In this document: in pieces, positions 1 through 64,000 of the stretch
Numbering within the stretch: the stretch's first letter is position 1
How the letters are laid out: each line of letters starts with the position of its first letter
From: Planctomycetota bacterium
Lineage (GTDB): Bacteria > Planctomycetota > UBA1135 > UBA2386
Assembly: GCA_002684655.1 (NCBI GenBank)
Contig: NYVR01000022.1
Coordinates: 30,175-94,174, forward strand
Length of the DNA stretch: 64,000 nt
Direction of reading: 5' to 3'
The notes under the pieces: generated by a model
Database searches by the model: none
Told to the model about the DNA's origin: nothing
The model's input: only the letters and a program-made list of their open reading frames with translations
Position numbers and translations under genes: made by a program

Positions 1-1309
1 TGCTCTGGAGCGCTCCGAGTAGCTTCTGCTCGTCGTTGACCTTGAGCAGGAAGGCCATCTCTGGCGCCGCGCTGATCGTGCCCATGGGCATGGACCAGGT
101 GATGTAGTGGTCACCCATCGCGCCGAACAGGTCCTTGCGGATCGAGAAGCCGATCTGCTCCTCCATCATCGCGAGCTGGCCGAGCATCATTTGCGCCATG
201 TCCGCGTCGTAGGCCTGCATGCCCTTGACGATGGTGTCGTAGATCCACGCGACGTCCATCGAGCCGGCGCTGAACGAGACGGCGTCCTTCGGAACCCAGC
301 GCAGGAACTTGGTGTCGACAACCTTGCTCGCGGACGTGGTCGTTCCGGCTGCGTTGGCGTAGGCGTGGCGGGCGCGCGACACGGCTTTGCCGTTCTCATA
401 GCCCATCGAAATGCCGAAGGTGCCGACGTCGCTCATGCCCATGGCCTTCATCGCGCGTTGGACGCCGTCGAAGTCGAGCATGTCTGCGTCGAAGTCGACT
501 TCGCCGCCTTCCAACGGAATCGACGGGCCCTGCTCCATCATCATCTTCATCGTGTTCATGAAGAAGTCGATGCCGAAGTCGGGGGCCATGTACATCCGCA
601 CTGCAGCGTCCGCGGAGCCCTTCGTCGCGGCTGAGAAGCCCGGGGTCTGGGTCAGCGCCGGGGTCTTGTTGATCCAGTTGTTGAGGACCGCCTTGACCTC
701 ATCGGTGATGGTGCCGATCACGACGCCGTTGGGGACGTTCGCGACGTTGATCGACATGTCGGGCGCGCCCACGATGGACGGGGTCAGCGTCTGAAGGCGG
801 AGGTCGCCGATCATCGTCTCGCTCAGCTCAACCGGCGCCTCCTGCTGCAGCGCGCCCAGGCCCATCTGGAGGATGGGGTAGATCATTTCAGCGGCGTCCC
901 CGAAGTCGAGGTGGATCATGGTGCCGACGCGCGGCATCGGTCCGAAGTCGCCCTCTGTCATCGCTACGCTGGTCACGGCGAGCGTGAAGCCTTCAAGCCC
1001 AAGCTCCGAGAGCTTGTCGGGGTCGAACGGCAGCATGCCGGCGTCGTACATCTCGCGCATTTGGCCGAGACCTTCTTCCCCCTGTTCGGTGAACATCTCG
1101 ACGAGGTCGCCGACGAACGCCTGGACCTCTTCTTCGGCCCACATCTTGGCGAGCGGCGTCTGCTGCATCTCGGAGATCGCGGCCGACAGCTTGGGCGCGG
1201 ACATCGCCATCAAGGTCTGTTTGGGCAGGTAAGGGAGCATGCCCTGGGCTGCCAGGGGCGCGGTGACCGCGATGAGCGCGGTAAGAGAACGTAGGGAGAA
1301 CAGTTTCAT
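1..1309 (-). CDS. Secreted methionine-rich hypothetical protein; its C-terminus lies beyond the left window edge
   Basis: Absent from the ORF track. Reverse-complement reading from the ATG at 1309-1307 (MKLFSLRSLTALIAVTAPLAAQG..., signal-peptide-like) stays open in one frame for 436 codons down to position 2. Third positions are G/C-rich. The plus-strand ORFs listed here look like shadow ORFs. Confidence 0.6.
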   Translation of the reverse strand, partial: MKLFSLRSLTALIAVTAPLAAQGMLPYLPKQTLMAMSAPKLSAAISEMQQTPLAKMWAEEEVQAFVGDLVEMFTEQGEEGLGQMREMYDAGMLPFDPDKLSELGLEGFTLAVTSVAMTEGDFGPMPRVGTMIHLDFGDAAEMIYPILQMGLGALQQEAPVELSETMIGDLRLQTLTPSIVGAPDMSINVANVPNGVVIGTITDEVKAVLNNWINKTPALTQTPGFSAATKGSADAAVRMYMAPDFGIDFFMNTMKMMMEQGPSIPLEGGEVDFDADMLDFDGVQRAMKAMGMSDVGTFGISMGYENGKAVSRARHAYANAAGTTTSASKVVDTKFLRWVPKDAVSFSAGSMDVAWIYDTIVKGMQAYDADMAQMMLGQLAMMEEQIGFSIRKDLFGAMGDHYITWSMPMGTISAAPEMAFLLKVNDEQKLLGALQS

Positions 1310-1445
1310 GGGTTGGATTCTGCGTGGTGTTTGGCGGGCTCGCGGCTGGGCTCGCCTGCGTTTAGTGGACGATCGCGCGGGGTATCCTGTCGCGGCGTCG
1401 GCCGAGGCCTGGGCGATTTATCTCTAAAGTTATTTATGACAGATG

Positions 1446-2807
1446 CTAAGGCGCCTTCGCGATCAGCTTGTTCAGGGAGTCGATGACGCCGCTCTTCTTG
1501 GCATCCAGGAGCTTCTCGAACGCCGTCAGCGCTTTGCCGGCGCTGCCTTTGCCGTCGGCCGACAGCGCGTTGGTGACGCCCATGAGGGCCTCGGTCGCCT
1601 CCTGATCGCCTCCTCGCATGCCGTAGGCGAGCATCAGGCCAGCCTGAAACAGGTTGAAGTCGATCTCCTTCGTGCTGAGGTCGGCGCTGAGGTCGTAGTT
1701 GCTGAACCAGGACTTGATCGGGCCGACGCCGCCTTTGGCCATGTGTTGCTTGCCGAACCAGCCGGCGTCCCGGTCGTTCTCGAACCGTGAAGCCAGCGTC
1801 CCGCAGCCGTGCACGAACCAAAGCGGTACGTCCGCGCCCGCTTCGCTCGCGACCGCGTTGACGTAGGCGATGGCGGCGGCGTGGCGCAGGTAGCGCGTGC
1901 CCCAGTCTTTGTCGTTGTTGCAGATCGCTGGTCGCACGGCACCTTGATCGGGGAGGCGCATCTCGGCGTCGTCGCGGATCAGGAAGGCGCCCACCACGTC
2001 GGTGCCGTCGCCGAGGTTTGTGCCATACTCGACATACTCCGCGCGCGTCTTGGCCACGACCAGCACCGGTCGCAGCGCCGGCGGCAGCTCCCGCCCGCCG
2101 AACAGCGGCATCACGGTCTCTTGGCCCTGGTCGGCGAACCGCTTGATCTCCTCGATCTTGTCGAGCGGCAGCGTGCTGATGATGGTCGCGTAGCTGGTCC
2201 TCACCATCCAAGGCGTCCGGACGTTGCTGTGGAACGCGTCGGCCTCCGCTTTGTCGCCCCACTTGCCGCCGCTGAGCGGGAAGTAGCCGTTCTCGGCCTT
2301 CTGCAACTCATCCTTCTCGATGAACTGGCCGGTGACCGGGTGACGGACCTTGCCGTTCTGGTAGGCGACCTTTTGGTCGCGGGTCACCTTCTCCCCGTCG
2401 TGCCAGAACGTGCCGCCGCGGGCGTCCTTGACCTTTGCGGGTTCGACCCAGATGCCGTCGATTTTCTTGTAGCCCTTGGCCGTGTATTCCGCTTCGAGCG
2501 CCTTTTCGCGGAGCTTCTTCGCCTGCTTCGCGGGCATCCAAACGCCGTCTAGCCGTTCGTTGCCTAGCGCGACGTTGGCCTCCTCGTGGTCCTTCGCGAA
2601 CTTGAGAACCCGCTGCCAGATGCGCTTGGCGTCCTTATCAAGGCCGTTGTCTTTGGCCCACTTGCCCGCCTCAAAGAGCTGGTCCGGGTCTTTCTTCGCG
2701 GCCCGCTCCATGCTCTTGAGCTCCTTCTTCAGCTTGGACTTGCTCTGGGCAGCCGCTGGGGCTGCGAGCAACGCGAGGAGGACGGGGACGGCGGTGGAGA
2801 GCTTCAT
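1446..2807 (-). CDS. Secreted hypothetical protein (453 aa)
   Basis: N-terminal signal peptide MKLSTAVPVLLALLAAPAAAQ. The composition is non-repetitive and globular-looking. ATG at 2807. I recognise no catalytic motif. Confidence 0.7.
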   Translation of the reverse strand: MKLSTAVPVLLALLAAPAAAQSKSKLKKELKSMERAAKKDPDQLFEAGKWAKDNGLDKDAKRIWQRVLKFAKDHEEANVALGNERLDGVWMPAKQAKKLREKALEAEYTAKGYKKIDGIWVEPAKVKDARGGTFWHDGEKVTRDQKVAYQNGKVRHPVTGQFIEKDELQKAENGYFPLSGGKWGDKAEADAFHSNVRTPWMVRTSYATIISTLPLDKIEEIKRFADQGQETVMPLFGGRELPPALRPVLVVAKTRAEYVEYGTNLGDGTDVVGAFLIRDDAEMRLPDQGAVRPAICNNDKDWGTRYLRHAAAIAYVNAVASEAGADVPLWFVHGCGTLASRFENDRDAGWFGKQHMAKGGVGPIKSWFSNYDLSADLSTKEIDFNLFQAGLMLAYGMRGGDQEATEALMGVTNALSADGKGSAGKALTAFEKLLDAKKSGVIDSLNKLIAKAP

Positions 2808-2855
2808 CGTGATAGCGGAGTTGGAGGGCGCGTACTTCGGCGCGCCGCGTTCGGC

Positions 2856-3473
2856 TCAGTAGTCATTCTTACGCCTTCGGCGTCCGGGTGTGAACTTGCT
2901 CCACGATTCCATGCGTTGGCTCGGCCGTAAGTTGAGGAACGGCGTCCAGCGAGGCCGCTCGGGAGCCCGACGCAGCCGGAGGCCGGCCTCTCTGGGCGTA
3001 AGGTCCGCTTTGCGCGCGTTGCAGCCCACGCACGCGAGCACGCAGTTCTCCCAGTTGGTCGAGCCGCCGCGCGACTTCGGCTGCACGTGGTCGACGCTCA
3101 AGAGGCTGGCAGTAGCGCGCTTGCCGCAGTATTGGCAGGTGTAGTCGTCGCGGAGGAACAGGTTCTGCCGCGTAAAGGGCGCCTCGTGGCGCGGCAAGCG
3201 GTTGTAGCGACACAGCAAGATGACCTCGGGGACGACGACCTGGACGCCTGGCGTGCGGATCGTCGCAGCGCCGGGCAGGGCCGGCTGCTCGATCCAGTCG
3301 ACGAAGTCGAAGGTGGCCAGCGTCTCCGGACAGATGATCCTCGCCGAGCCACGATAGACGCTGCAGAGGGCGCGCCGGACCGTCGTCACATGCACCGGTT
3401 GCCAGGAGCGGTTGAGCACCAGCGTGGCTCGCTCCAGTAAATCGGCCCTCCGAACGTTCTCCGCGGCTTGCAT
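2856..3473 (-). CDS. HNH endonuclease family protein
   Basis: HNH/zinc-finger core CQYCGKRATASLLSVDHVQPKSRGGSTNWENCVLACVGCNARK. The likely start is the internal ATG at 3473 (MQAAENVRRADLLERATLVLNRSWQP...). The upstream part of the 272-aa ORF is Arg/Pro-rich and looks non-coding. Confidence 0.8.
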   Translation of the reverse strand: MQAAENVRRADLLERATLVLNRSWQPVHVTTVRRALCSVYRGSARIICPETLATFDFVDWIEQPALPGAATIRTPGVQVVVPEVILLCRYNRLPRHEAPFTRQNLFLRDDYTCQYCGKRATASLLSVDHVQPKSRGGSTNWENCVLACVGCNARKADLTPREAGLRLRRAPERPRWTPFLNLRPSQRMESWSKFTPGRRRRKNDY

Positions 3474-3701
3474 CCGTAACTCCAACGGCCGGCCGAGAAC
3501 CGGCGAATCCCCGAGTCTAGGACGCACGGAAGGGTCGCGAAAGCCTCCCCGTGGGCGGTATCCTGCTGGCTGGGTCGTTGCGGGGGGAACACGCGTTCCC
3601 CGTCGTTGCCTGTCCGCGCGGGCGTCGATAGACTCCTCGGCCCTCCAAACGTCGAATGCGGTGGCGCGCCGCAATGTAATCCGCAGAACGAGGGATCTCC
3701 G

Positions 3702-4121
3702 ATGACCAAGAAGACGACTTTGATTGCCGTGCTAGCGCTCTGTGGCGCGTTGTCGCAATCGTGCCAGATGAGCCCGAATGAGCCTCCAGGGGTCGATTCG
3801 AAGCAGTTCCAGGATTACGTGGTTCCCTCTGGCTTCCGCCTGAAGGATCGCAAGCACGAGAGCTACGCGCGCGAGGTCGCCTCCTGGCGGCACGGCCACT
3901 ACGTCTACTCTGGCAGCAGCAAAGTCGCGGCGGCGGCTTCGTACGTCGAAGCTAACATGGGCCGCCACAGCTGGCGCCTCGTCACCAATGAGGAAGTCGA
4001 CGAGAAGAGCAAGCGTCTCCAGTTCGAGCGCGGTATCTACACGACGGACTACTTGATCCAGCGTGACGGCAACGTCACCCGCATAACGGTCGACTACAAG
4101 ACCGACTACACCCGACTCTGA
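3702..4121 (+). CDS. Putative lipoprotein, hypothetical
   Basis: ATG at 3702 preceded by gaggga. MTKKTTLIAVLALCGALSQSC is a signal peptide with a lipobox-like Cys. Confidence 0.6.
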   Translation: MTKKTTLIAVLALCGALSQSCQMSPNEPPGVDSKQFQDYVVPSGFRLKDRKHESYAREVASWRHGHYVYSGSSKVAAAASYVEANMGRHSWRLVTNEEVDEKSKRLQFERGIYTTDYLIQRDGNVTRITVDYKTDYTRL

Positions 4122-4189
4122 TCGCTGTCTCCGGCTGCGCGGCTTCAAGCCGGGTGCCCGCCTTCGATCTCCTGTCTTCAAATCGAATC

Positions 4190-5326
4190 ATGTCTGCCAC
4201 TCCCCCTTCGAACCTGGAAGGAACCCAGTCCCCGAGCCCTTTCGAGGTCCTTTGGGACCGCTATAAGTCGCTCATCGTCATCGTGGTGGGCGCCGTCGTG
4301 CTCGCGCTGGTTGGCCAATACGCTATGCGGCGCATGGACCAGCAGGCGACCGATGAAAAATGGTCCAAATTCAGCGCAAGCATAGGCCTGGAAGGGGTTT
4401 ACACTGATTCCTCCAAGGCAAACGAGCCGGTAAACGAGACCCTCGACGGCATGGAGTGGTCGACGCTGGAGGGCGGCCTCGCCAGCGCAGACAACGCCCA
4501 GAAGCCATACTTCCACCTCGCGATGGCGCGCAAGGCCATGATCGACGAGGACTGGGAGCGTGCGGAGGCTGAGCTCGCCAAGTTGGAGAGCGGCTTCGCT
4601 GGCCACCCGTTGGTCACCGAGTCCAAGGCTCCCATCCAGAGCCGTGACCGCAAAGAAGCCGAGGAAGACGAGCAGCAGGACAAGCTAGAGTTCGAACCTG
4701 CAAAGCAAGGCAGCGTCGTCTCGCTCATGCGCGAGCAGATTGCGTCGGCGAAGCAGTTTCAGCGGCCCGCTGGCTTCGAGAAGCCAGAGATCCCAGCAGA
4801 CGCCAAGAAGGTCAAGCTGACCTTCGGTGACTACGGCAGCGCCACCTTCGCCATGATGCCGCAGGCCCCAGCGCACGCGGCCAAGTTCCTCGAGCTTGCG
4901 CAGCAGGATGGCGGATTTTGGAATGGACTCGCCGTGGACGAGATCCGGCGCGGGACCGAGCGTTTCAAGCTGCCCTACTCGCTGCACTTTGGCTACGCGT
5001 CGACCAAGGAAGACGACCGAACCAAGTGGACCACGACCGAGCCCAGCGAGCATCAGGTGGAATGGGAGCAATCGGGACTGAGCCACTTCGAAGGCGCGAT
5101 CTCTGCGCGCCCCGAGGCAGACGGCAAGTCCTGCGCAGATCGGATCTGGGTTCACGTCGACGACGACGCGATGCAGGATGGCAGCCGCGTGGTCTTTGGC
5201 TACGTCATCGATGGTATGGACGTTTTGCGTTCGATCTGCGAAGCGGGCATGTCTGCTGAGGACGAAGACACCGGCTTCGGAAAGCCTTCGGAGAACATCC
5301 GCATCACGAGCGTCGAGGTTCTCTGA
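4190..5326 (+). CDS. Membrane-anchored protein with a C-terminal cyclophilin-like (PPIase-like, possibly degenerate) domain
   Basis: N-terminal TM segment LIVIVVGAVVLALVGQYAM. The C-terminal segment VKLTFGDYGSATFAMMPQAPAHAAKFLELAQQDGGFWNGLAVDEI...VVFGYVIDGMDVLRSI follows the cyclophilin pattern, but the FHRVI core is not conserved. The start could be 4154 (GTG) or 4190 (ATG). Confidence 0.55.
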   Translation: MSATPPSNLEGTQSPSPFEVLWDRYKSLIVIVVGAVVLALVGQYAMRRMDQQATDEKWSKFSASIGLEGVYTDSSKANEPVNETLDGMEWSTLEGGLASADNAQKPYFHLAMARKAMIDEDWERAEAELAKLESGFAGHPLVTESKAPIQSRDRKEAEEDEQQDKLEFEPAKQGSVVSLMREQIASAKQFQRPAGFEKPEIPADAKKVKLTFGDYGSATFAMMPQAPAHAAKFLELAQQDGGFWNGLAVDEIRRGTERFKLPYSLHFGYASTKEDDRTKWTTTEPSEHQVEWEQSGLSHFEGAISARPEADGKSCADRIWVHVDDDAMQDGSRVVFGYVIDGMDVLRSICEAGMSAEDEDTGFGKPSENIRITSVEVL

Positions 5327-5333
5327 GCGCTCG

Positions 5334-5391
5334 CCGAGCCCGTCGCTGAGGCGCGCGGGCTCGGGTTGCGGCCGTCGTTTGACGAGGCCGC
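5334..5391. terminator. Two GC-rich hairpins in the convergent gap between the PPIase-like gene and parB
   Basis: CCGAGCCCG (5334-5342) pairs with CGGGCTCGG (5356-5364). GCGGCC (5368-5373) pairs with GGCCGC (5386-5391). There is no clear U-tract, so function as a terminator is tentative. Confidence 0.3.
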
Positions 5392-5413
5392 AGCCGGCGC
5401 ATTGATCGCCGGA

Positions 5414-6358
5414 TCAGGCTTTCTTGAGCCTGTCGAAGACGCGCTCGAACTCTTCGCGGCCCGCGCATTCGATCACGATTTGGCTGCGCTTGCGCCCGTA
5501 TTTGATGACTACGGGCGTGCTCAGCGTCTCGACCAGGTTCTCCTCCAGCTCGTTGAGCCACACCGGGCGGTCGGCCTTTGTCTTGGCCTTCCCCTTCGTC
5601 TCGAGGCTCTGGCTCTTGCCCTTGGAGCCTTCGAGCATGTCTTTGACGAGCGACTCAAGGGCGCGCACAGACAGGTTCTGTTTGATGCTCGCGTCGGCTG
5701 TGATCTCCATGGTCTCGTGGTCTGGCAGCGCTAAGAGGCAGCGGGCGTGGCCCATCGACAGTGTTCCACGTGAAACATGCGCTTGGACGGACGCAGGAAG
5801 TTCGAGCAGGCGCAAGAAGTTGGCGACCGTCGAACGCTCGAAGCCGACTTGCTTGGCGACCTGCGCCTGCGTCGCCTTGAGCTCATCCATCAGCAGCTTG
5901 ATGCCCTGCGCCTTCTCGATGGCGTTGAGGTCTTCGCGCTGCAAGTTCTCAACGAGGGCAAAGACAGCGCTCTCGTTGTCCGTCAGCTCCCGACAGAGGA
6001 CCGGGACCTTGGTGAGCCCGGCGAGCTTGGCTGCACGCCACCGGCGTTCGCCGGCGACGATTTGAAAGCGATCCCCTGCCCGCCTAGCCAGGATAGGCTG
6101 GAGGATGCCGCTCTCACGGATGGACTCCGCGAGGGTTTTGAGCTCGCCTTCCTCCATTTCCTTTCGAGGTTGGTATGGGTTTGGCTCTAGCTGATCCAGC
6201 GCCACCGTTTGGACCCGCTCTCCAGCGGCGGCGGCTGCCAGTGGCTCCGGCTGTTTGGTGGGTGAGCCCGAAGCTTTGGGCGTGCTGGGTTCGGCTTCCT
6301 GCTTGCGGGAGCCAGACAAAAAGAAGTCGAGACCTCGACCTAGACGACGATCAACCAT
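5414..6358 (-). CDS. parB: Chromosome partitioning protein ParB
   Basis: MVDRRLGRGLDFF... is a canonical ParB N-terminus. Other matches are LDQLEPNPYQPRK, GILQPILAR, IVAGERRWRAAKLAG and an HTH region. The ATG at 6358 overlaps the parA stop by 8 nt (ATGGTTGA). Confidence 0.9.
   Translation of the reverse strand: MVDRRLGRGLDFFLSGSRKQEAEPSTPKASGSPTKQPEPLAAAAAGERVQTVALDQLEPNPYQPRKEMEEGELKTLAESIRESGILQPILARRAGDRFQIVAGERRWRAAKLAGLTKVPVLCRELTDNESAVFALVENLQREDLNAIEKAQGIKLLMDELKATQAQVAKQVGFERSTVANFLRLLELPASVQAHVSRGTLSMGHARCLLALPDHETMEITADASIKQNLSVRALESLVKDMLEGSKGKSQSLETKGKAKTKADRPVWLNELEENLVETLSTPVVIKYGRKRSQIVIECAGREEFERVFDRLKKA
5762..5777. other. parS: parS centromere-like site inside parB
   Basis: TGTTCCACGTGAAACA matches the consensus TGTTTCACGTGAAACA at 15 of 16 positions. 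Confidence 0.8.
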
Positions 6359-7064
6359 GCATGATCTCCTGTACGAGCTCGGTATAGCAAAGAGCTCCTT
6401 TGGACCAGGGACTGTGTGAGAAGACGGACTGACCGTGACTCGCGGCCTCGACGAGGCTGGAGTCGCGGAAGATGACGGAGTTGAGGAGGGTCGCGCCCAG
6501 GTTCTGACGAAGATCAACGAGCACCTCGGACGCGATCTCTTCCCGGGCATGGACCATGGTCGGCAGGACCCCTCGCAGCTGGCCTTTGCCCGGGAATCGT
6601 TGGCTCGCTTCCTCCAACGAGGCCATCATCTGGGAGAGGCCGTGCATGGAGAAGAACTCGGCTTGGACGGGGACGATCACCTCATCGCACAGCTGGACGC
6701 CAGCCCAGCCCCAGTCGTCCATTCTCGGCGGGGAATCGACGACCATGACGTCGATCTCCTTCTCGAGGCCGCGCACGACCGCGTGCAGGCGCTCGGTGTC
6801 GAGCTTGGCTTCAGAATCTGCCGTGACGCTGCCCGCAGAAGGCAAGAGCCACAATCGCTCCGCGATGGCTGTCATCGAAGCGTGCGGAGGCTCTACTTCC
6901 CCGTCGGCTTGCATGCCTTGGACGGCGACGGTGGCGTTGCCTTGGGGGTCGAGGTCGACCAGCAGCACGCGTTGGCCGGCTATCGCGAAGCCGTGCGCGA
7001 GGTGGATCGCCGTCGTGGTTTTGCCGACGCCGCCCTTCTGATTCGCCAAGACGATGGAGCGCAA
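6351..7064 (-). CDS. parA: Chromosome partitioning ATPase ParA/Soj
   Basis: Deviant Walker A motif NQKGGVGKTTTAIHLA immediately after the start. The start codon is TTG at 7064. The gene is coupled to parB. Confidence 0.9.
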   Translation of the reverse strand: MRSIVLANQKGGVGKTTTAIHLAHGFAIAGQRVLLVDLDPQGNATVAVQGMQADGEVEPPHASMTAIAERLWLLPSAGSVTADSEAKLDTERLHAVVRGLEKEIDVMVVDSPPRMDDWGWAGVQLCDEVIVPVQAEFFSMHGLSQMMASLEEASQRFPGKGQLRGVLPTMVHAREEIASEVLVDLRQNLGATLLNSVIFRDSSLVEAASHGQSVFSHSPWSKGALCYTELVQEIMHG

Positions 7065-7193
7065 AGTTGCCTAATGAATGCGGCAGCAAACGAAGCTGCC
7101 ATGGGCGCTGATTGTGCGCGCTCGGTCATTCTGAATCCAGGACTTGCCCTCGTGACTTACGCAGAGGATAAATCCCAGGCTCTGATTGGCCTC

Positions 7194-7769
7194 ATGCAAC
7201 GCCGACTGCGCATCATCCGATACATGTTCACGGCGCGGATACGGGCCGCCGGTTGGGCGCCGTGGCTCATTCTGGCTGGTTGGCTGATCTTCGCGGTCGC
7301 GCAAGAACCCCGCATGCTGCGCCGGTTCGGCATCCACATTGTCGAGGACGCAGCCTGGGTCGGTGGCTTGCTCATAGCGGCGATCCTTTTGCTCGCGCAG
7401 AATAAAGTCCCGGCGGTTGGAGCAGCGTGGGCGAACCTGGTCACGCTGGCCGTCGTGTCGCTGGCCGTGATGATGTCGTGCCGGGTCCTGGATCAAGGGC
7501 CTTGGTCCGCGACCCTCGTCGACCGGCTGGCCGATGCCGCAGCCTTTTTCGCGGCCTGGGCTCCCAGCTCCGTGTGCCTCGCGAGAGGTTCGAGCAGATC
7601 TTCGCGAGGGAAGCTCGTATCGTGCGTTGTCGTGTTCATCTCGCTGGTCGTCGGCGGCATGCTGTCCGTCGCCTTACGAGAGGGCGCTACACGGGCAGCG
7701 TGGTCCGCTGCGGCCCTCGCGCTGTTGGCCGCGGCGCTCTGGACCCAACCTCAAAATACACGTAAATAG
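7194..7769 (+). CDS. Hypothetical multi-pass membrane protein
   Basis: Only the 3' part of listed ORF 6435..7769 lies outside parA. From the ATG at 7194 it has about 5 hydrophobic segments (WLILAGWLIFAVA, WVGGLLIAAILLLA, LVTLAVVSLAVMM, VVVFISLVVGGML, ALALLAAAL) and G/C-rich third positions. The start is uncertain. Confidence 0.45.
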   Translation: MQRRLRIIRYMFTARIRAAGWAPWLILAGWLIFAVAQEPRMLRRFGIHIVEDAAWVGGLLIAAILLLAQNKVPAVGAAWANLVTLAVVSLAVMMSCRVLDQGPWSATLVDRLADAAAFFAAWAPSSVCLARGSSRSSRGKLVSCVVVFISLVVGGMLSVALREGATRAAWSAAALALLAAALWTQPQNTRK

Positions 7770-7778
7770 CTGTCAATA

Positions 7779-8519
7779 ATGAAGATAGCGATACTTGGAG
7801 ACATCCACGCAAACCTCGACGCGCTCTTGACCGTCGTCGAGGTGTTGCAGCGCGAAAACGTCGACGCTTGGGTCCAGGTTGGCGACATCGTCGGGTATGG
7901 GCCTGAGCCCTCGGCCTGTATCGACGTGGTGCGTGAGCTCGGCTGCGTCACGTGCCTGGGCAATCACGACGCGGCGGTCCTCGGCCGGCTCGACACGTCC
8001 TACTTCAACACGGTCGCGCGCGCGGCTGTGCACTGGACCGCGCCGCAGCTTCGGCCTGCCGACCGCGAGTTCCTCAATGAGCTGCAGCTCGTGGTCCAGC
8101 GTGATGAGTTCACGGCGGTGCACGGCACGCTGCACATGCCCGAGAAGTTCGGCTACGTGCTGAGCGTCGTCGAGGCTTTGGAGTCGTTCGAGCACCAACA
8201 GACCCCGCTCTGCTTCGTTGGGCATTCCCACGTTCCCGCCATGTATCTGCGGCGCGAGGAGAGCCCGCGCGACATCCATGTCGTGCCGCACTCGGAGGCG
8301 GAGATCAGCTACCGCGGCTTCGACAGGTTGTTGATGAATGTCGGCAGCGTCGGTCAGCCGCGCGACGAAGATCCTCGCGCGGCCTACGGCATCGTGGATA
8401 CGGATCTACAGATCGCCAGCATCCGGCGCGTGCACTACGACATCGAGAGCGTCCAGCACAAGATTCGCGAGGCGGGCCTACCAGAGGTGCTTGCCAACCG
8501 GCTGGCGCTCGGGGTCTGA
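7779..8519 (+). CDS. Metallophosphoesterase family protein
   Basis: Matches MKIAILGDIHAN, VQVGDIVGYGP, LGNHD and GHSH, the calcineurin-like phosphoesterase motifs. Confidence 0.85.
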   Translation: MKIAILGDIHANLDALLTVVEVLQRENVDAWVQVGDIVGYGPEPSACIDVVRELGCVTCLGNHDAAVLGRLDTSYFNTVARAAVHWTAPQLRPADREFLNELQLVVQRDEFTAVHGTLHMPEKFGYVLSVVEALESFEHQQTPLCFVGHSHVPAMYLRREESPRDIHVVPHSEAEISYRGFDRLLMNVGSVGQPRDEDPRAAYGIVDTDLQIASIRRVHYDIESVQHKIREAGLPEVLANRLALGV

Positions 8520-8526
8520 TCTCAGC

Positions 8527-10911
8527 ATGCGCACCCTCTTCGCGCTCTGGTTCCTTGCTGCGCTCGTCTCCGCGCAACAGTGGCGGCAGACCTGCGGCAG
8601 GACGCCATCGGGCCTGATCGCGATGCATCAAGCCGCCTTGGACGCGAATCAAGACTCGTTGGTGCTGATCGTCGCGTCGCACCCCGACGACCGCTACGTC
8701 TTGCCGGCCATTTGGCTGCGTTCGACGTTTGGCCTGCGCGCTGCGGTGCTGTTGGCGACACGGGGAGGCGGCGGCCAGAACACGCTCGGGCCCGAGACGG
8801 GCGACGCGTTCGAGCGCATCCGGACGCTAGAGACGGAGGCTGGCTGCGCGTTGGCCGGCGTCGACGCTTGGTATTGGAACCGGCCGGACGGCGGATACCG
8901 GCGCTCCTCGCAAGAGACGTTCGCTGAGTGGGGCCGAGACCAGAGCCTGCGCGAGCTGGTCCGCCTCGTAAGGAAAATCCGACCCGACGCCGTCATCACC
9001 ACCCATCACGCGGAAGAAAAGCACGGTCACGACCTCGCCATCGTGGAGCTGTTGCCTGAGGCGCTGCGGGCCGCCGCGGATCCTGACTTCGTCTCGGAGG
9101 GCGAGCCGCACGCGGTCCCGGTTTTCCTTATGGGAGCGGGCAGTACGGTCAGCCCCGACGCGCTGTTGATCGACGTCGACCGCGTCGATCCCGCGCGCGG
9201 CCTCGCGCTGCGTAGGATCGCCTATGGAATCCTCCGCGGCGCTCACGTCAGCCCCGGGGCGCCCAGCCGGATGGGCGACGTCTTTGAACCGGTGTTGGCG
9301 CTTGAGCCGCGCAGCCGCGAGCGGCTGTCCGTCGAAGACGGCGTGCTCTCGGGGCTCCCTTCGGTGCTTGATCCGAATCTCTGGCCCGGGACGGAGCGTC
9401 AAGCTCAGGTAGTCCGGGAGTTCCTTCAAGACGAGTTGCCTGGCTTATTACAGGCCGCCGATCCAAGCCTCGACGGGCTGCTGGCCGCGCGCGCGACGTT
9501 GCGCGAGGTCCTGCAGCTGCCCAATGTCGCGGGCGACGTCGCGCGACGATTGGAGAGGCGCGTCCAGGCGTTGGAGCAGCTCGCCGTGAACCTCGAACGG
9601 ATTCAGATCGAGGTGGAGACGCCGCCTGGTGCCGCGGTGATCGCAGGTGAGGAGCTATCCTGCACTGCGCGCGTGCTAACCGGTCGCCGTCAGGTGCGTG
9701 TGCTGCGCGTCGACGGCTTCGCCGGCGCGGAGGTCGAGTGGACGGAGCTGGGCGCGTCCGATCCGAGCGCGAGCAGCGTCGTCGCAGAGCTCAGGATCCG
9801 GTTGCCGCTCGCGCCCGAAGGCGTCGAGGACCCAATGGCGCCAAGGTTCCGCGCAGATCGTTTCGTCCCGCCCGTAAAGGTTCGCTTCTGGGTCGCGATA
9901 GGAGATCACGAGGTTCCGCTAGAGGTCACGGTCCCTGTCGAGCAGCGCGCGCCGGTCGAGCTCTCTCTGCTGCCGCGCATGCTCTTGCTGCCGTCGGCGC
10001 GGAATACCGTGCAGTTCAGCGTCGGCGTGCAGCGGAACTCCCGGCTACCCGTGGAGGGTGTCGTCGAGGTGCGCGCGCCGGCGGGTTATGCCGTCAACGA
10101 TGATCGCCACGACGTCAGCTTGAGGGAGCTTCGCAGCGACCTGTTTGGCTTCGTCGTCGACGCGCCCCGGCAGCGGAGAACGGGCGTCGACGTCTTGCGC
10201 GTGCGTCTCGGCGGCACCAAGGTCGCGCTCCCCGTACACAAAGTCGACGTCGCCGTGCCTGAGCGCCTGCGGGTCGGCGTCCTGCGGAGCCTCGACGATA
10301 CGCTGCCGAGTGTCCTCGGCGTCGGCGGCCTCGGACTCGACTGGTCCGAGCTGATCGATGCAGACATCGCGGCCGCTGACCTGTCGTCTTTCGACACGAT
10401 CGTCGTCGACATTCGGGCCCTGCGTGGCCGACCCGACTTGCGCGACAGCTTCGGTCGCTTGCTCGACTTCGCTCGCGGGGCTGGCCGTCGGCTCGTGCTC
10501 TTCTATCAGAAGGACGTCGAGTTCCAGCCGAGCGGAGATCCGTTCCGTGGAGCGCCGTTTGCGCCGTTTCAGGTCGGGCGCAGCCGGGTGACGCGCGCCG
10601 ACGCGCCGGTGACCGTGCTTCTACCCGAGCACGCTTTGCTGCGTCACCCGAACGTGATCAGGCCGAGCGACTGGGACGGCTGGATCCAGGAGCGGGCGCT
10701 CTACCTGCCTTCGGTTTACGCAGAGAGCTATGAGGAGCTGATCGAAATCGGCGATCCCGGGCAGCCGCGCGAGCGCGGCGCGCTGCTTTATGCGAGGACC
10801 GGGGAAGGCGAGTATGTTTATTGCGCGCTGTCTCTCTGGCGACAGCTCAAGACGCTCCACCCAGGCGCTGTGCGCATGCTCGTGAACCTATTAACTCCAA
10901 GTCCTCGCTGA
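8527..10911 (+). CDS. PIG-L/LmbE family deacetylase domain protein with a long C-terminal extension
   Basis: The start is taken at ATG 8527 (MRTLFALWFLAALVSAQQ, a signal peptide). LVLIVASHPDDRYV...ITTHHAEEKHGHD is PIG-L-like. The C-terminal region FDTIVVDIRAL...RRLVLFYQKD is reminiscent of a GATase1-like fold. Confidence 0.75.
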   Translation: MRTLFALWFLAALVSAQQWRQTCGRTPSGLIAMHQAALDANQDSLVLIVASHPDDRYVLPAIWLRSTFGLRAAVLLATRGGGGQNTLGPETGDAFERIRTLETEAGCALAGVDAWYWNRPDGGYRRSSQETFAEWGRDQSLRELVRLVRKIRPDAVITTHHAEEKHGHDLAIVELLPEALRAAADPDFVSEGEPHAVPVFLMGAGSTVSPDALLIDVDRVDPARGLALRRIAYGILRGAHVSPGAPSRMGDVFEPVLALEPRSRERLSVEDGVLSGLPSVLDPNLWPGTERQAQVVREFLQDELPGLLQAADPSLDGLLAARATLREVLQLPNVAGDVARRLERRVQALEQLAVNLERIQIEVETPPGAAVIAGEELSCTARVLTGRRQVRVLRVDGFAGAEVEWTELGASDPSASSVVAELRIRLPLAPEGVEDPMAPRFRADRFVPPVKVRFWVAIGDHEVPLEVTVPVEQRAPVELSLLPRMLLLPSARNTVQFSVGVQRNSRLPVEGVVEVRAPAGYAVNDDRHDVSLRELRSDLFGFVVDAPRQRRTGVDVLRVRLGGTKVALPVHKVDVAVPERLRVGVLRSLDDTLPSVLGVGGLGLDWSELIDADIAAADLSSFDTIVVDIRALRGRPDLRDSFGRLLDFARGAGRRLVLFYQKDVEFQPSGDPFRGAPFAPFQVGRSRVTRADAPVTVLLPEHALLRHPNVIRPSDWDGWIQERALYLPSVYAESYEELIEIGDPGQPRERGALLYARTGEGEYVYCALSLWRQLKTLHPGAVRMLVNLLTPSPR

Positions 10912-10998
10912 CCTCGACGAGCGCGCGTCAACGCTGCAGCCGTGATCGGTAGCGCCCCAGCCTCGTTCGATCGGCGTCAGCGTCACGGCGCTCTGTAA

Positions 10999-11367
10999 TC
11001 AGGGCAGCCAGGGGAAGCGCATCTTGGATCGCTGGGTTCGTACGAGGCGGACATCGCGCGGCGCGCCGGTGCGACGCATGATGTGCATCGACTGCGCGTC
11101 GATCAGCGAGTAGTCCCCGTTCTCGTAGAGCAACTCGATCCGGACGCTGTCTGAGTGGTCCTCGAAGACGCGGATCTCGACGATGTTCTCTGCTCGCACG
11201 GTTTGACGCTCGCCGCTGGCGGTGACGTATTGCAGCGCGGAGATGGGCATCACTTTGATGTTCTCCTCTGCGGATTTTTGCGGATCTTGGCTCTGTAGCG
11301 ACGGCGCCGGCGAGAACGCCAGCGCGGCGGCTACGGGGATCGATAGGTAGAGCAGCGTTGCTTTCAT
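10999..11367 (-). CDS. Small secreted hypothetical protein
   Basis: Internal ATG at 11367 gives MKATLLYLSIPVAAALAFSPAPS, a signal peptide. Confidence 0.55.
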   Translation of the reverse strand: MKATLLYLSIPVAAALAFSPAPSLQSQDPQKSAEENIKVMPISALQYVTASGERQTVRAENIVEIRVFEDHSDSVRIELLYENGDYSLIDAQSMHIMRRTGAPRDVRLVRTQRSKMRFPWLP

Positions 11368-11422
11368 CAGGGTCTCCAGGTGTTGGTTTCGGATTTCCGT
11401 CACAATATGACGCGAAACTGCC

Positions 11423-12442
11423 GTGAGTCTGCCCCGGTTCTTCTCACTCCTTGCGTTGTGGCTGCTGTTGTCAGCGTGCGCGCGATCTCCATCCGATCAT
11501 CGGAAACGTGTCGACGTAGCGCGTGTCGTAGCGGGTGTCGGTGACCTTGATCTAGCGACGGTGTCGCAAGTCGAAGACGTCGTCGCGCGCGAAATCGCCG
11601 ACCTGCAGCCGCTGTTTGACGATCTCGAGGTCGAGCGATTTTTTGTTCATGTTCACGCCGCGCGCGCGGACTTACCTGAAACCCTAGTGGCCGGCGTGCA
11701 CGGAGACGCACCTGGATTCGCGCTGCTGGGTCGACACCAGATTCATCTGGTCCTTGACGTCATCGCGCGCACTGGCGCGACGATGAAGGGGGTCATACGG
11801 CACGAGCTCGTCCATGAACTCCTCGATCAATACTGCGGTCAGGACGGCCGCTATCTCCCGAGGTGGTTCCATGAGGGACTCGCGCAGACGCTCGCCGGGG
11901 ACACGTATCTCGGCGCCAGCGAAGAGGACCTGGTCTGGCGCGTCTCTGCAGGAAGCTTGCGATCGATCGACGTGCTCGACCGGAGCTTTCCGAGCGCGAC
12001 GACGCAGCGCCGAACGGCCTACAGTCACAGCTTCTCTTACGTCTCATGGTTGGTCCGGGAATACGGGCTCCCCGCGCTGTTGCGGGTTGCGCGTTACACG
12101 GACTCAAGCACGACGTTTGCGCGAGCGCTGGTAGCGCACGCCGAGCGTTCGACCCTCGAACTCGAGGACCGTTGGCGTGACTACCTGCTTCACGGCTCGG
12201 GCGCGCGGTGGCGATCGCTGTTCTCCAACTGGTTCAGCCTGCTGCTCATCCTGGCGTTGCCCGTGCTCGTTTTGGCGTTGCGGCGGCGCCTCGATTCTGA
12301 GGTGCGTGCCGCGCGACGCCTCGCGCAGCGTGCCGCGCAGGATCGCCGCGCAGCTGAGGCGCGCGAGGCTGAACTGCGTGCGCGCGCAGGAGGCGGCGAC
12401 CGCGGGCTGGAAGAGGAGGCGGACGATGCGCCTTTGCGATAG
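11423..12442 (+). CDS. Lipoprotein with an HExxH motif (putative zinc metalloprotease-like) and a C-terminal TM plus charged tail
   Basis: GTG start. SLPRFFSLLALWLLLSAC contains a lipobox. Motif VIRHELVHELLD. C-terminal TM segment FSLLLILALPVLVLAL followed by an Arg/Ala/Glu-rich tail. Confidence 0.6.
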   Translation: MSLPRFFSLLALWLLLSACARSPSDHRKRVDVARVVAGVGDLDLATVSQVEDVVAREIADLQPLFDDLEVERFFVHVHAARADLPETLVAGVHGDAPGFALLGRHQIHLVLDVIARTGATMKGVIRHELVHELLDQYCGQDGRYLPRWFHEGLAQTLAGDTYLGASEEDLVWRVSAGSLRSIDVLDRSFPSATTQRRTAYSHSFSYVSWLVREYGLPALLRVARYTDSSTTFARALVAHAERSTLELEDRWRDYLLHGSGARWRSLFSNWFSLLLILALPVLVLALRRRLDSEVRAARRLAQRAAQDRRAAEAREAELRARAGGGDRGLEEEADDAPLR

Positions 12443-12761
12443 AACAGTCGCCGTGGAAAAGCCCACTTTGCTGCGGGCGCGCCTGGGCGCCGTCATCTGT
12501 CTCTTGCTCGCCTTCTCCGCCGGGTGTGTTCACCATCGCCACTCGGTTGGGCTCGGGTCCACCGGGACCGGTCAGCAACAGGCTAGGCAGTATTACGTGC
12601 TGTTCGGCATTGTCGCGACGAACGACGTGAGCGCTCAGCGGATGGCCGACGGCCTTACGAGCTACACCGTCGAAACGAGCTTCGGATGGATGGACATGCT
12701 GCTCCAGCCGTTGCTACTGCCGTTGACGATGACGTCTAGAACGGTCGTCGTGCGGACCTAG
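12426..12761 (+). CDS. Bor/Iss-like small lipoprotein
   Basis: From ATG 12426 the lipobox is LLLAFSAGC. YYVLFGIVATNDVSAQRMADGLTSYTVETSFGWMDMLL...TVVV follows the Bor-family pattern (from memory, not searched). The gene overlaps the upstream gene end by 17 nt. Confidence 0.5.
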   Translation: MRLCDRTVAVEKPTLLRARLGAVICLLLAFSAGCVHHRHSVGLGSTGTGQQQARQYYVLFGIVATNDVSAQRMADGLTSYTVETSFGWMDMLLQPLLLPLTMTSRTVVVRT

Positions 12762-12957
12762 CCGCCGTAACTTACTGGGACGCTTACGCTGCGAGGGCGA
12801 GACCTCGTGCGCGGCCGCGTTTGGTCGGGCTGGCTGGCGTAGATGTGAGTCGCTACAGGGCGCCTGTGCTTGCCATCGCGGGGCGGCGCCGTAGCGTTCC
12901 CTCTGTTCAGGGCTCGATTATCTTGACGCCCAAACTGCTCGCACCCGCACAACCGCC

Positions 12958-13521
12958 ATGCTTGTCATCATCGTTTCGCTCGCCGTCGTGGCCCTGATCG
13001 TGGTCTTCGTCATCGGCCTATACAACGGACTCGTCAGCCGTCGCAACGCGGCCAAGAACGCCTGGAGCCAGATCGACGTCCAGCTCAAGCGCCGCTACGA
13101 CCTGATCCCAAACCTAGTCGAGACGGTCAAGGGCTACATGAAGCATGAGCAAGAGACCCTTGAGAACGTCGTCAAGGCGCGACAACAGGCCGTCGATCTG
13201 CAGAACGCCGGCAACATCGGGGAGCTGATGAAGGCTGACGGCGCGTTGACCCAGTCGCTCGGTCGTCTGTTTGCGGTGGCAGAGGGCTACCCTGACCTGA
13301 AGGCCAACCAGAACATGCTCAACCTTCAGGAAGAGCTCGCGACGACCGAGAACCGCATCGGCTTCTCGCGTCAGTCTTACAACGACGCCGTGATGAAGAT
13401 GAACAACGGCATCGAACAGTTCCCGTCGAACATCGTCGCTGGCATGTTCAACTTTAAGCAGGGCGAGTTCTTCGAGGTCGACGTCGCCGAAGAGCGCGAG
13501 AACGTCAAGGTCAGCTTCTGA
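12958..13521 (+). CDS. lemA: LemA family protein
   Basis: N-terminal TM segment followed by YNGLVSRRNAAKNAWSQIDVQLKRRYDLIPNLVETVKGY...EGYPDLKAN...EL..TENRI..SR..YND, the canonical LemA pattern. Confidence 0.9.
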   Translation: MLVIIVSLAVVALIVVFVIGLYNGLVSRRNAAKNAWSQIDVQLKRRYDLIPNLVETVKGYMKHEQETLENVVKARQQAVDLQNAGNIGELMKADGALTQSLGRLFAVAEGYPDLKANQNMLNLQEELATTENRIGFSRQSYNDAVMKMNNGIEQFPSNIVAGMFNFKQGEFFEVDVAEERENVKVSF

Positions 13522-13657
13522 GCTGCTCGTCGGACCTCCGCGTCGACCGTTGTCCGTGTTGCAGGTCGCCCTAGGGCAGCTATTTGCGGGCCGTTGTCGG
13601 CGCAGGGAACCTCTGCCCGGGGCTGTTGCGTAAACGGCCTGGGGGCTACAAGCACAG

Positions 13658-14698
13658 GTGATGTTGTGGCACGGAGGACGAGTTCGAAGCGGCCTGATGC
13701 TGGTCGTCCTCGGCGTAGTGCTACCCGCGGCATTGTTCGCGCAAGGGCAGAGCGGCGCAGAGCGCGGCGCAGCCGGGCAAAGCGTGGAGGCCGCGATCGA
13801 GCAGTGGCTGGTGTCCGAGCACGACTCCTCTGAGCTGATGGCGGCGACGGTCGCGGCCGTCTGCGATGCTGACGACGGTATCGAAGTGCTCGGCGCGCTT
13901 CAGGGCCAGCTCGTCGACGCGCCTAGCGAGGCGCGCAGCAAGGGTCTGCGAAGCCTGATCGTCCAGGTCACGCTCGAGCACTTGCGTCGCATGCATAAGA
14001 GCGACATGCGGTTCGTCGGTCAGTATCACGGGCTTCGGCCGCTCCAGCCGTGGCTTGATCCGTTCTTGTTCGGGCTCCTGCTCGACACGCCCGAGTGGTA
14101 CCCGTTGACGTTCCGTGCTCGCCTCGTCCCCGCGATCCGCGACCTGATCCCGAAGCTGCCTTCGGCAGAGCGGGTCGCGGCCATCCTCTCGCTCGTCAAC
14201 GACGAGCGCGAGCCAGTTGACCTGCGACGCGGGCTAGCATCGCTATTGTGGCAGTGGGGCAAGAAGTCTGCGGCAGAACGCTTCGTGCGGCAGCTCCAGA
14301 TGGCGACGACCGAAGGCGACGGCGAGGATCGCGTGCACGCGACCCTGCAGCTCGCCGATTACTTCAACGCGCTCCAGGATTATCGACGCGCGGCCGGCGC
14401 GCACGGCGCCGCGCAAGCGCTCGCGCGCGGCGCGGGCGTTGAGCTTTTGCCGGTCGCCTACTACTCCGCTGCATGTGTGCACGCCTTGCTCGGCGACAAA
14501 GAGCGCGGCATCGCAGCCTTGCAGCGGTGCGCCGAGATGCATGCGTCTCCCGACTTGGACAGCTCCAGGCGTTTGAAGCGCGCGCTCTTCGAGGATGACC
14601 CTGAGATCGCGCTGCTTCGAACGGACGACCGGTTCTCGGCATTGCTGAAGCTGGCCTTTGGCGATCAGGGCGGAAACGACGAAGAGAACGGGCGCTGA
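13658..14698 (+). CDS. Secreted hypothetical protein, helical/TPR-like at the C-terminus
   Basis: Signal peptide LMLVVLGVVLPAALFAQG. The C-terminal half is alpha-helical and repeat-like (YFNALQDYRRAAGAH..., YYSAACVHALLGDKERG). Confidence 0.6.
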   Translation: MMLWHGGRVRSGLMLVVLGVVLPAALFAQGQSGAERGAAGQSVEAAIEQWLVSEHDSSELMAATVAAVCDADDGIEVLGALQGQLVDAPSEARSKGLRSLIVQVTLEHLRRMHKSDMRFVGQYHGLRPLQPWLDPFLFGLLLDTPEWYPLTFRARLVPAIRDLIPKLPSAERVAAILSLVNDEREPVDLRRGLASLLWQWGKKSAAERFVRQLQMATTEGDGEDRVHATLQLADYFNALQDYRRAAGAHGAAQALARGAGVELLPVAYYSAACVHALLGDKERGIAALQRCAEMHASPDLDSSRRLKRALFEDDPEIALLRTDDRFSALLKLAFGDQGGNDEENGR

Positions 14699-16499
14699 CA
14701 AGGTGTCGCTCCCGCTCCCTTTTCTGGCAGGTTTGCTGGTCGTCGTGGGCCATCGCGAGTTTGCGACCTACCTGCCAGGTCAAGGCGTCGTCGACGACTT
14801 GGTCTGGACGCTATGCCTCTTGACGCTGCCTTGGTTGACGGCGTCGTTAGGGCGAGCTTCAGCGATGCAGGCCCTTGTGTCGGAGCGGCGGCCTTACGTC
14901 CCGTCCAGCGCGATCTTGCGCGTGTCAGCGATCGCGACGCCGGTGGTCGTGCACGTGCTGTTCTACGTGGGTTGTTACGGCGACTGGGTTGATCGGCTCG
15001 CGCCAGATAGTCACACGATGCGCGCGCTGTTGGCAGTGCTGCCGCTCTACTGCGCCGAGTTGCCGCGGCTCGCGGCCGCGACGATGGCCGAAGCTGCGTT
15101 CGAGTCGGGCTACGTCACCCGCTCGGCTGCTCGCACGTCCTCGGTCTATCTGCCTGGCTGGGACGACGTCTGGCCGTCTATTCGCCTGCGCTTTGGGTGG
15201 CCTCTGCTCGCGCTGATGCCGGTGGTCTTGTTCGGCGTCGGCATGGACCTGCTCCAGCTGTGGCGGCTTGGTTATGTCTTCGTCGCCGTCACCGCGTCGG
15301 GCATGTCGCTGGCGGTCATGGGGTTCTTGCTGATCGTCGGCGCCGTACTTCCATTTTGGTTTCGGGTCGCCTTTAGCGTGCGCACTGCCATGCCTGAGCC
15401 CGTCGGCGCGACGCTGCGGGAGACCGCGCGCCGACTGGGTTTCTCTCCTAAGCGCCTGTTCGTCCTGCCCACGGGTTCACGCGCGGTGAACGCGATGATG
15501 GTCGGCCCGCTCCCGGTCGGACGATTACTCTGCTTCACCGACGGACTCCTCGAGACGCTTGACGCTCGATCGTTGTCAGGGGTGCTCGCGCACGAGGTCG
15601 GTCACGCGCGCATGGGTCACCCAGGCCTGCTCACGTTGTTGGGTTTCGTCGTGCCGGTGATGATGTTGTCGCCGATGCGGCTGTTGGATACCGAGGGCGG
15701 AGACATCGCGCTGTTGGTAGCTCTGCTCGCCATTGGCACGCTGATGGTTTGGGCGGGTTTACGCGCGCTGGCACGACGCTTTGAACACGAAGCAGACATT
15801 TCGTCGGTCCAGGTGCTCGGCGCGGATCCTTGCAGCCGCGCCCTGCTGACCGTGTCGCGCCTGACGCTTCCGGCCAGCGGCTCGATCCGGAGTCGCTTGC
15901 TGAGTCTCCATCCTGATGAGGGCGTGCGGCTGCAGATGATGCGGCGCTACGAGATTGAGCCGGCGTTTCGGGCGCGTTTTGATCGCCAGACAGCTCGGCT
16001 GCGGCAGGTGATCGCGGCCGTCGTCGCGGTCTCGGTTGCGGTAGGTGCGTGGTTCTGGGCGGTCGATTGGCGGCAGGAGCGCGTCGCGCTGAAGTTCTTC
16101 ACCGGCGACTTCGTCGGCGCTCGCCAAGCGCTGGATGAGCTCGACGAGGTCCCGCAGCGCTGGCGCGATTCGCTCGCTCGCGTTCGCGCGCAGCTCGACG
16201 CGGCCGATGAGTTGCAGCCGGGCCTAGAAGGTTGGCAGCGCGTAGAAGAGGCCCTTGTCCCGGTCGCGTGGGATCGCGGTGAAGAGGTCCTGCTAGAACA
16301 CGGGCCTGCCGCCGCCTATCGCTGGCTGTCGTTGGCGTTCACGGTGACGCCGGAAGTGACCACGGCCCAGGAGGCCATCGTCGCTTACTGCAAGGCAGCG
16401 GCGGAGCGCGACCCCGATCGCATGACGGCGGCGGCGCGCATCGTGCTGCGACTGGGCGTTCCTCGGCGGCTGCACGCAGTCTTCGGCGATTATCAGTAG
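14658..16499 (+). CDS. M48 family (HtpX/Ste24-like) membrane metallopeptidase with a C-terminal helical domain
   Basis: Multiple TM segments followed by LSGVLAHEVGHARMGHPG (HExxH). The listed start 14658 is TTG. GTG at 14703, just after the upstream stop, is an alternative. Confidence 0.75.
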   Translation: MAIRAETTKRTGADKVSLPLPFLAGLLVVVGHREFATYLPGQGVVDDLVWTLCLLTLPWLTASLGRASAMQALVSERRPYVPSSAILRVSAIATPVVVHVLFYVGCYGDWVDRLAPDSHTMRALLAVLPLYCAELPRLAAATMAEAAFESGYVTRSAARTSSVYLPGWDDVWPSIRLRFGWPLLALMPVVLFGVGMDLLQLWRLGYVFVAVTASGMSLAVMGFLLIVGAVLPFWFRVAFSVRTAMPEPVGATLRETARRLGFSPKRLFVLPTGSRAVNAMMVGPLPVGRLLCFTDGLLETLDARSLSGVLAHEVGHARMGHPGLLTLLGFVVPVMMLSPMRLLDTEGGDIALLVALLAIGTLMVWAGLRALARRFEHEADISSVQVLGADPCSRALLTVSRLTLPASGSIRSRLLSLHPDEGVRLQMMRRYEIEPAFRARFDRQTARLRQVIAAVVAVSVAVGAWFWAVDWRQERVALKFFTGDFVGARQALDELDEVPQRWRDSLARVRAQLDAADELQPGLEGWQRVEEALVPVAWDRGEEVLLEHGPAAAYRWLSLAFTVTPEVTTAQEAIVAYCKAAAERDPDRMTAAARIVLRLGVPRRLHAVFGDYQ

Positions 16500-18781
16500 C
16501 GGTTGACCTCGACGGCCCAGGTCATCTCCTTCTGCCAGACTTCGTTGCCGTGACGGTCGAATTCGCGCACCTGCGTGTTCTCGGCGACGATGGTGTTGCC
16601 GTTGGGGAGTCGGTCGGCGTCGGAGGGCGAGCTGAGTCCGGAGAGCTCGAAGATCACGTTGCCGTTGCGGTCGATCTCTAGCACGGCGCCTTTGTTTCGG
16701 AGCGTGACCAACGTGTTGCCGTTGGGGAGTCGGTCGGCGTCATGCGCGTTCGGCAGCCCCTTTCCCTCCCAGACGACTTCTCCGTCGCGGCTGACCTCAA
16801 GGACGCGGTCCTTGAGTACATCTGCGATCAGGGTGTTGCCGTTAGGGAGCCGGTCGACGTCGAATGGTCGTATGTCCGTGGCATAGGACCAGACGATATT
16901 GCCTTCGCGGTCGATCTCGATGACGCGGCTGGCGAACGTGTCTGCGATTAGGGTGTTGCCGTTGGGGAGCCGGTCGGCGCCGTAGGGGTTCTTCAGGTCC
17001 TCAAACTGCCACACGGTCTCGCCGGCTCGGTTGACCTCTTGGACGCGGCTGACCGAGAACTCGGTGATCAGCAGGTTGTCATTGTCGAGGCACTCGGCGT
17101 CCCAGGCGCCGAAGATCTCGTCGAGTACGAAGACGGTCCTTCCTTGATCGTCTATCTCGACGATGCGGTTGTCGCTGTAGTCAGCGACGAGGGTGAAGCC
17201 CCACATCGCGCCGCCGCCGACGCCCAGCTCGACGTGGCTGACGCTCGTCCACGGAACGGTCGCGGCGCCCAGTGAAGGCACCGAAGTGGCGACGCAGCTC
17301 TTGGAGATTTCGGCCACGAAGCCGATCAGTCGCTCGCCTGTTGTCAGGTCGAGCCTCGCGTAGCTCGTGGGGTCTGGCTCGTTGACCGGCGGCCGGGTGA
17401 AGAGAACACCTGCGACCTCGCTCAATTCGATTTCCCGGACGTCCTCGGCGCTCGCCGCGATGACTAGGCGGGCGCCGTTGAGCCCAGCGACGTCGCCGTC
17501 GATGATCTCGCCTGAGCGCAGGCGGACGCGGTCGTGCTCGTTCGAGGAGCCGACCAAGCGGTCGAGTCCGGCGTCGATCGCGATCCCCTGGATCTCTCCG
17601 CGGGGCAAGCTAAGCGGCCCGAACAAAGCGGTCTCCAGCCGGACGGCCTCGGCGTCGATCGACAACAGCTCGCCTGCGATCCGGCTTCCCTGGTTGAGGA
17701 AGACCATCGTCTGCTGTGACTTGAGCACCTTGTGGTCGGGGAAGTCGAAGCTGGAGCAGTCGGAGAACGACAGCTCAGCGCTGGAGAGCCCGGCGAACGC
17801 GCCCTCGATGACGAATGAATCGCCGAACATCGCCGTGATCCGGCCCGTCACCTCGGTCCGCTCCGGTAGCGTCAGCGTCACGGTTGCGTCGGGCGCTTCA
17901 CTCGTAGCGGAGGCGCTCGCGCCGGCAGCGATCACCGGGTCAGGGTGCGAGCGCAGTTCGTTCAAGATCGCCTCGACGTCGTCGCCAGAGCGTGTCCGCA
18001 GCGCTCGGACCATGCTCATCATCTCTGTCCGGTTCAGCTCGATGCCTGCCAGCGCGCCCGAAAGTTCGTCGCCGAAGAGCAACGCCCTGCATGAGGCCAA
18101 GCCGACCGGCGAGCCCATCCGCGCCAGCGCGCTGAGCGCGATGGGTCTGTAGAGCCCGGACTTGTACGTGATCATCGGCAGCACTGCCCTGGCTTCGTCG
18201 TCACCCCCGTGACGGCCGAGCGCGCGGATCGCGCCGCCTGCGATCGCGGCGTCGGTGTGCCCGAGGGCGCTGCGCAGTGAGCGCAGCAGCCGCTCATCGG
18301 GCTCTAGGTAGGCGGCTAGGCGTACGAGGCCCTGGAGGAGTCGACGCTCGCGGTCTTCTTGCTCGGTGCCTTTCGCGGCGAGCGCGTCGAGGATCCTGGA
18401 GCACCGGATGTGTTGTTCTAGGACTTCGTAGTCCTTGCGTCGTTTTTCGATGAGCCCGAGCGCGCGTCCGCCGATCTCGACCAACGTCCGCTCTGCATTC
18501 TCGCGCACTCGCCAGCTCGCATCGCAGAGTTCGTTGAGGAGGCGGTCGATCTTGAGCCGATACTCGCGGTAGTCGCCGTGCAGCCTCGCGACAACGGGCA
18601 GAAATGCTCGGTCCTCTTGCGCGAGCAGTTTGCCCACTTGTTCGATCTGGGCGGTCAGGCCCGGCGATTGGAAACCCTGCGATCGCTCGACGAGCTCTGC
18701 GTCGGTCCATTCCTGCGCCAACAGGCCTGCGCTCGCCGCAGCGCCAAGTGTGATCGTTCGCCAGATGCGCTGAAGGGTCAT
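16493..18781 (-). CDS. HEAT-repeat plus six-bladed beta-propeller protein
   Basis: Signal-like N-terminus. HEAT-like segments (WRVRENAERTLVEIG, AIAGGAIRALGRHG). The C-terminus has six roughly 40-aa blades, four carrying D(A/V)DRLPNGNT(L/I). Confidence 0.75.
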   Translation of the reverse strand: MTLQRIWRTITLGAAASAGLLAQEWTDAELVERSQGFQSPGLTAQIEQVGKLLAQEDRAFLPVVARLHGDYREYRLKIDRLLNELCDASWRVRENAERTLVEIGGRALGLIEKRRKDYEVLEQHIRCSRILDALAAKGTEQEDRERRLLQGLVRLAAYLEPDERLLRSLRSALGHTDAAIAGGAIRALGRHGGDDEARAVLPMITYKSGLYRPIALSALARMGSPVGLASCRALLFGDELSGALAGIELNRTEMMSMVRALRTRSGDDVEAILNELRSHPDPVIAAGASASATSEAPDATVTLTLPERTEVTGRITAMFGDSFVIEGAFAGLSSAELSFSDCSSFDFPDHKVLKSQQTMVFLNQGSRIAGELLSIDAEAVRLETALFGPLSLPRGEIQGIAIDAGLDRLVGSSNEHDRVRLRSGEIIDGDVAGLNGARLVIAASAEDVREIELSEVAGVLFTRPPVNEPDPTSYARLDLTTGERLIGFVAEISKSCVATSVPSLGAATVPWTSVSHVELGVGGGAMWGFTLVADYSDNRIVEIDDQGRTVFVLDEIFGAWDAECLDNDNLLITEFSVSRVQEVNRAGETVWQFEDLKNPYGADRLPNGNTLIADTFASRVIEIDREGNIVWSYATDIRPFDVDRLPNGNTLIADVLKDRVLEVSRDGEVVWEGKGLPNAHDADRLPNGNTLVTLRNKGAVLEIDRNGNVIFELSGLSSPSDADRLPNGNTIVAENTQVREFDRHGNEVWQKEMTWAVEVNRY
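16593..17072. repeat. Intragenic tandem repeat with an exact 120-nt period, encoding propeller blades
   Basis: gtgttgccgtt(g/a)gggag(t/c)cggtcg(g/a)cg starts at 16593, 16713, 16833 and 16953. The first two copies share an identical 29-mer, gtgttgccgttggggagtcggtcggcgtc. Confidence 0.85.
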
Positions 18782-19023
18782 GTCCGGTGCAGTCTATGCA
18801 AGCAGCGTCGAATGATGGGGCCGCTTCGACGAATTGCCGGTGTCGAGACTCCGCCGGCGAAGCGAGCCCGTTGATCCAGGGAGTTCCGCTGGTGGGAAAG
18901 GGTCGCAGGTCTCGCCGTAGATACCTGTTGGCCGTAGAGTCCGCAGAACCCCCATCGCGTTGCTGCCGTTCGGAAAGGTCCTGCAGGCCACCGCGCGGCT
19001 CGCAGAACTTAGGATCGAAGTCA

Positions 19024-21753
19024 GTGTCGCTGCCATCGTTATTTGCGACGCGCGCCTGTGCGTGTGCCCTGCTCGCGCTCGCCTCGCTGTCTGCGCAGCG
19101 GGTGCGCGCAGAGCCGATGCTGGGCGCGCTCGGGACACCCGCTGGGCCGGTCGCCGGTGATGACCCGGGCAGGCCGGTCGAGATGTTCGAGAACCCCAAC
19201 CTCGACAACTATCTACGACGCGCCCGCTCCCTGTTGGAGCGGCAGGACTTCACGGGCGCGATTGAGTTGCTTCAGGACGTCATTGAGGGCGAGACCGTCG
19301 AGGTGGTCGCGGTGGGCGACGCTGAGTCTGCTGCCGCTGGGGAGGCCGCCCCGTCAGCTCAGCAGGGCGAGGACGCTTCGGCAGGCTCCTCTGAGGCGCT
19401 CACCGCGCGGAACGCCGTTTTTAGCGTGGACGGACGTATTTACCGGCCAGTGCGGCGGCTCTGCCACGAGCTCCTCGCAGAGATGCCTGACGTCGGCCTA
19501 GAGCTGTATCGCACGGCCTACGAGTTCACGGCTGAGGAGATGTTGGCCGCCGCGATCGCGAGCGGTTCGACGGTCGCCTTAGAGGCTGTGGCGAATCGTT
19601 ACTTCATCACGCTGCCGGCAGGCCGCGCGATGCTGCTGCTCGCCGATCGTTTGATGCACGCTGGCCGCTACCGCGGCGCGGTCCAGGTGCTGCGTGACCT
19701 CCTCGCGGTCTATCCCGAAAAGAACCGCGAGCGGCTCGGCATTCGCGAAGCCTGGTGTGGGTTCAAGATCGCGCTCTGCTTGCGTTTGGCGGGAGAGCCT
19801 GCCACCGCGCGAGCGGCGGTCGCGCAGCTCGCTGCGGATCATGCGGAGGAGTCTTTGCGCATCGCGGGACAGCTGGAGTCGGTGCGCGAGATGCCAAACG
19901 GCGCGTTGTTCGTTCGCGACACCGTCGCGATCGAAGACGGCGTAGCGATCGGTCGGGACGAATCCTGGGTCGACGGCGAGGCGCTCGCCTTGCTCCCGCT
20001 TTGGCAGTATCGATTCGAGGAGCGGGACCCATATCGAGACCCGAAGCCGTCGAAGACCAACCGCGGAAGCATCTGGATCGACAACCGCGGCTCGCGCTCG
20101 ACCGAGATGCCGATCGCGAATCGCTATGGCCCTGCGACCTGGGTCTCGTTCGCGGAAGAACGACGCGGCGGCGTCCTTGAGCCGCGCGCGTTGTTTTTAG
20201 AGCACTACCGCCTCCGCATGACGGACGCGGCCTCCGGCTTGCTGTTGCAGGCCAGCGACGGCCCCGCGCTGCCGCCAAAGGCGCGCGAGAATTATCCGCG
20301 CGTGCGGATCGCAGCCGCAGATCATGCGCTGCTGCGTCCGGTCGAAGATGAAGCTCGTCGCTACGTCATCATCGGCTATGCGGGTCGCTCGAATGCCAGC
20401 GACGCGGCGCTGCGAGCGAGCGAGCTGGTCGCATACGAGAAGCGCTCTTGGGCGCGCTCGTGGTCGTCTGTTGACTGGTTGGAGGGCGACGACGGCTTGC
20501 GTCGCGTGACCTTCCTCGCGGCGCCGACTGTGTTCGGGGAGCGGCTGCTCGCCCCTGCCATGCGCGGCGATTCTTATACGCTCGAATGCCTAGATCGTCG
20601 GACCGGCAAGCCGTTATGGCACACGCCGCTACACGCCGGCGGAACGAAGTTCTTTAAGGCGCCAGGGACACAGGTCGCAGTGCTTGGCGGCGTCGCATAC
20701 GTCGCGACCAACGCTGGCTGTCTCGCGGCTGTGGACGCGTTCGCTGGCGACCTTCGGTGGATCCGGCGCTACGAGCGGCTCGACCCGACGCACGGGTTGC
20801 AGCGGCGCCAGCAGCGTTCGAAGCGCGCAGCAAGCCGCGGCTACGGTAAGCAGTTCACCCAAGCTGCCTTGGAGAGCTTCGAGCCCGCGGACCTGATCCT
20901 GCACGGCGGCAGCGTCGTCATCGCGCCGTGCGACGGCGAGGTGCTGATGTCGATCGATGTAGCGACCGGCGCGCCGATCTGGATGCTAGATACGAACACA
21001 CACCACGCGCCCTACGGCAAGCTCACACAAGTGATCGGCGCAGGCGCCGGGCGGCTCTTCGTCGCGTCGCGGTCGCACGTGGTCGGCATCGATTTAGACG
21101 GCGGGCTGGTGCGCTGGATGGAGGAGTTGCCTCCATGGACGGGTCCGAAACACTCGGGCCGGGGTCGCGGCGCCGTCGTAGGCTCGACGGTCATCGTGCC
21201 GAATATGCGGGAACTGCTGCTGTACGACGTCGACAACGAATCGCCGCCTAGATCTGTGCCTCTACCGCCCTTCGACGAGGGGCGTGAGCCGCTGCAAGGC
21301 GCCTTCAACGTGGCCGTTCAGGGGCCTTGGTTGGCGGTTGGATACGCGGGCGGCGTCGAGGTCTTCAGCACGCAGTCGGCGCTCAGAGCGCTCGCGGCTT
21401 TCGTCGAGGAGCCGCTGCGTCGCGCTTCGTACTTGTCTCAGAGCGGCGACCTCGTCGGGGCAGAGCAGGTCCTCACAGACGCGCTGCAACATAGTGACGC
21501 CCTCGATGATCGGGTGCGCTTTGGGCGGCAACTGTTGGCCGCGGTCCGGGCGAGGGCGGAGCTGGCGTGGCAGCGCGGCGGTGTCGACGCGGCGCTCGGG
21601 GCGCTCGACAGCGTGCGCGATCTGTTGAACGACCGCGAACTCCGTCTCGAATGGCACCTCGCCCGCGTCGAGCTATGCAAGGCTGCAGGAGACATCCGCG
21701 CTCACGAAATCGAGCAACAGAGCCTCTACGACTACATGGAGGGTCGCAGGTGA
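19024..21753 (+). CDS. Secreted PQQ-like (BamB-type) beta-propeller / TPR-like protein
   Basis: The start is proposed at GTG 19024 (SLPSLFATRACACALLALASLSAQRVRA, a signal peptide). PQQ-like repeat signatures include GKPLWHTPL, VAYVATNAGCLAAVDAFAGDLRWI, TGAPIWMLD and DGGLVRWME. The N- and C-terminal regions are helical. Confidence 0.65.
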   Translation: MSLPSLFATRACACALLALASLSAQRVRAEPMLGALGTPAGPVAGDDPGRPVEMFENPNLDNYLRRARSLLERQDFTGAIELLQDVIEGETVEVVAVGDAESAAAGEAAPSAQQGEDASAGSSEALTARNAVFSVDGRIYRPVRRLCHELLAEMPDVGLELYRTAYEFTAEEMLAAAIASGSTVALEAVANRYFITLPAGRAMLLLADRLMHAGRYRGAVQVLRDLLAVYPEKNRERLGIREAWCGFKIALCLRLAGEPATARAAVAQLAADHAEESLRIAGQLESVREMPNGALFVRDTVAIEDGVAIGRDESWVDGEALALLPLWQYRFEERDPYRDPKPSKTNRGSIWIDNRGSRSTEMPIANRYGPATWVSFAEERRGGVLEPRALFLEHYRLRMTDAASGLLLQASDGPALPPKARENYPRVRIAAADHALLRPVEDEARRYVIIGYAGRSNASDAALRASELVAYEKRSWARSWSSVDWLEGDDGLRRVTFLAAPTVFGERLLAPAMRGDSYTLECLDRRTGKPLWHTPLHAGGTKFFKAPGTQVAVLGGVAYVATNAGCLAAVDAFAGDLRWIRRYERLDPTHGLQRRQQRSKRAASRGYGKQFTQAALESFEPADLILHGGSVVIAPCDGEVLMSIDVATGAPIWMLDTNTHHAPYGKLTQVIGAGAGRLFVASRSHVVGIDLDGGLVRWMEELPPWTGPKHSGRGRGAVVGSTVIVPNMRELLLYDVDNESPPRSVPLPPFDEGREPLQGAFNVAVQGPWLAVGYAGGVEVFSTQSALRALAAFVEEPLRRASYLSQSGDLVGAEQVLTDALQHSDALDDRVRFGRQLLAAVRARAELAWQRGGVDAALGALDSVRDLLNDRELRLEWHLARVELCKAAGDIRAHEIEQQSLYDYMEGRR

Positions 21754-22790
21754 TGGCTAGCAGACATTGGGTCGCAGCGGTGACGCTCGCGTTGGCGACG
21801 CTGTCGGTCCGCGCGCAGCAAGGCAGCTATCCACCCGGCGTCACCGAGGAGGTGCACGTCGCGATCCAGCGTGGGCTGCAGTGGCTCGAAAAGAACCAAG
21901 CGAGCGACGGTAGCTGGCGCAACTCCGGCGGCTACGGCAGCTATCCCGCCGCTATGACTGGGCTCGCGGGGATGGCGTTCATCGCCAGCGGCTCGACGCC
22001 AACGCGGGGACGCCACTGGCGGGCGGTGCGCCAGAGCGCGAACTTTCTGCTCAAGAACGCCGACCCCGGCAACGGTGTCATATCTGTGCCTTCTGAGGAG
22101 GGGCGCAGCATGTATGGCCACGGCTTCGCCACGCTGTATCTCGCGAGCGTCTACGGCATGGAGGAGGGGCTGCGCAAGCGGCAGCGCCTGAAGCGCACTT
22201 TGGATAAGGCTGTTGGATTGATCGCCTCGGCGCAGTCGACGGCCGGTGGCTGGATCTACACCCCTGATTCCAACAGCGACGAGGGCAGCGTAACGGTGAC
22301 GCAGATCCAGGCGCTGCGGGCGTGCCGAATGGCCGGCATCGTCTGCAACAAGAAGGTCGTCAACAAAGCCGTCGACTACATCAAACGCTGTCAGAACGCC
22401 GACGGGAGCATCCGTTACAGCTTGCGGTCAGGCGGTGACGGTCGCCCTGCGATCACGGCCGCCGGCGTCGCGGTGCTCTATAACGCCGGCGTCTACGATG
22501 ACCAGCCGTTCGTAGATGCCGCTGTTCGCTACTGCAAGAAGCACATCAAGGTCTCCGTGGACTCTACGGGCCACCACTACTACGCCCACTTGTACTGGTC
22601 GCAGGCGCTCTATCAGCGCGGCGGTCAAGACTGGGACGAATACTACAAGCAGGCCTGTCGCTACTTCCTTAAGCAGCAGCGCAAGGACGGCAGCTGGCAG
22701 GGCGACGGCGTAGGCATGGTCTATGGCACCGCGATCGCGCTGACGATTTTGCAACTCCCCTACGCGTATGCGCCGATCTACCAGCGCTGA
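21753..22790 (+). CDS. Prenyltransferase/squalene-oxidase repeat (alpha/alpha-toroid) protein, secreted
   Basis: ATG at 21753 overlaps the upstream TGA (TGATG). Signal peptide MASRHWVAAVTLALATLSVRAQQ. Repeated motifs: NQASDGSWRN, AQSTAGGWIY, CQNADGSIRY, QQRKDGSWQG. Confidence 0.7.
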   Translation: MASRHWVAAVTLALATLSVRAQQGSYPPGVTEEVHVAIQRGLQWLEKNQASDGSWRNSGGYGSYPAAMTGLAGMAFIASGSTPTRGRHWRAVRQSANFLLKNADPGNGVISVPSEEGRSMYGHGFATLYLASVYGMEEGLRKRQRLKRTLDKAVGLIASAQSTAGGWIYTPDSNSDEGSVTVTQIQALRACRMAGIVCNKKVVNKAVDYIKRCQNADGSIRYSLRSGGDGRPAITAAGVAVLYNAGVYDDQPFVDAAVRYCKKHIKVSVDSTGHHYYAHLYWSQALYQRGGQDWDEYYKQACRYFLKQQRKDGSWQGDGVGMVYGTAIALTILQLPYAYAPIYQR

Positions 22791-22826
22791 TCGAGCGCAC
22801 GATCCCCAGATGACAGGCACCACGCG

Positions 22827-25091
22827 ATGATCGGATTGGCGTTCCTCAATCCGCTGCTGCTCTGGGCGCTGCCGCTGGCGGCGGTGCCGGTGATCATCCA
22901 CATCCTGAATCGGCGAAGGTTCAAGAAGGTCCCTTGGGCGGCGATGGAGTTCCTGCTCAAGGCGATGAAGCGGAACCGCAAGAGGCTGCGCTTTGAGCAA
23001 TGGTTGGTGCTGCTGCTGAGGGTGCTGGCCGTCCTGCTTTTGGTCACTTTGGTGAGTCGGCCTCAGCTAGGTGGCGGAGCGCTGCTGGGTGCGCGCACGC
23101 ACCACGTCGTGATCCTGGACGACAGCGCTTCGATGACGCAGCGCAGCGGCAGCTCAAATCTCTTCGAAAAGGCCCAGGACAAGGTGCGCGAGTTAGCCGA
23201 CGAGCTGGCGCAGCGCCGCGACGGCGACATCTTCTCGATCGCCTTAACGTCGACGCCGGACGCCTGGGCGCTCGCGCCGCAACGCGTCGGCAGCAACTTC
23301 GGTCAGACCGCAGGGGCCGCGCTCAGGTCGCTGGTCGTCAGCGACTTGTCCGCGGACGTCGGGGCGGCCTTGCGCGCGGCCGTCGCGCGCAGCGCGGTCG
23401 TTGATGAGGCCTCGAGGACCGAGTTCTACATCGTCGGCGATCGCCGCAAGTGGGACTGGTCCACTGACGATGGCAAGCCGCGCGGTCAACTAGTCGAGGC
23501 GTTGACGTCTATGGATCGCGGCCGCGCGCACGTCACGGTGTTCGAGGTCGGCGGCCAGCACGACAACCTCGCGGTGGTCCAGGTCGCGCTGCTAGACCGC
23601 TTGGCGATCGCGTCCGTGCCGGTCAGCATGGGTGTCGACGTCAAGAACTTCGGGCTCGACCCGACGCCTGCGACGACCGTCGCTGTGGGTGTCGACGGTC
23701 GAACCAGCGTCAACCTGAACGTGCCGGACCTCGCCCCAGGCGAACGCGTCAGGGTGCCGTTTGCCCACACGTTCCACACGCCTGGTGCGCACCGCGTCGA
23801 GGCGACGCTGACGCCTGGCGGCACATTCTCCTTCGACGATCGCCGCACGCTGGCGCTGCAAATCCGCGATAAGAGCCGCGTCTTGCTAGTGGACGGCGAG
23901 CCGGACGAGGGTGACGGCGAGACGTTTTTTCTGCGCGCCACGCTGGATGTGCCGGAGTCCGGGATCGAGGCTCAGGTGGTCACCGAATCGGGCTTCGACG
24001 AGGTCAACCTCGGCGCCTTCGACATGGTGTGGCTCTGCAACGTTCAGGCGCCCACGAAAGAGGCGGCCGAGCGCCTTGAGGCCTTCGTCATGTCTGGCGG
24101 CGGCCTCGCGATCACACTGGGTTCGTTGGTCGACGCGCGTCGCTATAACGAGCTGTTGTGGCGCGGCGGCGAAGGGCCGTTGCCGCTGCCGATCGGCGAC
24201 ATTGACGGTGACCCTGACCGGCCCGCGTCGGCGTTCCTCGCCGCAGCGGATCACCCGGTGTGCGACGGCGTGGCTGAGTTGTTCCAGCTGGTGATGGGCA
24301 GGTGGGTTCAGGTCAAGCGGTGGTTGACCATCGAGCAACCCGACGGCCACGAGGCTGCGGTGGTCGCGCGTGTGCGCGACGCGGAGGGGCCGCCGCTGCT
24401 AGCGACGCGGAGCTACGGCGTGAAGGGCGGCGAGGTCGCGCTGTTCGCGATCACCGCGGACCGTTTTTGGAGCAACCTCCCTAGCACGGACCTGTTCTTG
24501 GTGATGACCCATCAACTGCATCGCTTCGCGGCGCGACGTGACGATCTGAGCCAGCACAACCTCGCCACGGACGACACCTGGAGCAGGCAGCTCGACCCTG
24601 GCCTCTACCTACCGGACGTGACGCTGCGCGCCGCGGGTGGTGACGATGAGCGCACGTTCACCGCCACCGCGCCGCTGTTCGAGGGCGGCTCTGAGGCAGC
24701 CAACGGTGACCGTGATGTGCAGGCAGGCGTCGCCTCTGCGTCGAACGCCGCGCCGGTCGATCCCCCGCCGCTCGAAGTCGAGGTCGACCTCAGGGGGCTG
24801 TCAGAGCGAGGCGCGTATGAGGTAACCCTGCAGCGACACGACGGTGTGACGGAGCGTCAGATCCTGGCGCGCAACGGACCCGTCGACGAAGGCCGTTTGG
24901 TCGCTTTCGACGAGGCCAGCTTCAAGAGGCTCTACGCAGCCAACGTGCACGACCTAGTCACGTTCGCGCGCGGTGAGGGCGGCGTCGGCGCGCGCGCTAG
25001 CGAGGGAGAGGCGTGGCCGTTGCTAGCGGGCTCGCTGCTCTTGGGCCTGTTACTCGAGTCCTTGTTGGCGTGGAGGTTTGGCCGCCGCTAG
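22827..25091 (+). CDS. BatA-type N-terminal double-transmembrane / VWA-like protein
   Basis: FLNPLLLWALPLAAVPVIIHILNRRRFKKVPWAAMEFL is the aerotolerance-regulator N-terminal signature. MIDAS-like VVILDDSASM. There is a C-terminal TM segment. Confidence 0.75.
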   Translation: MIGLAFLNPLLLWALPLAAVPVIIHILNRRRFKKVPWAAMEFLLKAMKRNRKRLRFEQWLVLLLRVLAVLLLVTLVSRPQLGGGALLGARTHHVVILDDSASMTQRSGSSNLFEKAQDKVRELADELAQRRDGDIFSIALTSTPDAWALAPQRVGSNFGQTAGAALRSLVVSDLSADVGAALRAAVARSAVVDEASRTEFYIVGDRRKWDWSTDDGKPRGQLVEALTSMDRGRAHVTVFEVGGQHDNLAVVQVALLDRLAIASVPVSMGVDVKNFGLDPTPATTVAVGVDGRTSVNLNVPDLAPGERVRVPFAHTFHTPGAHRVEATLTPGGTFSFDDRRTLALQIRDKSRVLLVDGEPDEGDGETFFLRATLDVPESGIEAQVVTESGFDEVNLGAFDMVWLCNVQAPTKEAAERLEAFVMSGGGLAITLGSLVDARRYNELLWRGGEGPLPLPIGDIDGDPDRPASAFLAAADHPVCDGVAELFQLVMGRWVQVKRWLTIEQPDGHEAAVVARVRDAEGPPLLATRSYGVKGGEVALFAITADRFWSNLPSTDLFLVMTHQLHRFAARRDDLSQHNLATDDTWSRQLDPGLYLPDVTLRAAGGDDERTFTATAPLFEGGSEAANGDRDVQAGVASASNAAPVDPPPLEVEVDLRGLSERGAYEVTLQRHDGVTERQILARNGPVDEGRLVAFDEASFKRLYAANVHDLVTFARGEGGVGARASEGEAWPLLAGSLLLGLLLESLLAWRFGRR

Positions 25092-25103
25092 GCGGACAGG
25101 GCG

Positions 25104-27599
25104 ATGGACGACTTCTTGCGATGGTTGGCGCAGTGGCGCGGGGTCACCGTCGAAGACGGCGCGGAACTGCAGTTCGAGTTCGCCGGTTTCCCGACCGGCG
25201 GCCTCGGCATGCTCGTGCTGATGGGCATGGCCGCTGCGGTCGTCATGGTCTGCTTCATCTATCGCCGTGACGGGCAGAGTCTCAAGATCTGGCAACGGCT
25301 ATTGCTCGGGTCGCTGCGCGCCCTGGCCGTGCTCGCGGTGATCTTGCTGTTGCTGGAGCCGAACATCGTGACCGTCGAACGTGAGGTGCGCGAAGGGCAC
25401 ACGATCTTGTTAGTGGACACGTCGCAGTCGATGAACCACGCGGACGCGTGGCGTCGCGACGAGGTCCAGGACGCCGTGGCTGGCTGGGCAGAGTTCGGCG
25501 TCGAAGACCCCGCGTCCGGGACCCGCCTCGATCTCGTGAAGGCGCTGCTCGGCACAGACGGTCAGGCGTTTGTCCGGAAGCTTGGCGCCAAGAACCGCGC
25601 GCAGCTCTTCGGCTTCGACGGCGCCATCCACGATCTGCCGGTGGTGACACCGGAGCAGGCGTCTGAGGTTGGCGATGAACGACCGCCGGGCGATGGCGCA
25701 GGCTTGGCGCGGCCGAACCTCCTGGAGCTCGATGACTTGGTCGCCGACGGTCGCTCAAGCAACCTTGGAGACGCGCTGCGCACCGCGCTCGACAAGAGCC
25801 GGTCTGCGGAGGTCGCTGCTGTCGTGTTCGTCACCGACGGCCGCCGGACAGCGGGGCCGCAGGGCGCCGAGATCGCGCGGCTGCTCGAACAGCGTAAGGT
25901 CCCCCACACGTTCGTGCTGGGTGTCGGGGATCCGTCGGAGACCCAGACAGTCACGCTGGCGCGTTTAGAGGCGCCAGCCAAGGTCTTCCAGCGCGACCCC
26001 TACGAGCTGCAGGCGACGATCACCTCACAGGGCTACGACAGCGTCACAGTGACCGCGAGGCTTGTTCGCGTCGACGCGCAGGGCAACGAGGAGGTCGTCA
26101 ATACCCAGCAGGTGCAGATCGACGAGCGCCAGCAGGCGACGGTCGAGTGGAAGGGCCTGTCGAGCGATGCGCCTGGTCGTTTCGTCTACCGCGCCGAGGT
26201 CGTGCCGCCTGGCGGCGAACCGCCGGCTAAAGATCGTCACTACCAGACCGCAGCCGTCGAAGTGCTAGGTGAGCGTCTGCGCTTGCTCTTGCTCGCTGGC
26301 GGTTCGAGCCACGAGTTTCAGATCTTGCGCACCTTGTTCATCCGCGACAAGACGATCGACGTGAGCTGTTGGCTGCAGAGCGCCGACGAGACGTTCCCGC
26401 AGGATGGTGACGAGGGCGCGCGCATCCAGCGGCTGCCCCAGCGGCGCGCTGAGCTGGACCCTTACGACGTGGTCGTCATGATCGACCCCGACCCGCGCAA
26501 GCTGTCGCGCGAGTTCTGCGAGCGGCTCGCTGCGCACGTAACGGAGAGCGGCTGCGGGCTCTGGTGGGTCGCCGGTGAGCAGCACACCCTTGACGCGCTG
26601 CGTCCGAACGCGACCACACAGCCGATCGCGGACCTGTTGCCGATCCTTCCGGACGTCGAGTTCGCCGAGCGCAAGATGCTGGGCCTCGGCAAGGCCTTCC
26701 CGCGGCCGTGGCGTTATCGGCTGACATCTGATGGCGTTGACGGCGTCGGCGCGAAGGTGATGCGCCTCGACGACGACAAGGACACCAGCAAGCTGATCTG
26801 GGATCGCATCCCGGGCTTCCACTTCTGGTTCCCTGTCGCAGGGATCAAGCCAGTCGCGACCTCGCTCGCCGGCCACCCGAGTCCAGATTTCCGCATCGGC
26901 GGTGACGACATGCCGGTGATCGCGATCCAGAAAATCGGCGCCGGGCGGGTGCTCTTCGTTGGGACGGATGAGACCTATCGTTGGCGCTCGCTGTACGAGG
27001 ACGCCTACAACCGATTCTGGGTCAACGGCGTACGTCACCTGTTCGAAGGTCGTCTCCAGGCAGGCAATAGCCGCTTGCGGCTGCTGACCAGCGACGACAA
27101 GGTCGAACTAGGCGACGCTGTTGAGCTGGTCGCAGAGGTTAAAGATCAGGCCATGCAGCCGCTGATCGCAAACGCGTACGCCGTCCAGATCGAGCGCGAG
27201 GGAGAGGCCTCTGAGTCGGTCGACCTCCTGCCCGTCGAGGCTGCGCCGGGGAGCTTTGCACTGCGTTACAGGCCGACGCAGCTAGGCACCTACCGCGTGC
27301 GTCCCGCCGTGAAGGGCGGCAAGAGCGTAGAGGTCTCGTTCCAGGTCGCGCCGTCCTCGATCGAATCGCAAGGGCCAATGGATCGCAGCGAGCTCGCGGC
27401 GATTGCCGGCGCGAGCGGCGGCGTCATGTTCGATTCGCCCGCAGCGCTGATGGCGGCGCTAGACGACGTCCCGTCACGTTCGGCTACGGACACGTTCCGT
27501 ACGCCACACGCCGTCTGGGACGGCTGGCCTACTATCGCGCTCGTGCTGGCGCTGCTGTCCATCGAGTGGCTCCTGCGTAAGCGCTTCAACCTCCTATGA
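25104..27599 (+). CDS. Membrane VWA-domain protein
   Basis: N-terminal TM segments, MIDAS motif ILLVDTSQSMN, VVFVTDGRRT, and a C-terminal TM segment WPTIALVLALLSIEWLL. Confidence 0.7.
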   Translation: MDDFLRWLAQWRGVTVEDGAELQFEFAGFPTGGLGMLVLMGMAAAVVMVCFIYRRDGQSLKIWQRLLLGSLRALAVLAVILLLLEPNIVTVEREVREGHTILLVDTSQSMNHADAWRRDEVQDAVAGWAEFGVEDPASGTRLDLVKALLGTDGQAFVRKLGAKNRAQLFGFDGAIHDLPVVTPEQASEVGDERPPGDGAGLARPNLLELDDLVADGRSSNLGDALRTALDKSRSAEVAAVVFVTDGRRTAGPQGAEIARLLEQRKVPHTFVLGVGDPSETQTVTLARLEAPAKVFQRDPYELQATITSQGYDSVTVTARLVRVDAQGNEEVVNTQQVQIDERQQATVEWKGLSSDAPGRFVYRAEVVPPGGEPPAKDRHYQTAAVEVLGERLRLLLLAGGSSHEFQILRTLFIRDKTIDVSCWLQSADETFPQDGDEGARIQRLPQRRAELDPYDVVVMIDPDPRKLSREFCERLAAHVTESGCGLWWVAGEQHTLDALRPNATTQPIADLLPILPDVEFAERKMLGLGKAFPRPWRYRLTSDGVDGVGAKVMRLDDDKDTSKLIWDRIPGFHFWFPVAGIKPVATSLAGHPSPDFRIGGDDMPVIAIQKIGAGRVLFVGTDETYRWRSLYEDAYNRFWVNGVRHLFEGRLQAGNSRLRLLTSDDKVELGDAVELVAEVKDQAMQPLIANAYAVQIEREGEASESVDLLPVEAAPGSFALRYRPTQLGTYRVRPAVKGGKSVEVSFQVAPSSIESQGPMDRSELAAIAGASGGVMFDSPAALMAALDDVPSRSATDTFRTPHAVWDGWPTIALVLALLSIEWLLRKRFNLL

Positions 27600-29845
27600 A
27601 ACCCACGACGACTCGAGAGTCGTCGGCGCCCCCGCCGACCCCAACGCCGCTCGGCAACGCGTTGCAGGCGGCGCGCGAGCGACTGCATCAGCAGCGCAAG
27701 CGCGTCCGGATCGGGCTGTGGGTTGAGACCGTCGGCGTTGCGGCGTTGATGATGGTTGCATACGCCGCCTCGACGATGTTGGCGGATCGTTTCCTGCGGT
27801 TGGAGTGGTCGTTCCGCGCGGTCTTGCTCGCGTGCCTGGCAGCTCTCCTTGGGCGAGTTGTTGTGCGGCGTCTGTTGCGACCGATGACGGTGCAGTTGAG
27901 CGATGAGGAGCTCGCGCTCGCCGTCGAGCGGTCGTGTCCACATCTTGAGCAGCAGTTGATTAGCTCGCTGCAGTTCGACCGAGAGCTCGCCGAGGGGCAA
28001 GAGGACTCGTCGGTAGATTCGCGGGCGCTAAAGGCCGCCGTCGTCCAGGAATTGCGCGACAGCTTGCAGACGGTGCCGTTCGCTCAGGCCGTCGACACCA
28101 TGCGGGTGCAGCGGTTCTCGGGCGGCGTCTTCGTGATGATCGCCTTTTTCTCGGCGTGGGCGAGCGTCGATGGGGTCTCGCTCGGTATCTGGGCCGCGCG
28201 TAACGTCGCCCTGACTGACACCGACTGGCCGCGTCATACGAAGCTTTCGTTTGTCGGCGGCGCGTCTGAGGTGCGGTTACCGCAGGGCGACGCGCTGACG
28301 GTGCGCGTCCGCGCCGAAGGAGCCGCGCCCGATCAGGCGTATTTAGACTATGCCTTCGCCGACGGTGACGTGGGCGTCGAGCCGATGAGCCTTACCGGTG
28401 ACGGCGAGTTCACATGGACCATCGACTCAGTGGTCGGTGATCTGGACCTGAGCGTGCAAGGCGGCGATTCGCTGCCGATCGATCTGCAGGTCCGCGTCGT
28501 CGAGCGACCGGCGGTCGGGGACCTGTCCATTCGCGTGCGACTCCCTGACTACATGCAGCGTGACCCGTTCGATGTCCCGCGCTCAGAGGGGGAGCTCCGC
28601 TTGCCAGCGGGCGCGGCGTTGTCGATAACGGGGCGCAGCAGCAAGCCGTTGCAGCAGGCTTTCGTGCTCTTCGGCGGCGAACGCAAGGTCATGCTAGACC
28701 TCGCCGACGACCAGCGCGCTTTTGAGGGGATCGTCTCGCCTACGGAGAGCGGCCTGATGGTCGTAGACGTGATCGATCGAGACAGCCTCGGAGCGGGCGC
28801 GCCGCCTAAGTTGCTGCTGCAAATCAGCGAGGACGAAGCGCCGATCGTCGATTTTCGTCTGCGTGGTATCGGCTCTTCGATCACCTATGCGGCGCGGATA
28901 CCCGGCGCGCTGCGCGTTCGCGACGACTTCGGGTTACGCGCGGTCGCGGCACAGATGCGCGTTCAAGACGGCAGCACGACCGCTGGCGGCGACGAGCCGT
29001 CGACAACCACGTGGACCGACGCGGAGCCGCTCTACGACGATCAGCTGCAGCGCAGCGCGCTGCGATACCAAGCCGAAGCGAGCGTCGATCTCTTGACCTG
29101 GAACAAGGTGCGAGATCAGAACGCGTCCGGGAACCTCATTCGACCTGGCATGGTGTTCTCGCTGCGCTACTCGGCGACCGACAACTTCGGCCCGGGTGAC
29201 CCCCACCGCGGCTATGGCGAGACGATGGCGTTTCGCGTCGTCCCGCGCGACCAGCTGATCGAGGAGCTGCGACGTCGCCAGGTTGAGCAGCGCGCGGAGC
29301 TGCAACAGATCGCGGACCGCGAGGCGGCGGCTGCGCTTGAGCTCCGCGAAACCGTCAACCCTGACGAAGCGGGCGACCGACAGCCACAGGCGGCCGCGAG
29401 GTTTCGCGTCTTCGCGCGTCGGCAGCAAGCGCTCGGTCGGCGCGCGCGCTTCGTCGGCGAGGCCTACCAGCGCATCCTCTGGGAGCTCGAGAACAACCGC
29501 CTCATCGAGGAGAACAAGGTTCGTCAGATCGAGGCGGTCATCACGGCGCCGCTGGAGCAGCTGGCAAAGGAGGCATTCCCCGCGACCGCGAGGCTCGTCA
29601 GTGACTTCGCACGGTCCCCCGAAGAATCCATAAGATCATCAGCTATAGATGGTTACCGCGATATTGGCCGCCGCCTTGCCGAGATCATCAAGGCGATGGA
29701 GCAGGCCGAGACCCTGGCCGCCCTACTCGAAGAACTGCGGAATGTGATTAACCTGGAGACGGACGCGATCTCCGACGTTCGGCGGCGGATCAGGAATCGT
29801 GAGGACAGCCTGTTCAAGCCCAAGAAGAAGCGCAAGAAGAACTGA
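27596..29845 (+). CDS. Hypothetical membrane protein, DUF4175-like by recollection
   Basis: ATGA start/stop overlap with the upstream gene. Two N-terminal TM segments, a long beta-rich middle region, and a helical C-terminus ending in KKKRKKN. Confidence 0.6.
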   Translation: MKPTTTRESSAPPPTPTPLGNALQAARERLHQQRKRVRIGLWVETVGVAALMMVAYAASTMLADRFLRLEWSFRAVLLACLAALLGRVVVRRLLRPMTVQLSDEELALAVERSCPHLEQQLISSLQFDRELAEGQEDSSVDSRALKAAVVQELRDSLQTVPFAQAVDTMRVQRFSGGVFVMIAFFSAWASVDGVSLGIWAARNVALTDTDWPRHTKLSFVGGASEVRLPQGDALTVRVRAEGAAPDQAYLDYAFADGDVGVEPMSLTGDGEFTWTIDSVVGDLDLSVQGGDSLPIDLQVRVVERPAVGDLSIRVRLPDYMQRDPFDVPRSEGELRLPAGAALSITGRSSKPLQQAFVLFGGERKVMLDLADDQRAFEGIVSPTESGLMVVDVIDRDSLGAGAPPKLLLQISEDEAPIVDFRLRGIGSSITYAARIPGALRVRDDFGLRAVAAQMRVQDGSTTAGGDEPSTTTWTDAEPLYDDQLQRSALRYQAEASVDLLTWNKVRDQNASGNLIRPGMVFSLRYSATDNFGPGDPHRGYGETMAFRVVPRDQLIEELRRRQVEQRAELQQIADREAAAALELRETVNPDEAGDRQPQAAARFRVFARRQQALGRRARFVGEAYQRILWELENNRLIEENKVRQIEAVITAPLEQLAKEAFPATARLVSDFARSPEESIRSSAIDGYRDIGRRLAEIIKAMEQAETLAALLEELRNVINLETDAISDVRRRIRNREDSLFKPKKKRKKN

Positions 29846-29903
29846 TTGTCCGCGCTGCCTACGCTGCCTCGGACCCTCGCTCAAGGTCACCGTTGAACTG
29901 CTC

Positions 29904-31550
29904 ATGACATCACGCTGTATCGCCACGTTGGCGGCTGTGCTCCTGGTCACGACGACGCCTTTGTCGTCGCAGCAGGGCTCGCCGACTGCCGCCCAAAGCA
30001 AGCAGGAGCTCGCCGAGGGCAAGTTCAAGCAGTTGACGGACCGCATGCAGAAGATGATGGTCGTCCTGCAGAAGGACGAGCCCGAAGAGAGCAAGCTGCT
30101 GGGCGTGGGTCTGCGTTTTGTCCAAGAGAAGAGGCTGCATCGTCGGCTCGAGTCCGCTGGCGCGATGTTGCGGCAGGAGCGCTGGGACGAGTCCCTAGTC
30201 TTGATGGGCAAGCTCCGCGAAGACCTCCGGTCTCTGCTAGCGTTGCTGCAGAACCGCGACGGGGACCTGCGCAAGCTGCTCGCGCGTATCGATCAGTTGG
30301 AGGGATTTAGGGATCGGGTCGACCAGCTCGCCTCAGAGCAGCAGCAGGCAAAAGAGGATTCCGCGCGCGCTGAGGCGCTCAAACGACACCTTGAGGACAT
30401 CGAGGCCCAGCGACGCCGCGCCGGAGACCTGCTGAATCAGCAGCAGGCCCTGCGAGACGAGACCAACCAGTTGCCGCGCGACACCGCCGCGGGGGCGACG
30501 ACTCCGTTGGCGAAGAAGGAGGGCGAGCTCCAGGCAGCAGCCGTGGAACTCAGCAAGGACCTGCGCGATCTCGACAAGCAGGACGCCGCCCTCAAAGCAG
30601 ACGCGAAAGCGGTCAGCAAACCGGACGATGCGAAGCCCGCTGGAGGCGCGTCGAGCAGCGCTGACGCATCGCGCGGTAAGTCGAGCGACAGCGCCGGCCA
30701 AGCGTCGGCGTCGATGGGCAAGGCTGAGGAGCAGCTCGGCGCTCAGCAAGCCGAGGCTGCGCTAAAAGACCAGGACGAAGCGATCGCCGCGCTCGATCAG
30801 ACGATGAAGCAGCTCGACGCCATGGCCGCGGCGGCCCGACGCGAGCTCATGAAGCTCTCTTTCGACCAGCTCGCGGAGCGACAAGGCCAGACCGAGCAAG
30901 CGACCGACGCGCTCGCTAAGGATATGGAGCAGGCTGAGCAGTCGGACCAGGGCGGCGAAGGCGAGCCCACACCCGGTAAGAGCAAGGTCCAACAGGCCGT
31001 CCCAAAGCAGCGCGCTGCGGCAGGAAAGCTCAAAGAGATGAAGCCGGCTAAACAAAAGCAGCAAGACGCGAAAGACGACCTAGAGGCCGCGAAAGAGGCG
31101 CTGGAGGGAGCGCTCACGCAGCTGCGGGAGCAGCTGCAGGACGAAGCGCTGCGTGCGCTCGAAGAGCGCTTCACGGCGATGTTGGCACGTCAACGTGAGC
31201 TCACGCTCATGACCGCGACGGTCGACGCCTCGCGTCGGAACATCCTCACCGCCGATGGTGGGCTGCCTGCAGCGCTGATCGGAAAGATCGACGCCATCGC
31301 CCAGGGCGAGAGCGAGTTAGAGCTCGAGACGGTCGAAGCGCTCAAGCTCCTCGACGAAGACGGGACGACGGCGGTTTTTCCGCCGATGGTCGAACAGCTT
31401 CGTGATGACCTGAGAGATCTCGTTCGTGTCCTGCGCGCGCGCCAGACCGGCGTCGAGACCAATCGGGCGCAAAGAGACGTCGAGGACCTCCTTGAGCTCT
31501 TGATCAACGCGCTGCGTCGCACGATCGAGAAGAAGGAAGGCGGGGGTTGA
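29904..31550 (+). CDS. Secreted coiled-coil, low-complexity protein
   Basis: ATG at 29904 gives MTSRCIATLAAVLLVTTTPLSSQQ, a signal peptide. The rest is a long Glu/Lys/Ala/Gln/Leu-rich heptad-like sequence. It ends at a TGA that is in frame with the next ORF. Confidence 0.6.
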   Translation: MTSRCIATLAAVLLVTTTPLSSQQGSPTAAQSKQELAEGKFKQLTDRMQKMMVVLQKDEPEESKLLGVGLRFVQEKRLHRRLESAGAMLRQERWDESLVLMGKLREDLRSLLALLQNRDGDLRKLLARIDQLEGFRDRVDQLASEQQQAKEDSARAEALKRHLEDIEAQRRRAGDLLNQQQALRDETNQLPRDTAAGATTPLAKKEGELQAAAVELSKDLRDLDKQDAALKADAKAVSKPDDAKPAGGASSSADASRGKSSDSAGQASASMGKAEEQLGAQQAEAALKDQDEAIAALDQTMKQLDAMAAAARRELMKLSFDQLAERQGQTEQATDALAKDMEQAEQSDQGGEGEPTPGKSKVQQAVPKQRAAAGKLKEMKPAKQKQQDAKDDLEAAKEALEGALTQLREQLQDEALRALEERFTAMLARQRELTLMTATVDASRRNILTADGGLPAALIGKIDAIAQGESELELETVEALKLLDEDGTTAVFPPMVEQLRDDLRDLVRVLRARQTGVETNRAQRDVEDLLELLINALRRTIEKKEGGG

Positions 31551-31583
31551 ACAGGTTGCGGAGACGGCAAGAAGCCGCCGCTC

Positions 31584-31793
31584 GTGCCCGTGTCGGCAGA
31601 GCTCAAGATGTTGAAGTTCCTTCAAGAACGCGTGAACAAAGAGACCAAGCAGGTCGAGGCGCTCGGCGCTGCGAGTAAAGCGCAGCAGGGCGACTACGAT
31701 CAGGTGTCGCGTAAGCAGTCGCGCGTAAAGTCGCTGATGCGTCGTCTCGCCGAGAAGCTAGGCGAGCAAGACGCAGGCGAGGAGGGCAAGTGA
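31584..31793 (+). CDS. Small ORF in the same frame as the preceding gene; it may be its detached C-terminus
   Basis: Same reading frame as 29904..31550, separated only by TGA (31548-31550) and 11 open codons. The sequence is AELKMLKFLQERVNKETKQVEAL... Confidence 0.4.
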   Translation: MPVSAELKMLKFLQERVNKETKQVEALGAASKAQQGDYDQVSRKQSRVKSLMRRLAEKLGEQDAGEEGK

Positions 31794-32845
31794 TGCAGTG
31801 GCCCCCAGCAGTCGCGGTCCTCGTGACGGCGGTGATGGCCTCCGGGCTTCGGGGCCAGGTGCAAATACCGGGCGACGGCGTGCTGCCCGAGGCGCACTTG
31901 CCGAAGGTGACGCCCGTCCCGGCGCAGAGCCCGTTCAAGCCGTTGGATCTGACCGCGTTCCAGCTCGCCGTGCGGGCGCTCGGCGGCACGGCGCTACAGG
32001 TCAAGACGTTCGCCGAAGAGGCTGTCGAAGTCGGCCCCGCTCGGGCCGGCGACGGCTTGCTTCGCATGGTGTTGCCTAGTTTCGACGTGGCGGTGACGGC
32101 CGCCGAGGGCGGGGACCCGAACGCCGCGCTGCTGCTCGCGAAGGTCTTGGTCGACGCCGAGTCGAAGGTGGTTCAAGCGCACGCCCGCTACCACCTCGCG
32201 CGTGTGTTCCTCGATAGCGACGACCCTGAGCGCGCGCTCAAGGTGCTGGATGACTACTTGGCGCAGACCCTTAACGTGTCGCCGCTCGACAGCGAGGTGG
32301 CGTATCTCTACGCGCAGTCACTCGCGGAGATCCCGATGATCGACGCGGCCATTCCGCGGTTCCGCGCCTTCCTGGCGTGGTTCCCTGACGCGAGCGAGCG
32401 GCTGCGGTCAACCGCTCACCAGCGGATCCTGGAGCTTGAGCGTCAGCGTGAGAGCCGTCTTCACATGCTCGCGGACGGAATGAAGAAGACCACCCGCGAC
32501 CTTCAGAAGCGCAAGACTGACAAGCCGGTTCAAAGAGACCAGGAGACCTACATCGAAGAGCTCGACTATCTCATTGAGATGTTCAAGGAGATGGAGAACC
32601 AGTCGTCGGGCGCCCCCTCAGGCAACGGTCCCTCAAGCAATCCAGCTTCGAACAGCTCCTTGGCCAAAGGCGACGGCAGCGTCGGCGAGCTCAAGAAGCG
32701 ACCTTCACTGGCGGATCGGTGGGGCCCGATGCGCGACAGTGAGCGCAAGAAGATCATGGCCGACGTGCAGAGCACGATGCCGCCCCAGTACCGAAAGATG
32801 CTGGAGGATTACTACAAGAAGCTCGGTAAGGCTGACCGCAAGTGA
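31793..32845 (+). CDS. Secreted hypothetical protein, helical/TPR-like
   Basis: GTG at 31790 or ATG at 31793 overlaps the upstream TGA. The N-terminus MQWPPAVAVLVTAVMASGL is hydrophobic. The central region is helical-repeat-like. The C-terminus is YYKKLGKADRK. Confidence 0.6.
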   Translation: MQWPPAVAVLVTAVMASGLRGQVQIPGDGVLPEAHLPKVTPVPAQSPFKPLDLTAFQLAVRALGGTALQVKTFAEEAVEVGPARAGDGLLRMVLPSFDVAVTAAEGGDPNAALLLAKVLVDAESKVVQAHARYHLARVFLDSDDPERALKVLDDYLAQTLNVSPLDSEVAYLYAQSLAEIPMIDAAIPRFRAFLAWFPDASERLRSTAHQRILELERQRESRLHMLADGMKKTTRDLQKRKTDKPVQRDQETYIEELDYLIEMFKEMENQSSGAPSGNGPSSNPASNSSLAKGDGSVGELKKRPSLADRWGPMRDSERKKIMADVQSTMPPQYRKMLEDYYKKLGKADRK

Positions 32846-34056
32846 GCAGGTTGTCCATCGTTGGTCCTGTCTTCGTGGCGCTGCTCAGTGCGGCGGTTAC
32901 AGCGCAAGCAGAAGGCGAGGTCCAAACGATCGACGGGCGGGCGTTCCAAGGTAGCTTTGTCGTCGCAGCTAACGGTGAAGTGACCGTTCGCGGCGAGTCG
33001 GGGGACACGGTGATCGGGATCGAAGAGCTCGTCTCGTTCGTCCCTGAGGGGGTCAGGGCGCGCAACGTACGCACGGAACACCGCGTTTGGCTTCGCTCCG
33101 GCGTCGACCTACCGGCAAGGAGGCTTTCAGGCCGCGGACCTGCTGACGGCGAGCCCTCGACGCTGCTCGTCGGTCTCCCGTGCGGCGCATCCATCGAGCT
33201 GCCGTTGAGCGCGGTGCGCGCGATTCGGCACGGCGGGCTCTCGCGGCCGCAGCCGGCGTTGTTCGAGCGCGACCTCCTCGAGCCGCCTGCTAACGAAGAC
33301 GTGATCTACGCGATCGGTGGCGGCAAGTCTCAGCGCTCGCTGGTAAAGCTCACCGCCGTTCGGGAGCGATCGATCGATTTCGTCCTGCGCGGCGATGAAT
33401 ACGAGTTTGGCTTAGACGGGCTCGCAGGCGTGGTCTTTGGCGAGAACACGGGCTTCGCGCCTGACCGCCAAGCGAGCCCTCGCACGAGCGTGATTTTGAC
33501 CACGGGGGAGAAGCTCGAAGGCAAGTTGTTAGAGGTGGGCGAGCGCGTGCGCTGCCGCCTCGACGAAGGCTGCGTGCTCGACGTCCCCGTGAGTTCTCTG
33601 CGTGAGCTGCGGGTCTCAAGCGACAAGCTGGTGTGGCTGAACGACCTCGAACCACGCGTCGAGCAAACACCCGCGTTCGATCGCGTCTGGCCTTGGCATA
33701 ACAACAGGTCTGTCGCGGGTCCGGGTTTCCTGCTCGGCGGGCACCGTTATGAGCGCGGCGTCGGTCTCGTCCCGCGCGCTCGCCTGACCTACGTGATCGC
33801 AGGTCGCTTCGACGTCTTCGAGGCCGTGATCGGCATCGACGACCGGGGCGGCCCAGCGGCGCACGCGATCTTCCGGGTCTACGTCGATGACAAACAAATG
33901 TTTGAGTCCAAGCCAAAGGTGCTCGGTGGCGCGCCGTCGAAGGTCCGCGTCGAGCTGAATCGGGCGAAGACCCTCTCCATTGAGGTCGACTTCGGCAAGA
34001 ACTACGACCTCGGCGATTTCTGCGCGTTCGCCGACGCGCGTCTCCTCCAGAAGTAG
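32842..34056 (+). CDS. Secreted protein with a C-terminal NPCBM-like (GH98-associated carbohydrate-binding) domain
   Basis: GTGA start/stop overlap. Signal peptide LSIVGPVFVALLSAAVTAQA. The C-terminus LNDLEP...WPWHNNRSVAG..LLGGHRYERGVGLVPRARLTY...FEAVIGIDD...FRVYVDD....LSIEVDFG...DLGDFCAFADARL fits the NPCBM pattern. Confidence 0.7.
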   Translation: MSRLSIVGPVFVALLSAAVTAQAEGEVQTIDGRAFQGSFVVAANGEVTVRGESGDTVIGIEELVSFVPEGVRARNVRTEHRVWLRSGVDLPARRLSGRGPADGEPSTLLVGLPCGASIELPLSAVRAIRHGGLSRPQPALFERDLLEPPANEDVIYAIGGGKSQRSLVKLTAVRERSIDFVLRGDEYEFGLDGLAGVVFGENTGFAPDRQASPRTSVILTTGEKLEGKLLEVGERVRCRLDEGCVLDVPVSSLRELRVSSDKLVWLNDLEPRVEQTPAFDRVWPWHNNRSVAGPGFLLGGHRYERGVGLVPRARLTYVIAGRFDVFEAVIGIDDRGGPAAHAIFRVYVDDKQMFESKPKVLGGAPSKVRVELNRAKTLSIEVDFGKNYDLGDFCAFADARLLQK

Positions 34057-34224
34057 TCCGTCGCCGACGCGCTCGCTCCACTTTGTCGGGTGTGATGCTG
34101 TGCGTCGGCTGGGCGCATGCCGCTAGGTAGCCGCGGCCGAGCTCTGCGAGGCTGTCATGGCCGTGGCGCGCGCGTAGTCGCCCCGGCAGGAGGTCAAAAG
34201 GTCGCTCAGCGCGACGGCGAGCGG

Positions 34225-34797
34225 CTACCAGATTGGGATGGGGAGCCAGAGCAGGTGCAGCGTGCTCTGGCTCTCGTCGCTTGTGAACCCGAGCAGGCCG
34301 CGGAGGAATCTCGCGCTGCGGCGGCTCTCGACCCCGGGAGATTCGCCAGAGTGCTCGTAGTCGAAGACGATTCCCCAGCCGACGCCGTATGAACCTCGCC
34401 ACTGGACCAGCGCGCCGTCGACGTCCCAGGTCCCCTCCTGAATATTGTAGATCGCAGCGCCCAGCGCGACGGCCCCGCCGCTGCGGTGCTCGTAGCCGCT
34501 GATCGCGGCGCTGGCCGTCTCCTCACTCACGGCGACTTCGCCCCTATGTAGCGAGTTGGAGATGTCGTAGCGGAGCAGGCCCAGCGGCGCGAACCCGAAC
34601 GGCAGCCCGGTCAACTGGCCCTCGATGGACGCGGTGTTCTCGGAGGATGTCGCTTCGGCGGCCTGCTGCAGGTGGTGTAGGTCTAGGCCGCTTAGATGTT
34701 GACGCGTGGTAATTTCTCGCGCGTCTCCGACTTTGCATGACGCCAGGATTAGGGCCAATGAACAGCGCAGCGTTTTCAGCGACCGTCTCGGCTTCAC
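34225..34797 (-). CDS. Lipoprotein, hypothetical
   Basis: The start is proposed at GTG 34797, giving (M)KPRRSLKTLRCSLALILASC, a good lipoprotein signal. The upstream part of the listed 248-aa ORF is Cys/Arg-rich and implausible as coding. Confidence 0.6.
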   Translation of the reverse strand: MKPRRSLKTLRCSLALILASCKVGDAREITTRQHLSGLDLHHLQQAAEATSSENTASIEGQLTGLPFGFAPLGLLRYDISNSLHRGEVAVSEETASAAISGYEHRSGGAVALGAAIYNIQEGTWDVDGALVQWRGSYGVGWGIVFDYEHSGESPGVESRRSARFLRGLLGFTSDESQSTLHLLWLPIPIW

Positions 34798-35158
34798 GGA
34801 CGTCCGCTCAGTCGGCGCCGTGCATCGTGTTTTCGCGGCGACGGTCTCGGACGGACAGCAGCGGCATTTCGAGCGGCAAATGTGCATGATCAAGTTGTAT
34901 GGGACGGTTGCTACGAGCGAGGCAGGAGAGCAACTGCGAAATGGCGACGCCAGCGCGGTTTCCGTATTCACGTTGCATCGCTGCGAAGAAAACGTCGATG
35001 TCTTTGGCCACTACGCCGCGCGGCGGTGACGGAGCCGGACTTGTTACGTCTCACCACGATGATCGCCGCCACGGGACCTACGTGGCCTGCCGCATGACGT
35101 CGCGATTCATCTACCAGTATCATCGCGCCCTGCGACCGGGAGCGGAGGAGTTGTCGGT

Positions 35159-37000
35159 ATGACCAGGGGCGCGGACTGCGTGGTCGTGGGCGGCGGACCT
35201 GCGGGCCTGACGACTGCATATGAGCTCGGCAAATACGGGAAATCGTCGGTCGTGTTCGAGGGGGGCGACGACGTCGGCGGGCTCTCGAAGACATGTGAAT
35301 ACCGCGGCTACCGCTTCGACATCGGTGGTCACCGGTTCTTCACCAAGGTCGACTACGTGCAAGAGCTGTGGATCGAGATCCTCGGCGACGAGTTCTTGAG
35401 CCGCCCACGGCTGTCGCGCATCTACTACCGCGGCAAGATGTTCGACTATCCGCTCAAGCCGATGAACGCGCTGCTCGGGCTGGGCATCTTCGAGTCTGTG
35501 CGTATCGGACTCAGCTATCTGCGCGCGTCGTTCTTCCCCTCTAAGGAGGAGCGCAACTTTGAGCAGTGGGTTTCCAACCGCTTCGGCAAGCGCCTGTTCG
35601 AGATCTTCTTTAAGACCTACACCGAGAAGGTCTGGGGGATCCCGTGCGATCAGATCAGCGCGGAGTGGGCTGCTCAGCGCATCAAGAACCTCGACCTCAG
35701 GGCTGCGGTGATCAACGCGTTCCTCGGCGCGCGTAAGCGTGGCGGCAAAGAAGTGATCACGACGTTGATTGAGCGCTTCCAGTATCCGCGCTTCGGTCCC
35801 GGCCAGATGTGGCGTGCGTGCGCCGACAAGCTGCGCGCGGCGGGCAATCAGGTCGAGCTCGGCTCGATGGTCACGCGCCTGCGCCACGACGGGCAGCGCG
35901 TGATCGCAGCGACCGTTAAGCGCAAGGACGGCGCAGAAGAGGAGGTCGCGGCGCCGCACTTCGTCTCGACGATGCCGGTGCGCGACTTGCTGCGCGCCCT
36001 CGATCCGCCGCCGCCGCCAGAGGTCATCGCCGCTAACGACCGGCTGCGTTATCGCGACTTCCTCACTGTCGCGGTGATCGTCGACGCAGAGGAGCTGTTC
36101 CCTGATAACTGGATCTACATCCACGCACCGGACGTCAAAGTGGGCCGCATCCAGAACTACAAGAACTGGAGCCCCGACATGGTGCCGGACGCGAGCAAGA
36201 CGGCGCTCGGCCTCGAGTATTTTGTCCAAGAAGGCGACGAGCTCTGGGCGATGTCGGACGAGGACCTCGTCGCGCTCGCGACCGCGGAGTGCGAGCGCCT
36301 CGACCTCGTGCCTAAGGGGTCAGTCGAGGGCGGCAGCGTCATCCGCGAGAAGAAGGCCTACCCTGTCTATGACGACGTCTACAAGGAGGCGCTCGAAGAG
36401 ATCCGGGCGTGGCTCGGCACGCTGGAGAACCTGCAGCTGGTCGGTCGCAACGGTCAGCACCGCTACAACAACCAGGACCACTCGATGATGTCTGGTGTCT
36501 TCGCTGCGCGGAACATCGCCGGCGAGCAGCACGACGTGTGGGCCGTCAACGTCGAGCAGGATTACCACGAGGAGAAGCGAGAGGGCGAGGCGAGCGGCGC
36601 TACCGGCGAGCGCCTCGTGCCAGGTCGCGTCACCGAGCGCGAACTTGAAGACGTGCTCGCCTCGACGTTTGCGCGCTACGACCAGCTCGCGCTTGGCGTC
36701 GCGGTCGGCGTGGTCGTCGGGATCATGCTGTTCCTGGCGACGGTCGTGTTGTTGCTCCGCGGTGGTCCTGGCGTCGGCTACCACCTCTCTATCCTCGGCC
36801 ACTACTTGCCGGGCTATAGCGTCAGCTGGGCCGGCGCGGTCATCGGTTTCTTTGAGGCCGCGGTTGTCGGGTTCCTCCACGGGTGGTTGATCAGCAAATT
36901 GATCAACGTAATCGTCGGCAGAGAAGAGCGACGTCTGCGGACTCGCCTCGCCGCGGCGTCAGCTTCACCGGACTCGATCGCTCGAGGTGACTCCGAATGA
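35159..37000 (+). CDS. NAD(P)/FAD-dependent oxidoreductase fused to a C-terminal two-TM module
   Basis: Dinucleotide-binding motif VVVGGGPAGLTTAYEL...VFEGGDDVGG and FDIGGHRFF. RBS ggaggag lies before the ATG. The C-terminal roughly 100 aa is hydrophobic (LFLATVVLLLRGGPGVGYHLSILGHYLPGYSVSWAGAVIGFF). Confidence 0.8.
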   Translation: MTRGADCVVVGGGPAGLTTAYELGKYGKSSVVFEGGDDVGGLSKTCEYRGYRFDIGGHRFFTKVDYVQELWIEILGDEFLSRPRLSRIYYRGKMFDYPLKPMNALLGLGIFESVRIGLSYLRASFFPSKEERNFEQWVSNRFGKRLFEIFFKTYTEKVWGIPCDQISAEWAAQRIKNLDLRAAVINAFLGARKRGGKEVITTLIERFQYPRFGPGQMWRACADKLRAAGNQVELGSMVTRLRHDGQRVIAATVKRKDGAEEEVAAPHFVSTMPVRDLLRALDPPPPPEVIAANDRLRYRDFLTVAVIVDAEELFPDNWIYIHAPDVKVGRIQNYKNWSPDMVPDASKTALGLEYFVQEGDELWAMSDEDLVALATAECERLDLVPKGSVEGGSVIREKKAYPVYDDVYKEALEEIRAWLGTLENLQLVGRNGQHRYNNQDHSMMSGVFAARNIAGEQHDVWAVNVEQDYHEEKREGEASGATGERLVPGRVTERELEDVLASTFARYDQLALGVAVGVVVGIMLFLATVVLLLRGGPGVGYHLSILGHYLPGYSVSWAGAVIGFFEAAVVGFLHGWLISKLINVIVGREERRLRTRLAAASASPDSIARGDSE

Positions 37001-37305
37001 TGTCTCCTGAAGATCGGGTGATGCTCAGGCGCGCGGTCGCCAGGATGCGATCGCGGATCGTTGCTGTCTCGTGCGCGGTGATCAGCGGCTCTGCCCTGAT
37101 GATTGCAACGATCCTGCACATCGCGCGAGAGCGCGCCCCGTCCACCTTGGACATCGCTTTGCTCGCGAACTACTTGCCTGGCTACAGCGTCAGCTGGCTC
37201 GGGGCGCTGCTTGGTTTGTTCTATGGCGCGCTCCTCGGCGGAGTCTTTGGCGGAGTCTTCGCGTGGTTCTACAACCGGCTCGCGATGCGAGATCCTGCGT
37301 CGTGA
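36997..37305 (+). CDS. Small two-TM membrane protein, paralog of the oxidoreductase C-terminal module
   Basis: ATGA overlap with the upstream stop. LLANYLPGYSVSWLGALLGLFYGALLGG aligns with the two other copies. Confidence 0.65.
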   Translation: MMSPEDRVMLRRAVARMRSRIVAVSCAVISGSALMIATILHIARERAPSTLDIALLANYLPGYSVSWLGALLGLFYGALLGGVFGGVFAWFYNRLAMRDPAS

Positions 37306-37333
37306 GGCGGGCACCCCGGGGTAGAGGTCACCG

Positions 37334-38239
37334 ATGAGTCAGGGGCTCTCCGTCGTGATCCCTACGCATCGCCGTCCAGGCAAGATCGCAGCATGCCTCG
37401 ACGCTCTCGCGGCGTCGGAGTATCCCCACGGCCCGCTGCAAGTCTTGGTCGTCGAGGACGGCGGCCCGACCGATGAGCTCGCAGAGCTGCGCGTGCGATC
37501 TTTTGACGCGCTCGATCTCGTGTGGCTGGATCAGCCGCACGCCGGCCCTGCCGTGGCCCGCAACCTCGGCGCGCGGCACGCGACGCGGGATCTAGTCGCG
37601 TTCACGGATGATGACTGCTGTCCGCGCCCTGACTGGGCCCGTCGCCTCGACGAGCAGCTCAGGTCCGCGCCCGGGACCGTCGTCGGCGGACACACCGTCA
37701 ACAAGGTCGCCGGTAACCTCTGGTCGGGCGCCAGCCAGGCGCTGGTGACGTATATCACCGCGCGCGGTCAACAAACCGACGGCGAGCCGTTCTTCGCGTC
37801 GAACAACTTCGCGCTCGAACGTGAGCTGTTCGTCGAGATGGGCGGCTTTGACGAGATGTTCCCGCTCGCGGGTGGAGAAGATCGGGACATGTGCCGACGC
37901 TTGGTGGAGTCGGGTCACGACCTCGTCTGGGTTCCTACAGCGATCGTCGATCACTACCACCACCTCACGGCGCGTCGTTTCTGGGACCAGCACTTTCGCT
38001 ATGGTCGCGGCGCGTATCAGTATCACTGCGCGCAAGGGCGACGGGCCGATCCGAACGACCCGAACCCGAGCCGCGGCGTCTGGAACATGCGCGCGCGGTT
38101 TTACCTAGACCTCGTGCGGTCTCCGTTCCGTTATCGGGACGCGCCGCAGGCGGTCCGTATCGCTGCGTTGCTGCTGTTCTCCCAGCTCCCCAACGCGCTC
38201 GGGTTCTTCGCTGAGCGTCGGCGCGATCGCAGCGCTTAA
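37334..38239 (+). CDS. Family 2 glycosyltransferase
   Basis: LSVVIPTHRRPGKIAACLDAL...VLVVEDGGP...ARNLGA...VAFTDDDC...GGEDRD, the GT-A/GT2 motif set. Confidence 0.8.
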   Translation: MSQGLSVVIPTHRRPGKIAACLDALAASEYPHGPLQVLVVEDGGPTDELAELRVRSFDALDLVWLDQPHAGPAVARNLGARHATRDLVAFTDDDCCPRPDWARRLDEQLRSAPGTVVGGHTVNKVAGNLWSGASQALVTYITARGQQTDGEPFFASNNFALERELFVEMGGFDEMFPLAGGEDRDMCRRLVESGHDLVWVPTAIVDHYHHLTARRFWDQHFRYGRGAYQYHCAQGRRADPNDPNPSRGVWNMRARFYLDLVRSPFRYRDAPQAVRIAALLLFSQLPNALGFFAERRRDRSA

Positions 38240-38253
38240 GTCCGAAGGCGCCG

Positions 38254-39780
38254 TCAGCGCCGCCTGACGAGCAGGTGACGCAGCGCCGCGCGGTCTCTAG
38301 GGCCGAGGCCGAAGATAAGAGAGAGCGCGAGCCACGCCGTCGCGCAGGCCGCCAGCGCCACCGTCCAACCGAATTCGCCGCCGCCGCCTTCGCGGAAGCG
38401 TCCCGCGATCACGTAGACGAGTCCGCCGCTGATCAACGCGATCAGGCTGTCCTTCGACCAAGGGTGGATGCGGAAAGTCCACCAGACCTGCGCCGCGAGC
38501 GCGATTCGCACCGCGCCTCGCGCCGCCGTCGCCGCGCAAGCCGCGCCGAGGGCGCCGTGTTGGGGGATCAGCAGCAGGCAGAGCACGACGTTGAGGCAGA
38601 GCATCGTGATCACGTTGATCATGTTTTGGCGGATACGGCCCATGGCGATCATCGCTTTTCCGCACGAACCGGTCATCGCGGTTATTACTTGTCCGATCAC
38701 CAAGACACTGAGCACAGGCGCGCCTGCCGCAAAGTCGGGTCCGAACAGCCCGAGGATGTCGCCTCCCCAGATGACCAGCAGCAACGCCGCGCCGATCGCC
38801 GACCATATCGACCAGCGCGCGGTGCGTTTGTAGATCGCGTCGATCTCTTGCATGTCGCGGTCGACGAAGCGCTCGCTGGCGTAGGCGTAGAACAACTGCG
38901 CAGCGTTTTGGTGCACGACGAAGACCACTGGCAGCATCCGCACCGATGCGCCGTAGTAGCCGGCCTGCGCCGGCTCGCTGAGCACGCCCAGCAGCAGGAT
39001 GTTGACGCTGGACAACGCAAACGCGACGAGGCCTGTGCCCAACAACGGCCAACAGGTTTGCAGCAGGTCGCGTACGGGCCATGCGGATGAGGGGGCATGC
39101 GCCTGCAGCGCGCCTGGCACACGGGCGCGCACGTATCCCAAGCTGCAGAGAAGTCCGGTTGTTGGGCCGAGCAGCGTCGCGACGAGGACGCCGGTCACGC
39201 CGAGGTCGAGCTGCCACGTGACGATCAGCCCCGCGAGCGTCGCAGATACGGTAACGACCTTTTCGATAATGGCTTGTGCACGCAAGGCCTTGAATCCTTG
39301 CGCGATCGCCAAGGAGGCGAGCATCACTGCCGCGAAGGCGACCGTCGGCGCGAGCCAGCGCAGCATCGGCGCGATCGCCGGGTCTCTGAAGGCCGCGCGC
39401 GCCAGCCATGGCGCGAGGACGAACAGGGCAAGGGCTAAGAGCCCTGACGCAGCGACCGTGATCGCCCAAGTCGAGCGCACGATCGCGCGCATGCCGGGCT
39501 CGTCGGCGTTGAGCCGCGCGCGGGCGACGAAGGGGACGACGCCCGGCGAGAGCCCCAGCGTCCCAGCCATGCTGAGCAGCTGCGTGATTGTCTGCGCCTG
39601 TACATAGCTACCGAACAGCCTGATCCCGAGCGCCTGTGTCGTCAGCAACGCGGCGATGTAGCGCAGCGCCATGCCGATCATGCTCGCGAGCACCGAGACG
39701 CTGACTTGGCGACCGGCGTTGTCCACCTCGGGGTTCGAGTTTCCGCTGGTCTGAGTTTTGTCGATCGCCATCGAAGTCAT
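38254..39780 (-). CDS. Oligo/polysaccharide flippase (MOP superfamily, Wzx-like)
   Basis: 508 aa with about 12-14 TM segments in a typical polysaccharide-biosynthesis-protein layout (LRYIAALLTTQALGIRLFGSY...). Confidence 0.8.
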   Translation of the reverse strand: MTSMAIDKTQTSGNSNPEVDNAGRQVSVSVLASMIGMALRYIAALLTTQALGIRLFGSYVQAQTITQLLSMAGTLGLSPGVVPFVARARLNADEPGMRAIVRSTWAITVAASGLLALALFVLAPWLARAAFRDPAIAPMLRWLAPTVAFAAVMLASLAIAQGFKALRAQAIIEKVVTVSATLAGLIVTWQLDLGVTGVLVATLLGPTTGLLCSLGYVRARVPGALQAHAPSSAWPVRDLLQTCWPLLGTGLVAFALSSVNILLLGVLSEPAQAGYYGASVRMLPVVFVVHQNAAQLFYAYASERFVDRDMQEIDAIYKRTARWSIWSAIGAALLLVIWGGDILGLFGPDFAAGAPVLSVLVIGQVITAMTGSCGKAMIAMGRIRQNMINVITMLCLNVVLCLLLIPQHGALGAACAATAARGAVRIALAAQVWWTFRIHPWSKDSLIALISGGLVYVIAGRFREGGGGEFGWTVALAACATAWLALSLIFGLGPRDRAALRHLLVRRR

Positions 39781-39793
39781 CGGACCTTATACG

Positions 39794-41092
39794 ATGGCGC
39801 CCTCTCCGGCGATCGATGCTCGCCCAGGGGTCATCATGAACAGCGACAGGCAAGACGACACGACGCTGCTGGCGCGGATCACCGGCCGCCGCGCGCTCGA
39901 CGCCGCCGCCTGCGCGCTAGCCGCCGTCGCCTTGGTCTGGATGGGCTATCAGTTTTGGAGGCTGGTGTTCCAACGGGGTGTGAGCCGGGCCGTCGACCTG
40001 CACCTGCGTCACGGAGAATGCCAAGAGTGGTTCGAGGGGGTGTCGATCTACGCGACGCGCGTCGACGCGGTCTACCCTCCGGCGACCTATGTGATGCTCT
40101 GGCCGCTGCTCGGATGGTTGGAATGGCCGGCGGTGCGGGTGTTCTGGTGCTTGGTGACGTTGTTGTCGATTGTCTGGATGTGCAGGCTCGCCGTCACCTA
40201 TGGCGAGGTCACCGAGCCACGCCGTCGGCGCCTGCTCTGGCTCATGCCGCTGGCGTGCTATCCTGTGGGCGCCACGGTCGGAAACGGTCAGATCTCGATC
40301 CTCGTCGTAGCTTGCTTGTTCGCTGGTCTGATGCTGTTAGGCCGCGAACGTCCCTCCTGGCGGCGTGACCTGACGATCGCTGTCTTGATGTTGGGCGCGC
40401 TCATGAAGCCGTCGGTCTCGGCGTTCTTCTTTTGGATCCTAATGTTCGCCCCTGGCGGGATGCGCGCGGCTTGCCTCGTAGGCACCGGCTACGTCGCGCT
40501 CACCTACGCCGCGTCGCTCGCGCAGGACAGCGGTCCGATTGAGCTGATGGATGCGTGGCTGGAGCGCGCGCGCGCGGGGATGTTATGGGGCTCGTCTCGG
40601 GGTGGCGGCGCGATCGTGAACGGCACAGCTGGCGTACAGATCACGGGAATCAACCTCGCCAGCATTTTGAGCGCGGTGGGTTCGCAGGCGTTGATCTTGC
40701 CCGTCACCGTCGCGGCGTTGGCGCTGCTGGGCGCGTGGATCTTATGGCGTCGTCGAGCCCGTCTCCTGAGTCTCCTCGGGGTCACCGCGATCGTCGCGCG
40801 CTTCAGCGTCTATCACGGCTGGTACGACGACGTGCTGATGTTGATCCCGCTGGTTGCACTGATCGCGTGGGCGCGCGGCGGAGCGAGCGCTCGGAGTCGC
40901 GCGATGGCCGGCTGGCTGTCGCTCGGATTCGGACTCTCCCTGCTGGCGCCGGGCGGGATCTATTCGTTGCCGAGAGCGCTCGCCAACGCATACGCGATCG
41001 GCCAGAGCGTGTGCTGGTTGGCGGGCTTGGTCTTCCTGGCGTGGACGGCGCGAAGTCCCGTCCGCGATCGGCGCGTTATTGCTTCTGAATGA
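39794..41092 (+). CDS. Integral-membrane GT-C type glycosyltransferase (DUF2029/GT87-like)
   Basis: Multi-pass membrane protein with VDAVYPPATYVMLWPLLGWL, the GT87-like YPP motif region. The start could be 39794 or 39836. It lies only 13 nt from the divergent flippase start. Confidence 0.55.
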   Translation: MAPSPAIDARPGVIMNSDRQDDTTLLARITGRRALDAAACALAAVALVWMGYQFWRLVFQRGVSRAVDLHLRHGECQEWFEGVSIYATRVDAVYPPATYVMLWPLLGWLEWPAVRVFWCLVTLLSIVWMCRLAVTYGEVTEPRRRRLLWLMPLACYPVGATVGNGQISILVVACLFAGLMLLGRERPSWRRDLTIAVLMLGALMKPSVSAFFFWILMFAPGGMRAACLVGTGYVALTYAASLAQDSGPIELMDAWLERARAGMLWGSSRGGGAIVNGTAGVQITGINLASILSAVGSQALILPVTVAALALLGAWILWRRRARLLSLLGVTAIVARFSVYHGWYDDVLMLIPLVALIAWARGGASARSRAMAGWLSLGFGLSLLAPGGIYSLPRALANAYAIGQSVCWLAGLVFLAWTARSPVRDRRVIASE

Positions 41093-41119
41093 CGTCTCGC
41101 CTACGACCGTCAATCGACG

Positions 41120-41419
41120 ATGACTGCTGAACCGAACGGATCCGGCAAGGTTGTCCAGCTCAGGCCTGGCGCGCTGGCGGTCGTCTTCGCTGCCTTGGGA
41201 GCGACCGCGCTCTTTTTGGCTACGAGCATCTTGCTGATCCGAGGCGGGCAGGACGTCGGCAAGCACCTTCAGCTGCTCCGCTACTACCTGCCTGGGTATA
41301 CGGTCAGTTGGCCCGGCGCCCTATTGGGCTTCGTCTACGGCGCGGCGTTCGGCGCCGTAACGGGTGCGGCGATCGCGAAGATCTCGAACGCCGTAACCAG
41401 GCTGCGGACCTCCCAGTGA
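41120..41419 (+). CDS. Small two-TM membrane protein, third copy of the YLPGY(S/T)VSW module
   Basis: LFLATSILLIRGGQDVGKHLQLLRYYLPGYTVSWPGALLGFVYGAAFG aligns along its whole length with the C-terminus of 35159..37000. Confidence 0.65.
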   Translation: MTAEPNGSGKVVQLRPGALAVVFAALGATALFLATSILLIRGGQDVGKHLQLLRYYLPGYTVSWPGALLGFVYGAAFGAVTGAAIAKISNAVTRLRTSQ

Positions 41420-42405
41420 GCGTGACCGTCAGCGCGGTCGTCCCGGTGCTCGACGGCAAGCACCAGCTTGAGCGCAGCCTCCCGCCGCTGATGGCCGCGA
41501 AGGACTCGGGCCAGCTCCTTGAGGTCTTGGTCGCGGACGACGGGTCGACTGACGGGTCAGGGGACTACGCGCGGTCTGTCGGCGCCCGCGTCGTCACGAC
41601 ATCCCGCCGCGCAAGCGGCCCGTCTCGCGCCCGCAACCTCGCGGCAGAGCAGGCCCGTGGAGATGTGCTCTTGTTTGTAGACGCGGACGTAGTGGTCGAC
41701 GAAGCTGCGGTCGCCGGCGTGCTCGCGACCTTCGCAGACGCCGACGTGGCGTCGGTCTACGGCTCATACGACGACGAGCCGGCGCACCGCGGCTACGCCA
41801 GCCTCTACATGAACCTCCGCCACCACTTCGGCCACCGGGAGTTCAGCGATGACGTCGACACGTTTTGGGCGGGGCTCGGCGCGATCCGTCGTGACGCGTT
41901 TCTCGCGGTCGGCGGATACGACGCGGACGCGTTCCCCTACCCGAGCGTAGAAGACATCGACCTCGGTCGGCGGCTTCGAGGGGCGGGCGCGCGCATCCGG
42001 CGTGACCCAACGATTCGTGGCAAGCACCTCAAGCGGTGGACTTGGTGGCAGGTCGTGCACACCGACGTGATGCGCCGCGCGGCGCCGTGGAGCCTGCTGA
42101 TGCGTCGTTTTCCGGGAGCGTTCCGTGACCTCAACGTCTCGAGCGCCGAGAAGCTCAAGGCGGCGCTCGCGCTGGCCTTCATCATGTGCGGCCTGTTCGC
42201 CGTTTTCGTGCAGGTCGCGGCGTGGGCTTGGCTGCTGCTGTTGTTGGCGGTCGGCTTCGCGAATAAGAAGCTGTTCGGAGTGTTCGTACGAGGGGCGGGT
42301 CTGCCGTTCGCGATCTTCGGCCTGCTGTTCCACCAGCTCCACCTTTGCTACAGCGCAGCGACTTTCGTCACCTGTCGGTTGCTGCCGATGCCAAAGCGAG
42401 ACTGA
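41416..42405 (+). CDS. Family 2 glycosyltransferase with C-terminal TM segments
   Basis: GTG at 41416 overlaps the upstream TGA (GTGA). VSAVVPVLDGKHQLERSL...VLVADDGSTDGS...ARNLAA...LLFVDADV...VEDIDLG. The C-terminus has hydrophobic helices. Confidence 0.8.
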   Translation: MSVTVSAVVPVLDGKHQLERSLPPLMAAKDSGQLLEVLVADDGSTDGSGDYARSVGARVVTTSRRASGPSRARNLAAEQARGDVLLFVDADVVVDEAAVAGVLATFADADVASVYGSYDDEPAHRGYASLYMNLRHHFGHREFSDDVDTFWAGLGAIRRDAFLAVGGYDADAFPYPSVEDIDLGRRLRGAGARIRRDPTIRGKHLKRWTWWQVVHTDVMRRAAPWSLLMRRFPGAFRDLNVSSAEKLKAALALAFIMCGLFAVFVQVAAWAWLLLLLAVGFANKKLFGVFVRGAGLPFAIFGLLFHQLHLCYSAATFVTCRLLPMPKRD

Positions 42406-42440
42406 GCGCCGCTCTTCGCTCCCCCACCTTTTTTGCGACG

Positions 42441-44348
42441 TCAGCGCCGGGGTAGCTGCGCCCGCAGCTTCTCGATCTGGAAGCGCACCTTCTGGTTGTT
42501 CTGGACCTGAGGCAGACCGATCGCTTGTGAATACACCGCGTAAGCCCTGTCGGTCATGCCAACCGCGGTCAGCACCCTGCCGAAGTTCACCAGCGGCTTC
42601 ACCTTGCGGCCGCCAGAAACCTGGACGAGCAGCTGGGCCAGCCGAACGCCGAGGGTTTGTTCTTCCTGCGAGCTCTTGTTGTTCGCGCTGCTCAGCGCGA
42701 GCGCCGCAATCTTAGGCTCGCGCGACGGATCCAGTCGAAGCACGGTTCCGACCAACTCCATGGCCTCCTGCATCTGTCCGAACCCAGCGCATACGATCGC
42801 AAACTCCTCGTGGAACGGCACCTTTTTCGGCCGAAGCTTCACCGACTTCCGGTAGCCCTTGAGACACCGCTCCAGGTAGGCCTTCTCAGAGGGGTTGGCC
42901 TTGTAGAGCTTGCGGCAGACCCTGCCGATCTGCTGGTGGATCCTCGGATCGCGCCGCCGCAGCTTCAAGCACGCCTCGCACAACTCCAGCGCGCGCTCTT
43001 CTTCGCCGGCTGTGTAGAGCACCTCGGCGAGCGTCCACTGGGTCATGTAGTTCTTCTTGATCTCGCAAGCTCGCTGCGCGTGATGCAGCGCGCGGTCGAT
43101 CTCCCCGGCTCTCAGGAGCGGCGTCGCCAGGCAGTAGTGGGCCCGCTCGTTCTCCGGCTGCGCCGCGATCGAAGACTCCCAGATAGACACCACGGACCGG
43201 TAGTCGTAGTTCCGCAGCACGGTCAAGCCGCCGTAGACGACCAGCGCGCCGCACAGCGCCTTGCCCGGCGCGATGTTCCAGCGCGCGCAGAGCATCCTGC
43301 CGCCAGCGACGCCGAAGGCGATCACTGGGATCAGCGACAAGTACATTCGGTATTCGCACATCAGATCGTTGATCACGATGACGCTCGACGTCGGCGCGAG
43401 GATCAGGAAGAACCACGCGCCGCCAACGCCCTGCCAGGATCGCCGCATCAGCTGCCGGACCGTGAACGCCATCATCCCGCTGACCAGCAGCGCGGCGGGC
43501 AGGATCGCTAGCAGGCTCGTCGACGCGCGCCGCCCGTAGTCGAAGCAGAGCGGATAGGGCGCCAAGGCGAGCCGGAGGTAGTCGACCAGGACCGCAGGCT
43601 GGTTGCTGGCGTATTCCCACACGCTGAAGCCCCCGCGGTTCGTCGACGTGTTGGGCAGCACCACGGTGACGCCCAGCGCAACCACGACCGCGAACAGCGC
43701 GTAGAGCGGCCAACGCGCGCGGAGCGCGCCGCGGAGGCTGCCGCTGATCAGCACCCAGTCGTAGATGAGCAAGACGGGGATCACCGCGACCATCGTCTCC
43801 TTGGACCCGAACCCTAGCAGGCAGCAGAGGATCGAGAGCGATGTCCAAAGCGCGCGCCGGTCGCCCTCGTCGGCGCGCAGCGTCGCGTAGATCGCCCCGA
43901 GGAAGAACATGCCCATCTGCGACTCGCAGCGCTGCCAGACGTAGGTGACCGCGCTGGTGTTGAGCGGGTGCACGACCCACAGCGCCGCGACCGCGAAGGC
44001 GACGCCGCGGGCCGTCTCGGGCGTCATCGCAGCGCACCGCGGCAACATCAGCGTCCGGCGCACGACGCCGTAGAGGAGCAGCGCCGCGGTCGTATGGATG
44101 AGGATGTTGACTAGGCGGAAGACGGCGGGTTCGGCGCCGGCGATGGCGTAGTTCAGCGACAGCGAGAACATCATCACGGGCCGGTTGCGGTAGTCGTCGA
44201 ACGACCACAAGTCTCCGACGCCCGAGGACGGGTTGGTGATGAAGACGTTGTCATCCAGCAGGAAAGGCGCCTGGATGCCGATGGCGTAGACGCCCCAGGC
44301 CAACGCCACCAGAATGACGCCGTGCAGGCGGCTGCTCATGCGCCCCAC
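42441..44348 (-). CDS. TMTC/PMT-like GT-C membrane glycosyltransferase with C-terminal TPR repeats
   Basis: The N-terminus has about 10 TM segments with FLLDDNVFITNP near the start, which is TMTC/DUF1736-like. The C-terminal roughly 230 aa has TPR-like repeats (HYCLATPLLRAGEIDRAL..., ALELCEACLKL...). Confidence 0.7.
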   Translation of the reverse strand: MGRMSSRLHGVILVALAWGVYAIGIQAPFLLDDNVFITNPSSGVGDLWSFDDYRNRPVMMFSLSLNYAIAGAEPAVFRLVNILIHTTAALLLYGVVRRTLMLPRCAAMTPETARGVAFAVAALWVVHPLNTSAVTYVWQRCESQMGMFFLGAIYATLRADEGDRRALWTSLSILCCLLGFGSKETMVAVIPVLLIYDWVLISGSLRGALRARWPLYALFAVVVALGVTVVLPNTSTNRGGFSVWEYASNQPAVLVDYLRLALAPYPLCFDYGRRASTSLLAILPAALLVSGMMAFTVRQLMRRSWQGVGGAWFFLILAPTSSVIVINDLMCEYRMYLSLIPVIAFGVAGGRMLCARWNIAPGKALCGALVVYGGLTVLRNYDYRSVVSIWESSIAAQPENERAHYCLATPLLRAGEIDRALHHAQRACEIKKNYMTQWTLAEVLYTAGEEERALELCEACLKLRRRDPRIHQQIGRVCRKLYKANPSEKAYLERCLKGYRKSVKLRPKKVPFHEEFAIVCAGFGQMQEAMELVGTVLRLDPSREPKIAALALSSANNKSSQEEQTLGVRLAQLLVQVSGGRKVKPLVNFGRVLTAVGMTDRAYAVYSQAIGLPQVQNNQKVRFQIEKLRAQLPRR

Positions 44349-44460
44349 CGCCCAGCGTGGTTCGCCGACGGCTTGATACGATCGTCTAGTGCGGTTCGCG
44401 GCATACCGGAAGTCTCACCGCGCAGGAGGTTCTGGGCAACGATGTGGTCGCGCCGCGCGT

Positions 44461-45402
44461 ATGGGGCGATCTCGGTCGCCCGGGGCTTTTGTTTACGACG
44501 TCGCCGCTGCTGGCGATGATGGCGGCGTGGCCCAATCGACGTTCGCGCCCGGGATCTTTGCGCTCGCCTTGCTGGCGGGCTGCGCTGATGCGCCGCCGTG
44601 GAGCGAGCCTACCTGGCGTCCGGCCTCGGCGCCGCAGCGCGTCGTCGCGGCCTCGGTGCTGGCCGCTGAGTCTCTGTTCGGTCTCCTCCCCAGCGACCGT
44701 CTGGCTGGCGCGCACCTCTTTACGGCGGACCCTGGCTACTGCCTGGTCGCTGATCTCGCCGAAGGGGTCAGGCTGGTCGGCGCTGCCCCTGAGCAGCTGC
44801 TCTCTGTCGAGCCGGACCTCGTGCTGGTCGACGCGTACACGCGCCCAGAGACGTTCGCCTTGCTGAGCCTCGCGGGCGTGCCGGTAGTACGCACCATCGA
44901 CCCCCACAGCTTCGCTGACATCGAGCGCAATCTGCGCACGATCGGGCGAGTCACCCACATGGAGGACGGGCTCGCCGACGTCATCGCGAAGATGCAGCAG
45001 CAGCTCCAGGTGGTCGAAGACCTCGGCGAAGAGCTGCCGCGCTGGCGCATCCTCAGCCTCGACGGCGCGCTACACACCTACGGCGAAGGATCGCTGTTCG
45101 ATGCCGTGGCGCGCGCGGCGGGCGTGACCAACGTCGCCGCTGAGCGCGGCGTCGAATTGTTCCGCAAGCTCGACATAGAGGAGGTGCTCGCGTGGCGGCC
45201 GGACGCCGTCGTTTTATCCGGCGAGCCGGGTCAGGAACGGCCCGCATGGATCGCGCAGTTCCCCGGCCTTGAGCTGTTGCCGTGCGTCGCGCGCGGTCGC
45301 CTGGTGTTCGTGCCCGGGCCGCTGTTGACCACGACGTCCCACTACCTCGTCGACGTTGCCGCGTGCGTGCAGCGTCAGCTCAAAGAGTGGGGCTCACCGT
45401 GA
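44461..45402 (+). CDS. ABC transporter periplasmic binding protein (Fe-siderophore/heme/cobalamin class, FecB/BtuF-like)
   Basis: Lipobox FALALLAGC. RVVAASVLAAESLFGL, PDLVLVDAY and WRPDAVVLSG fit the class III SBP pattern. The start could be 44461 (ATG) or 44527 (GTG). Confidence 0.75.
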   Translation: MGRSRSPGAFVYDVAAAGDDGGVAQSTFAPGIFALALLAGCADAPPWSEPTWRPASAPQRVVAASVLAAESLFGLLPSDRLAGAHLFTADPGYCLVADLAEGVRLVGAAPEQLLSVEPDLVLVDAYTRPETFALLSLAGVPVVRTIDPHSFADIERNLRTIGRVTHMEDGLADVIAKMQQQLQVVEDLGEELPRWRILSLDGALHTYGEGSLFDAVARAAGVTNVAAERGVELFRKLDIEEVLAWRPDAVVLSGEPGQERPAWIAQFPGLELLPCVARGRLVFVPGPLLTTTSHYLVDVAACVQRQLKEWGSP

Positions 45403-46415
45403 AGCGTCGGCTGCCGTTCGTGTTGCTGTTTGTGCTCGTCGCTGCGGCGATTCTGCACATGGGGTTCGCGCGGGAACGCCCCGACGTCGCCTCTCTCTGC
45501 GCGTGGCTGTTGTCGTGGACAGGCCTCCTCGAAGCTCCTGACGCAGCGGAACGCTTCGTCTTGGGCGACATCCGCGCCCCCCGCCTGCTGGTCGCAATTT
45601 TCGGCGGCGGCGCGTTGGCGTTGGCTGGAACCGTCATGCAAGCGACGTTCCGGAACCCGCTCGCATCCCCCGACATCATCGGCACAGCGGCAGGTGCGGC
45701 GTTCGGCGGCGCGCTGGCGATCGTCTTCGGCTGGGCCGACGCCGGCGTAGCGTTCACGCCTGCGTTGGCGATGCTCGGCGCCGTCGGCGTGACCTCGCTG
45801 GTGTTCGTCCTGGCAGGCGCAAACGGCCGCTTCACGGTGGCAAACCTGCTGTTGGCAGGGGTCGCGCTCAACACCCTGTTCGGCGCGTTGACGTCCTTTG
45901 TCATCACGTTCGTGTTTGACAACTACACCGCGAGCTCACGGGTGCTGTTTTGGCTGATGGGCGGCCTCGACGCGCGCACCTGGCAGCACGCCTGGATCAC
46001 GGCTGGCGGCTTCGTTGTGTTCTCGGCGCTTGTCTGGCGGCGGGCGCGCGAGCTAGACCTTTTGACGCTCCGTGACGACAGCGCGCACAGCCTGGGCGTT
46101 GACGCGCAGCGGGCGCGGCGAACGCTGGTGTGGTGGGCCTGCGGCCTGACCGCGACGACGGTCGCGAACAGCGGCGGTATCGCGTTTGTCGGGTTGATCG
46201 TGCCGCACCTCGCGCGGCTGTTGGTGGGGCCAGCGCACCGTGTCCTCCTGCCTACGGCTGCGCTGCTCGGCGCCGTGCTGATGGTGCTGAGTGATCTCGC
46301 TTGCCGCACTGCGCCGGCGTCGTGGAACCTTCGCCTCGGGGTTGTCACGGCCATCGCCGGGGCGCCCTACTTCCTCTACTTGCTGGCGCGTCAACGTCGG
46401 GGGCAAGCGCTGTGA
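45399..46415 (+). CDS. FecCD-family ABC permease
   Basis: GTGA overlap with the SBP stop. LRAPRLLVAIFGGGALALAGTVMQATFRNPLASPDIIG is the canonical FecCD motif. There are about 9-10 TM segments. Confidence 0.85.
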   Translation: MKRRLPFVLLFVLVAAAILHMGFARERPDVASLCAWLLSWTGLLEAPDAAERFVLGDIRAPRLLVAIFGGGALALAGTVMQATFRNPLASPDIIGTAAGAAFGGALAIVFGWADAGVAFTPALAMLGAVGVTSLVFVLAGANGRFTVANLLLAGVALNTLFGALTSFVITFVFDNYTASSRVLFWLMGGLDARTWQHAWITAGGFVVFSALVWRRARELDLLTLRDDSAHSLGVDAQRARRTLVWWACGLTATTVANSGGIAFVGLIVPHLARLLVGPAHRVLLPTAALLGAVLMVLSDLACRTAPASWNLRLGVVTAIAGAPYFLYLLARQRRGQAL

Positions 46416-47173
46416 CGTCGATCGCCGCCGAGATGCTGTCGCTTCAGCTTGGGTCACGCTCGGTGCTAGACGGCGTCTCCTTCGAGGTCCGTCCAGGGGA
46501 GCTGGTGCTGCTCGCGGGCCGCAACGGCGCCGGCAAGAGCACGGTGCTGCGCTGCCTCACCGGGGCTCTCCGGCCCGACGCTGGCGGCGCGCAGCTAGGC
46601 GGGCGACCGGTGCTGGGATGGGAGCCACGAGCCCGGGCGCGCGAGCTCGCCTTCGTCCCGCAGGACACGGACGTGCCGTTTGACTTCACCGGCAGGGAGC
46701 TAGTGACGATGGGGCGTCACCCCCACCGCGGGCGTCGCGAGGCGCTGGGCCCTGATGACTACGCTGCGATTGACCGCGCGCTGTCGCTGGTCGACGCGAC
46801 GTCTTTCGCGGATCGCGCCGTCACGACCTTGTCTGGCGGGGAGCAGCGACGGGTCGCCGTGGCCCGAGCACTCGCGACGCAGTCTAAGCTGCTGCTGCTC
46901 GACGAGCCGACCAACAACCTCGACATCGAGCACGCGCTACAGCTCGTGCAGCTGTTGCGAAACCTCGTCGATCAGGGTCACGGCGTGCTCGTTGCCAGCC
47001 ATGACCTCAACCTGTTCGCGCCGCGGTGTGACCGCGTGATGTTATTGCACGACGGGCGAGTCCACGCGGATGCGCCGCCCGAGCAGGCCCTTCGCGCTGC
47101 GAACATCGCGCACGTGTTCGGCGTCCGCGCGGCGGCGCCGAGCGGCTTCTTCCCTCAAGACTTCACGCTCTAG
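46412..47173 (+). CDS. ABC transporter ATP-binding protein (FecE/FepC-like)
   Basis: GTGA overlap. Walker A GRNGAGKST, signature LSGGEQRRV, Walker B LLLLDEPT, H-loop SHD. Confidence 0.85.
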   Translation: MTSIAAEMLSLQLGSRSVLDGVSFEVRPGELVLLAGRNGAGKSTVLRCLTGALRPDAGGAQLGGRPVLGWEPRARARELAFVPQDTDVPFDFTGRELVTMGRHPHRGRREALGPDDYAAIDRALSLVDATSFADRAVTTLSGGEQRRVAVARALATQSKLLLLDEPTNNLDIEHALQLVQLLRNLVDQGHGVLVASHDLNLFAPRCDRVMLLHDGRVHADAPPEQALRAANIAHVFGVRAAAPSGFFPQDFTL

Positions 47174-47229
47174 GTCAGCAGCATCCGCGCGCACGCGGCG
47201 TCGGCTGGGGCGAAGCCGGGTCGGCTGGT

Positions 47230-47889
47230 TCAGAGGCCAGCGCCGCCGGACACCTCGCTCGGCTCGTCGTCGCGGTTGGTGTCGCTGTTGCGCAGGCAGA
47301 AGTCGCTTAGACCTTTTACGTCGCGCGGCAGCTCGGTGTGTCTTTCGAGCTGGGCGAGCAGCACATCGATGGTCGCGTGCGTGTCGTGTTCGGCCGCGTG
47401 CGCCCCCTCGAGCTCACGGCCGCAGTAGTGCCGTACAGCTGCTGAGAGGTTGCGGGGCCCCATTAAGAAACGGTCCCACGTCTTTTCGCAGACGTTGAAG
47501 ATGACCTTGACGTCGACCTGCGCGCGGTTGCCCTCTTCGTAGGCGATCTCGTGACGCCTGCACTCGTTGCGCCACAGGGGCATGTCGTAGTTGATCTGGT
47601 TGAACCCGGCGATGTCGCTGTCTCCGAGGAAATCGAGCAGCTTGTCGCCGACCTTCTTGAGCGGCGGGCCCCAGAACAGCCCCATCGCGTCATTGGAGTG
47701 GACGCCTGTGATCTTGGCGGCGGTCTTGCTGACCTCGATGCCTGGGTTGATGCGTTGCACGAACTCCTCTCGCGTGCCGTCGGGCAGCAGGCGGATGAAC
47801 GCGAGCTCGAGTATCCGGTCGTTCTTTACGTCCAGTCCGGTGGTTTCGAAGTCGAGGAAGACGAGGGGGCGCTCAAGTTGGAGGATCAT
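47230..47889 (-). CDS. DEDDh-type 3'-5' exonuclease (DnaQ-like domain)
   Basis: Exo I motif LVFLDFETTGLD, then NQINYDMPL, then AHAAEHDTHATIDVL (H-x4-D). The start is taken at ATG 47889. Confidence 0.75.
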   Translation of the reverse strand: MILQLERPLVFLDFETTGLDVKNDRILELAFIRLLPDGTREEFVQRINPGIEVSKTAAKITGVHSNDAMGLFWGPPLKKVGDKLLDFLGDSDIAGFNQINYDMPLWRNECRRHEIAYEEGNRAQVDVKVIFNVCEKTWDRFLMGPRNLSAAVRHYCGRELEGAHAAEHDTHATIDVLLAQLERHTELPRDVKGLSDFCLRNSDTNRDDEPSEVSGGAGL

Positions 47890-48021
47890 GCGAAGAAAGC
47901 TGTCTCTGTGAGCCGCGCGGATGGACCTGCCCGCGACCGTCGCGGTGTTGGTTGGCGCCCCCATTTTGCGCCGTGTCTCCCGCGGGGCAAGCGCGCCCAG
48001 CAGGGATCTGCGCGCAGCCGC

Positions 48022-48576
48022 CTAGCCTCTGGTGAGCCAGCGCTGGGCGAGCGCGTCGATCTGTCCGGCCCAGTCTCCACGCGGGCCCCGCTGGTTCTCG
48101 AGCTCTCGGAACTCGTTCAGCCACTGCAGCTGGTCGTCCGCGCCGACGAAGCGGTTACACGCCGGAAAGAGCTCGCGCTCCTCGAGCAGCTGGCGGCGCT
48201 TTAGCCGCTGTACGAGCGCGCTCACGGTCGATGTGAAACCGACCGTTTCTTCTTTGGTGAGCTCGCCCAGGGGCTCCCAGAAGAGCACTAAGGAGTGAAG
48301 CAGCTCGCCGATCTCCTCGCGCAGGCGGAACAGCTCCCCCACCAGCTCGGCTGCTCGCTCGTCGCCGCGCATGGCGACCGCGGGGCCGACCAGGTCGTCT
48401 TCCTTGCGCATATGCACGGCGACGACCCATTCGCGCAGGAAGCGCAGCGCAACGGCGACGTCGGCCGCCGGGAACGCCGCGCCGCGCTCGACGCCGTCGG
48501 CGATGGCCGCCAAGCAAGAAACCCCCCTCGCGGCGACCTGGTGGTCGTCCATCAGGTGCTCCGTGGGGCGTTCCAT
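48022..48576 (-). CDS. Hemerythrin-like (HHE cation-binding) domain protein
   Basis: MERPTEHLMDDHQV..., VAVHMRKEDDLV, LHSLVLFWEP and EERELFPA give spaced His/Glu/Asp ligand-like residues in a four-helix pattern. Confidence 0.6.
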   Translation of the reverse strand: MERPTEHLMDDHQVAARGVSCLAAIADGVERGAAFPAADVAVALRFLREWVVAVHMRKEDDLVGPAVAMRGDERAAELVGELFRLREEIGELLHSLVLFWEPLGELTKEETVGFTSTVSALVQRLKRRQLLEERELFPACNRFVGADDQLQWLNEFRELENQRGPRGDWAGQIDALAQRWLTRG

Positions 48577-49171
48577 GATCGTTCGTCGTCGGACAGCGCG
48601 TCGCTGCATGGAGGTCCAACCCGGCTCGTAGCAGAGTATTTCGGTCGGAAGCCTGCCGAGGCAGAGTCATCGGGGGAGGGCGAAAAAAACCCGAACAGAA
48701 TTGTTGACAGATCTAAACAGGTGACTAACTTTGATCCGAACAAACAGCAAACAGAACCTCAGCCCAGAAACCGAACATGGTATCGCACAGCCAAAAGTCT
48801 CTCCCGCTCCGAGCATCGACGCGCCATAACGATGGGAGGCCGATCGCCGTCGTATCGCGTATCCGTCACGCGGCCCCAGCTCGGTCACGAGCGGCCGCGG
48901 CAAACCCTCCCATAGAACCTGTAAGCAACTGCTGGAAAGATACTAAGGGTTCTTTTTCGAGCGCGCATCGGCGCGCTGTCTGGGCCCAGGATGTTCGCGC
49001 GGCGTCGTCGCTCAACGCAGGCTCAAACCGCGCTGGCGCGGTCGCGACGTTGGCCGGCGTCGCGACGGCCGACGCCGAACCAGGCGACGCGTTTGCGCGA
49101 AACCGCATTCAGCATGCCTTGGATCTGTTCGGTGCCTGTATGATGATCGCGGCCGTCATGGCGTTTGCGAT

Positions 49172-49186
49172 GTTCGCATGACGTTC
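49172..49186. promoter_or_regulatory. Candidate LexA operator of the GTTC-N7-GTTC type
   Basis: GTTCgcatgacGTTC lies 137 nt upstream of the lexA ATG. This direct-repeat SOS box is established for Alphaproteobacteria only, so applying it here is speculative. Confidence 0.25.
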
Positions 49187-49322
49187 GGGCGAGGCGCCTG
49201 ACGACCGAGGCCTGGTCCCTATCGAACCGCGTATCCGCGCACATCGTCCTGACCATCTACCTCCCTGACGCCGACTTTCTGACGAATCGCCCCGAGCGTG
49301 GGCTACTGACTGGAGAGCTGCC

Positions 49323-49949
49323 ATGAACCTGATGCTCACAGAGAAGCAAATTCGCGTGCTGCGCTACTTCCGCGACTATCGGCGCGAAAACGGGATCGCG
49401 CCGACTTTGGACGAGGCCGCGCAGGCGCTTGGCGTCAGCAAGATCACCATCCACGAGCACCTCAACCAGCTGACGAAGAAGGGCGCGATCCACCGTGACC
49501 GAGCGAAAGCGCGCGCCGTAGCCATTCTCTATGACCCGGACGCCGCGCCGGGCGATGCGAACGGAGACTCGATCCCGACCTTGCCGCTCGTCGGTTCGAT
49601 CGCGGCGGGCCGACCGATCGACGCGTTGGAGGACCGCGAAGACGTCAGCCTGACCGAGCTCGTCCCGACCGGCGATCGGATCTACATGCTGCGGGTCAAG
49701 GGTAAGTCGATGATCGAGGATCACATCGACGACGGCGATCTCGTCGTGGTGGAGCGCCGCGAGACCGCCAACGACGGAGACATCGTCGTCGCCATCCTTG
49801 AAGACGAAGAGGCCACGCTGAAGCGCTTTTATCGCGAGAGCAACGGCATGATTCGCCTCCAGCCAGCGAACAGCGAGATGGAGCCGCTGTTCACGAATCG
49901 TGTTCAGCTGCGCGGCGTCGTGCGAGGTGTCATCCGCAAGTTCCGGTAA
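49323..49949 (+). CDS. lexA: LexA repressor
   Basis: Winged-helix N-terminus (LTEKQIRVLRYFRDY...NGIAPTLDEAAQALG), cleavage site VGSIAAGRPI, catalytic VKGKSMIEDHI...GDLVVV. Confidence 0.9.
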   Translation: MNLMLTEKQIRVLRYFRDYRRENGIAPTLDEAAQALGVSKITIHEHLNQLTKKGAIHRDRAKARAVAILYDPDAAPGDANGDSIPTLPLVGSIAAGRPIDALEDREDVSLTELVPTGDRIYMLRVKGKSMIEDHIDDGDLVVVERRETANDGDIVVAILEDEEATLKRFYRESNGMIRLQPANSEMEPLFTNRVQLRGVVRGVIRKFR

Positions 49950-50191
49950 CGCTCGGCTCTCGCCGGTCGCAGCGCTGCCAGCACGTCAGCGCTACCGGCG
50001 CATTAGGATCCATTGCTTGGCAGCTTGTGCTGCTCGACCCCCGGGAGGTTGTGGGATGAGGGAGCTTGACCCACTCTCTCTCACGACCTTCCGGGCGCGT
50101 CTTTTCGACGCATGACGGATCCGGCGTGGGGTCGTTGGAGCCTCGTCCGGGATGCCTGCAGCAAGCGGCGAGGGCCTCTTCGGCGGACTCG

Positions 50192-51931
50192 CTAGGAGTC
50201 CGCGCCGAGCCAGGCCTCTCGAGCTCGCAGCTGCGCAGCGGTCGCCGTCGGATCTAGGACCAAGCGCGCGATGCCGGGGCCTGCGAGGGGAGTTACTTCC
50301 ACGCGCCGGATGACGCCGCGGCGCGCGACCAGGACAGCGAGTGGCTCGCCAACGCTCGCGACCGAAGTGAGGACGGTCTGCCAGGTGCTGTTCGACACCC
50401 GCAGGTCTTCGAACGCGAGCAGCTCGTCGTCCGGGGCGACGCCTCCGCGGCACGCGGGCCCGCCGCGCGTCACCGACGCGACCCTGGTCGTGCCTGCTTT
50501 GAGCGCGAGGCCCAAGAACGGCTTGCCGGCATCACGCGCTTCGAGGCAGAGGCCGACGTCGCGTAGCCAGTCGTCGAGCTCGGGGTCGAGCGAGCCAGCT
50601 ACTAGGCCGACCAGCTCTTCAACAAGCCCGGCCCCTGCGATGTCTGTGACGGCTCGGTGCACGTCCTCCAGGCGGTAGCCGCGACCTTGCTCGAACGTTT
50701 GTTGCCAGAGGGCGCGCAGCACGTGGTCCAGGGAGCGCTCGCCGCCGGTCGCGCGGCGGATGCCTAGGTCGAGGCACATCGCCGCGACGGCGCCGTTGCC
50801 GTAGTAGTTCTGTGAGGAGTTGCGGGTGTCCTCGTCGGGTCGATACAGCCGGATCCAGGCGTCGAAGCTCGACTCCTCCAGGCTGAGCTCCAGGCGACCA
50901 GGTGCGGCGCGCATATTCTGGATGTTCTTCGCCATGGTGGCGCAGTAGTCCGCGTGCGTCATCCTGCCCGCGCGCGTCACCAGGACGTCGTCGTAGTAGG
51001 CGGTCCATCCCTCGATCAACCACAGCAGGCGCGTGTAGTTCTCGGCTTCGTAGTCGTACTCCCAAAACTCAGCAGGCCGCATGCGCTTGACGTTCCACGC
51101 GTGGAACAGCTCATGGGCAGCGAGCCCGAGGAAGTCGCGATAACCTGTAGGCGTCGTCAGCGATGTGCGGGGCATCAGCAGCGTCGAGGAGTCTCGGTGC
51201 TCGAGGCCGCCGTAGCCTTCGCCAGAGAACAGCGCCTGGAAGACGTACCGTTCATAGGGTAGCTCGTCGTCGAAGACGCCTTTGGCGGCGCGAACGATCG
51301 CCGCGAGGTCTTCTGTCAGGGTCGGTGGGGGGGAGACCGACGCGAGACCGTCTAGATCGATCGCGTGGTCGACGCCGTCAACCTGCCACTCGAGTCGTCG
51401 GGTGAGCCCGATCAGGACGGGCGCGTCCAGCGCCTCGTCGAGGCCTGCGGCGCGGAGCGTGCTCCGGCGGTGCCGCTCGGTGGAGCTCTCTTCTCCTCGG
51501 AGGCTGCAGCTCAGCGTCCACTCGCTCGGATAGTCAACGACGAGCTCCGCCTCAGCGTCTCGGTGGCCTCGCGGCCACAGGAGCAGGCATGCGTGGTTCC
51601 AGTAGGCGTGATGAGCGTCGACGTCCGCAGTGCGCACTGTGAGCTCGTGCGTGTAGACGCGGTAACGGAGCTCGATGCCCCCGGCCGCTGCCTCCACCGA
51701 CCAGCGGTTCTTCGCGACCTTGACGCAGGCGAGCGGACGATTGGTGCCTTGTTCGTAGGCGCAGACGCGTGAAACGTGGCGGGCATACTCTCGCAGCAGG
51801 TAGCTGCCAGGCGTCCACGTCGGCAGGAAGAACTCGACCCGCTCAGCGCTGGGCGCGCTCCACGTGGCGCGTATGTGAACCTGGCGCTCAGCTGGCCGGG
51901 TGACGTCGATGTGGAACGCGAGCTTCGTCAC
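50192..51931 (-). CDS. M61 family glycyl aminopeptidase with a C-terminal PDZ domain
   Basis: GGLEHRDS...HELFHAWNVKRMRP (HExxH) and a PDZ-like C-terminus (LGLALKAG...VASVTRGGPACRGGVAPDDELLAFE). GTG start at 51931. Confidence 0.85.
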   Translation of the reverse strand: MTKLAFHIDVTRPAERQVHIRATWSAPSAERVEFFLPTWTPGSYLLREYARHVSRVCAYEQGTNRPLACVKVAKNRWSVEAAAGGIELRYRVYTHELTVRTADVDAHHAYWNHACLLLWPRGHRDAEAELVVDYPSEWTLSCSLRGEESSTERHRRSTLRAAGLDEALDAPVLIGLTRRLEWQVDGVDHAIDLDGLASVSPPPTLTEDLAAIVRAAKGVFDDELPYERYVFQALFSGEGYGGLEHRDSSTLLMPRTSLTTPTGYRDFLGLAAHELFHAWNVKRMRPAEFWEYDYEAENYTRLLWLIEGWTAYYDDVLVTRAGRMTHADYCATMAKNIQNMRAAPGRLELSLEESSFDAWIRLYRPDEDTRNSSQNYYGNGAVAAMCLDLGIRRATGGERSLDHVLRALWQQTFEQGRGYRLEDVHRAVTDIAGAGLVEELVGLVAGSLDPELDDWLRDVGLCLEARDAGKPFLGLALKAGTTRVASVTRGGPACRGGVAPDDELLAFEDLRVSNSTWQTVLTSVASVGEPLAVLVARRGVIRRVEVTPLAGPGIARLVLDPTATAAQLRAREAWLGADS

Positions 51932-51987
51932 GGTGGGGGAGCGAGTTGTTTTCGCCCCACCGAAGCAGGTCCCGGGCGCAGCGAAAC

Positions 51988-52064
51988 TGGCGCACCCGAG
52001 AGGAGTCGAACCTCTGACCTACGGCTTCGGAGACCGTCGCTCTATCCAGCTGAGCTACGGGTGC
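51988..52064 (-). tRNA. tRNA-Arg (anticodon CCG), CCA encoded
   Basis: The reverse complement folds as a cloverleaf: GCACCCG TA GCTC AGCTGGATA GAGC G ACGGT CTCCGAA GCCGT AGGTC AGAGG TTCGACT CCTCT CGGGTGC G CCA. It is 77 nt long. Confidence 0.9.
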
Positions 52065-52277
52065 GCGGAGGAACGGTCTTATCGGCGGGACGGTCGAAAC
52101 TCAACGCTGGCCGAGGTTCGTAGCGCGTCGCGGTTGGCCGTTGACGTTGGGCGCAGCCGCTCCGTGCGCGCGATCGGGGCGGCTTGCCTCGCGATCTGGC
52201 CGGTGCTTCAATATGGCTAACGGAACCTGCAACCTTCCGAGCGTCACGCGCTAGAAGCGTCCGTTCCCCTGTTCGAG

Positions 52278-53198
52278 ATGCAAAGACCCTCCCCCCTTCT
52301 GCTGCTGGCAGCGGGCTTCGCGACCGCTTTCGTCGCAGGGTCTGCGTCCAACCAAGTCGTAGAGGCTTCGGGGAGCGGGGTTGTGTCGGTCGCTGAGATC
52401 GACGCCGACGGCGACTTCCTACCAGACGTCGTCGAGTGGGTCACGCTCACGGACAGCGGCAGCCCGGACACGGACGGAGACCAGATCTCAGATTTTGTCG
52501 AGGTCATCGCAAGCGGATCGCCCAGGCGCGAGAGCTTGCCGTTGCCTGCAGACCAACAACTTCGACTGTTCGTTACGGGCCCTACCCCGGGCTCTTCAGA
52601 CCCGTTTACGTGGATGCACGTCTTCCACCGGATCATGCCGGTCGGCGGCGTTAACCCTGGTGTCGGCGCGATCCAGTCATTCAACCTTTGGTTGGAGAAC
52701 CCGGCGCTGCCGGGCGTGCAGATCCCGCTCAACGACTTCGCGGCCGCAGGCACTGTCTATCGCGAGCGCATCACCATCGACGAAGGGATCTGGATCCAGG
52801 TCTCCGTGCCGTTGGTCTCTCTCTCGATTTTAGAAGCGATCCTGCCCTGCACGATCTGGGCCGAGACTACGGTCGCGGGACAGCAGCTTCAGAGCGGTCA
52901 GCAGCTGATCCCCGTCCCCGCTGGCGCCGCGACGCTCGTGCCGTTCTTCGACGGTCGCTACGTGATCCAGACGCTCAACCCGGTGCCGTCGCTCTCGGCT
53001 CCGCAGAGCATCCAAGCGAACAAGGTTTGTATCTTGACCTTGGATGAGGACACGTCAGGTCCTGCGGGCACGACCTACGTGGTAACGGCCGCGGATTGTG
53101 AGGACGCGAACGACCTCGAGTGTGATTCGTCTTGTAGCCAGTCCGTCGGGTGGACGATCACCATTCCTGGCGGCACGGAGCTGTTGGGCGGCAACTGA
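52278..53198 (+). CDS. Secreted hypothetical protein with Asp-rich calcium-binding-like motifs
   Basis: Signal peptide MQRPSPLLLLAAGFATAFVAGSAS. DADGDFLPD and DTDGDQISD resemble thrombospondin type-3 or dockerin-like Ca-binding loops. Confidence 0.6.
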   Translation: MQRPSPLLLLAAGFATAFVAGSASNQVVEASGSGVVSVAEIDADGDFLPDVVEWVTLTDSGSPDTDGDQISDFVEVIASGSPRRESLPLPADQQLRLFVTGPTPGSSDPFTWMHVFHRIMPVGGVNPGVGAIQSFNLWLENPALPGVQIPLNDFAAAGTVYRERITIDEGIWIQVSVPLVSLSILEAILPCTIWAETTVAGQQLQSGQQLIPVPAGAATLVPFFDGRYVIQTLNPVPSLSAPQSIQANKVCILTLDEDTSGPAGTTYVVTAADCEDANDLECDSSCSQSVGWTITIPGGTELLGGN

Positions 53199-53309
53199 TC
53201 GCTGAAGCGGTGACCGCCGATCGCGTTCATGAGCGAGTTTCTCGATGCAAGCCGCTGAAAATACCGGATTTCGCGGAACCTGAAGCCGTGTAGCTGCCGT
53301 CATAACACC

Positions 53310-53984
53310 GTGAAACTCCTCCGCGATCCAGACGCTCACCTCGTCGCCGCTTGTCGGGACCCCGACGAGGCTGGCTTCGAAGACGCGTTCGCGATCTTGT
53401 TCGAGCGATATCGCGAACGCGCGTATGCGATCGCCTACCGCGTGTCCGGTAATCAGGCCGACGCGCTCGACATCGTGCAAGAGAGTTTCGCGCTGCTGTT
53501 TCGCAAGCTGCACACGTTCAAAGGCACCTCGCTGTTCAGCACGTGGATGTTCCGCATCGTGACCAACTGCGCCATCGATCAGCGACGTCGCAACAGCAGG
53601 AGCGATCGGCCGACGGCTGCGTTCTTGGATTTGACGGCGCGCGCGGACGTGGCTGACGAAGCCCCTGGCCCAAGGGACGTCGCGGCCCTTCACGAGGTCG
53701 GTGATCACGTGCAGGCCGCCATTTCGTACCTCAGCCCCAAGCTGCGCGCCGTCTTGGCGCTCCGTTATCTGGAGGAGATGTCCTACGACGACCTCGCGGC
53801 GACGCTCGAGGTTTCACTTGGGACGGTCAAGTCGCGCCTCGCGCGCGCGCACATCGCGCTCGAGCAAACGCTCCGCACGAGGTTCCCCGAGCTCGACATC
53901 AGCCGTCGTTTGCGGGCCGATGACGCCGAGGACGCGCGCGAACATCCCGGCACCGGCGAGGCGGCAATGGGAGGCGTCGGATGA
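53310..53984 (+). CDS. ECF-type RNA polymerase sigma factor
   Basis: Region 2: FERYRERAYAIAYRVSGNQADALDIVQESFALLFRKLHTF...STWMFRIVTNCAIDQRRR. Region 4: LRYLEEMSYDDLAATLEVSLGTVKSRLARA. GTG start. Confidence 0.85.
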   Translation: MKLLRDPDAHLVAACRDPDEAGFEDAFAILFERYRERAYAIAYRVSGNQADALDIVQESFALLFRKLHTFKGTSLFSTWMFRIVTNCAIDQRRRNSRSDRPTAAFLDLTARADVADEAPGPRDVAALHEVGDHVQAAISYLSPKLRAVLALRYLEEMSYDDLAATLEVSLGTVKSRLARAHIALEQTLRTRFPELDISRRLRADDAEDAREHPGTGEAAMGGVG

Positions 53985-54568
53985 GCCTACGTCCAGCGAT
54001 CCCGCGAGACTGCCGCGTTGCCTTCAGGTCTCTCGATGACGAGGCTGCGGCGGCGCACGAAGCGACGTGCGCTTTCTGCGCCGCGCGGGCGGCTGCGCGG
54101 CGAACACTCGTCGAGCCGCTCTCTGCGCGCCCCGCTGCACCCGCGGAGCTCGCACAACCTAGCTTCCTCCAGTCAATCTATGAGCGAACCGTAGAGCGCA
54201 GCGAGCACGGGCCTGTCGCCGAGTGGCTGAACGTTGCGCCGCTGCCTGAAGGGACGGGCGACGCGGAGTGGGGGCAACGCTTGCAGACCTCGGGAGTGGC
54301 CGAGGAGCTCGGCCGTCGGCCTGCTGCGCCCGACGCCGCGGCGTGGTCGAGGGTGCACCAAGAGATCGTCTCCGGCGCCGCCGCTACCACGGCTCGCACG
54401 GCCACAGGGCGTTGGCCGACTCTCCTCGCTGGCGCGGCTGTCGCCGCCATCGTCGCTGCGATTTCGGTATCCAACGGAACTCAACCTGAACCGCGCATCG
54501 TCTTTACCGAGTTATCCGACGCGCCCGACGTCCCTTTTGCCGTCGTGCGTTACGGGGCGAAAGACTGA
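53981..54568 (+). CDS. Anti-sigma factor (zf-HC2 type, single TM)
   Basis: ATGA overlap with the sigma gene. H-x3-C-x2-C motif (AHEATCAFC). TM segment WPTLLAGAAVAAIVAAI. Confidence 0.6.
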   Translation: MSLRPAIPRDCRVAFRSLDDEAAAAHEATCAFCAARAAARRTLVEPLSARPAAPAELAQPSFLQSIYERTVERSEHGPVAEWLNVAPLPEGTGDAEWGQRLQTSGVAEELGRRPAAPDAAAWSRVHQEIVSGAAATTARTATGRWPTLLAGAAVAAIVAAISVSNGTQPEPRIVFTELSDAPDVPFAVVRYGAKD

Positions 54569-54709
54569 CGTAACGTACCCACTCGTTCACCTCTAGCCGC
54601 GAAACCCACTTCGTCTCCTACCTCAGTATCCTTGGTCGTCCGCTATGAGTCGCCGCTTGCCGGCGCGCTCGGAAACCTCGCATCCTCTCTCGTGTCACCT
54701 CTCCCTCAG

Positions 54710-55759
54710 ATGGTCCTGCAACGGCTCGCCGCCCTGACGTGCTGCCTCGCAGCGCTCGTGGCTTTGTCGAGCGCAGGCAGTCTGAGGGGGCAAGGTGGTC
54801 AGGCCCAGCAAGGCGTCGTCAAGCGCCTCGCGGGCAACGGGGTGCCGACGCTGCAGTCGATCGGACAGGCTGTGTTAACCCAGGACTACACGGTCGAGCA
54901 GTTGAGGCGTTTTCGGCGCGCGGACGGAAGCGTGGTGACGGTCCGTGAGCTCCTGCAGGTTCAGTCAAACAACACCTTCCAACCACAGTCTGCCCTGACG
55001 TTCCTCGGCGTGGAGGGAGAGCCATCGGGGTCGCCGCTCAGCCAAGAGTGGCAGCAGACATATGCTCGCTACAGCTCCGTCCTCGTCCGCAATGGCTCGT
55101 TTCAAGTCCGGGATCTAAGTCGAGCCGGCAACAACTACACGCTCCACGACTTTGGCCAAGTGCTGCGTGCAGGCCGCATCGCCCGCCGCATGGTCGTGTT
55201 CCCCAACACGGTCGACAAGGCTATTTGGGTCGTCGACGTCGACGGTCTCACGAACGTGCCGCTGTTCGTCGCGGAGTTCGACAATCAGCTGAAGCTGTTC
55301 GCCGAGATCGAAGCCGTCAACTTCTCGGGCGGTGTGCAAAACATGTCGCCGGCAGCGTCGATGCAGGCCGTCACGCCCGTCGCGGACTTCGCCGCGGGTA
55401 GCGCGTTCCTCGGTGGTCCAGCGGGTTTGGTCGACCCGGATATCCTCGCGGTCGTCGCTGACTACGGGTTGGACTCTGTCGAGGTCTACCAAGACCCACT
55501 CAACGGTCGCGAGAAGCTGGTCATGAATTACACGGACGGGATCGACCAATTCATGGTGGTGCAGACGGTCAACGTCTCCGACCCGTTCGGCAGCTTGCCT
55601 GGTTCGTCGGCCAACGTCATCGGCCGTTTCCGTGACCCGGCCCTGAGCGCGTTGGTGTTCTGGGACGATGACGTCACGTTCCACGTCGCCGGTCGCGGCG
55701 CTCTGCGTCGACTGGACGACGTCGCGTCGCGGATCTACCGGCAGGCGCTCAGCCAATAG
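54710..55759 (+). CDS. Secreted hypothetical protein downstream of the ECF/anti-sigma pair
   Basis: ATG at 54710 gives MVLQRLAALTCCLAALVALSSAGS, a signal peptide. Its position as third gene recalls RseB/MucB-type regulators, but I see no motif to confirm that. Confidence 0.55.
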   Translation: MVLQRLAALTCCLAALVALSSAGSLRGQGGQAQQGVVKRLAGNGVPTLQSIGQAVLTQDYTVEQLRRFRRADGSVVTVRELLQVQSNNTFQPQSALTFLGVEGEPSGSPLSQEWQQTYARYSSVLVRNGSFQVRDLSRAGNNYTLHDFGQVLRAGRIARRMVVFPNTVDKAIWVVDVDGLTNVPLFVAEFDNQLKLFAEIEAVNFSGGVQNMSPAASMQAVTPVADFAAGSAFLGGPAGLVDPDILAVVADYGLDSVEVYQDPLNGREKLVMNYTDGIDQFMVVQTVNVSDPFGSLPGSSANVIGRFRDPALSALVFWDDDVTFHVAGRGALRRLDDVASRIYRQALSQ

Positions 55760-55930
55760 CGACGTCGACGAACGCTTCGCTGCTAGCGCTCGGCGTCGCG
55801 AGTCGCATGCGCGCGTCACCGTCTAAGGAACGCGACCTCTCCGGTCGCATCTTTTGGACCCGGGAGGTGGCTGTCGAGCGAGCGCGAGCGGAACGGCCCG
55901 TCCAATGGTGACATCGTGTGCGGGCGTCAC

Positions 55931-55947
55931 TTGGCATCTGCCGTGCT
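55931..55947 (+). promoter_or_regulatory. Candidate sigma-54 (-24/-12) promoter
   Basis: tTGGCATctgccGTGCt compared with the consensus TGGCAC-N5-TTGCW. GG (55933-34) and GC (55945-46) are separated by exactly 10 nt. The site lies 27 nt upstream of the ATG at 55974. Confidence 0.35.
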
Positions 55948-55973
55948 CTCTGTAGGCAAACAGAGATCACGGA

Positions 55974-56393
55974 ATGGACGCCGAAAAAAACAACACTCCC
56001 AAACTCCCCGAAGCGTTGGGCTCCGCTGAATACCGGACGCGATTGACGACCAAGCTCAATTGTCTGATCGCTGTGCTCGAAGTCGCGATCGCCAAGATCA
56101 CCAAGAGCATGGATACGCCTGGCGCGAACGAAGAGCGTTTATCCAAGATCAGGGGGAACCTTGAGAACACGCTCTCGATCTGTCACCGCGCCAAGCAGAC
56201 CCTCGACAAGACGCAGCAGAATAAGCAGACCATGCAGCGCACACGTGATGGCAAGATGATGACGGCGCGTGACTACGTCGAGCTGACGAGCATCGAGGAG
56301 TATCGCAAATTCCGCAGCATGAAGCCCATCAGCCAAGCCGACGTCGAAGCCATCGATTTTGAAGAGCTTTCGCGGCGGCTGCTCGACAGCTGA
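55974..56393 (+). CDS. Hypothetical protein (139 aa), visibly more AT-rich than its surroundings
   Basis: The ORF has a plausible helical, Lys/Glu/Thr-rich composition (MDAEKNNTPKLPEALGSAEYRTRLTTKLNCLIAVLEVAIAKI...). No domain is recognised. Confidence 0.55.
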   Translation: MDAEKNNTPKLPEALGSAEYRTRLTTKLNCLIAVLEVAIAKITKSMDTPGANEERLSKIRGNLENTLSICHRAKQTLDKTQQNKQTMQRTRDGKMMTARDYVELTSIEEYRKFRSMKPISQADVEAIDFEELSRRLLDS

Positions 56394-56516
56394 CCTGCCG
56401 TTGGCGCGGGCGTTCTGCGCTTGGTGACCGTCGCCGTCTGTTCGTTGGCGCCGTATTGAGAGCAATACGTCTTCATCGTGGACCGCGCGAATGCCGATCT
56501 CTTCCTGGGAAAAGGC

Positions 56517-57791
56517 ATGACGATTGCACTCATCGGGAAGGAAGACTCGATCCGCGCTGCGGCACGCATCGGGTTGGTTTCGCCACAGGGCGCCGAAGGC
56601 TTCAACCACCGCGTTGAACGGGCCGGCCATCAACTCACGACGGCCTCGGACTGGAGCGAAATGCTCGAGTCTGCGATCGCCCAGCCTGTCGACGTCGTTT
56701 TCTGTCATCACTCGATGAAGGGAGGGGTCCCGGCGGGTTTCCGAGCCCCCGTCCTCTGCGTCGACGACGACGTCGAGATCTCGGACGGCGCGCTCCAGGG
56801 GATGCTCGACCTCGCGGTCCAGCTCGCCGGCCAGAGCGCGCGGCTTGTCGAACTCGAAGGTGTCGTCGAAGGCATTCGCTCCGGTGAGGCGATCGTCGGC
56901 AACACGCCAGTCATTCGCAGGCTGAAAAGCGCTGTGTCGCGGGCGGCTGAGTGCGACGCGACCGTGCTGATCGAGGGTCCATCAGGCGCTGGTAAGTCCC
57001 TGGCGGCGCGCGTCATCCACCTAAAGAGTCGTCGCGCGGATAGCCCGATCATGGTGAAGGAATGCTCGACGGTCTCTGCCGACGAGATGACTTCGCTGCT
57101 CAACAGCTGCGCCGCGACGACCTTGGTCCTCGAAGACGTCGACCAGCTCCCGAGCAACGCCCAGTCGGTGTTGGTGAAGCACCTCAAAGACCGCTCTTCG
57201 GCGCGCGCGCCTGCTACTCAGGTCCGCCTCATTGCGACGACCGCTGCGCACATCCCTGAACTCGTCGCGCGCGGCGCGTTCCGCGAGGACCTCTTCTACC
57301 GTCTGCATACATTTCCGATCATGGTCCCTGGGCTGCACGAGCGCGTCGACGACGTGCAGGCGCTCGCGGACGCGATCCTCGACGTGAATCTCTCTGAGTC
57401 TGGTCGCGGACACGCTGGCTTCACCGCCGGTGCGCGCGCGCTGCTTGAGAGCATGCATTGGCCAGGCCACGTCGCTCAGCTAGAGACCGTGATCCGCCGC
57501 GGGCAAGCCTTGGCCGCTGGCGGCGCAATTGACCGGGAGCACCTGCTGGCCCAGCCGAGCAGCCCCAAGGTGACCTCCGAGTCATCCAGCTCCGCGCAGA
57601 CCGAGGCTCGCGCCAGCGACGCGGAGTTGACCGAAGAAAGCATTCGGCCTTTCGAAGAAGAAGAGAAGCACCTGCTCGGACGCGCTCTACAGGCGACCAA
57701 GGGCAACGTGCGACGCGCGGCTCAGCTGCTCGGCATTGGGCGCGCGACGCTGTATCGGAAGATCCAGCAGTATCACTTGCGCCTTCACTAG
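56517..57791 (+). CDS. NtrC-family AAA+ transcriptional regulator with a degenerate receiver, no GAFTGA loop, and a Fis-type HTH
   Basis: Walker A GPSGAGKSLAARVIH, Walker B TLVLEDVDQL, GAFREDLFYRL, WPGHVAQLETVI, and C-terminal HTH NVRRAAQLLGIGRATLYRKIQ. The start could be 56478 (GTG) or 56517 (ATG). Confidence 0.8.
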   Translation: MTIALIGKEDSIRAAARIGLVSPQGAEGFNHRVERAGHQLTTASDWSEMLESAIAQPVDVVFCHHSMKGGVPAGFRAPVLCVDDDVEISDGALQGMLDLAVQLAGQSARLVELEGVVEGIRSGEAIVGNTPVIRRLKSAVSRAAECDATVLIEGPSGAGKSLAARVIHLKSRRADSPIMVKECSTVSADEMTSLLNSCAATTLVLEDVDQLPSNAQSVLVKHLKDRSSARAPATQVRLIATTAAHIPELVARGAFREDLFYRLHTFPIMVPGLHERVDDVQALADAILDVNLSESGRGHAGFTAGARALLESMHWPGHVAQLETVIRRGQALAAGGAIDREHLLAQPSSPKVTSESSSSAQTEARASDAELTEESIRPFEEEEKHLLGRALQATKGNVRRAAQLLGIGRATLYRKIQQYHLRLH

Positions 57792-57811
57792 GCGCGGCGG
57801 ATCTTCGGTGT

Positions 57812-58453
57812 ATGTCGGGTACGATCCCCGTTCTGCACCGCGATGATCACCTGCTGATCGTTGATAAGCCCGCCGGGACGCTGGTCGTTCCGGTCAGCGG
57901 CCGCAACGAGGACTGCATGGTGGATCGCCTGACGCATCAACTCGAGCAACGGGTCTATGCCGTGCACAGGCTGGATGAGGACACCACAGGGTGCCTCGCG
58001 TTTGCGCTCGACGAGGCTTCACGCGACGCGCTCGATCGGACCTTTCGGGAGCACACAGCGATGCGCGATTACTTAGCGCTGACGACTGCCGTGCCTTCTC
58101 CTGAATCCGGCTGCATCGAGAGCCACCTCGAAGAGGGCGCGGACGGTGTGGTGCGCGTGGTCCGGCGAGGCGGTCGCCGTGCGGTCACGCACTACGCTGC
58201 GCTGGCGCGTCGAGACCGAGGCAGCCTGGTGCGCTGTCGGCTTGAGACCGGCAGGCGCAACCAAATCCGCGTACACCTTGCGGCCCTCGGGTGCCCGGTC
58301 GCGGGCGATCGCAAATATGGCTACCGCCCGCGCTCCGGGGAGCGCTACGGCCGGGTCATGCTGCATTCGTGGCGTCTGAAGCTCGCCCATCCGCTGACGG
58401 GCGGCGCGGTGGAGGTCTCCTGCGAGGCGCCTGAGGTCGAGCTGCGGCCGTAG
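57812..58453 (+). CDS. RluA-family pseudouridine synthase
   Basis: LLIVDKPAG..V, HRLDEDTTGCLAFAL, RNQIRVHLAALGCPVAGDRKYG. Confidence 0.85.
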   Translation: MSGTIPVLHRDDHLLIVDKPAGTLVVPVSGRNEDCMVDRLTHQLEQRVYAVHRLDEDTTGCLAFALDEASRDALDRTFREHTAMRDYLALTTAVPSPESGCIESHLEEGADGVVRVVRRGGRRAVTHYAALARRDRGSLVRCRLETGRRNQIRVHLAALGCPVAGDRKYGYRPRSGERYGRVMLHSWRLKLAHPLTGGAVEVSCEAPEVELRP

Positions 58454-58458
58454 AAGCG

Positions 58459-59886
58459 GTGGCGGGAGTGTGGCGATCTCTAGGCGTCGCGACCTACAAT
58501 GCGAGCGCATTGCGCGTTCCGGTCCAGTTGTCTGAAGCGACCCTGTTTGGGTTCTTCACGAGCACGCGGCTCCCCGTGGTCTCCAGCCTTTCGCTGGTGA
58601 TCCGCTGGGCGTCGTTGGCGATGGCTGCAGCGGCGTTGGCCTACGGCGCGGCCTGCCTGTGCCTCGCGGACGGGTTCTGGACGGCGACCCTGCCGTGGAG
58701 CGGGGCGCTGCCGGCGCTCGCGTCGGCGCCGTTCTTCGCCGCCGCGTGGTTTGGCTGGCGGCATCAGCGCATGCAGCAGGCTGCGACCCTGTTATTCGTC
58801 GCGATGTTTACGCTGATGGTCTTGGCCAATTGGCCGCGCGGCGTGTTCAACCCCGCCTGGTACATGCACCCGGTGTTGTCGCTGTTGGCCACGATGTGCC
58901 TCGGCGTGATTCCGGGGCTGAGTTTGACCCTGGCTGCGGTCGCCGCGCTGTTGGTCGCGGCCTCGGCTGCGCCTGGTGACGCCGTGAACCCTGCGCTCCT
59001 GCCCGACGCGTGGGGGCACAGCCTCAGCCTCGCGGCGATATCGCTGGGCTCGGCGCTGGCCGGCGCGATCGTCAACCGCCTCGTCTTCATGGCGCTGATC
59101 ACAGCGGAGTCTCAGCGCCGCAAGAACTTTGAGTCCAGCCGCGCCCTTCGGCACCGCGAGAAGCTTCTCCGGCACGCGTTGCGGGTCGAGACGGTGGGGG
59201 ACCTCGCTGGCTTGGTGTGCCACCAGCTCCGCAACACCTTCCAGGTCCTTATCGGGCACGTCACCCTGGGAACGATGTCCGATGACGAGGAGCGTCAGCG
59301 TCGGCTCGCGCTCATCGAGGAGACGTTGCAGCAGACGAAGCCGCTGCTCGACCAGCTGATGCGTATGGCTCATCCGGATGAGGGCGCGAACGCAGCGTGT
59401 GATGTGACCGAGGTGCTGCGGCAGTTCCACGCCCAGGCAGAACGAGTGCTGCCGAGCAAGATCGACCTTCGCAGCGAAATCCCCGACGTCAGCCCGCTCG
59501 TTCAGATCAACCCTCACGGGCTCGTGCACGCGCTCTGGAACCTCGTGATCAACGCCAAGCAGGCGCTTGACGGAGAGGGCGCGATCACGATCCGGTGTGG
59601 CAGCAGCAGCAAGCAGGTGTGGATCGAGGTGACCGACACGGGCCCCGGGATCCCTGCGGACGTACAAGAACGGATTTTCGACCCGTACTACACGACCAAG
59701 CCGATCGGTCAGGGGACCGGGCTGGGGTTGACTGCGGTCGCGCGCTACGTCCGGGGCAGTAGCGGCGTCATCCAGGTCGAGAGCGAGGACGGTGACGGGA
59801 CGACGTTCCGGATGGCCTTCCCGCACGCGACGGGCGCTGAGCTAGCCGGAGACCAAGCAGCGCTATCTGATCCGCAAACGGCTTAG
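58459..59886 (+). CDS. Membrane sensor histidine kinase
   Basis: About 6 TM segments, then H-box VCHQLRNTFQVL, N-box LWNLVINAKQAL, G1 VTDTGPGIP and G2 GTGLGLT. The start is uncertain. Confidence 0.8.
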   Translation: MAGVWRSLGVATYNASALRVPVQLSEATLFGFFTSTRLPVVSSLSLVIRWASLAMAAAALAYGAACLCLADGFWTATLPWSGALPALASAPFFAAAWFGWRHQRMQQAATLLFVAMFTLMVLANWPRGVFNPAWYMHPVLSLLATMCLGVIPGLSLTLAAVAALLVAASAAPGDAVNPALLPDAWGHSLSLAAISLGSALAGAIVNRLVFMALITAESQRRKNFESSRALRHREKLLRHALRVETVGDLAGLVCHQLRNTFQVLIGHVTLGTMSDDEERQRRLALIEETLQQTKPLLDQLMRMAHPDEGANAACDVTEVLRQFHAQAERVLPSKIDLRSEIPDVSPLVQINPHGLVHALWNLVINAKQALDGEGAITIRCGSSSKQVWIEVTDTGPGIPADVQERIFDPYYTTKPIGQGTGLGLTAVARYVRGSSGVIQVESEDGDGTTFRMAFPHATGAELAGDQAALSDPQTA

Positions 59887-60206
59887 AGCTGGACCGCTCT
59901 ACCTAGTCGCTGGGTGAGCACGTCGCCGAGGACGTCGTGGAGGGCGCCGCGGCCTTTGGTGTCCATCCACGCGTTGGACGTTGCGTCGAGCTCGAAGTGC
60001 CACGCGGTCGCGCCCTCAGCGAGCCAGATCTGGTGCGCTGCCGTTTGACGGTTCAGCACGCAAGGCCCGCCCGACGCGAAGGTGATCTTGATGACGCCCG
60101 CTGCAGCGTCCGCCTCGAGCTCGTCGGGGTCAAACGTGTCCAGCTGGGCGAGCAACGCCTGCATCAGGGCCTCGGCGAGTTTCAGGAACTCCTGGTCGGT
60201 GTTCAT
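59883..60206 (-). CDS. cyaY: Frataxin-like iron-sulfur cluster assembly protein CyaY
   Basis: From ATG 60206: MNTDQEFLKLAEALMQALLAQLD...GVIKITFASGGPCVLNRQTAAHQIWLAEGATAWHFE, the CyaY pattern. The stop overlaps the convergent kinase stop. Confidence 0.8.
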   Translation of the reverse strand: MNTDQEFLKLAEALMQALLAQLDTFDPDELEADAAAGVIKITFASGGPCVLNRQTAAHQIWLAEGATAWHFELDATSNAWMDTKGRGALHDVLGDVLTQRLGRAVQL

Positions 60207-60319
60207 CGGGCCGAATGATGGGTTACGGCGTCCCAGAGTCCAAGCGCCGCGTCGCGCAGATCTGGAGCGACGCGGGTCGCTTCGCTCGCCTCCCTGGTTG
60301 AAAACGAGAAGCGGCTCAT

Positions 60320-60362
60320 AAAAAAGAGTGGCCGACGGTCCTCTCCCAGAACCGTCGGCCAC
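60320..60362 (-). terminator. Rho-independent terminator on the minus strand
   Basis: The minus strand reads GTGGCCGACGG-ttctgggagagga-CCGTCGGCCAC-TC-TTTTTT. This is a perfect 11-bp stem followed by a T6 run. Confidence 0.65.
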
Positions 60363-60577
60363 GAAGGGTCCCGCCCGCTCAAGTTTGCCCTCTCGAATCG
60401 GCGTTGCGGTAGCTACGCCGGGCGGTCGGGACCACTCGTCCCATGCATTCCTAGTGGACGAATGAGGGGGCCATTCTTTCCTGAACGGTGCAGAAAATTG
60501 TGCGCCAGCCTTTATGACGCGGCATTTATCAGACGTATCGCCATTCTAGTCCTAGGGATACGTCCTTGGCATTGGGC

Positions 60578-61585
60578 TCAGCGCGCGCGCGCGCTGGCTT
60601 GCTCCTGCCATCGGGGGAGCAGCTGCTCGACCGAAATCTGCTCGGCGTCGGCCTCGAAGCCGAGCAGGACCCGGTGGCGCAGCGCGGGCAGCAGGCACGC
60701 GTCAATGTCGGCCTGCGCGACCGCGGGGCGGCCCTCGAGTAGCGCGCGGGCCTTGGCGCCTAGCAGGATGGCTTGGCCTGCGCGCGCGCTTGCGCCGTAG
60801 CGCACGAACCGCTGCGTGTCCTCGTCGCTGCTCGGGTTCTCAGGGTGCGTCGCGACGATGAGCTCCGCGACGTGCTGCAACAGGTGTGAGCCACACAAGA
60901 CGTCCCGAACCATCGCCTGGAGCTGCGCCAACTCCTCTCCAACAAGCTGGGGCGACGCCTCATCAGACCGCGATCCCGTAGTCGCCTCCAGGATGAGCGC
61001 CATGTCGTCACTGCCCGGCGTCCGGACGTCCAGTCGGAACAAGAACCTGTCCAGCTGCGCTTCGGGCAGCGGGAACGTGCCCTCGAGCTCGATCGGGTTC
61101 TGCGTCGCGACGACGTGGAACGGGTGCGGCAGGCTGTGCGTCGTGCCTGCGACGGTGACCGATCGCTCTTGCATGGCCTCAAGCAGCGCGGACTGGGTCT
61201 TTGGAGTCGCGCGGTTGATCTCATCTGCGAGGACGAGCCCGGCGAAGATCGGGCCGCGTTGAAACCGAAAGGCCCGCTTGTTGCCGTCCTCGTCGATGAC
61301 CTGGGTGCCGGTGACGTCGCTCGGCATTAGGTCAGGCGTGAACTGCACGCGCGAATAGTCGAGGCCGAGGCCGCCTGCGAGGGACTTGACCAGCATGGTC
61401 TTGCCAAGGCCAGGCAGGCCTTCCAGCAAGACGTGGCCGCCCGCGAGCATCGCGATCAGCAAGTCATCGATCAGTTGGTCCTGTCCGAGGATCTGTTTGC
61501 GAATCTGCGCGCGCAGCCCGGCGACCTTCTCCAGGAGGGCGCTGGCGCGACGCTGCACGTCGGAGGTTGGCTCGGTGTTGCTCAT
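60578..61585 (-). CDS. moxR: MoxR-family AAA+ ATPase
   Basis: GHVLLEGLPGLGKTMLVKSLA, LADEINRATPKTQSALLEAMQE, ATQNPIELEGTFPLPEAQLDRF. Confidence 0.9.
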   Translation of the reverse strand: MSNTEPTSDVQRRASALLEKVAGLRAQIRKQILGQDQLIDDLLIAMLAGGHVLLEGLPGLGKTMLVKSLAGGLGLDYSRVQFTPDLMPSDVTGTQVIDEDGNKRAFRFQRGPIFAGLVLADEINRATPKTQSALLEAMQERSVTVAGTTHSLPHPFHVVATQNPIELEGTFPLPEAQLDRFLFRLDVRTPGSDDMALILEATTGSRSDEASPQLVGEELAQLQAMVRDVLCGSHLLQHVAELIVATHPENPSSDEDTQRFVRYGASARAGQAILLGAKARALLEGRPAVAQADIDACLLPALRHRVLLGFEADAEQISVEQLLPRWQEQASARAR

Positions 61586-61842
61586 GATGGCTTGCGGGGA
61601 TCCGGGGCGCGGAGGGTGCGGGCGACCTGTCGCGTGGAGCGGGTGCCCCCCCAGCGAACCGTTTGTGACTCATCAGCGCCAGAGCGAGTCTCACTGCGAG
61701 CAGATTCGCCGGGATCGTCCGCAGCGGGTCACCGCTTGGGGGGGGCTCGCGCCGCGCCGCGACGACGTGGTCGGCGGCGCGTGAACGACGATCTGGCTAA
61801 GCCTCGCTTCCCGTCGAGGGCCCGGCCGACGATGATGCGCGC

Positions 61843-62994
61843 ATGCGACAGTGCCGCTGGTTGGGACCCTTGTTGTGGCTGCTGACTGCGGCTTGCTCCG
61901 GGGTTGCACCGGATCCGGCCGAGGTCTCGGTCGACGCTCTCCCGCTCCTGCGGCTGGACGATCAAGCCCGCAGCTTATGTGTTGAGCTCGAGGGCGAGGC
62001 CGTCGCCGCGGTCGTGTCTAGAGACTACGCCGCCGCCGCAGCTGCCGCGCAAGGAGCGCTCGAGCTGGACCCCCGCTCCGCGCGTGGGCACGCGGTCCTC
62101 GGGATGGTGGCGCTCGAGCGCGCGAGCGCGACGGAACCGGTCGACTACTACCAGTTGAGGCGCGGTGAGTCCTTGATAGCGATGGCTCAGCAGCTCGCGC
62201 CGTACGACGCCTTCGTCGGCTGGATCCGGGCTGTGTTCCTCTCTGAGTCCGGTCACCTAAGCGCCGCAGCGGTGGCGGCGGAGCACGCGCTGGAGCGGTG
62301 CATCGACGCGCCGGCCGCTGACAAAGCCGCGCTCTTGGGGATCGCTGGCACCTTCCGCTATGAGTTGGGGGAGGAGCGCGCTGCGTTTCCGCACCTGCAG
62401 GCCTACACGTCGCTGCGGCCGCGCGACGCGACGGCGCACTTTCGTCTCGGCGCGTCGCTCTTGGTGATGTCGAAGACGCCGCAGGGTGTTCCGCCACCCT
62501 ATCGACAGGCCCAGGCATACGCCGAGCAGGCTGTGGACGCCTTCCGTCGGTGCGTCGAGCTCGCGCCGGGGGACGAGGACGCTTGGCTGTCGATCGCCGC
62601 CGCGCAGCTCCGAGCAGCAGAGCTGGCGCGGCTGAAGCGAGACGGCGACGCCGACGAGCGCGCTCAAGAGGCCGCCGCATACGAGCAGCAGGCGCTGGAC
62701 CACTTGACGGCTGTGACCGAACGATTTGCAGACAGCGCCGAGGCCCGCTTCCGGCTCGGCGTGGTCGCCGGTCGGCTCGGCCGCGATGCGGCGTCGCGGG
62801 CCGCATACGAGGCGGCCTTGGCGCGCGACCCGGACCACGCCGGCAGCTTAATGAACCTCGCCGCGGCCGCGGTGGCGGCGGAGGACGTCGACGCTGCCCG
62901 GCTGCTGTTCGAGCGGCTGCTGGCGGCGGACGAGCGGCGACGGGCGCTGACCAGCGACGAGCGCGAGAGCGTCGAGGCCTGGCTCGCCAAATAG
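61843..62994 (+). CDS. TPR-repeat lipoprotein
   Basis: Lipobox LLWLLTAAC. There are multiple TPR-like repeats (e.g. ARFRLGVVAGRLGRDAASRAAYEAALARDPDHAGSLMNLA). Confidence 0.7.
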   Translation: MRQCRWLGPLLWLLTAACSGVAPDPAEVSVDALPLLRLDDQARSLCVELEGEAVAAVVSRDYAAAAAAAQGALELDPRSARGHAVLGMVALERASATEPVDYYQLRRGESLIAMAQQLAPYDAFVGWIRAVFLSESGHLSAAAVAAEHALERCIDAPAADKAALLGIAGTFRYELGEERAAFPHLQAYTSLRPRDATAHFRLGASLLVMSKTPQGVPPPYRQAQAYAEQAVDAFRRCVELAPGDEDAWLSIAAAQLRAAELARLKRDGDADERAQEAAAYEQQALDHLTAVTERFADSAEARFRLGVVAGRLGRDAASRAAYEAALARDPDHAGSLMNLAAAAVAAEDVDAARLLFERLLAADERRRALTSDERESVEAWLAK

Positions 62995-63025
62995 CCGCGG
63001 CTCAGGGGGGGGGCGGGCTACCGGC

Positions 63026-63799
63026 TCAGATCCCGAGGATGCTGTAACCGGCGTCGACGTAGAGGACCTGCCCGGTGATGCCGTTGCTCATCGGCGACAG
63101 CAGGAAGGCGGCGGTGTTGCCGACGTCTGCTTGGTCGACGTTTCGGCGCAGGGGCGCTCGCTGCGCCATCGAGTCGAGCAGTGAGCCGAAGTCACCGACG
63201 CCCATCGCGGACACCGTCTTGATCGGCCCAGCGGAGATGGCGTTCACGCGCACGCCGTGCGGGCCGACGTCGCTCGCGAGATACCGAGTTGAGGACTCAA
63301 GCGCTGCCTTGGCGACCCCCATAACGTTGTAGTTGGTGACCACCTTCTCGGCGCCGTAGTAGCTGAGGCAAACGACGCTCGCGTCGCGGCCCTCCATCAT
63401 CGGCAGCGCGCCCTTCGTGAGACCGATCAGCGACCACGCGCTGACCTGTTGGGCGAGCGCATAGCCGTCCCAAGAGGTGTCGCGGAAGTTGCCGCCGAGC
63501 TCCTCGCGCTTGGCGAACGCGATCGAGTGCACCAAGCCGTCGATGCCGTCCCACTCTTTGCCCAGCGCGTCAAAAAAGCGTTCGATGTCGCCGTCGACGG
63601 TCACGTCGCACTGCAGCAAGATCGGCGGCTTGTCTAGGTCGGCTGCGAGCTTGTTCACGGCCTCGCCCATGCGCTCGTTCTGGAAACCTAGCGCCAAGTT
63701 CGCCCCTTCTCGCTGCAGCGCCTGGGCGATGCCCCAGGCGATCGAGCGCTTGTTCGCGACGCCGAAGATCACGACGTTCTTTCCTTCCATCATGCCCAT
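63026..63799 (-). CDS. fabI: Enoyl-[acyl-carrier-protein] reductase (NADH) FabI
   Basis: KNVVIFGVANKRSIAWGIAQAL, SYYGAEKVV.NYNVMGVAKAALE (Y-x6-K), NAISAGPIKT. ATG at 63799 is preceded by gaggag. Confidence 0.9.
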   Translation of the reverse strand: MGMMEGKNVVIFGVANKRSIAWGIAQALQREGANLALGFQNERMGEAVNKLAADLDKPPILLQCDVTVDGDIERFFDALGKEWDGIDGLVHSIAFAKREELGGNFRDTSWDGYALAQQVSAWSLIGLTKGALPMMEGRDASVVCLSYYGAEKVVTNYNVMGVAKAALESSTRYLASDVGPHGVRVNAISAGPIKTVSAMGVGDFGSLLDSMAQRAPLRRNVDQADVGNTAAFLLSPMSNGITGQVLYVDAGYSILGI

Positions 63800-63880
63800 G
63801 TTCCGCTCCTCTGCTGTGTGTCGGTGGCCGATGAACATCGGCCTCGAGGGCGGCGACCATAGCGAGGGAGCCGGAAAGGT

Positions 63881-64000
63881 TCACGCCTCACGCTCGAGCG
63901 CGCCGACGAACGTCTTCGCGAAGAGCTTTCGCGAAGGCGTCGTCCAAGGCGTGCCGGGGTCGAGCCCGAACCACTGCAGTCGGCCGGGGTCGCGGACCTG
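63881..64000 (-). CDS. 3' end of an unidentified gene entering from the right window edge
   Basis: The minus-strand frame is open from 64000 to the TGA at 63883-63881 (...QVRDPGRLQWFGLDPGTPWTTPSRKLFAKTFVGALEREA*). Third positions are strongly G/C-biased. The fragment is too short to identify. Confidence 0.35.
   Translation of the reverse strand, partial: QVRDPGRLQWFGLDPGTPWTTPSRKLFAKTFVGALEREA

Follow-up and report, generated by a model that had tools for sequence, protein, structure and literature searches.

The DNA analysed here, the window, is a stretch of 64,000 nt (64 kb) from contig NYVR01000022.1 of a Planctomycetota bacterium (assembly GCA_002684655.1). ORF calling revealed an uninterrupted series of consecutive ORFs on the + strand from 19024 to 34056, counted here as eight genes (A, B, C, D, E, F+s, G and H), and these are listed below with the other features that bear on them.

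16493–18781, − strand: divergently transcribed gene for an exported HEAT and arylsulfotransferase-like beta-propeller protein (Pfam HEAT_2, Arylsulfotran_2)
19024–21753, + strand: A, exported TPR and PQQ_2 (BamB-like) beta-propeller protein (PQQ_2 6.9e-16, TPR_6 1.4e-7)
21753–22790, + strand: B, exported alpha/alpha-toroid protein with squalene-cyclase/prenyltransferase repeats (SQHop_cyclase_C 7.6e-11)
22827–25091, + strand: C, BatA-type inner-membrane protein (BatA 1.6e-18, TIGR02226 7.8e-21, CARDB 5.9e-7, VWA_2 1.6e-3)
25104–27599, + strand: D, second inner-membrane VWA protein (TM segments; VWA 1.7e-3, below the cut-off)
27596–29845, + strand: E, three-TM protein of a large unnamed family (AlphaFold model, family search)
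29904–31793, + strand: F+s, exported coiled-coil protein of ~600 residues with a C-terminal helical bundle, very probably a single gene (same frame, fused orthologues)
31548–31559, + strand: predicted redox motif U-T-G-C (TGA at 31548–31550, predicted Sec; partner Cys codon TGC at 31557–31559)
31551–31591, + strand: SECIS-like stem-loop directly 3' of the UGA (covariation across relatives)
31563–31579, + strand: inner stem-loop, with the apical loop at 31569–31573 (nt 22–26 from the U of UGA)
31793–32845, + strand: G, exported TPR protein with a charged C-terminal tail (TPR_19 8e-5 and other TPR families, all under the curated cut-offs)
32842–34056, + strand: H, exported protein with a C-terminal NPCBM (CBM51-type) glycan-binding domain (NPCBM 4.2e-23)
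60578–61585, − strand: solitary MoxR (AAA_3) ATPase gene (AAA_3 6e-63, AAA_lid_2 5.2e-13)

The + strand genes overlap at A/B (TGATG at 21753), D/E (ATGA at 27596), s/G (TGATG at 31793) and G/H (GTGA at 32842), and are otherwise separated by 36 nt (B–C), 12 nt (C–D) and 58 nt (E–F). Thus, the run of + strand ORFs with overlaps or gaps of no more than 58 nt that was described in the initial annotation was recovered with all of its junctions, but the count of nine was not, as its ORFs 6 and 7 are treated here as one gene. Terminator-like sites show no excess within the cluster (6 found, 10.4 expected from shuffles). TGA serves as an ordinary stop codon in six of the eight genes and hence there is no global recoding. 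TM segments and signal peptides predict that every product is either exported or held in the inner membrane by an anchor. Together with the Pfam and NCBIfam matches, this supports the original view of a Bat-like BatA/VWA operon whose products are membrane proteins or are exported.

The domains proposed earlier were largely found again in Pfam and NCBIfam, namely PQQ/TPR in A, the prenyltransferase/terpene-cyclase-like toroid in B, BatA_N with VWA, helical (TPR) repeats in G and NPCBM in H, the exception being DUF4175 in E. C is made up of an N-terminal double-TM hairpin, a VWA domain with the MIDAS motif DDSAS at residue 98, a CARDB/Ig domain, a GATase1/ThuA-like region and a C-terminal TM anchor, and both the motif and the BatA and TIGR02226 matches bear out its assignment as a BatA-type double-TM VWA protein. 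Its orthologue in L055 matches VWA_2, CARDB and, weakly, ThuA, and its profile has weak PDB matches to CARDB-like proteins, 2gk3 and BatB (3ibs). D has a similar layout of a TM hairpin, VWA, Ig and GATase1-like regions, an MG-like domain and a C-terminal TM anchor. Though its own VWA match is weak, VWA was matched in 8 of 13 orthologues (best 1.1e-7) and DUF7408 in 10 of 13, the MIDAS motif DTSQS lies at residue 105, and the profile has weak PDB matches to TRAP, the integrin alpha-M I-domain, BatB (3ibs), STM1381 and an alpha-2-macroglobulin MG domain. The earlier call of a second membrane VWA protein is therefore retained. For E, the AlphaFold model (pLDDT 82) has a helical segment on the cytoplasmic side, four to five Ig/MG-like beta-sandwiches in the periplasm and, at the C-terminus, a long helical bundle, and Foldseek returned generic Ig/MG arrays at TM-scores of ≤0.23. 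The E family has 8792 representatives at E≤1e-3. It had been called DUF4175-like, but none of 33 family members examined matched the DUF4175 Pfam family, even at E≤1, and as the link to PF13779 is remote and transitive the E family may be related to DUF4175 only remotely.

The remaining proteins are exported. A begins at a GTG (19024) with a signal-peptide-like N-terminus and is homologous to the N-terminal part of a giant PQQ protein found in distant operons. The protein encoded at 16493–18781 corresponds by homology to the C-terminal portion of the giant PQQ/HEAT protein of L054, L057 and L058, whose gene sits between the BatA and second VWA genes, and the 16493–18781 gene holds the same position in L004 and L007; from these comparisons it is part of the system also. 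B is the most conserved gene of the cluster, at 85–88 % identity in relatives versus about 70–78 % for the others, and is duplicated in L005 and L008. It matches terpene cyclases in the PDB by sequence over short repeat stretches only, and a motif scan of the protein found no DxDD, DDxxD or CxEQ. There was no tblastn match to B in L054–L058, and B appears to be the only clade-specific addition to the operon. The positions of G and H are kept in all relatives, that of G also in L054 and L055, and H matches 7js4 and the CBM51 entries 2vmg and 2vmh in the PDB.

The initial annotation treated F (29904–31550) as a secreted coiled-coil protein followed by a separate 69-aa ORF, s (31584–31793), and missed that the two share a frame interrupted by a single TGA. 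F and s are fused in L007, L035, L038, L047, L048, L051, L054, L055, P0313 and P0314, distant orthologues have the linker and the following helices in a single chain, and the AlphaFold model of P0313 (pTM 0.70) packs these post-linker helices into the same bundle. A TGA lies at the junction in 43 of 49 orthologous loci and TAA or TAG in none; all 60 of 60 in-frame stops are TGA, and 15 loci keep two consecutive in-frame TGAs three codons apart. Each has a Cys codon or a second TGA no more than five residues away, and in the six stop-free orthologues of the 49 the linker contains Cys. At the aligned positions, stop-free orthologues have Cys where others have the predicted Sec (GGH-C-TGQ-C in P0313 and GGH-U-TS-C in L030; C-GQ-C in L038 and C-GH-U in L032), and a Cys count of the mature F+s product found the predicted U and C of U-T-G-C to be its sole Sec/Cys residues.

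Immediately 3' of the UGA, a stem-loop is supported by covariation: over 23 distinct sequences, 83 % of cells are paired versus 37–47 % in slid controls, and pair 18:30 is U-A in 16, C-G in 7 and unpaired in none. GGUC is found at nt 22–25, the same position as in the E. coli fdhF SECIS, in 16 of 28 distinct UGA-bearing sequences. The GGT codon from which it arises is present in 16/16 of the GGUC-type sequences, while the share of GGT among Gly codons is only 3–17 % in the window operon and in the four relatives sampled, of which one is a Cys-form locus, and the Cys-form sequences have GGC (4/5) or GGG (the fifth) at this codon. Apical loops of the marine subclade do not include GGUC. In the window the loop is AAGAA on a 4-bp inner stem, a structure that is not significant when taken alone (z = 0.08), and in the two-UGA forms the second UGA is too near the loop for E. 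coli-type spacing.

Compared across loci, the UGA thus bears the marks of a selenocysteine codon: Sec alternates with Cys, a second Cys or Sec accompanies it, and a stem-loop follows at the spacing of a SECIS. F+s is very probably one gene for a predicted exported selenoprotein that had not been annotated before and whose Sec/Cys pair is of the redox type. If F and s were instead separate, the UGA would be a true stop and the hairpin would hide a GUG start until opened by the terminating ribosome, giving translational coupling and no Sec. The 3' arm of the outer stem does include the small-ORF GTG at 31584, public gene callers annotate two genes, no SECIS family was matched at the junction in an Rfam search and no tRNA-Sec was found in the window or in 21 loci, though some Planctomycetes are documented to decode Sec (PMC4807772). 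However, s has no predicted signal peptide of its own, yet in fused orthologues its counterpart is the C-terminal end of an exported protein, the conservation of GG..PPL continues upstream of the GTG, and double in-frame stops three codons apart would make no sense as terminators. The exclusive use of TGA, its pairing with Cys or a second UGA, the Cys of the stop-free orthologues and the fdhF-like position of GGUC also argue against two genes, and this explanation is unlikely. F orthologues of distant Planctomycetia have neither Cys nor Sec in the linker, and hence a redox role, if any, would be a clade-specific add-on and not the core function.

The initial annotation proposed that synteny be examined, and the gene order is kept in every relative examined. 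Metagenomes of marine, freshwater and soil origin provided at least 17 long loci with the order B-C-D-E-F/s-G-H. Within the clade the order is kept down to about 45 % identity for protein E, and a co-linear operon is present in other Planctomycetia at about 26–35 % protein identity (about 26–31 % for E). In L054, L055 and L058 the order is DUF58-BatA-PQQ/HEAT-D-E-F-G-NPCBM-Trypsin/PDZ, with the DUF58 gene directly upstream of the BatA gene and, in L058, preceded by a MoxR C-terminal lid domain. Distant Planctomycetia have MoxR-DUF58-BatA-PQQ/HEAT-VWA-E-F-TPR-NPCBM-HtrA in one cluster. Three HtrA-like protease genes follow the NPCBM gene in relatives; there are none in the window.

MoxR and DUF58 were earlier stated to be missing locally. 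This holds for DUF58, which was not found anywhere in the 64 kb, including beside the MoxR gene, but a lone MoxR gene is present 26.5 kb downstream of the operon (none is nearer), among genes for a histidine kinase, a TPR protein and an enoyl-ACP reductase. The adjacency of MoxR, DUF58 and BatA in L058, and of DUF58 and BatA in L054 and L055, makes it a candidate, on circumstantial grounds, for an unlinked partner of the operon. It was also proposed that a recruited carbohydrate-binding module and alpha/alpha toroid had taken the place of the ATPase module, and that the resulting complex is independent of MoxR/DUF58, with a new function unrelated to classical Bat. The window without DUF58, the distance of more than 26 kb to MoxR, the lack of an adjoining MoxR/DUF58 in close relatives too and the restriction of B to the clade fit this proposal. 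However, PQQ/TPR, the second VWA, E, F, TPR and NPCBM genes lie beside DUF58 in L054, L055 and L058 (with MoxR in L058) and thus are ancestral members, not replacements, and the window does contain a MoxR gene. Recruitment in place of MoxR/DUF58 is therefore quite improbable, B alone being specific to the clade; in the clade of the window, it would be the ATPase module that became unlinked from partner genes ancestral to the MoxR/DUF58 system.

A periplasmic protease trap or defence device of the alpha-2-macroglobulin/complement kind, spread over several polypeptides, would combine MG arrays (E, D and C), a TED-like toroid (B) and serine proteases. The Foldseek matches of E do include MG-domain arrays from C3, C5 and Salmonella alpha-2-macroglobulin, the D profile has its weak MG match, B is an alpha/alpha toroid and relatives encode three trypsin-like proteases. 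But the TM-scores of E are those of generic Ig arrays, B is without the CxEQ thioester motif and matches terpene-cyclase repeats rather than TED, and distant versions of the operon do without B, which makes such a device very unlikely. Least probable of all is that the operon is an accessory of the polysaccharide-synthesis genes at 35159–44348 for export or anchoring of a surface glycan since, though glycosyltransferase, flippase and GT87 genes begin 1.1 kb downstream and H carries a glycan-binding domain, the adjacency is not kept (proteases and then an iron-siderophore-type ABC transporter follow the operon in L007 and L008) and a handful of loci suggests that the two clusters are independent. 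Orthologues of this transporter lie at 44389–47173 in the window, beyond the glycan genes, and hence the glycan cluster looks like a local insertion.

We consider it somewhat probable (roughly 0.6) that the region represents, in local form, an envelope operon of the MoxR/DUF58/BatA kind that is deeply conserved in Planctomycetota and encodes a periplasmic scaffold on the inner membrane, here with a Sec/Cys centre. We found no published description of it in the literature, in line with the earlier suggestion of a complex of undescribed function, and its relatives include the MoxR/Bat "aerotolerance" systems, which are poorly understood. C and D would be fixed in the cytoplasmic membrane by the TM hairpin and C-terminal anchor, with their MIDAS-containing VWA domains facing the periplasm, where the VWA domain of the Borrelia BatA-type protein BB0173 is located (PMC5700661). 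Together with E (TM helices, Ig/MG-like array and helical stalk) they may form an inner-membrane platform onto which the coiled coil F, the TPR protein G, A, the divergent upstream propeller protein and the toroid B would dock, while the NPCBM domain of H could provide a tether to a layer of glycan, be it peptidoglycan, outer-membrane glycan or surface glycan. Such physical assembly is suggested by the co-linearity of the genes. An unlinked MoxR, possibly that at 60578–61585, and a DUF58 protein encoded elsewhere may mature or remodel the complex, a role already suggested for other MoxR-VWA pairs, and the HtrA-type proteases co-encoded in relatives possibly service it. In the clade of the window, a loop of F that is flexible and rich in Gly would expose a Sec/Cys pair, here U-x-x-C, which could form a selenylsulfide and provide a redox-active or soft-metal-binding centre in the periplasmic complex.

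Mutation of the Rhizobium MoxR-type RL3499–RL3502 operon alters membrane integrity and cell morphology, as cited in PMC3893208, and a B. fragilis bat mutant was partly rescued by reducing agents (PMC3557215). Leptospira bat deletions produced no oxidative-stress or morphology phenotype (PMC3557215), which counts against a role in the envelope or in stress. On balance, we infer that the net function of this operon would lie in envelope integrity or stress handling and not in metabolism.

The unbroken run of plus-strand ORFs that the initial annotation had placed between 19024 and 34056 was recovered, with the overlaps exactly where they had been claimed, namely TGATG at 21753 (A/B), ATGA at 27596 (D/E), TGATG at 31793 (small ORF/G) and GTGA at 32842 (G/H). 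The intergenic gaps are 36 nt (B-C), 12 nt (C-D) and 58 nt (E-F), and six terminator-like sites lie within the cluster compared to 10.4 in shuffled sequence. The GC content of the window is approximately 65 %, and the nearest named relatives of its proteins are from uncultured Planctomycetota in marine and other metagenomes. Profile searches upheld the PQQ/TPR, toroid, BatA_N and NPCBM assignments, and the genes are as follows.

Genes of the operon and the divergent gene upstream, with profile matches
16493-18781, minus strand: divergent upstream gene, HEAT and arylsulfotransferase-like propeller
19024-21753, plus strand: A, PQQ_2/BamB-like propeller (6.9e-16) plus TPRs
21753-22790, plus strand: B, squalene-cyclase/prenyltransferase toroid repeats (SQHop_cyclase_C, 7.6e-11)
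22827-25091, plus strand: C, BatA_N double-TM domain (PF07584, 1.6e-18; TIGR02226, 7.8e-21; both above curated cut-offs) and a CARDB match
25104-27599, plus strand: D, second membrane protein with a MIDAS motif
27596-29845, plus strand: E, three TM helices
29904-31793, plus strand: F and the small ORF s, with the in-frame TGA at 31548-31550 and the partner Cys codon TGC at 31557-31559
31793-32845, plus strand: G, TPR matches, all under curated cut-offs
32842-34056, plus strand: H, NPCBM (PF08305, 4.2e-23; residues 264-401, profile positions 3-136 of 137)

Overall, the initial annotation was largely right but it overlooked the most interesting feature of the locus, an in-frame UGA. F (29904-31550), which at ~600 residues is largely coiled coil with low-complexity acidic stretches, and the 69-aa ORF (31584-31793) are in the same frame with a single TGA between them (...RRTIEKKEGGG*TGCGDGKKPPLVPVSAELK..., where the asterisk is the TGA). 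A signal peptide was not found in the small ORF, and the two parts are a single protein in the orthologous locus L007 and in L054 and L055 from distant Planctomycetia. Hence, the description of a coiled-coil protein plus a small ORF could not be maintained, and the evidence argues that F and s are really one gene whose annotation should be corrected.

A metagenome scan with the small-ORF peptide identified 49 orthologous junctions, and an in-frame stop is found at the same place of the Gly-rich linker in 43 of them. All 60 in-frame stops are TGA, each has a Cys or a second TGA no more than five residues away, and the flanks on both sides of the UGA (...RRTIEKKEGG and PPLVPVSAELK) are conserved. 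With U standing for selenocysteine (Sec) predicted at UGA, the motifs are distributed as follows.

Motifs at the stop-bearing junctions
U-TG-C: 5 loci, window included
U-TGT-U: 15 loci
U-x4-U: 2 loci
U-TS-C: 6 loci
C-U: 7 loci
C-GH-U: 7 loci
U-x4-C: 1 locus

Two UGAs 4-5 residues apart (U-TGT-U, U-TGTG-U) are found in L002-L005, L013-L015, L017, L020-L025, L028 and L029, and in L008 and L046. The six stop-free loci all have Cys in the linker (e.g. C-GQ-C in L038), and the Cys forms are L007, L035, L038, L047/L048 and L051, together with the database proteins P0313 and P0314. Two database proteins read GGH-C-TGQ-C (P0313) and GN-C-N-C, placing a Cys exactly at the position of the UGA in other orthologues. 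Of the 21 database entries retrieved for the region, 18 have a predicted protein that terminates precisely at the UGA, and none of these entries is named a selenoprotein. There is no Cys in the mature window protein besides that of the motif. The central Ser/Gly/Ala-rich region of F includes an extra Cys motif (GSCSGS or GSCECSGS) in L036, L039, L043 and L048, and no Cys was found in this region of the window protein.

As six operon genes terminate normally at TGA, a global reassignment of the code can be dismissed. Translation of F and s as two separate polypeptides is argued against by the AlphaFold model of the C-terminal domain of the Cys form P0313 (pLDDT 80, pTM 0.70), in which the motif is in a flexible, low-confidence loop (residues 121-136) that lies between helices packed into one bundle.

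In this family, a SECIS-like stem-loop begins directly after the UGA and has its apical loop at nt 22-26. Over 23 distinct sequences, 83 % of cells pair, compared to 37-47 % with slid partner columns; pair 18:30 is U-A in 16, C-G in seven and unpaired in none, and pair 21:27 is represented by three pair types. The covariation score was above all 500 shuffles, though such scores are inflated by relatedness and it is thus supportive, not conclusive. The sequence GGUC is in the apical loop, at nt 22-25 (numbered from the U of the UGA), in 16/28 distinct UGA-bearing sequences. The codon behind GGUC is GGT in all 16, and among Gly codons GGT accounts for just 3-17 % in the operon of the window and in four relatives that were sampled (among them L048, a Cys form); at that codon the Cys-form sequences have GGC (4/5) or GGG (1/5). 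Like fdhF-type SECIS genes, F has an in-frame UGA and then a stem-loop, GGUC, where present, is at the identical position (nt 22-25 in the E. coli fdhF SECIS, NC_000913.3), and the orthologues alternate between Sec and Cys. Unlike in fdhF, the UGA is hosted by an exported coiled-coil/helical-bundle protein rather than by an oxidoreductase domain, many F orthologues have two UGA codons, and other loop sequences are found in the window and its marine relatives. The hairpin of the window itself is poor (4-bp inner stem, loop AAGAA, z = 0.08) and the loops of the marine subclade are without GGUC. In two-UGA forms, the second UGA is inside the stem-loop, ~10 nt from the apical loop, nearer than the E. 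coli rules allow. Searches of Rfam returned no SECIS family at the UGA junction and only a tRNA-Arg over the entire window.

Genes for Sec machinery (selA, selB, selC, selD) were not found in the window or the fetched loci, and no tRNA-Sec was found in the window and 21 loci. Beyond the junction, no further selenoprotein gene was detected, either in the window as an in-frame TGA flanked on either side by coding signal, or across 614 kb (window and loci) with GGTC at +22. Sec decoding has been documented in several Planctomycetes (PMC4807772). We predict, with a probability of roughly 0.8, that F/s is a selenoprotein, and it probably represents a new, unannotated selenoprotein family.

The gene order A-B-C-D-E-F-s-G-H is kept in L004 and L005 at 67-86 % protein identity, in L007 and L008 with E identity of ~52-53 %, and in 13 more long metagenome contigs of marine, freshwater and soil/rhizosphere origin with E identity down to 45 %. 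The proposed check of gene-order conservation was answered in favour of the operon, and the same operon was seen, without B, in distant Planctomycetia at 26-35 % identity. In these, reached via the database protein P0270, the operon reads DUF58-BatA(C)-giant PQQ/TPR/HEAT protein-VWA(D)-E-F-TPR(G)-NPCBM(H)-Trypsin/PDZ. In L058, also from distant Planctomycetia, a MoxR C-terminal lid (AAA_lid_2) is followed by DUF58 and then BatA, and DUF58 is also adjacent in L054 and L055. Matches to the giant protein were obtained for A as well as for the divergent upstream gene; the upstream gene is found at the same position in L004 and L007 and is predicted from sequence to belong to the system, an addition to its annotation. 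It had been proposed that the unusual partners were recruited to replace MoxR and DUF58. However, the distant operons hold those partners other than the toroid together with DUF58 (in L058 also with MoxR), and this presence beside DUF58-BatA indicates that they are ancestral parts of a MoxR/DUF58/BatA system across Planctomycetota. In the clade that includes the window, the ATPase-DUF58 head appears to have been detached, the PQQ protein split and moved, and the toroid gene added.

Three translationally coupled Trypsin_2(+PDZ) HtrA-like genes follow the NPCBM gene in all relatives with enough flank except L016, and were seen in L004 (16488-20562), L005, L007, L008, L020 and others; there are none in the 64 kb of the window. 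A convergent 248-aa gene, which lies beyond the proteases in relatives, is 170 nt past the H stop here (34056-34225), and the absence of the proteases looks like a clean deletion or relocation. The features surrounding the operon are listed below.

Other features of the window (minus strand where stated)
2856-3674, minus strand: HNH endonuclease
5414-6550, minus strand: ParB
11423-12442: Peptidase_MA_2/DUF1570
12958-13521: LemA
13658-14698: TPR protein
14658-16499: M48 peptidase
35159-44348: polysaccharide-synthesis cluster (FAD amine-oxidase-like gene, two GT2, Wzx-type flippase, GT87, PMT_2/TPR protein)
44389-47173: Peripla_BP_2/FecCD/ABC transporter genes
49323-49949: LexA
50192-51931, minus strand: M61 peptidase
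51988-52064, minus strand: tRNA-Arg(CCG)
53310-53984: ECF sigma factor
56478-57791: sigma-54 activator
58459-59886: histidine kinase
60578-61585, minus strand: solitary MoxR (AAA_3, 6e-63), 26.5 kb from the operon
61843-62994: TPR protein
63026-63838: enoyl-ACP reductase

A run of envelope/protease-type genes lies upstream of the operon (11423-16499). Downstream, the polysaccharide cluster is between the operon and the transporter genes, and as the transporter genes come almost directly after the operon in L007 and L008, this cluster is probably a local insertion. MoxR and DUF58 had been reported as missing locally. Though neither adjoins the operon, a MoxR gene is present elsewhere in the window, flanked by the histidine kinase, TPR protein and enoyl-ACP reductase genes and with no DUF58 or VWA neighbour. 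Neither here nor in close relatives do MoxR and the VWA genes lie side by side. Neither Pfam scanning of 43 large ORFs nor a tblastn search that used three DUF58 proteins from planctomycetes as queries (best E = 0.11) revealed a DUF58 gene in the 64 kb. The lone MoxR is a candidate for the ATPase that was detached from the operon.

In both C and D (~750-830 residues), a TM hairpin lies at the N-terminus, and the C-terminus bears a TM helix with basic residues after it. The VWA claim for these two proteins was upheld: MIDAS motifs are present (DDSAS at residue 98 of C, DTSQS at residue 105 of D) and 8 of 13 D orthologues match VWA (best 1.1e-7), but the scores of the window proteins are below the Pfam cut-offs (a weak VWA_2 match at 1.6e-3 for C, VWA at 1.7e-3 for D). 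The D profile gave weak PDB matches to BatB (3ibs) and integrin I-domains, and nothing useful was obtained from PDB sequence searches with C, D and the E profile. What C and D have in common is only domain architecture, via weak profile matches, and recent paralogy of the two was rejected (BLASTP best E = 1.5, not significant).

No Pfam match whatever was found for E, and the earlier assignment to DUF4175 (PF13779) did not survive a Pfam scan in which 0/33 family members matched, even at E<=1. Remote homology to PF13779 was reached through intermediates (P0267 at 4.1e-10, and P0294-P0311, which have precomputed PF13779 matches), and E and the DUF4175 proteins share TM helices at the N-terminus and a large part outside the cytoplasm. 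True DUF4175 proteins are ~1150 residues long, and at the one DUF4175 locus inspected (L056) there is no Bat-type operon around the gene. Of the 8792 cluster representatives retrieved with the E profile at E<=1e-3, 1245 were still matched at E<=1e-30. In the AlphaFold model of E (pLDDT 82), an N-terminal TM segment and cytoplasmic helices come first, followed by 4-5 Ig/MG-like sandwiches (residues 216-548) and a long helical bundle (551-740). Foldseek returned generic Ig/MG arrays only for this model (complement C3/C5, alpha-2-macroglobulin; TM-score <=0.23), and generic helical bundles only for the C-terminal domain of F, with no match at E<=0.001. The possibility that E and F are paralogues or halves of a DUF4175-like protein was rejected (hhalign probability 0.3 %). 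Signal-peptide-like N-termini without a lipobox are found in A, B, F, G, H and the divergent upstream gene, and together with the TM segments these indicate that all products are either membrane-anchored with their bulk in the periplasm or exported. The H protein has PDB matches to the CBM51 entries 2vmg and 2vmh, and its NPCBM domain is predicted to be a CBM51-type, sugar-binding module.

The toroid protein B (345 residues) includes no DxDD or DDxxD motif and, though a member of the toroid fold family, is probably not a class II terpene cyclase or prenyltransferase. An alpha-2-macroglobulin/thioester reading is also unlikely, as there is no CxEQ in B and the MG-like matches of E are generic. 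B is the most conserved protein of the cluster (85-88 % identity versus 70-78 % for its neighbours), which suggests strong constraint and possibly an enzymatic role. It is tandemly duplicated in L005 (2983-5065) and L008 (3166-5234) and has no counterpart in the distant Planctomycetia versions of the operon. B and C are also in the same frame with a single TGA between them (22788-22829). Coding conservation was not seen in the 12 codons between them and BatA_N begins at the first Met of C; the shared frame looks coincidental.

Operons of the MoxR/DUF58/BatA type are widespread, and associations with aerotolerance, with stress resistance and virulence, and with the integrity of the envelope have been described for them. 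As in the Bat systems of Bacteroides fragilis and Leptospira (batA/B/D) and in Borrelia BB0170-BB0176, a BatA_N double-TM domain precedes a MIDAS-bearing VWA domain, there is a second TM-anchored VWA protein and a TPR protein, and the products are all membrane-bound or exported; in the distant planctomycete orthologues MoxR-DUF58 heads the operon, as in Bat. Unlike Bat, C and D have extra CARDB, GATase1-like and MG-like domains and C-terminal anchors, further conserved parts are present (the E family, the long coiled coil F, the NPCBM protein, PQQ/HEAT propellers, HtrA proteases and the toroid B), MoxR and DUF58 are unlinked in the window's clade, and F has a predicted Sec. No operon protein matched BatD (PF13584) or SH3 (BatE) at E<=0.01, G having only sub-cut-off TPR matches, and E could be a functional analogue of BatD that is without a PF13584 match. 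Hence, the system is Bat-like by virtue of C and D and of the MoxR-DUF58 head in sister lineages, with the window copy itself lacking the adjacency, and we regard the operon as a much enlarged version of MoxR/DUF58/BatA, of ~11-13 genes, across Planctomycetota.

The RL3499-RL3502 operon of Rhizobium leguminosarum is a broadly conserved, four-gene operon of the MoxR type, and to our knowledge it includes no NPCBM, coiled-coil selenoprotein or protease genes. Mutation of this MRP-subfamily MoxR operon is reported to cause defects in membrane integrity and cell morphology (cited in PMC3893208), in support of a role of such systems in the envelope. Reductants partly rescued a bat mutant of B. fragilis, and no phenotype was found for Leptospira bat (PMC3557215). 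A role in maturing or remodelling complexes that contain VWA proteins has been proposed for MoxR ATPases (PMC3893208), and the VWA domain of the BatA-type protein BB0173 faces the periplasm (PMC5700661).

By analogy with BB0173, C and D would present their MIDAS sites in the periplasm, with a VWA-Ig-GATase1-like-MG-like architecture held between two membrane anchors, and with E they could form an inner-membrane platform. F, the TPR protein G, the propeller/TPR proteins and the toroid B would be docked onto this platform, the CBM51-type module of H would attach the assembly to glycan, and a MoxR ATPase, here encoded at a distance, would mature or remodel the complex. The components of the enlarged operon across Planctomycetota suggest a scaffold that spans the periplasm and is tethered to glycan, with the VWA/MIDAS proteins as anchors and an Ig-array protein as stalk, joined by a 600-residue coiled coil, a lectin-type module and HtrA proteases.

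The redox motifs CxxU/UxxC occur in thioredoxin-fold selenoproteins, and a C-terminal Gly-Cys-Sec-Gly is found in animal thioredoxin reductase. The F orthologues have C-G-H-U, U-T-G-C, U-T-S-C or G-G-C-U-T-G in a Gly-rich flexible segment, with spacing typical of selenylsulfide-forming pairs; unlike in thioredoxin-fold selenoproteins, there is no thioredoxin fold around the motif, which is in a loop between the helices of a bundle. The predicted Sec/Cys pair points to a selenylsulfide-type redox or soft-metal site as an addition made by the clade to a periplasmic complex. The linker of distant F orthologues is Cys-free, which rules out redox chemistry as the core function of the family as a whole. 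A bolder and rather doubtful interpretation is that F is a new exported selenoprotein family in which a loop with one or two Sec residues cycles as a selenylsulfide or diselenide, the complex being a periplasmic redox device or sensor; the motifs concerned would, equally tentatively, be U-x-x-C, C-x-x-U, C-U and U-x-x-x-U.

A published account of the operon or of the selenoprotein was not found in the literature on Bat/MoxR/VWA, DUF4175 or planctomycete selenoproteomes. If the Sec/Cys pair is real, it would add an unannotated selenoprotein family, rare bacterial cases of two Sec codons only a few residues apart, and a concrete redox handle on Bat-type systems. Should the redox interpretation also be true, the proposal of 25 years ago that MoxR/VWA systems of the Bat type handle reducing power in the periplasm would gain its first support at the sequence level.

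Follow-up and report, generated by a model that had tools for sequence, protein, structure and literature searches.

The small two-transmembrane (two-TM) module that occurs three times in the DNA stretch analysed here (64,000 nucleotides from a Planctomycetota bacterium, hereafter the window) is, judging from its sequence, most likely a membrane subunit uniting a mutase-like enzyme and a family-2 glycosyltransferase (GT2) in an uncharacterised sugar-lipid pathway. One copy is fused to a flavoenzyme resembling UDP-galactopyranose mutase (UGM) and two are free-standing, in a glycan island with the following features:

35159..36574, plus strand: catalytic domain of the flavoenzyme (aa 1-472 of 613), UGM-like, NCBIfam PRK07208.1-4
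36575..36634, plus strand: flavoenzyme linker (aa 473-492), modelled as disordered, with a conserved GDRLVP motif
36635..36964, plus strand: module copy 1 (aa 493-602 of the flavoenzyme), fused type, with Glu566 in TM2 and Asn583
36997..37305, plus strand: module copy 2 (mod2), 102 aa, free-standing, free type, with Tyr76 and Tyr92-Asn93
37334..38239, plus strand: GT2a, a soluble family-2 glycosyltransferase (Pfam Glycos_transf_2, E 8e-21)
38254..39780, minus strand: MOP/Wzx-type flippase (Pfam Polysacc_synt, E 3e-18)
39758..41092, plus strand: GT87-family (GT-C type) membrane glycosyltransferase (Pfam GT87, E 6e-12)
41120..41419, plus strand: module copy 3 (mod3), 99 aa, free-standing, diverged free type, with Tyr73 and Asn90
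41416..42405, plus strand: GT2b, a family-2 glycosyltransferase with a hydrophobic C-terminal region (Pfam and NCBIfam)
42441..44348, minus strand: PMT_2-type (GT-C) membrane glycosyltransferase with a TPR domain (Pfam PMT_2 and TPR families)

The complete flavoenzyme ORF covers 35159..37000 (613 aa), and its TGA (36998-37000) overlaps the ATG of mod2 (36997-36999) in an ATGA. GT2a starts at 37334, 28 nt past the end of mod2, and the TGA of mod3 (41417-41419) overlaps the GTG of GT2b (41416-41418) in a GTGA; these three junctions are as an earlier sequence-only reading had described them. The island ends at the PMT_2 gene (42441..44348), and the genes on either side are unrelated to it, with an NPCBM protein encoded on the upstream side and Peripla_BP_2/FecCD on the downstream side.

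The homology of the three modules, proposed in that reading, was borne out by a three-way protein alignment with 21 invariant columns, including Y-L-P-G-Y-x-V-S-W-x-G-A, and by a search of the 64-kb window with the family profile, which found exactly three places: the fused copy (E 6e-35, match 36638-36931), mod2 (6e-44) and mod3 (4e-42). The claimed match at the DNA level was exact, with 25 of 27 nucleotides identical between 36803-36829 and 37171-37197, and a third copy of this core lies at 41285-41311. The fused module is present as described, but its start had been placed too late; according to the helices in the AF2 model, it extends over nt 36635-36964. In pairwise comparisons of the 66-codon core, the copies share 53-60% of their DNA and 35-50% of their protein sequence, with a third-position identity of 0.39-0.50. 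By these values the modules are old paralogues, and recent duplication or gene conversion is ruled out. Comparison of mod2 and mod3 with their counterparts in L005, a related Planctomycetota MAG, gave dN/dS values of 0.27 and 0.19, respectively, at a dS of about 1; by this measure both free ORFs are coding and under purifying selection. The copies also fall into two classes, the fused copy scoring 147 bits on the fused-class HMM vs 95 on the free-class HMM, and mod2 and mod3 scoring 113.5 and 116 bits on the free-class HMM vs 68.7 and 83 on the fused-class HMM.

In the AF2 model, the fused module consists of a juxtamembrane helix (493-503), TM1 (509-534), a loop helix (541-548), and TM2 with its tail (557-602). 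The general plan comprises a juxtamembrane helix, TM1, an outer loop of about 22 residues, a glycine-zipper TM2 and an invariant Asn, and the module is predicted to form an N-in/C-in hairpin, a topology with which every fusion is consistent. The outer-loop motif N-Y-[LF]-P-G-Y-S-V-[ST]-W-x-G is near-invariant across the family, the polar intramembrane residues are Thr35, Glu/Tyr73 and Asn90, and Asn90 is invariant in both classes (71 sequences each). Of 71 fused-type sequences, 57 have Glu at the class position in TM2 (Glu566 in the window copy), 5 have Gln and 9 have neither; of 71 free-type sequences, 58 have Tyr there (Tyr76 in mod2, Tyr73 in mod3) and 13 have Trp. Besides these 9 sequences, locus L087 is an exception to the rule, having Tyr or Trp in all three of its modules. 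TM2 carries the (G/A/S)xxxGxxxG pattern of a transmembrane glycine zipper on one helix face: Gly occupies positions 66, 70, 74, 78 and 82 in 71, 71, 63, 65 and 71 of the 71 free-type sequences, and in 70, 66, 12, 69 and 70 of the 71 fused-type ones, where position 74 is Ala in 45. A weak match of mod3 to Pfam Gly-zipper_OmpA was also obtained, and the AF2 model of a tandem two-module protein contains four long helices.

The module family is widespread, with approximately 1,200-1,300 clusters in at least 10 phyla, and unnamed: no curated threshold of Pfam or NCBIfam was passed, in agreement with the initial impression that the module lies outside the named families. Pfam DUF5676 (PF18926), a "2TM family of unknown function", resembles it in being a small two-TM protein family; mod2 and mod3 reached 18.5 and 14.8 bits vs a gathering threshold of 27.6, in alignments limited to the glycine-zipper part of TM2 (profile positions 51/52-82 of 82), and the fused copy gave no DUF5676 match in the Pfam search. 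Among 34 family members, 20 matched this profile at E<0.01, none of them strongly (best E 2e-5), and P0115, a homologue from the database, has a precomputed DUF5676 annotation; no mention of DUF5676 was found in the literature searched. Neither the window copies nor the 34 members matched the GtrA or SMR/EamA profiles of Pfam and NCBIfam, which describe single chains of three to four TM segments, while the module has two; the same sequences gave no match to Pfam DPM2/DPM3. A reading of the small ORFs as holin-like pore formers, derived from phages or related to lysis or export, could draw on sub-threshold matches to NCBIfam NF037947 "holin_4" over the whole 75-position model in 30 of the 34 members (best E 4.8e-7), on a match of one member to Pfam Phage_holin_3_6, and on the glycine-zipper helices, which are also known in pore-forming small proteins. 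We regard it as hardly credible and largely refuted, since the window copies scored 28.2, 18.2 and 23.6 bits vs a holin_4 cut-off of 70, the modules found no PHROG family at a meaningful E-value and no tblastn match in 50,697 phage records, and the tandem-module model had no viral (BFVD) or PDB structural match. Moreover, none of the inspected module neighbourhoods contains phage genes, the neighbours being glycan-biosynthesis genes, and biosynthetic enzymes carry the module in covalent fusion.

The enzyme at the head of the island, initially described as an FAD oxidoreductase, is indeed a flavoenzyme, but sequence, fold and active-site residues make UGM-like the better description. It scored 703 bits on NCBIfam NF005548, and its best phmmer matches in the PDB were the UGMs of Aspergillus fumigatus and Trypanosoma cruzi (E 6e-26), the alignment to the former spanning residues 5-348 and 427-455. 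The AF2 model (pLDDT 82.8) has the UGM fold and the FAD Rossmann motif, and in Foldseek the UGMs were also the best matches (E 5e-29, TM 0.76-0.82), with protoporphyrinogen oxidases ranking below them. Residues H58, Y97, R174, W318, Y320, R330, R430, Y436 and N437/N438 are invariant in 73 of 73 homologues; on the mapping given by the phmmer PDB alignment, we take their counterparts in A. fumigatus UGM to be the His63 loop, Tyr104, Arg182, Trp315, Tyr317, Arg327, Arg447, Tyr453 and Asn457. Thus, like the eukaryotic-type UGMs, it keeps the His-loop GGH, both catalytic Arg and the equivalents of the Trp, Tyr and Asn of the substrate site; it differs from them in an identity of only 22-24% and in the additional C-terminal two-TM module. 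Because its score on the prokaryotic Glf equivalog TIGR00031 was 30.1 bits vs a threshold of 303.75, we file it as UDP-galactopyranose-mutase-like rather than as Glf, an assignment by sequence and model. The linker before the module has a pLDDT below 50 at aa 473-489, and its residues R485 and P488 hardly vary among 41 homologues. We know of no membrane-tethered UGM, and no example was found in our literature searches.

We also considered a redox role, in which the module would connect the flavoenzyme with the quinone pool or another membrane redox partner, for reduction of the FAD or for oxidoreductase chemistry on a lipid. UGM-type enzymes require reduced flavin, the fold is common to membrane-associated protoporphyrinogen oxidases, and the conserved intramembrane Glu/Tyr/Asn set could be a binding site. 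Such a role seems very improbable, as neither a motif nor homology pointing to a quinone site was found, the invariant residues of the enzyme are the substrate-binding set of UGM and not that of the oxidases, and the fusions of modules to GT2b-like and Wzy_C proteins described below would be left unexplained.

Across 80 genomes (at least 10 phyla), the enzyme-module fusion is present in 74, and a free module lies immediately downstream of the fusion in 72 of these; in 40 of 71 pairs, the enzyme and the free module overlap by 4 or 1 nt at stop and start. Where the enzyme is unfused (L085 and L087), three modules are encoded directly upstream. A full-length gene of the GT2b type was found within 6 kb in 54 of the 80 loci and within 300 bp in 31; it directly follows the free module in 21, with a gap of at most 30 nt or an overlap in 16. 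The other 26 loci have no GT2b-type gene within 6 kb (the flank is truncated in 9 of them), so that the GT2 link is not obligatory at the level of the gene neighbourhood. The linkage to the oxidoreductase anticipated by the sequence-only reading is therefore near universal and that to one type of GT2 strong. The conserved coupling to GT2 genes is that with the GT2b type (41416..42405) and not that with GT2a, which together with the flippase and GT87 genes is a lineage-specific insertion; the conserved partner of mod2 is the fused module of the flavoenzyme. GT2a has no hydrophobic or TM segment and shares only 26% identity with the GT2 of the module fusions, while GT2b has hydrophobic segments at aa 249-304. 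The conserved core of the loci comprises the mutase, the GT2, often a CE4 deacetylase, and the two small membrane proteins.

In other organisms, natural fusions tie the module to every proposed partner, the enzyme, the GT2 and Wzy_C. Proteins made of two modules in tandem (186-203 aa) are common, one protein (P0272) has three modules in one chain, and in another (P0301/L089) a tandem pair is joined to the mutase-like enzyme at its N-terminus. A GT2b-like protein is followed by two modules in P0300, whose GT2 part is 44% identical to GT2b over the full length of the latter, and in the independent P0419 (74% identical), and by one module and then a free module in P0473, P0525 and L090; in P0271, three modules are joined to Wzy_C. 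Modules joined in one chain are a classic sign of association, which suggests that the separate chains also associate. Together with the 74 enzyme fusions and the 72 free copies, these proteins support the original proposal that the module serves the oxidoreductase/GT2 machinery as its dedicated membrane adaptor or subunit. They also bear on the improbable alternative that each module is local and independent, a simple anchor or regulator of the adjacent enzyme that forms no hetero-oligomer and no bridge between mutase and GT2. In favour of this alternative, start/stop coupling involves only genes that are immediate neighbours; nevertheless, it leaves unexplained the free copy after the fused one in 72 of 74 loci, the repeated tandem and triple chains, and the complementary class signatures. 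Anchoring alone is further argued against by the loop motif and the polar intramembrane residues, invariant across phyla and unneeded by a mere anchor, and by the GT2b-like and Wzy_C proteins, which have TM helices of their own yet are fused to modules.

The same two observations would suit a bundle of hairpins that itself, or additionally, flips the lipid-linked sugar made by GT2b. It would then be a minimal counterpart of GtrA or ArnE/ArnF, built from 2+2 or 2+2+2 TM segments, to which the sugar-making enzymes are fused or coupled. The conserved core mirrors the logic of the three-component and Arn-type pathways, and another candidate flippase is absent from most loci (a MOP flippase gene occurs in 16 of 80). 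In the Arn-type pathway, flipping is assigned to a small membrane protein pair. In three-component pathways, this step has likewise been assigned to a small membrane protein pair for the GtrA family (PMC7389260). We consider this role unlikely, although a genuine candidate: neither in sequence nor in fold do the modules resemble GtrA, SMR/ArnEF or any transporter, a flippase would be redundant where a MOP flippase lies right beside the modules (the window, L003, L086 and L090), four Gly-rich TM helices are a small device, and nothing in the model requires that a soluble nucleotide-sugar mutase be fused to part of a flippase.

Among known systems, a subunit role can be compared with Dpm2/Dpm3 of the eukaryotic dolichol-phosphate-mannose synthase, small membrane proteins that keep a catalytic glycosylation enzyme at the membrane. 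Depending on the lineage, the Dpm anchor is either a subunit of its own or a TM domain at the C-terminus of the catalytic protein, fused or free as here; in S. cerevisiae, the C-terminus of Dpm1 takes the place of Dpm3 (PMC7728079). The resemblance is functional and architectural only, with no sequence relationship; unlike Dpm2/Dpm3, the modules have both a GT2 and a nucleotide-sugar mutase-like flavoenzyme as clients, are mutually paralogous, and also occur in tandem or triple chains. The GtrA family (S. flexneri GtrA, M. tuberculosis Rv3789, Listeria GtcA) and ArnE/ArnF are, like the modules, small hydrophobic proteins, and are encoded with polyprenyl-phosphate-sugar GT2 and GT-C enzymes. 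For Rv3789, in the arabinofuranose pathway, the literature is split between a flippase and an enzyme-recruiting anchor (PMC7389260), the same ambiguity as for the modules. GtrA proteins differ in having three to four TM helices per chain and a defined Pfam family that the modules do not match, the latter being two-TM units that are fused to enzymes and, we propose, multimerise.

The reading that we prefer, and hold to be somewhat more likely than not, is that a bundle of fused-type and free-type hairpins tethers the mutase at the membrane beside GT2b, to which the product is handed over. The hairpins would associate with one another in the inner membrane, a fused type (usually with Glu or Gln in the middle of TM2) pairing with one or two free types (with Tyr or Trp there). 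The resulting bundle of four to six helices would hold the cytoplasmic UGM-like flavoenzyme, carried covalently by the fused type, next to the membrane GT2b. The UGM-like identity of the supposed oxidoreductase suggests a reason for such a tether. The furanose product of UGM is the minor species at equilibrium, which provides a rationale for physically coupling the enzyme to the transferase that consumes it. The thermodynamically disfavoured furanose nucleotide sugar would thus pass straight to GT2b, which would build a lipid-linked sugar, the furanose and its lipid acceptor both being putative identities. In this genome, the neighbouring flippase and GT-C enzymes may use the lipid-linked product further, and the free module would have been duplicated in this Planctomycetota lineage, mod2 going with the mutase and mod3 with GT2b.

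The modules, small hairpins of two transmembrane (TM) helices, lie in a glycan-biosynthesis island that, from the ORF calls and the Pfam/NCBIfam annotation of the window, consists of eight genes.

Genes of the glycan-biosynthesis island (window coordinates, strand, product)
35159..37000, plus strand, flavoenzyme of 613 aa with a fused module at its C-terminus
36997..37305, plus strand, mod2, a free-standing module (102-aa ORF)
37334..38239, plus strand, GT2a, a family-2 glycosyltransferase
38254..39780, minus strand, MOP flippase
39758..41092, plus strand, GT87-family enzyme
41120..41419, plus strand, mod3, a free-standing module (99-aa ORF)
41416..42405, plus strand, GT2b, a family-2 glycosyltransferase
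42441..44348, minus strand, PMT_2/TPR GT-C enzyme

The island is flanked by unrelated genes, on the upstream side for an NPCBM protein and on the downstream side for Peripla_BP_2/FecCD transport. In the public annotation of the source, a marine Planctomycetota MAG, the window proteins MAD32849.1 and MAD32850.1 are named 'FAD-dependent oxidoreductase' and 'hypothetical protein', respectively. With the TTG start that is listed for it, the GT87 gene runs over the 5′ end of the divergent flippase gene for 23 nt (39758-39780); the true start is probably further downstream. On the 5′ side of the island, the region 22827-34056 encodes a BatA-domain protein, three large ORFs (583-831 aa) that gave no Pfam match, a TPR protein and an NPCBM-domain protein; neither a supported ORF nor an Rfam match was found in 34057-35158 (~1.1 kb). 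The sole Rfam match in the window is a tRNA gene (51991-52064, minus strand).

The sequence-only reading had proposed that the C-terminus of the flavoenzyme and the two small ORFs are homologous. The alignment of the three copies gave 21 invariant columns, and a profile search of the window returned exactly three family matches (E 6e-35 to 6e-44). The gene junctions that had been described were also correct (the ATGA overlap between the flavoenzyme and mod2, the GTGA overlap between mod3 and GT2b, and the 28-nt spacer), as was the match of 25 of 27 nt in the core DNA. A recent duplication or gene conversion behind this match was rejected, since the module cores are 53-60% identical in DNA (35-50% in protein), with a third-position identity of 0.39-0.50. 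Judged by these comparisons, the three copies are old paralogues. The dN/dS values against the orthologues in a related Planctomycetota MAG (0.27 for mod2 and 0.19 for mod3) indicate that both small ORFs are under purifying selection.

A wider profile search recovered 1,173 module-family proteins (90% clustering), and an HMMER search run exhaustively on 1.84 billion representatives gave 1,292 clusters with E<=1e-3, of which 525 reached E<=1e-10. The family comprises ~1,300 clusters at 50% identity from at least 10 phyla, labelled 'hypothetical protein' in the sources. As had been suspected, no curated family accepts the modules, and the Pfam and NCBIfam matches were below threshold: Pfam DUF5676 matched the TM2 part alone (18.5 and 14.8 bits vs a threshold of 27.6), and NCBIfam 'holin_4' matched over the length with 18-28 bits vs a cut-off of 70. 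PHROGs also gave sub-threshold matches only. The phage or holin reading was rejected: tblastn found no homologue of the modules in 50,697 phage records, and a holin is effectively excluded. A profile search of the PDB sequences found no family member, and Foldseek searches of PDB and BFVD with a tandem-module model gave nothing significant (best E 1.4 and 0.77, TM-scores ~0.2). The literature search for DUF5676 and PRK07208 found no relevant paper within the library covered.

To the flavoenzyme itself, NCBIfam assigns PRK07208.1-4, whose NCBI name is 'hypothetical protein'. Its best solved relatives are the eukaryotic-type UDP-galactopyranose mutases (UGM) of A. fumigatus and T. cruzi (sequence E 6e-26, fold E 5e-29, TM-score 0.76-0.82), and eukaryotic-type UGMs rank above protoporphyrinogen oxidases. 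Across 73 homologues, there is no variation at the positions equivalent to the UGM His-loop, to the two catalytic arginines and to the Trp/Tyr/Asn residues of the substrate site. Given this match and these residues, and since the protein falls short of the prokaryotic Glf model, we named it UGM-like, and we infer that it is a putative nucleotide-sugar pyranose-furanose mutase. Many homologues are publicly named 'protoporphyrinogen oxidase' (JGI), an annotation that is probably wrong, as a UGM-like mutase is what the sequence, the fold and the residues of the active site indicate. This client is the unexpected part of the system. We know of no membrane-tethered UGM, and a literature search for membrane-anchored UGM and for eukaryotic-type bacterial UGM found nothing relevant. 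GT2a and GT2b showed no informative relatives in the PDB beyond the generic GT2 fold.

To define the conserved neighbourhood, one genome per species was scanned, yielding 198 confirmed loci; the context counts come from the best 80 of these, newly annotated for this analysis, which span Planctomycetota, several Acidobacteriota classes, Gemmatimonadota, Myxococcota, Eiseniibacteriota, KSB1, Margulisiibacteriota, Binatia and Gammaproteobacteria. The flavoenzyme-module fusion was present in 74/80 loci, and in 72 a free module lies directly downstream of it, the exceptions being mostly contig ends. The start codon of this module overlaps the flavoenzyme stop by 4 or 1 nt in 40 of the 71 pairs, and most others are within 26 nt. 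The best 120 flavoenzyme homologues are nearly all 595-660 aa long (there is one 497-aa form), with ~60% identity across phyla; therefore, the fused form is the norm. The suggested linkage to GT2 genes held for GT2b, a full-length relative of which occurs in 54/80 loci, but not for GT2a. This relative was within 300 bp in 31 of the 80 surveyed loci, and directly 3′ of the free module in 21, usually with a gap of <=30 nt. From these counts, we concluded that the ancestral core consists of the mutase-like enzyme-module fusion, a free module and GT2b. In the lineage of the window and in the related MAG (locus L005), the free module was duplicated and GT2a, the flippase and GT87 separate the two halves, which leaves mod2 coupled to the flavoenzyme and mod3 to GT2b. 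Both score as a diverged free type (113-116 bits vs ~150 for the canonical partners).

Among the other neighbours, a MOP flippase was present in 16/80 loci and a PgaB/IcaB-like CE4 polysaccharide deacetylase in 24/80 (survey loci L005-L084), and also in L003, L085, L086 and L089; a radical-SAM gene accompanies the mutase/module/GT2 core in about 10 loci. Neither the deacetylase nor the radical-SAM gene is present in the window. The frequent deacetylase hints at an N-acetylated sugar; taken together, the two accompanying genes suggest that it is also modified later.

The layout of the fused module was obtained from hydropathy and an AF2 model of the full flavoenzyme (pLDDT 82.8).

Segments of the flavoenzyme C-terminus (residues, description)
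aa 473-489, linker, disordered in the model
aa 493-503, short juxtamembrane helix
aa 509-534, TM1
aa 541-548, short loop helix
aa 557-602, TM2, running into the cytoplasmic tail

Since the flavoenzyme lacks a signal peptide and its cofactors and substrates are cytoplasmic, the hairpin should be N-in/C-in and, therefore, the Y-L-P-G-Y-S-V-S-W loop should face outward. Within the disordered stretch, the linker carries the motif G-D-R-L-V-P (36605-36622, aa 483-488), of which R485 and P488 hardly vary among 41 homologues; this short motif might be where a partner docks.

Among natural fusions, proteins with two modules in tandem (186-203 aa) are common; AF2 modelled one of them as four long helices (pLDDT 72). 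Tandem loci carry a third, single module just upstream, and an unfused mutase-like enzyme is located just 3′ of the tandem in loci L085 (three-module system at 5336-7851) and L087 (9044-11630), further off in L086, and was not seen within 8 kb in L003. Three modules (a single one plus a tandem pair) 5′ of an unfused mutase-like enzyme represent a second type of system; the window reached three modules by a different route, the duplication of the free module. Two of the database homologues are variants of this second type: P0272 contains three modules in one chain, and P0301 (L089, 4818-6938) has the tandem pair fused to the N-terminus of the mutase-like enzyme. P0300 consists of a GT2 44% identical over its full length to GT2b of the window, followed by two modules, and the independent P0419 is 74% identical to it; P0473 and P0525 join a GT2b-like enzyme to one module, as does a protein of locus L090, where a free module and a MOP flippase follow. 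P0271 (780 aa, from the representative library) combines three modules with a Wzy_C (O-antigen ligase/polymerase-like) membrane domain, which links the family to periplasmic-face glycan assembly too. Thus, covalent links connect the module with further modules and with every one of its proposed partners, and the N-in/C-in topology fits every fusion.

TM2 is a glycine zipper (Gly at 66/70/74/78/82 in mod3 numbering) with an Asn at its inner end that is invariant in both module classes. The fused type has an F-A-R-Y-D-P leader, a charged C-terminal tail and, in the middle of TM2, Glu (57/71) or Gln (5/71); at the same position the free type has Tyr (58/71) or Trp (13/71), and both its P-G-Y-S-V-[ST]-W-x-G loop and the Y-N that ends its TM2 are invariant. 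The window copies obey this rule (Glu566 in the fused module vs Tyr76 in mod2 and Tyr73 in mod3). A Glu-Tyr pair buried beside the glycine zipper could plausibly lock a heterodimer; the rule has exceptions. That the Glu-type module is always next to the enzyme was discarded as a general rule: it is true for the canonical type, P0301 and P0272, but most 203-aa tandems have Gln and L087 has Tyr/Trp throughout. A mutual-information scan of fused vs free modules (71 pairs) was set aside, as phylogeny confounded all the signals that it gave.

The best-supported reading is a scaffold bundle that tethers the mutase and joins it to GT2b. The hairpins would associate via TM2 into a bundle of 4-6 helices, which would hold the soluble mutase at the inner membrane and bring it to GT2b, and the unfavoured furanose donor would be consumed where it is made. 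In a lineage-specific step, the products of the flippase, GT87 and PMT_2 genes of the window would move and use the lipid-linked product. The main rival, compatible with the scaffold, is that the bundle itself translocates a lipid-linked sugar; the unusual conservation of the outer loop and of the polar intramembrane residues, and the fusion of the module to proteins needing no anchor, speak for it, whereas the modules have no similarity to transporters and MOP flippases co-occur with them in some loci. We consider unlikely the most far-reaching proposal, in which the hairpins represent a minimal translocator of lipid-linked sugars that belongs to a new class. Two or three 2-TM units, carrying a buried Glu-Tyr pair, would make up its glycine-zipper bundle and be fused to the cargo-making enzymes; tethered mutase, GT2 and flippase would act as a single production line, whose product would be a furanosyl lipid (possibly N-acetyl-hexosaminyl), in a pathway widespread in Planctomycetota, Acidobacteriota, Gemmatimonadota and Myxococcota.

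The system is closest in architecture to the Dpm2/Dpm3 anchors of DPM synthase, and close to the GtrA family, including Rv3789, although the modules are members of neither. According to PMC7728079, a fused TM domain in yeast Dpm1 takes over the function of Dpm2/Dpm3, and PMC7389260 presents the role of Rv3789, flippase or anchor, as debated. Regarding the Arn pathway, the associated CE4 enzyme is PgaB/IcaB-like and not ArnD-like, and GT2b is only marginally ArnC-like; this likeness stays an analogy. The module family is new and widespread, and its general role, as a small membrane subunit in glycosylation machinery, is a known one.

These results define an unannotated and very widespread membrane protein family, now with a concrete set of partners, and place a 'FAD-dependent oxidoreductase' or 'protoporphyrinogen oxidase' as a putative membrane-tethered bacterial relative of eukaryotic-type UGM. 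The natural fusions are ready guides for structural and interaction studies. If the model is right, the system would be a natural case in which the unfavourable pyranose-to-furanose equilibrium is driven by the physical coupling of mutase and transferase, and would add a new paradigm of small subunits alongside those of Dpm2/Dpm3 and GtrA. It would also offer a way into an envelope lipid or glycan that contains furanose, in phyla that have been little studied.
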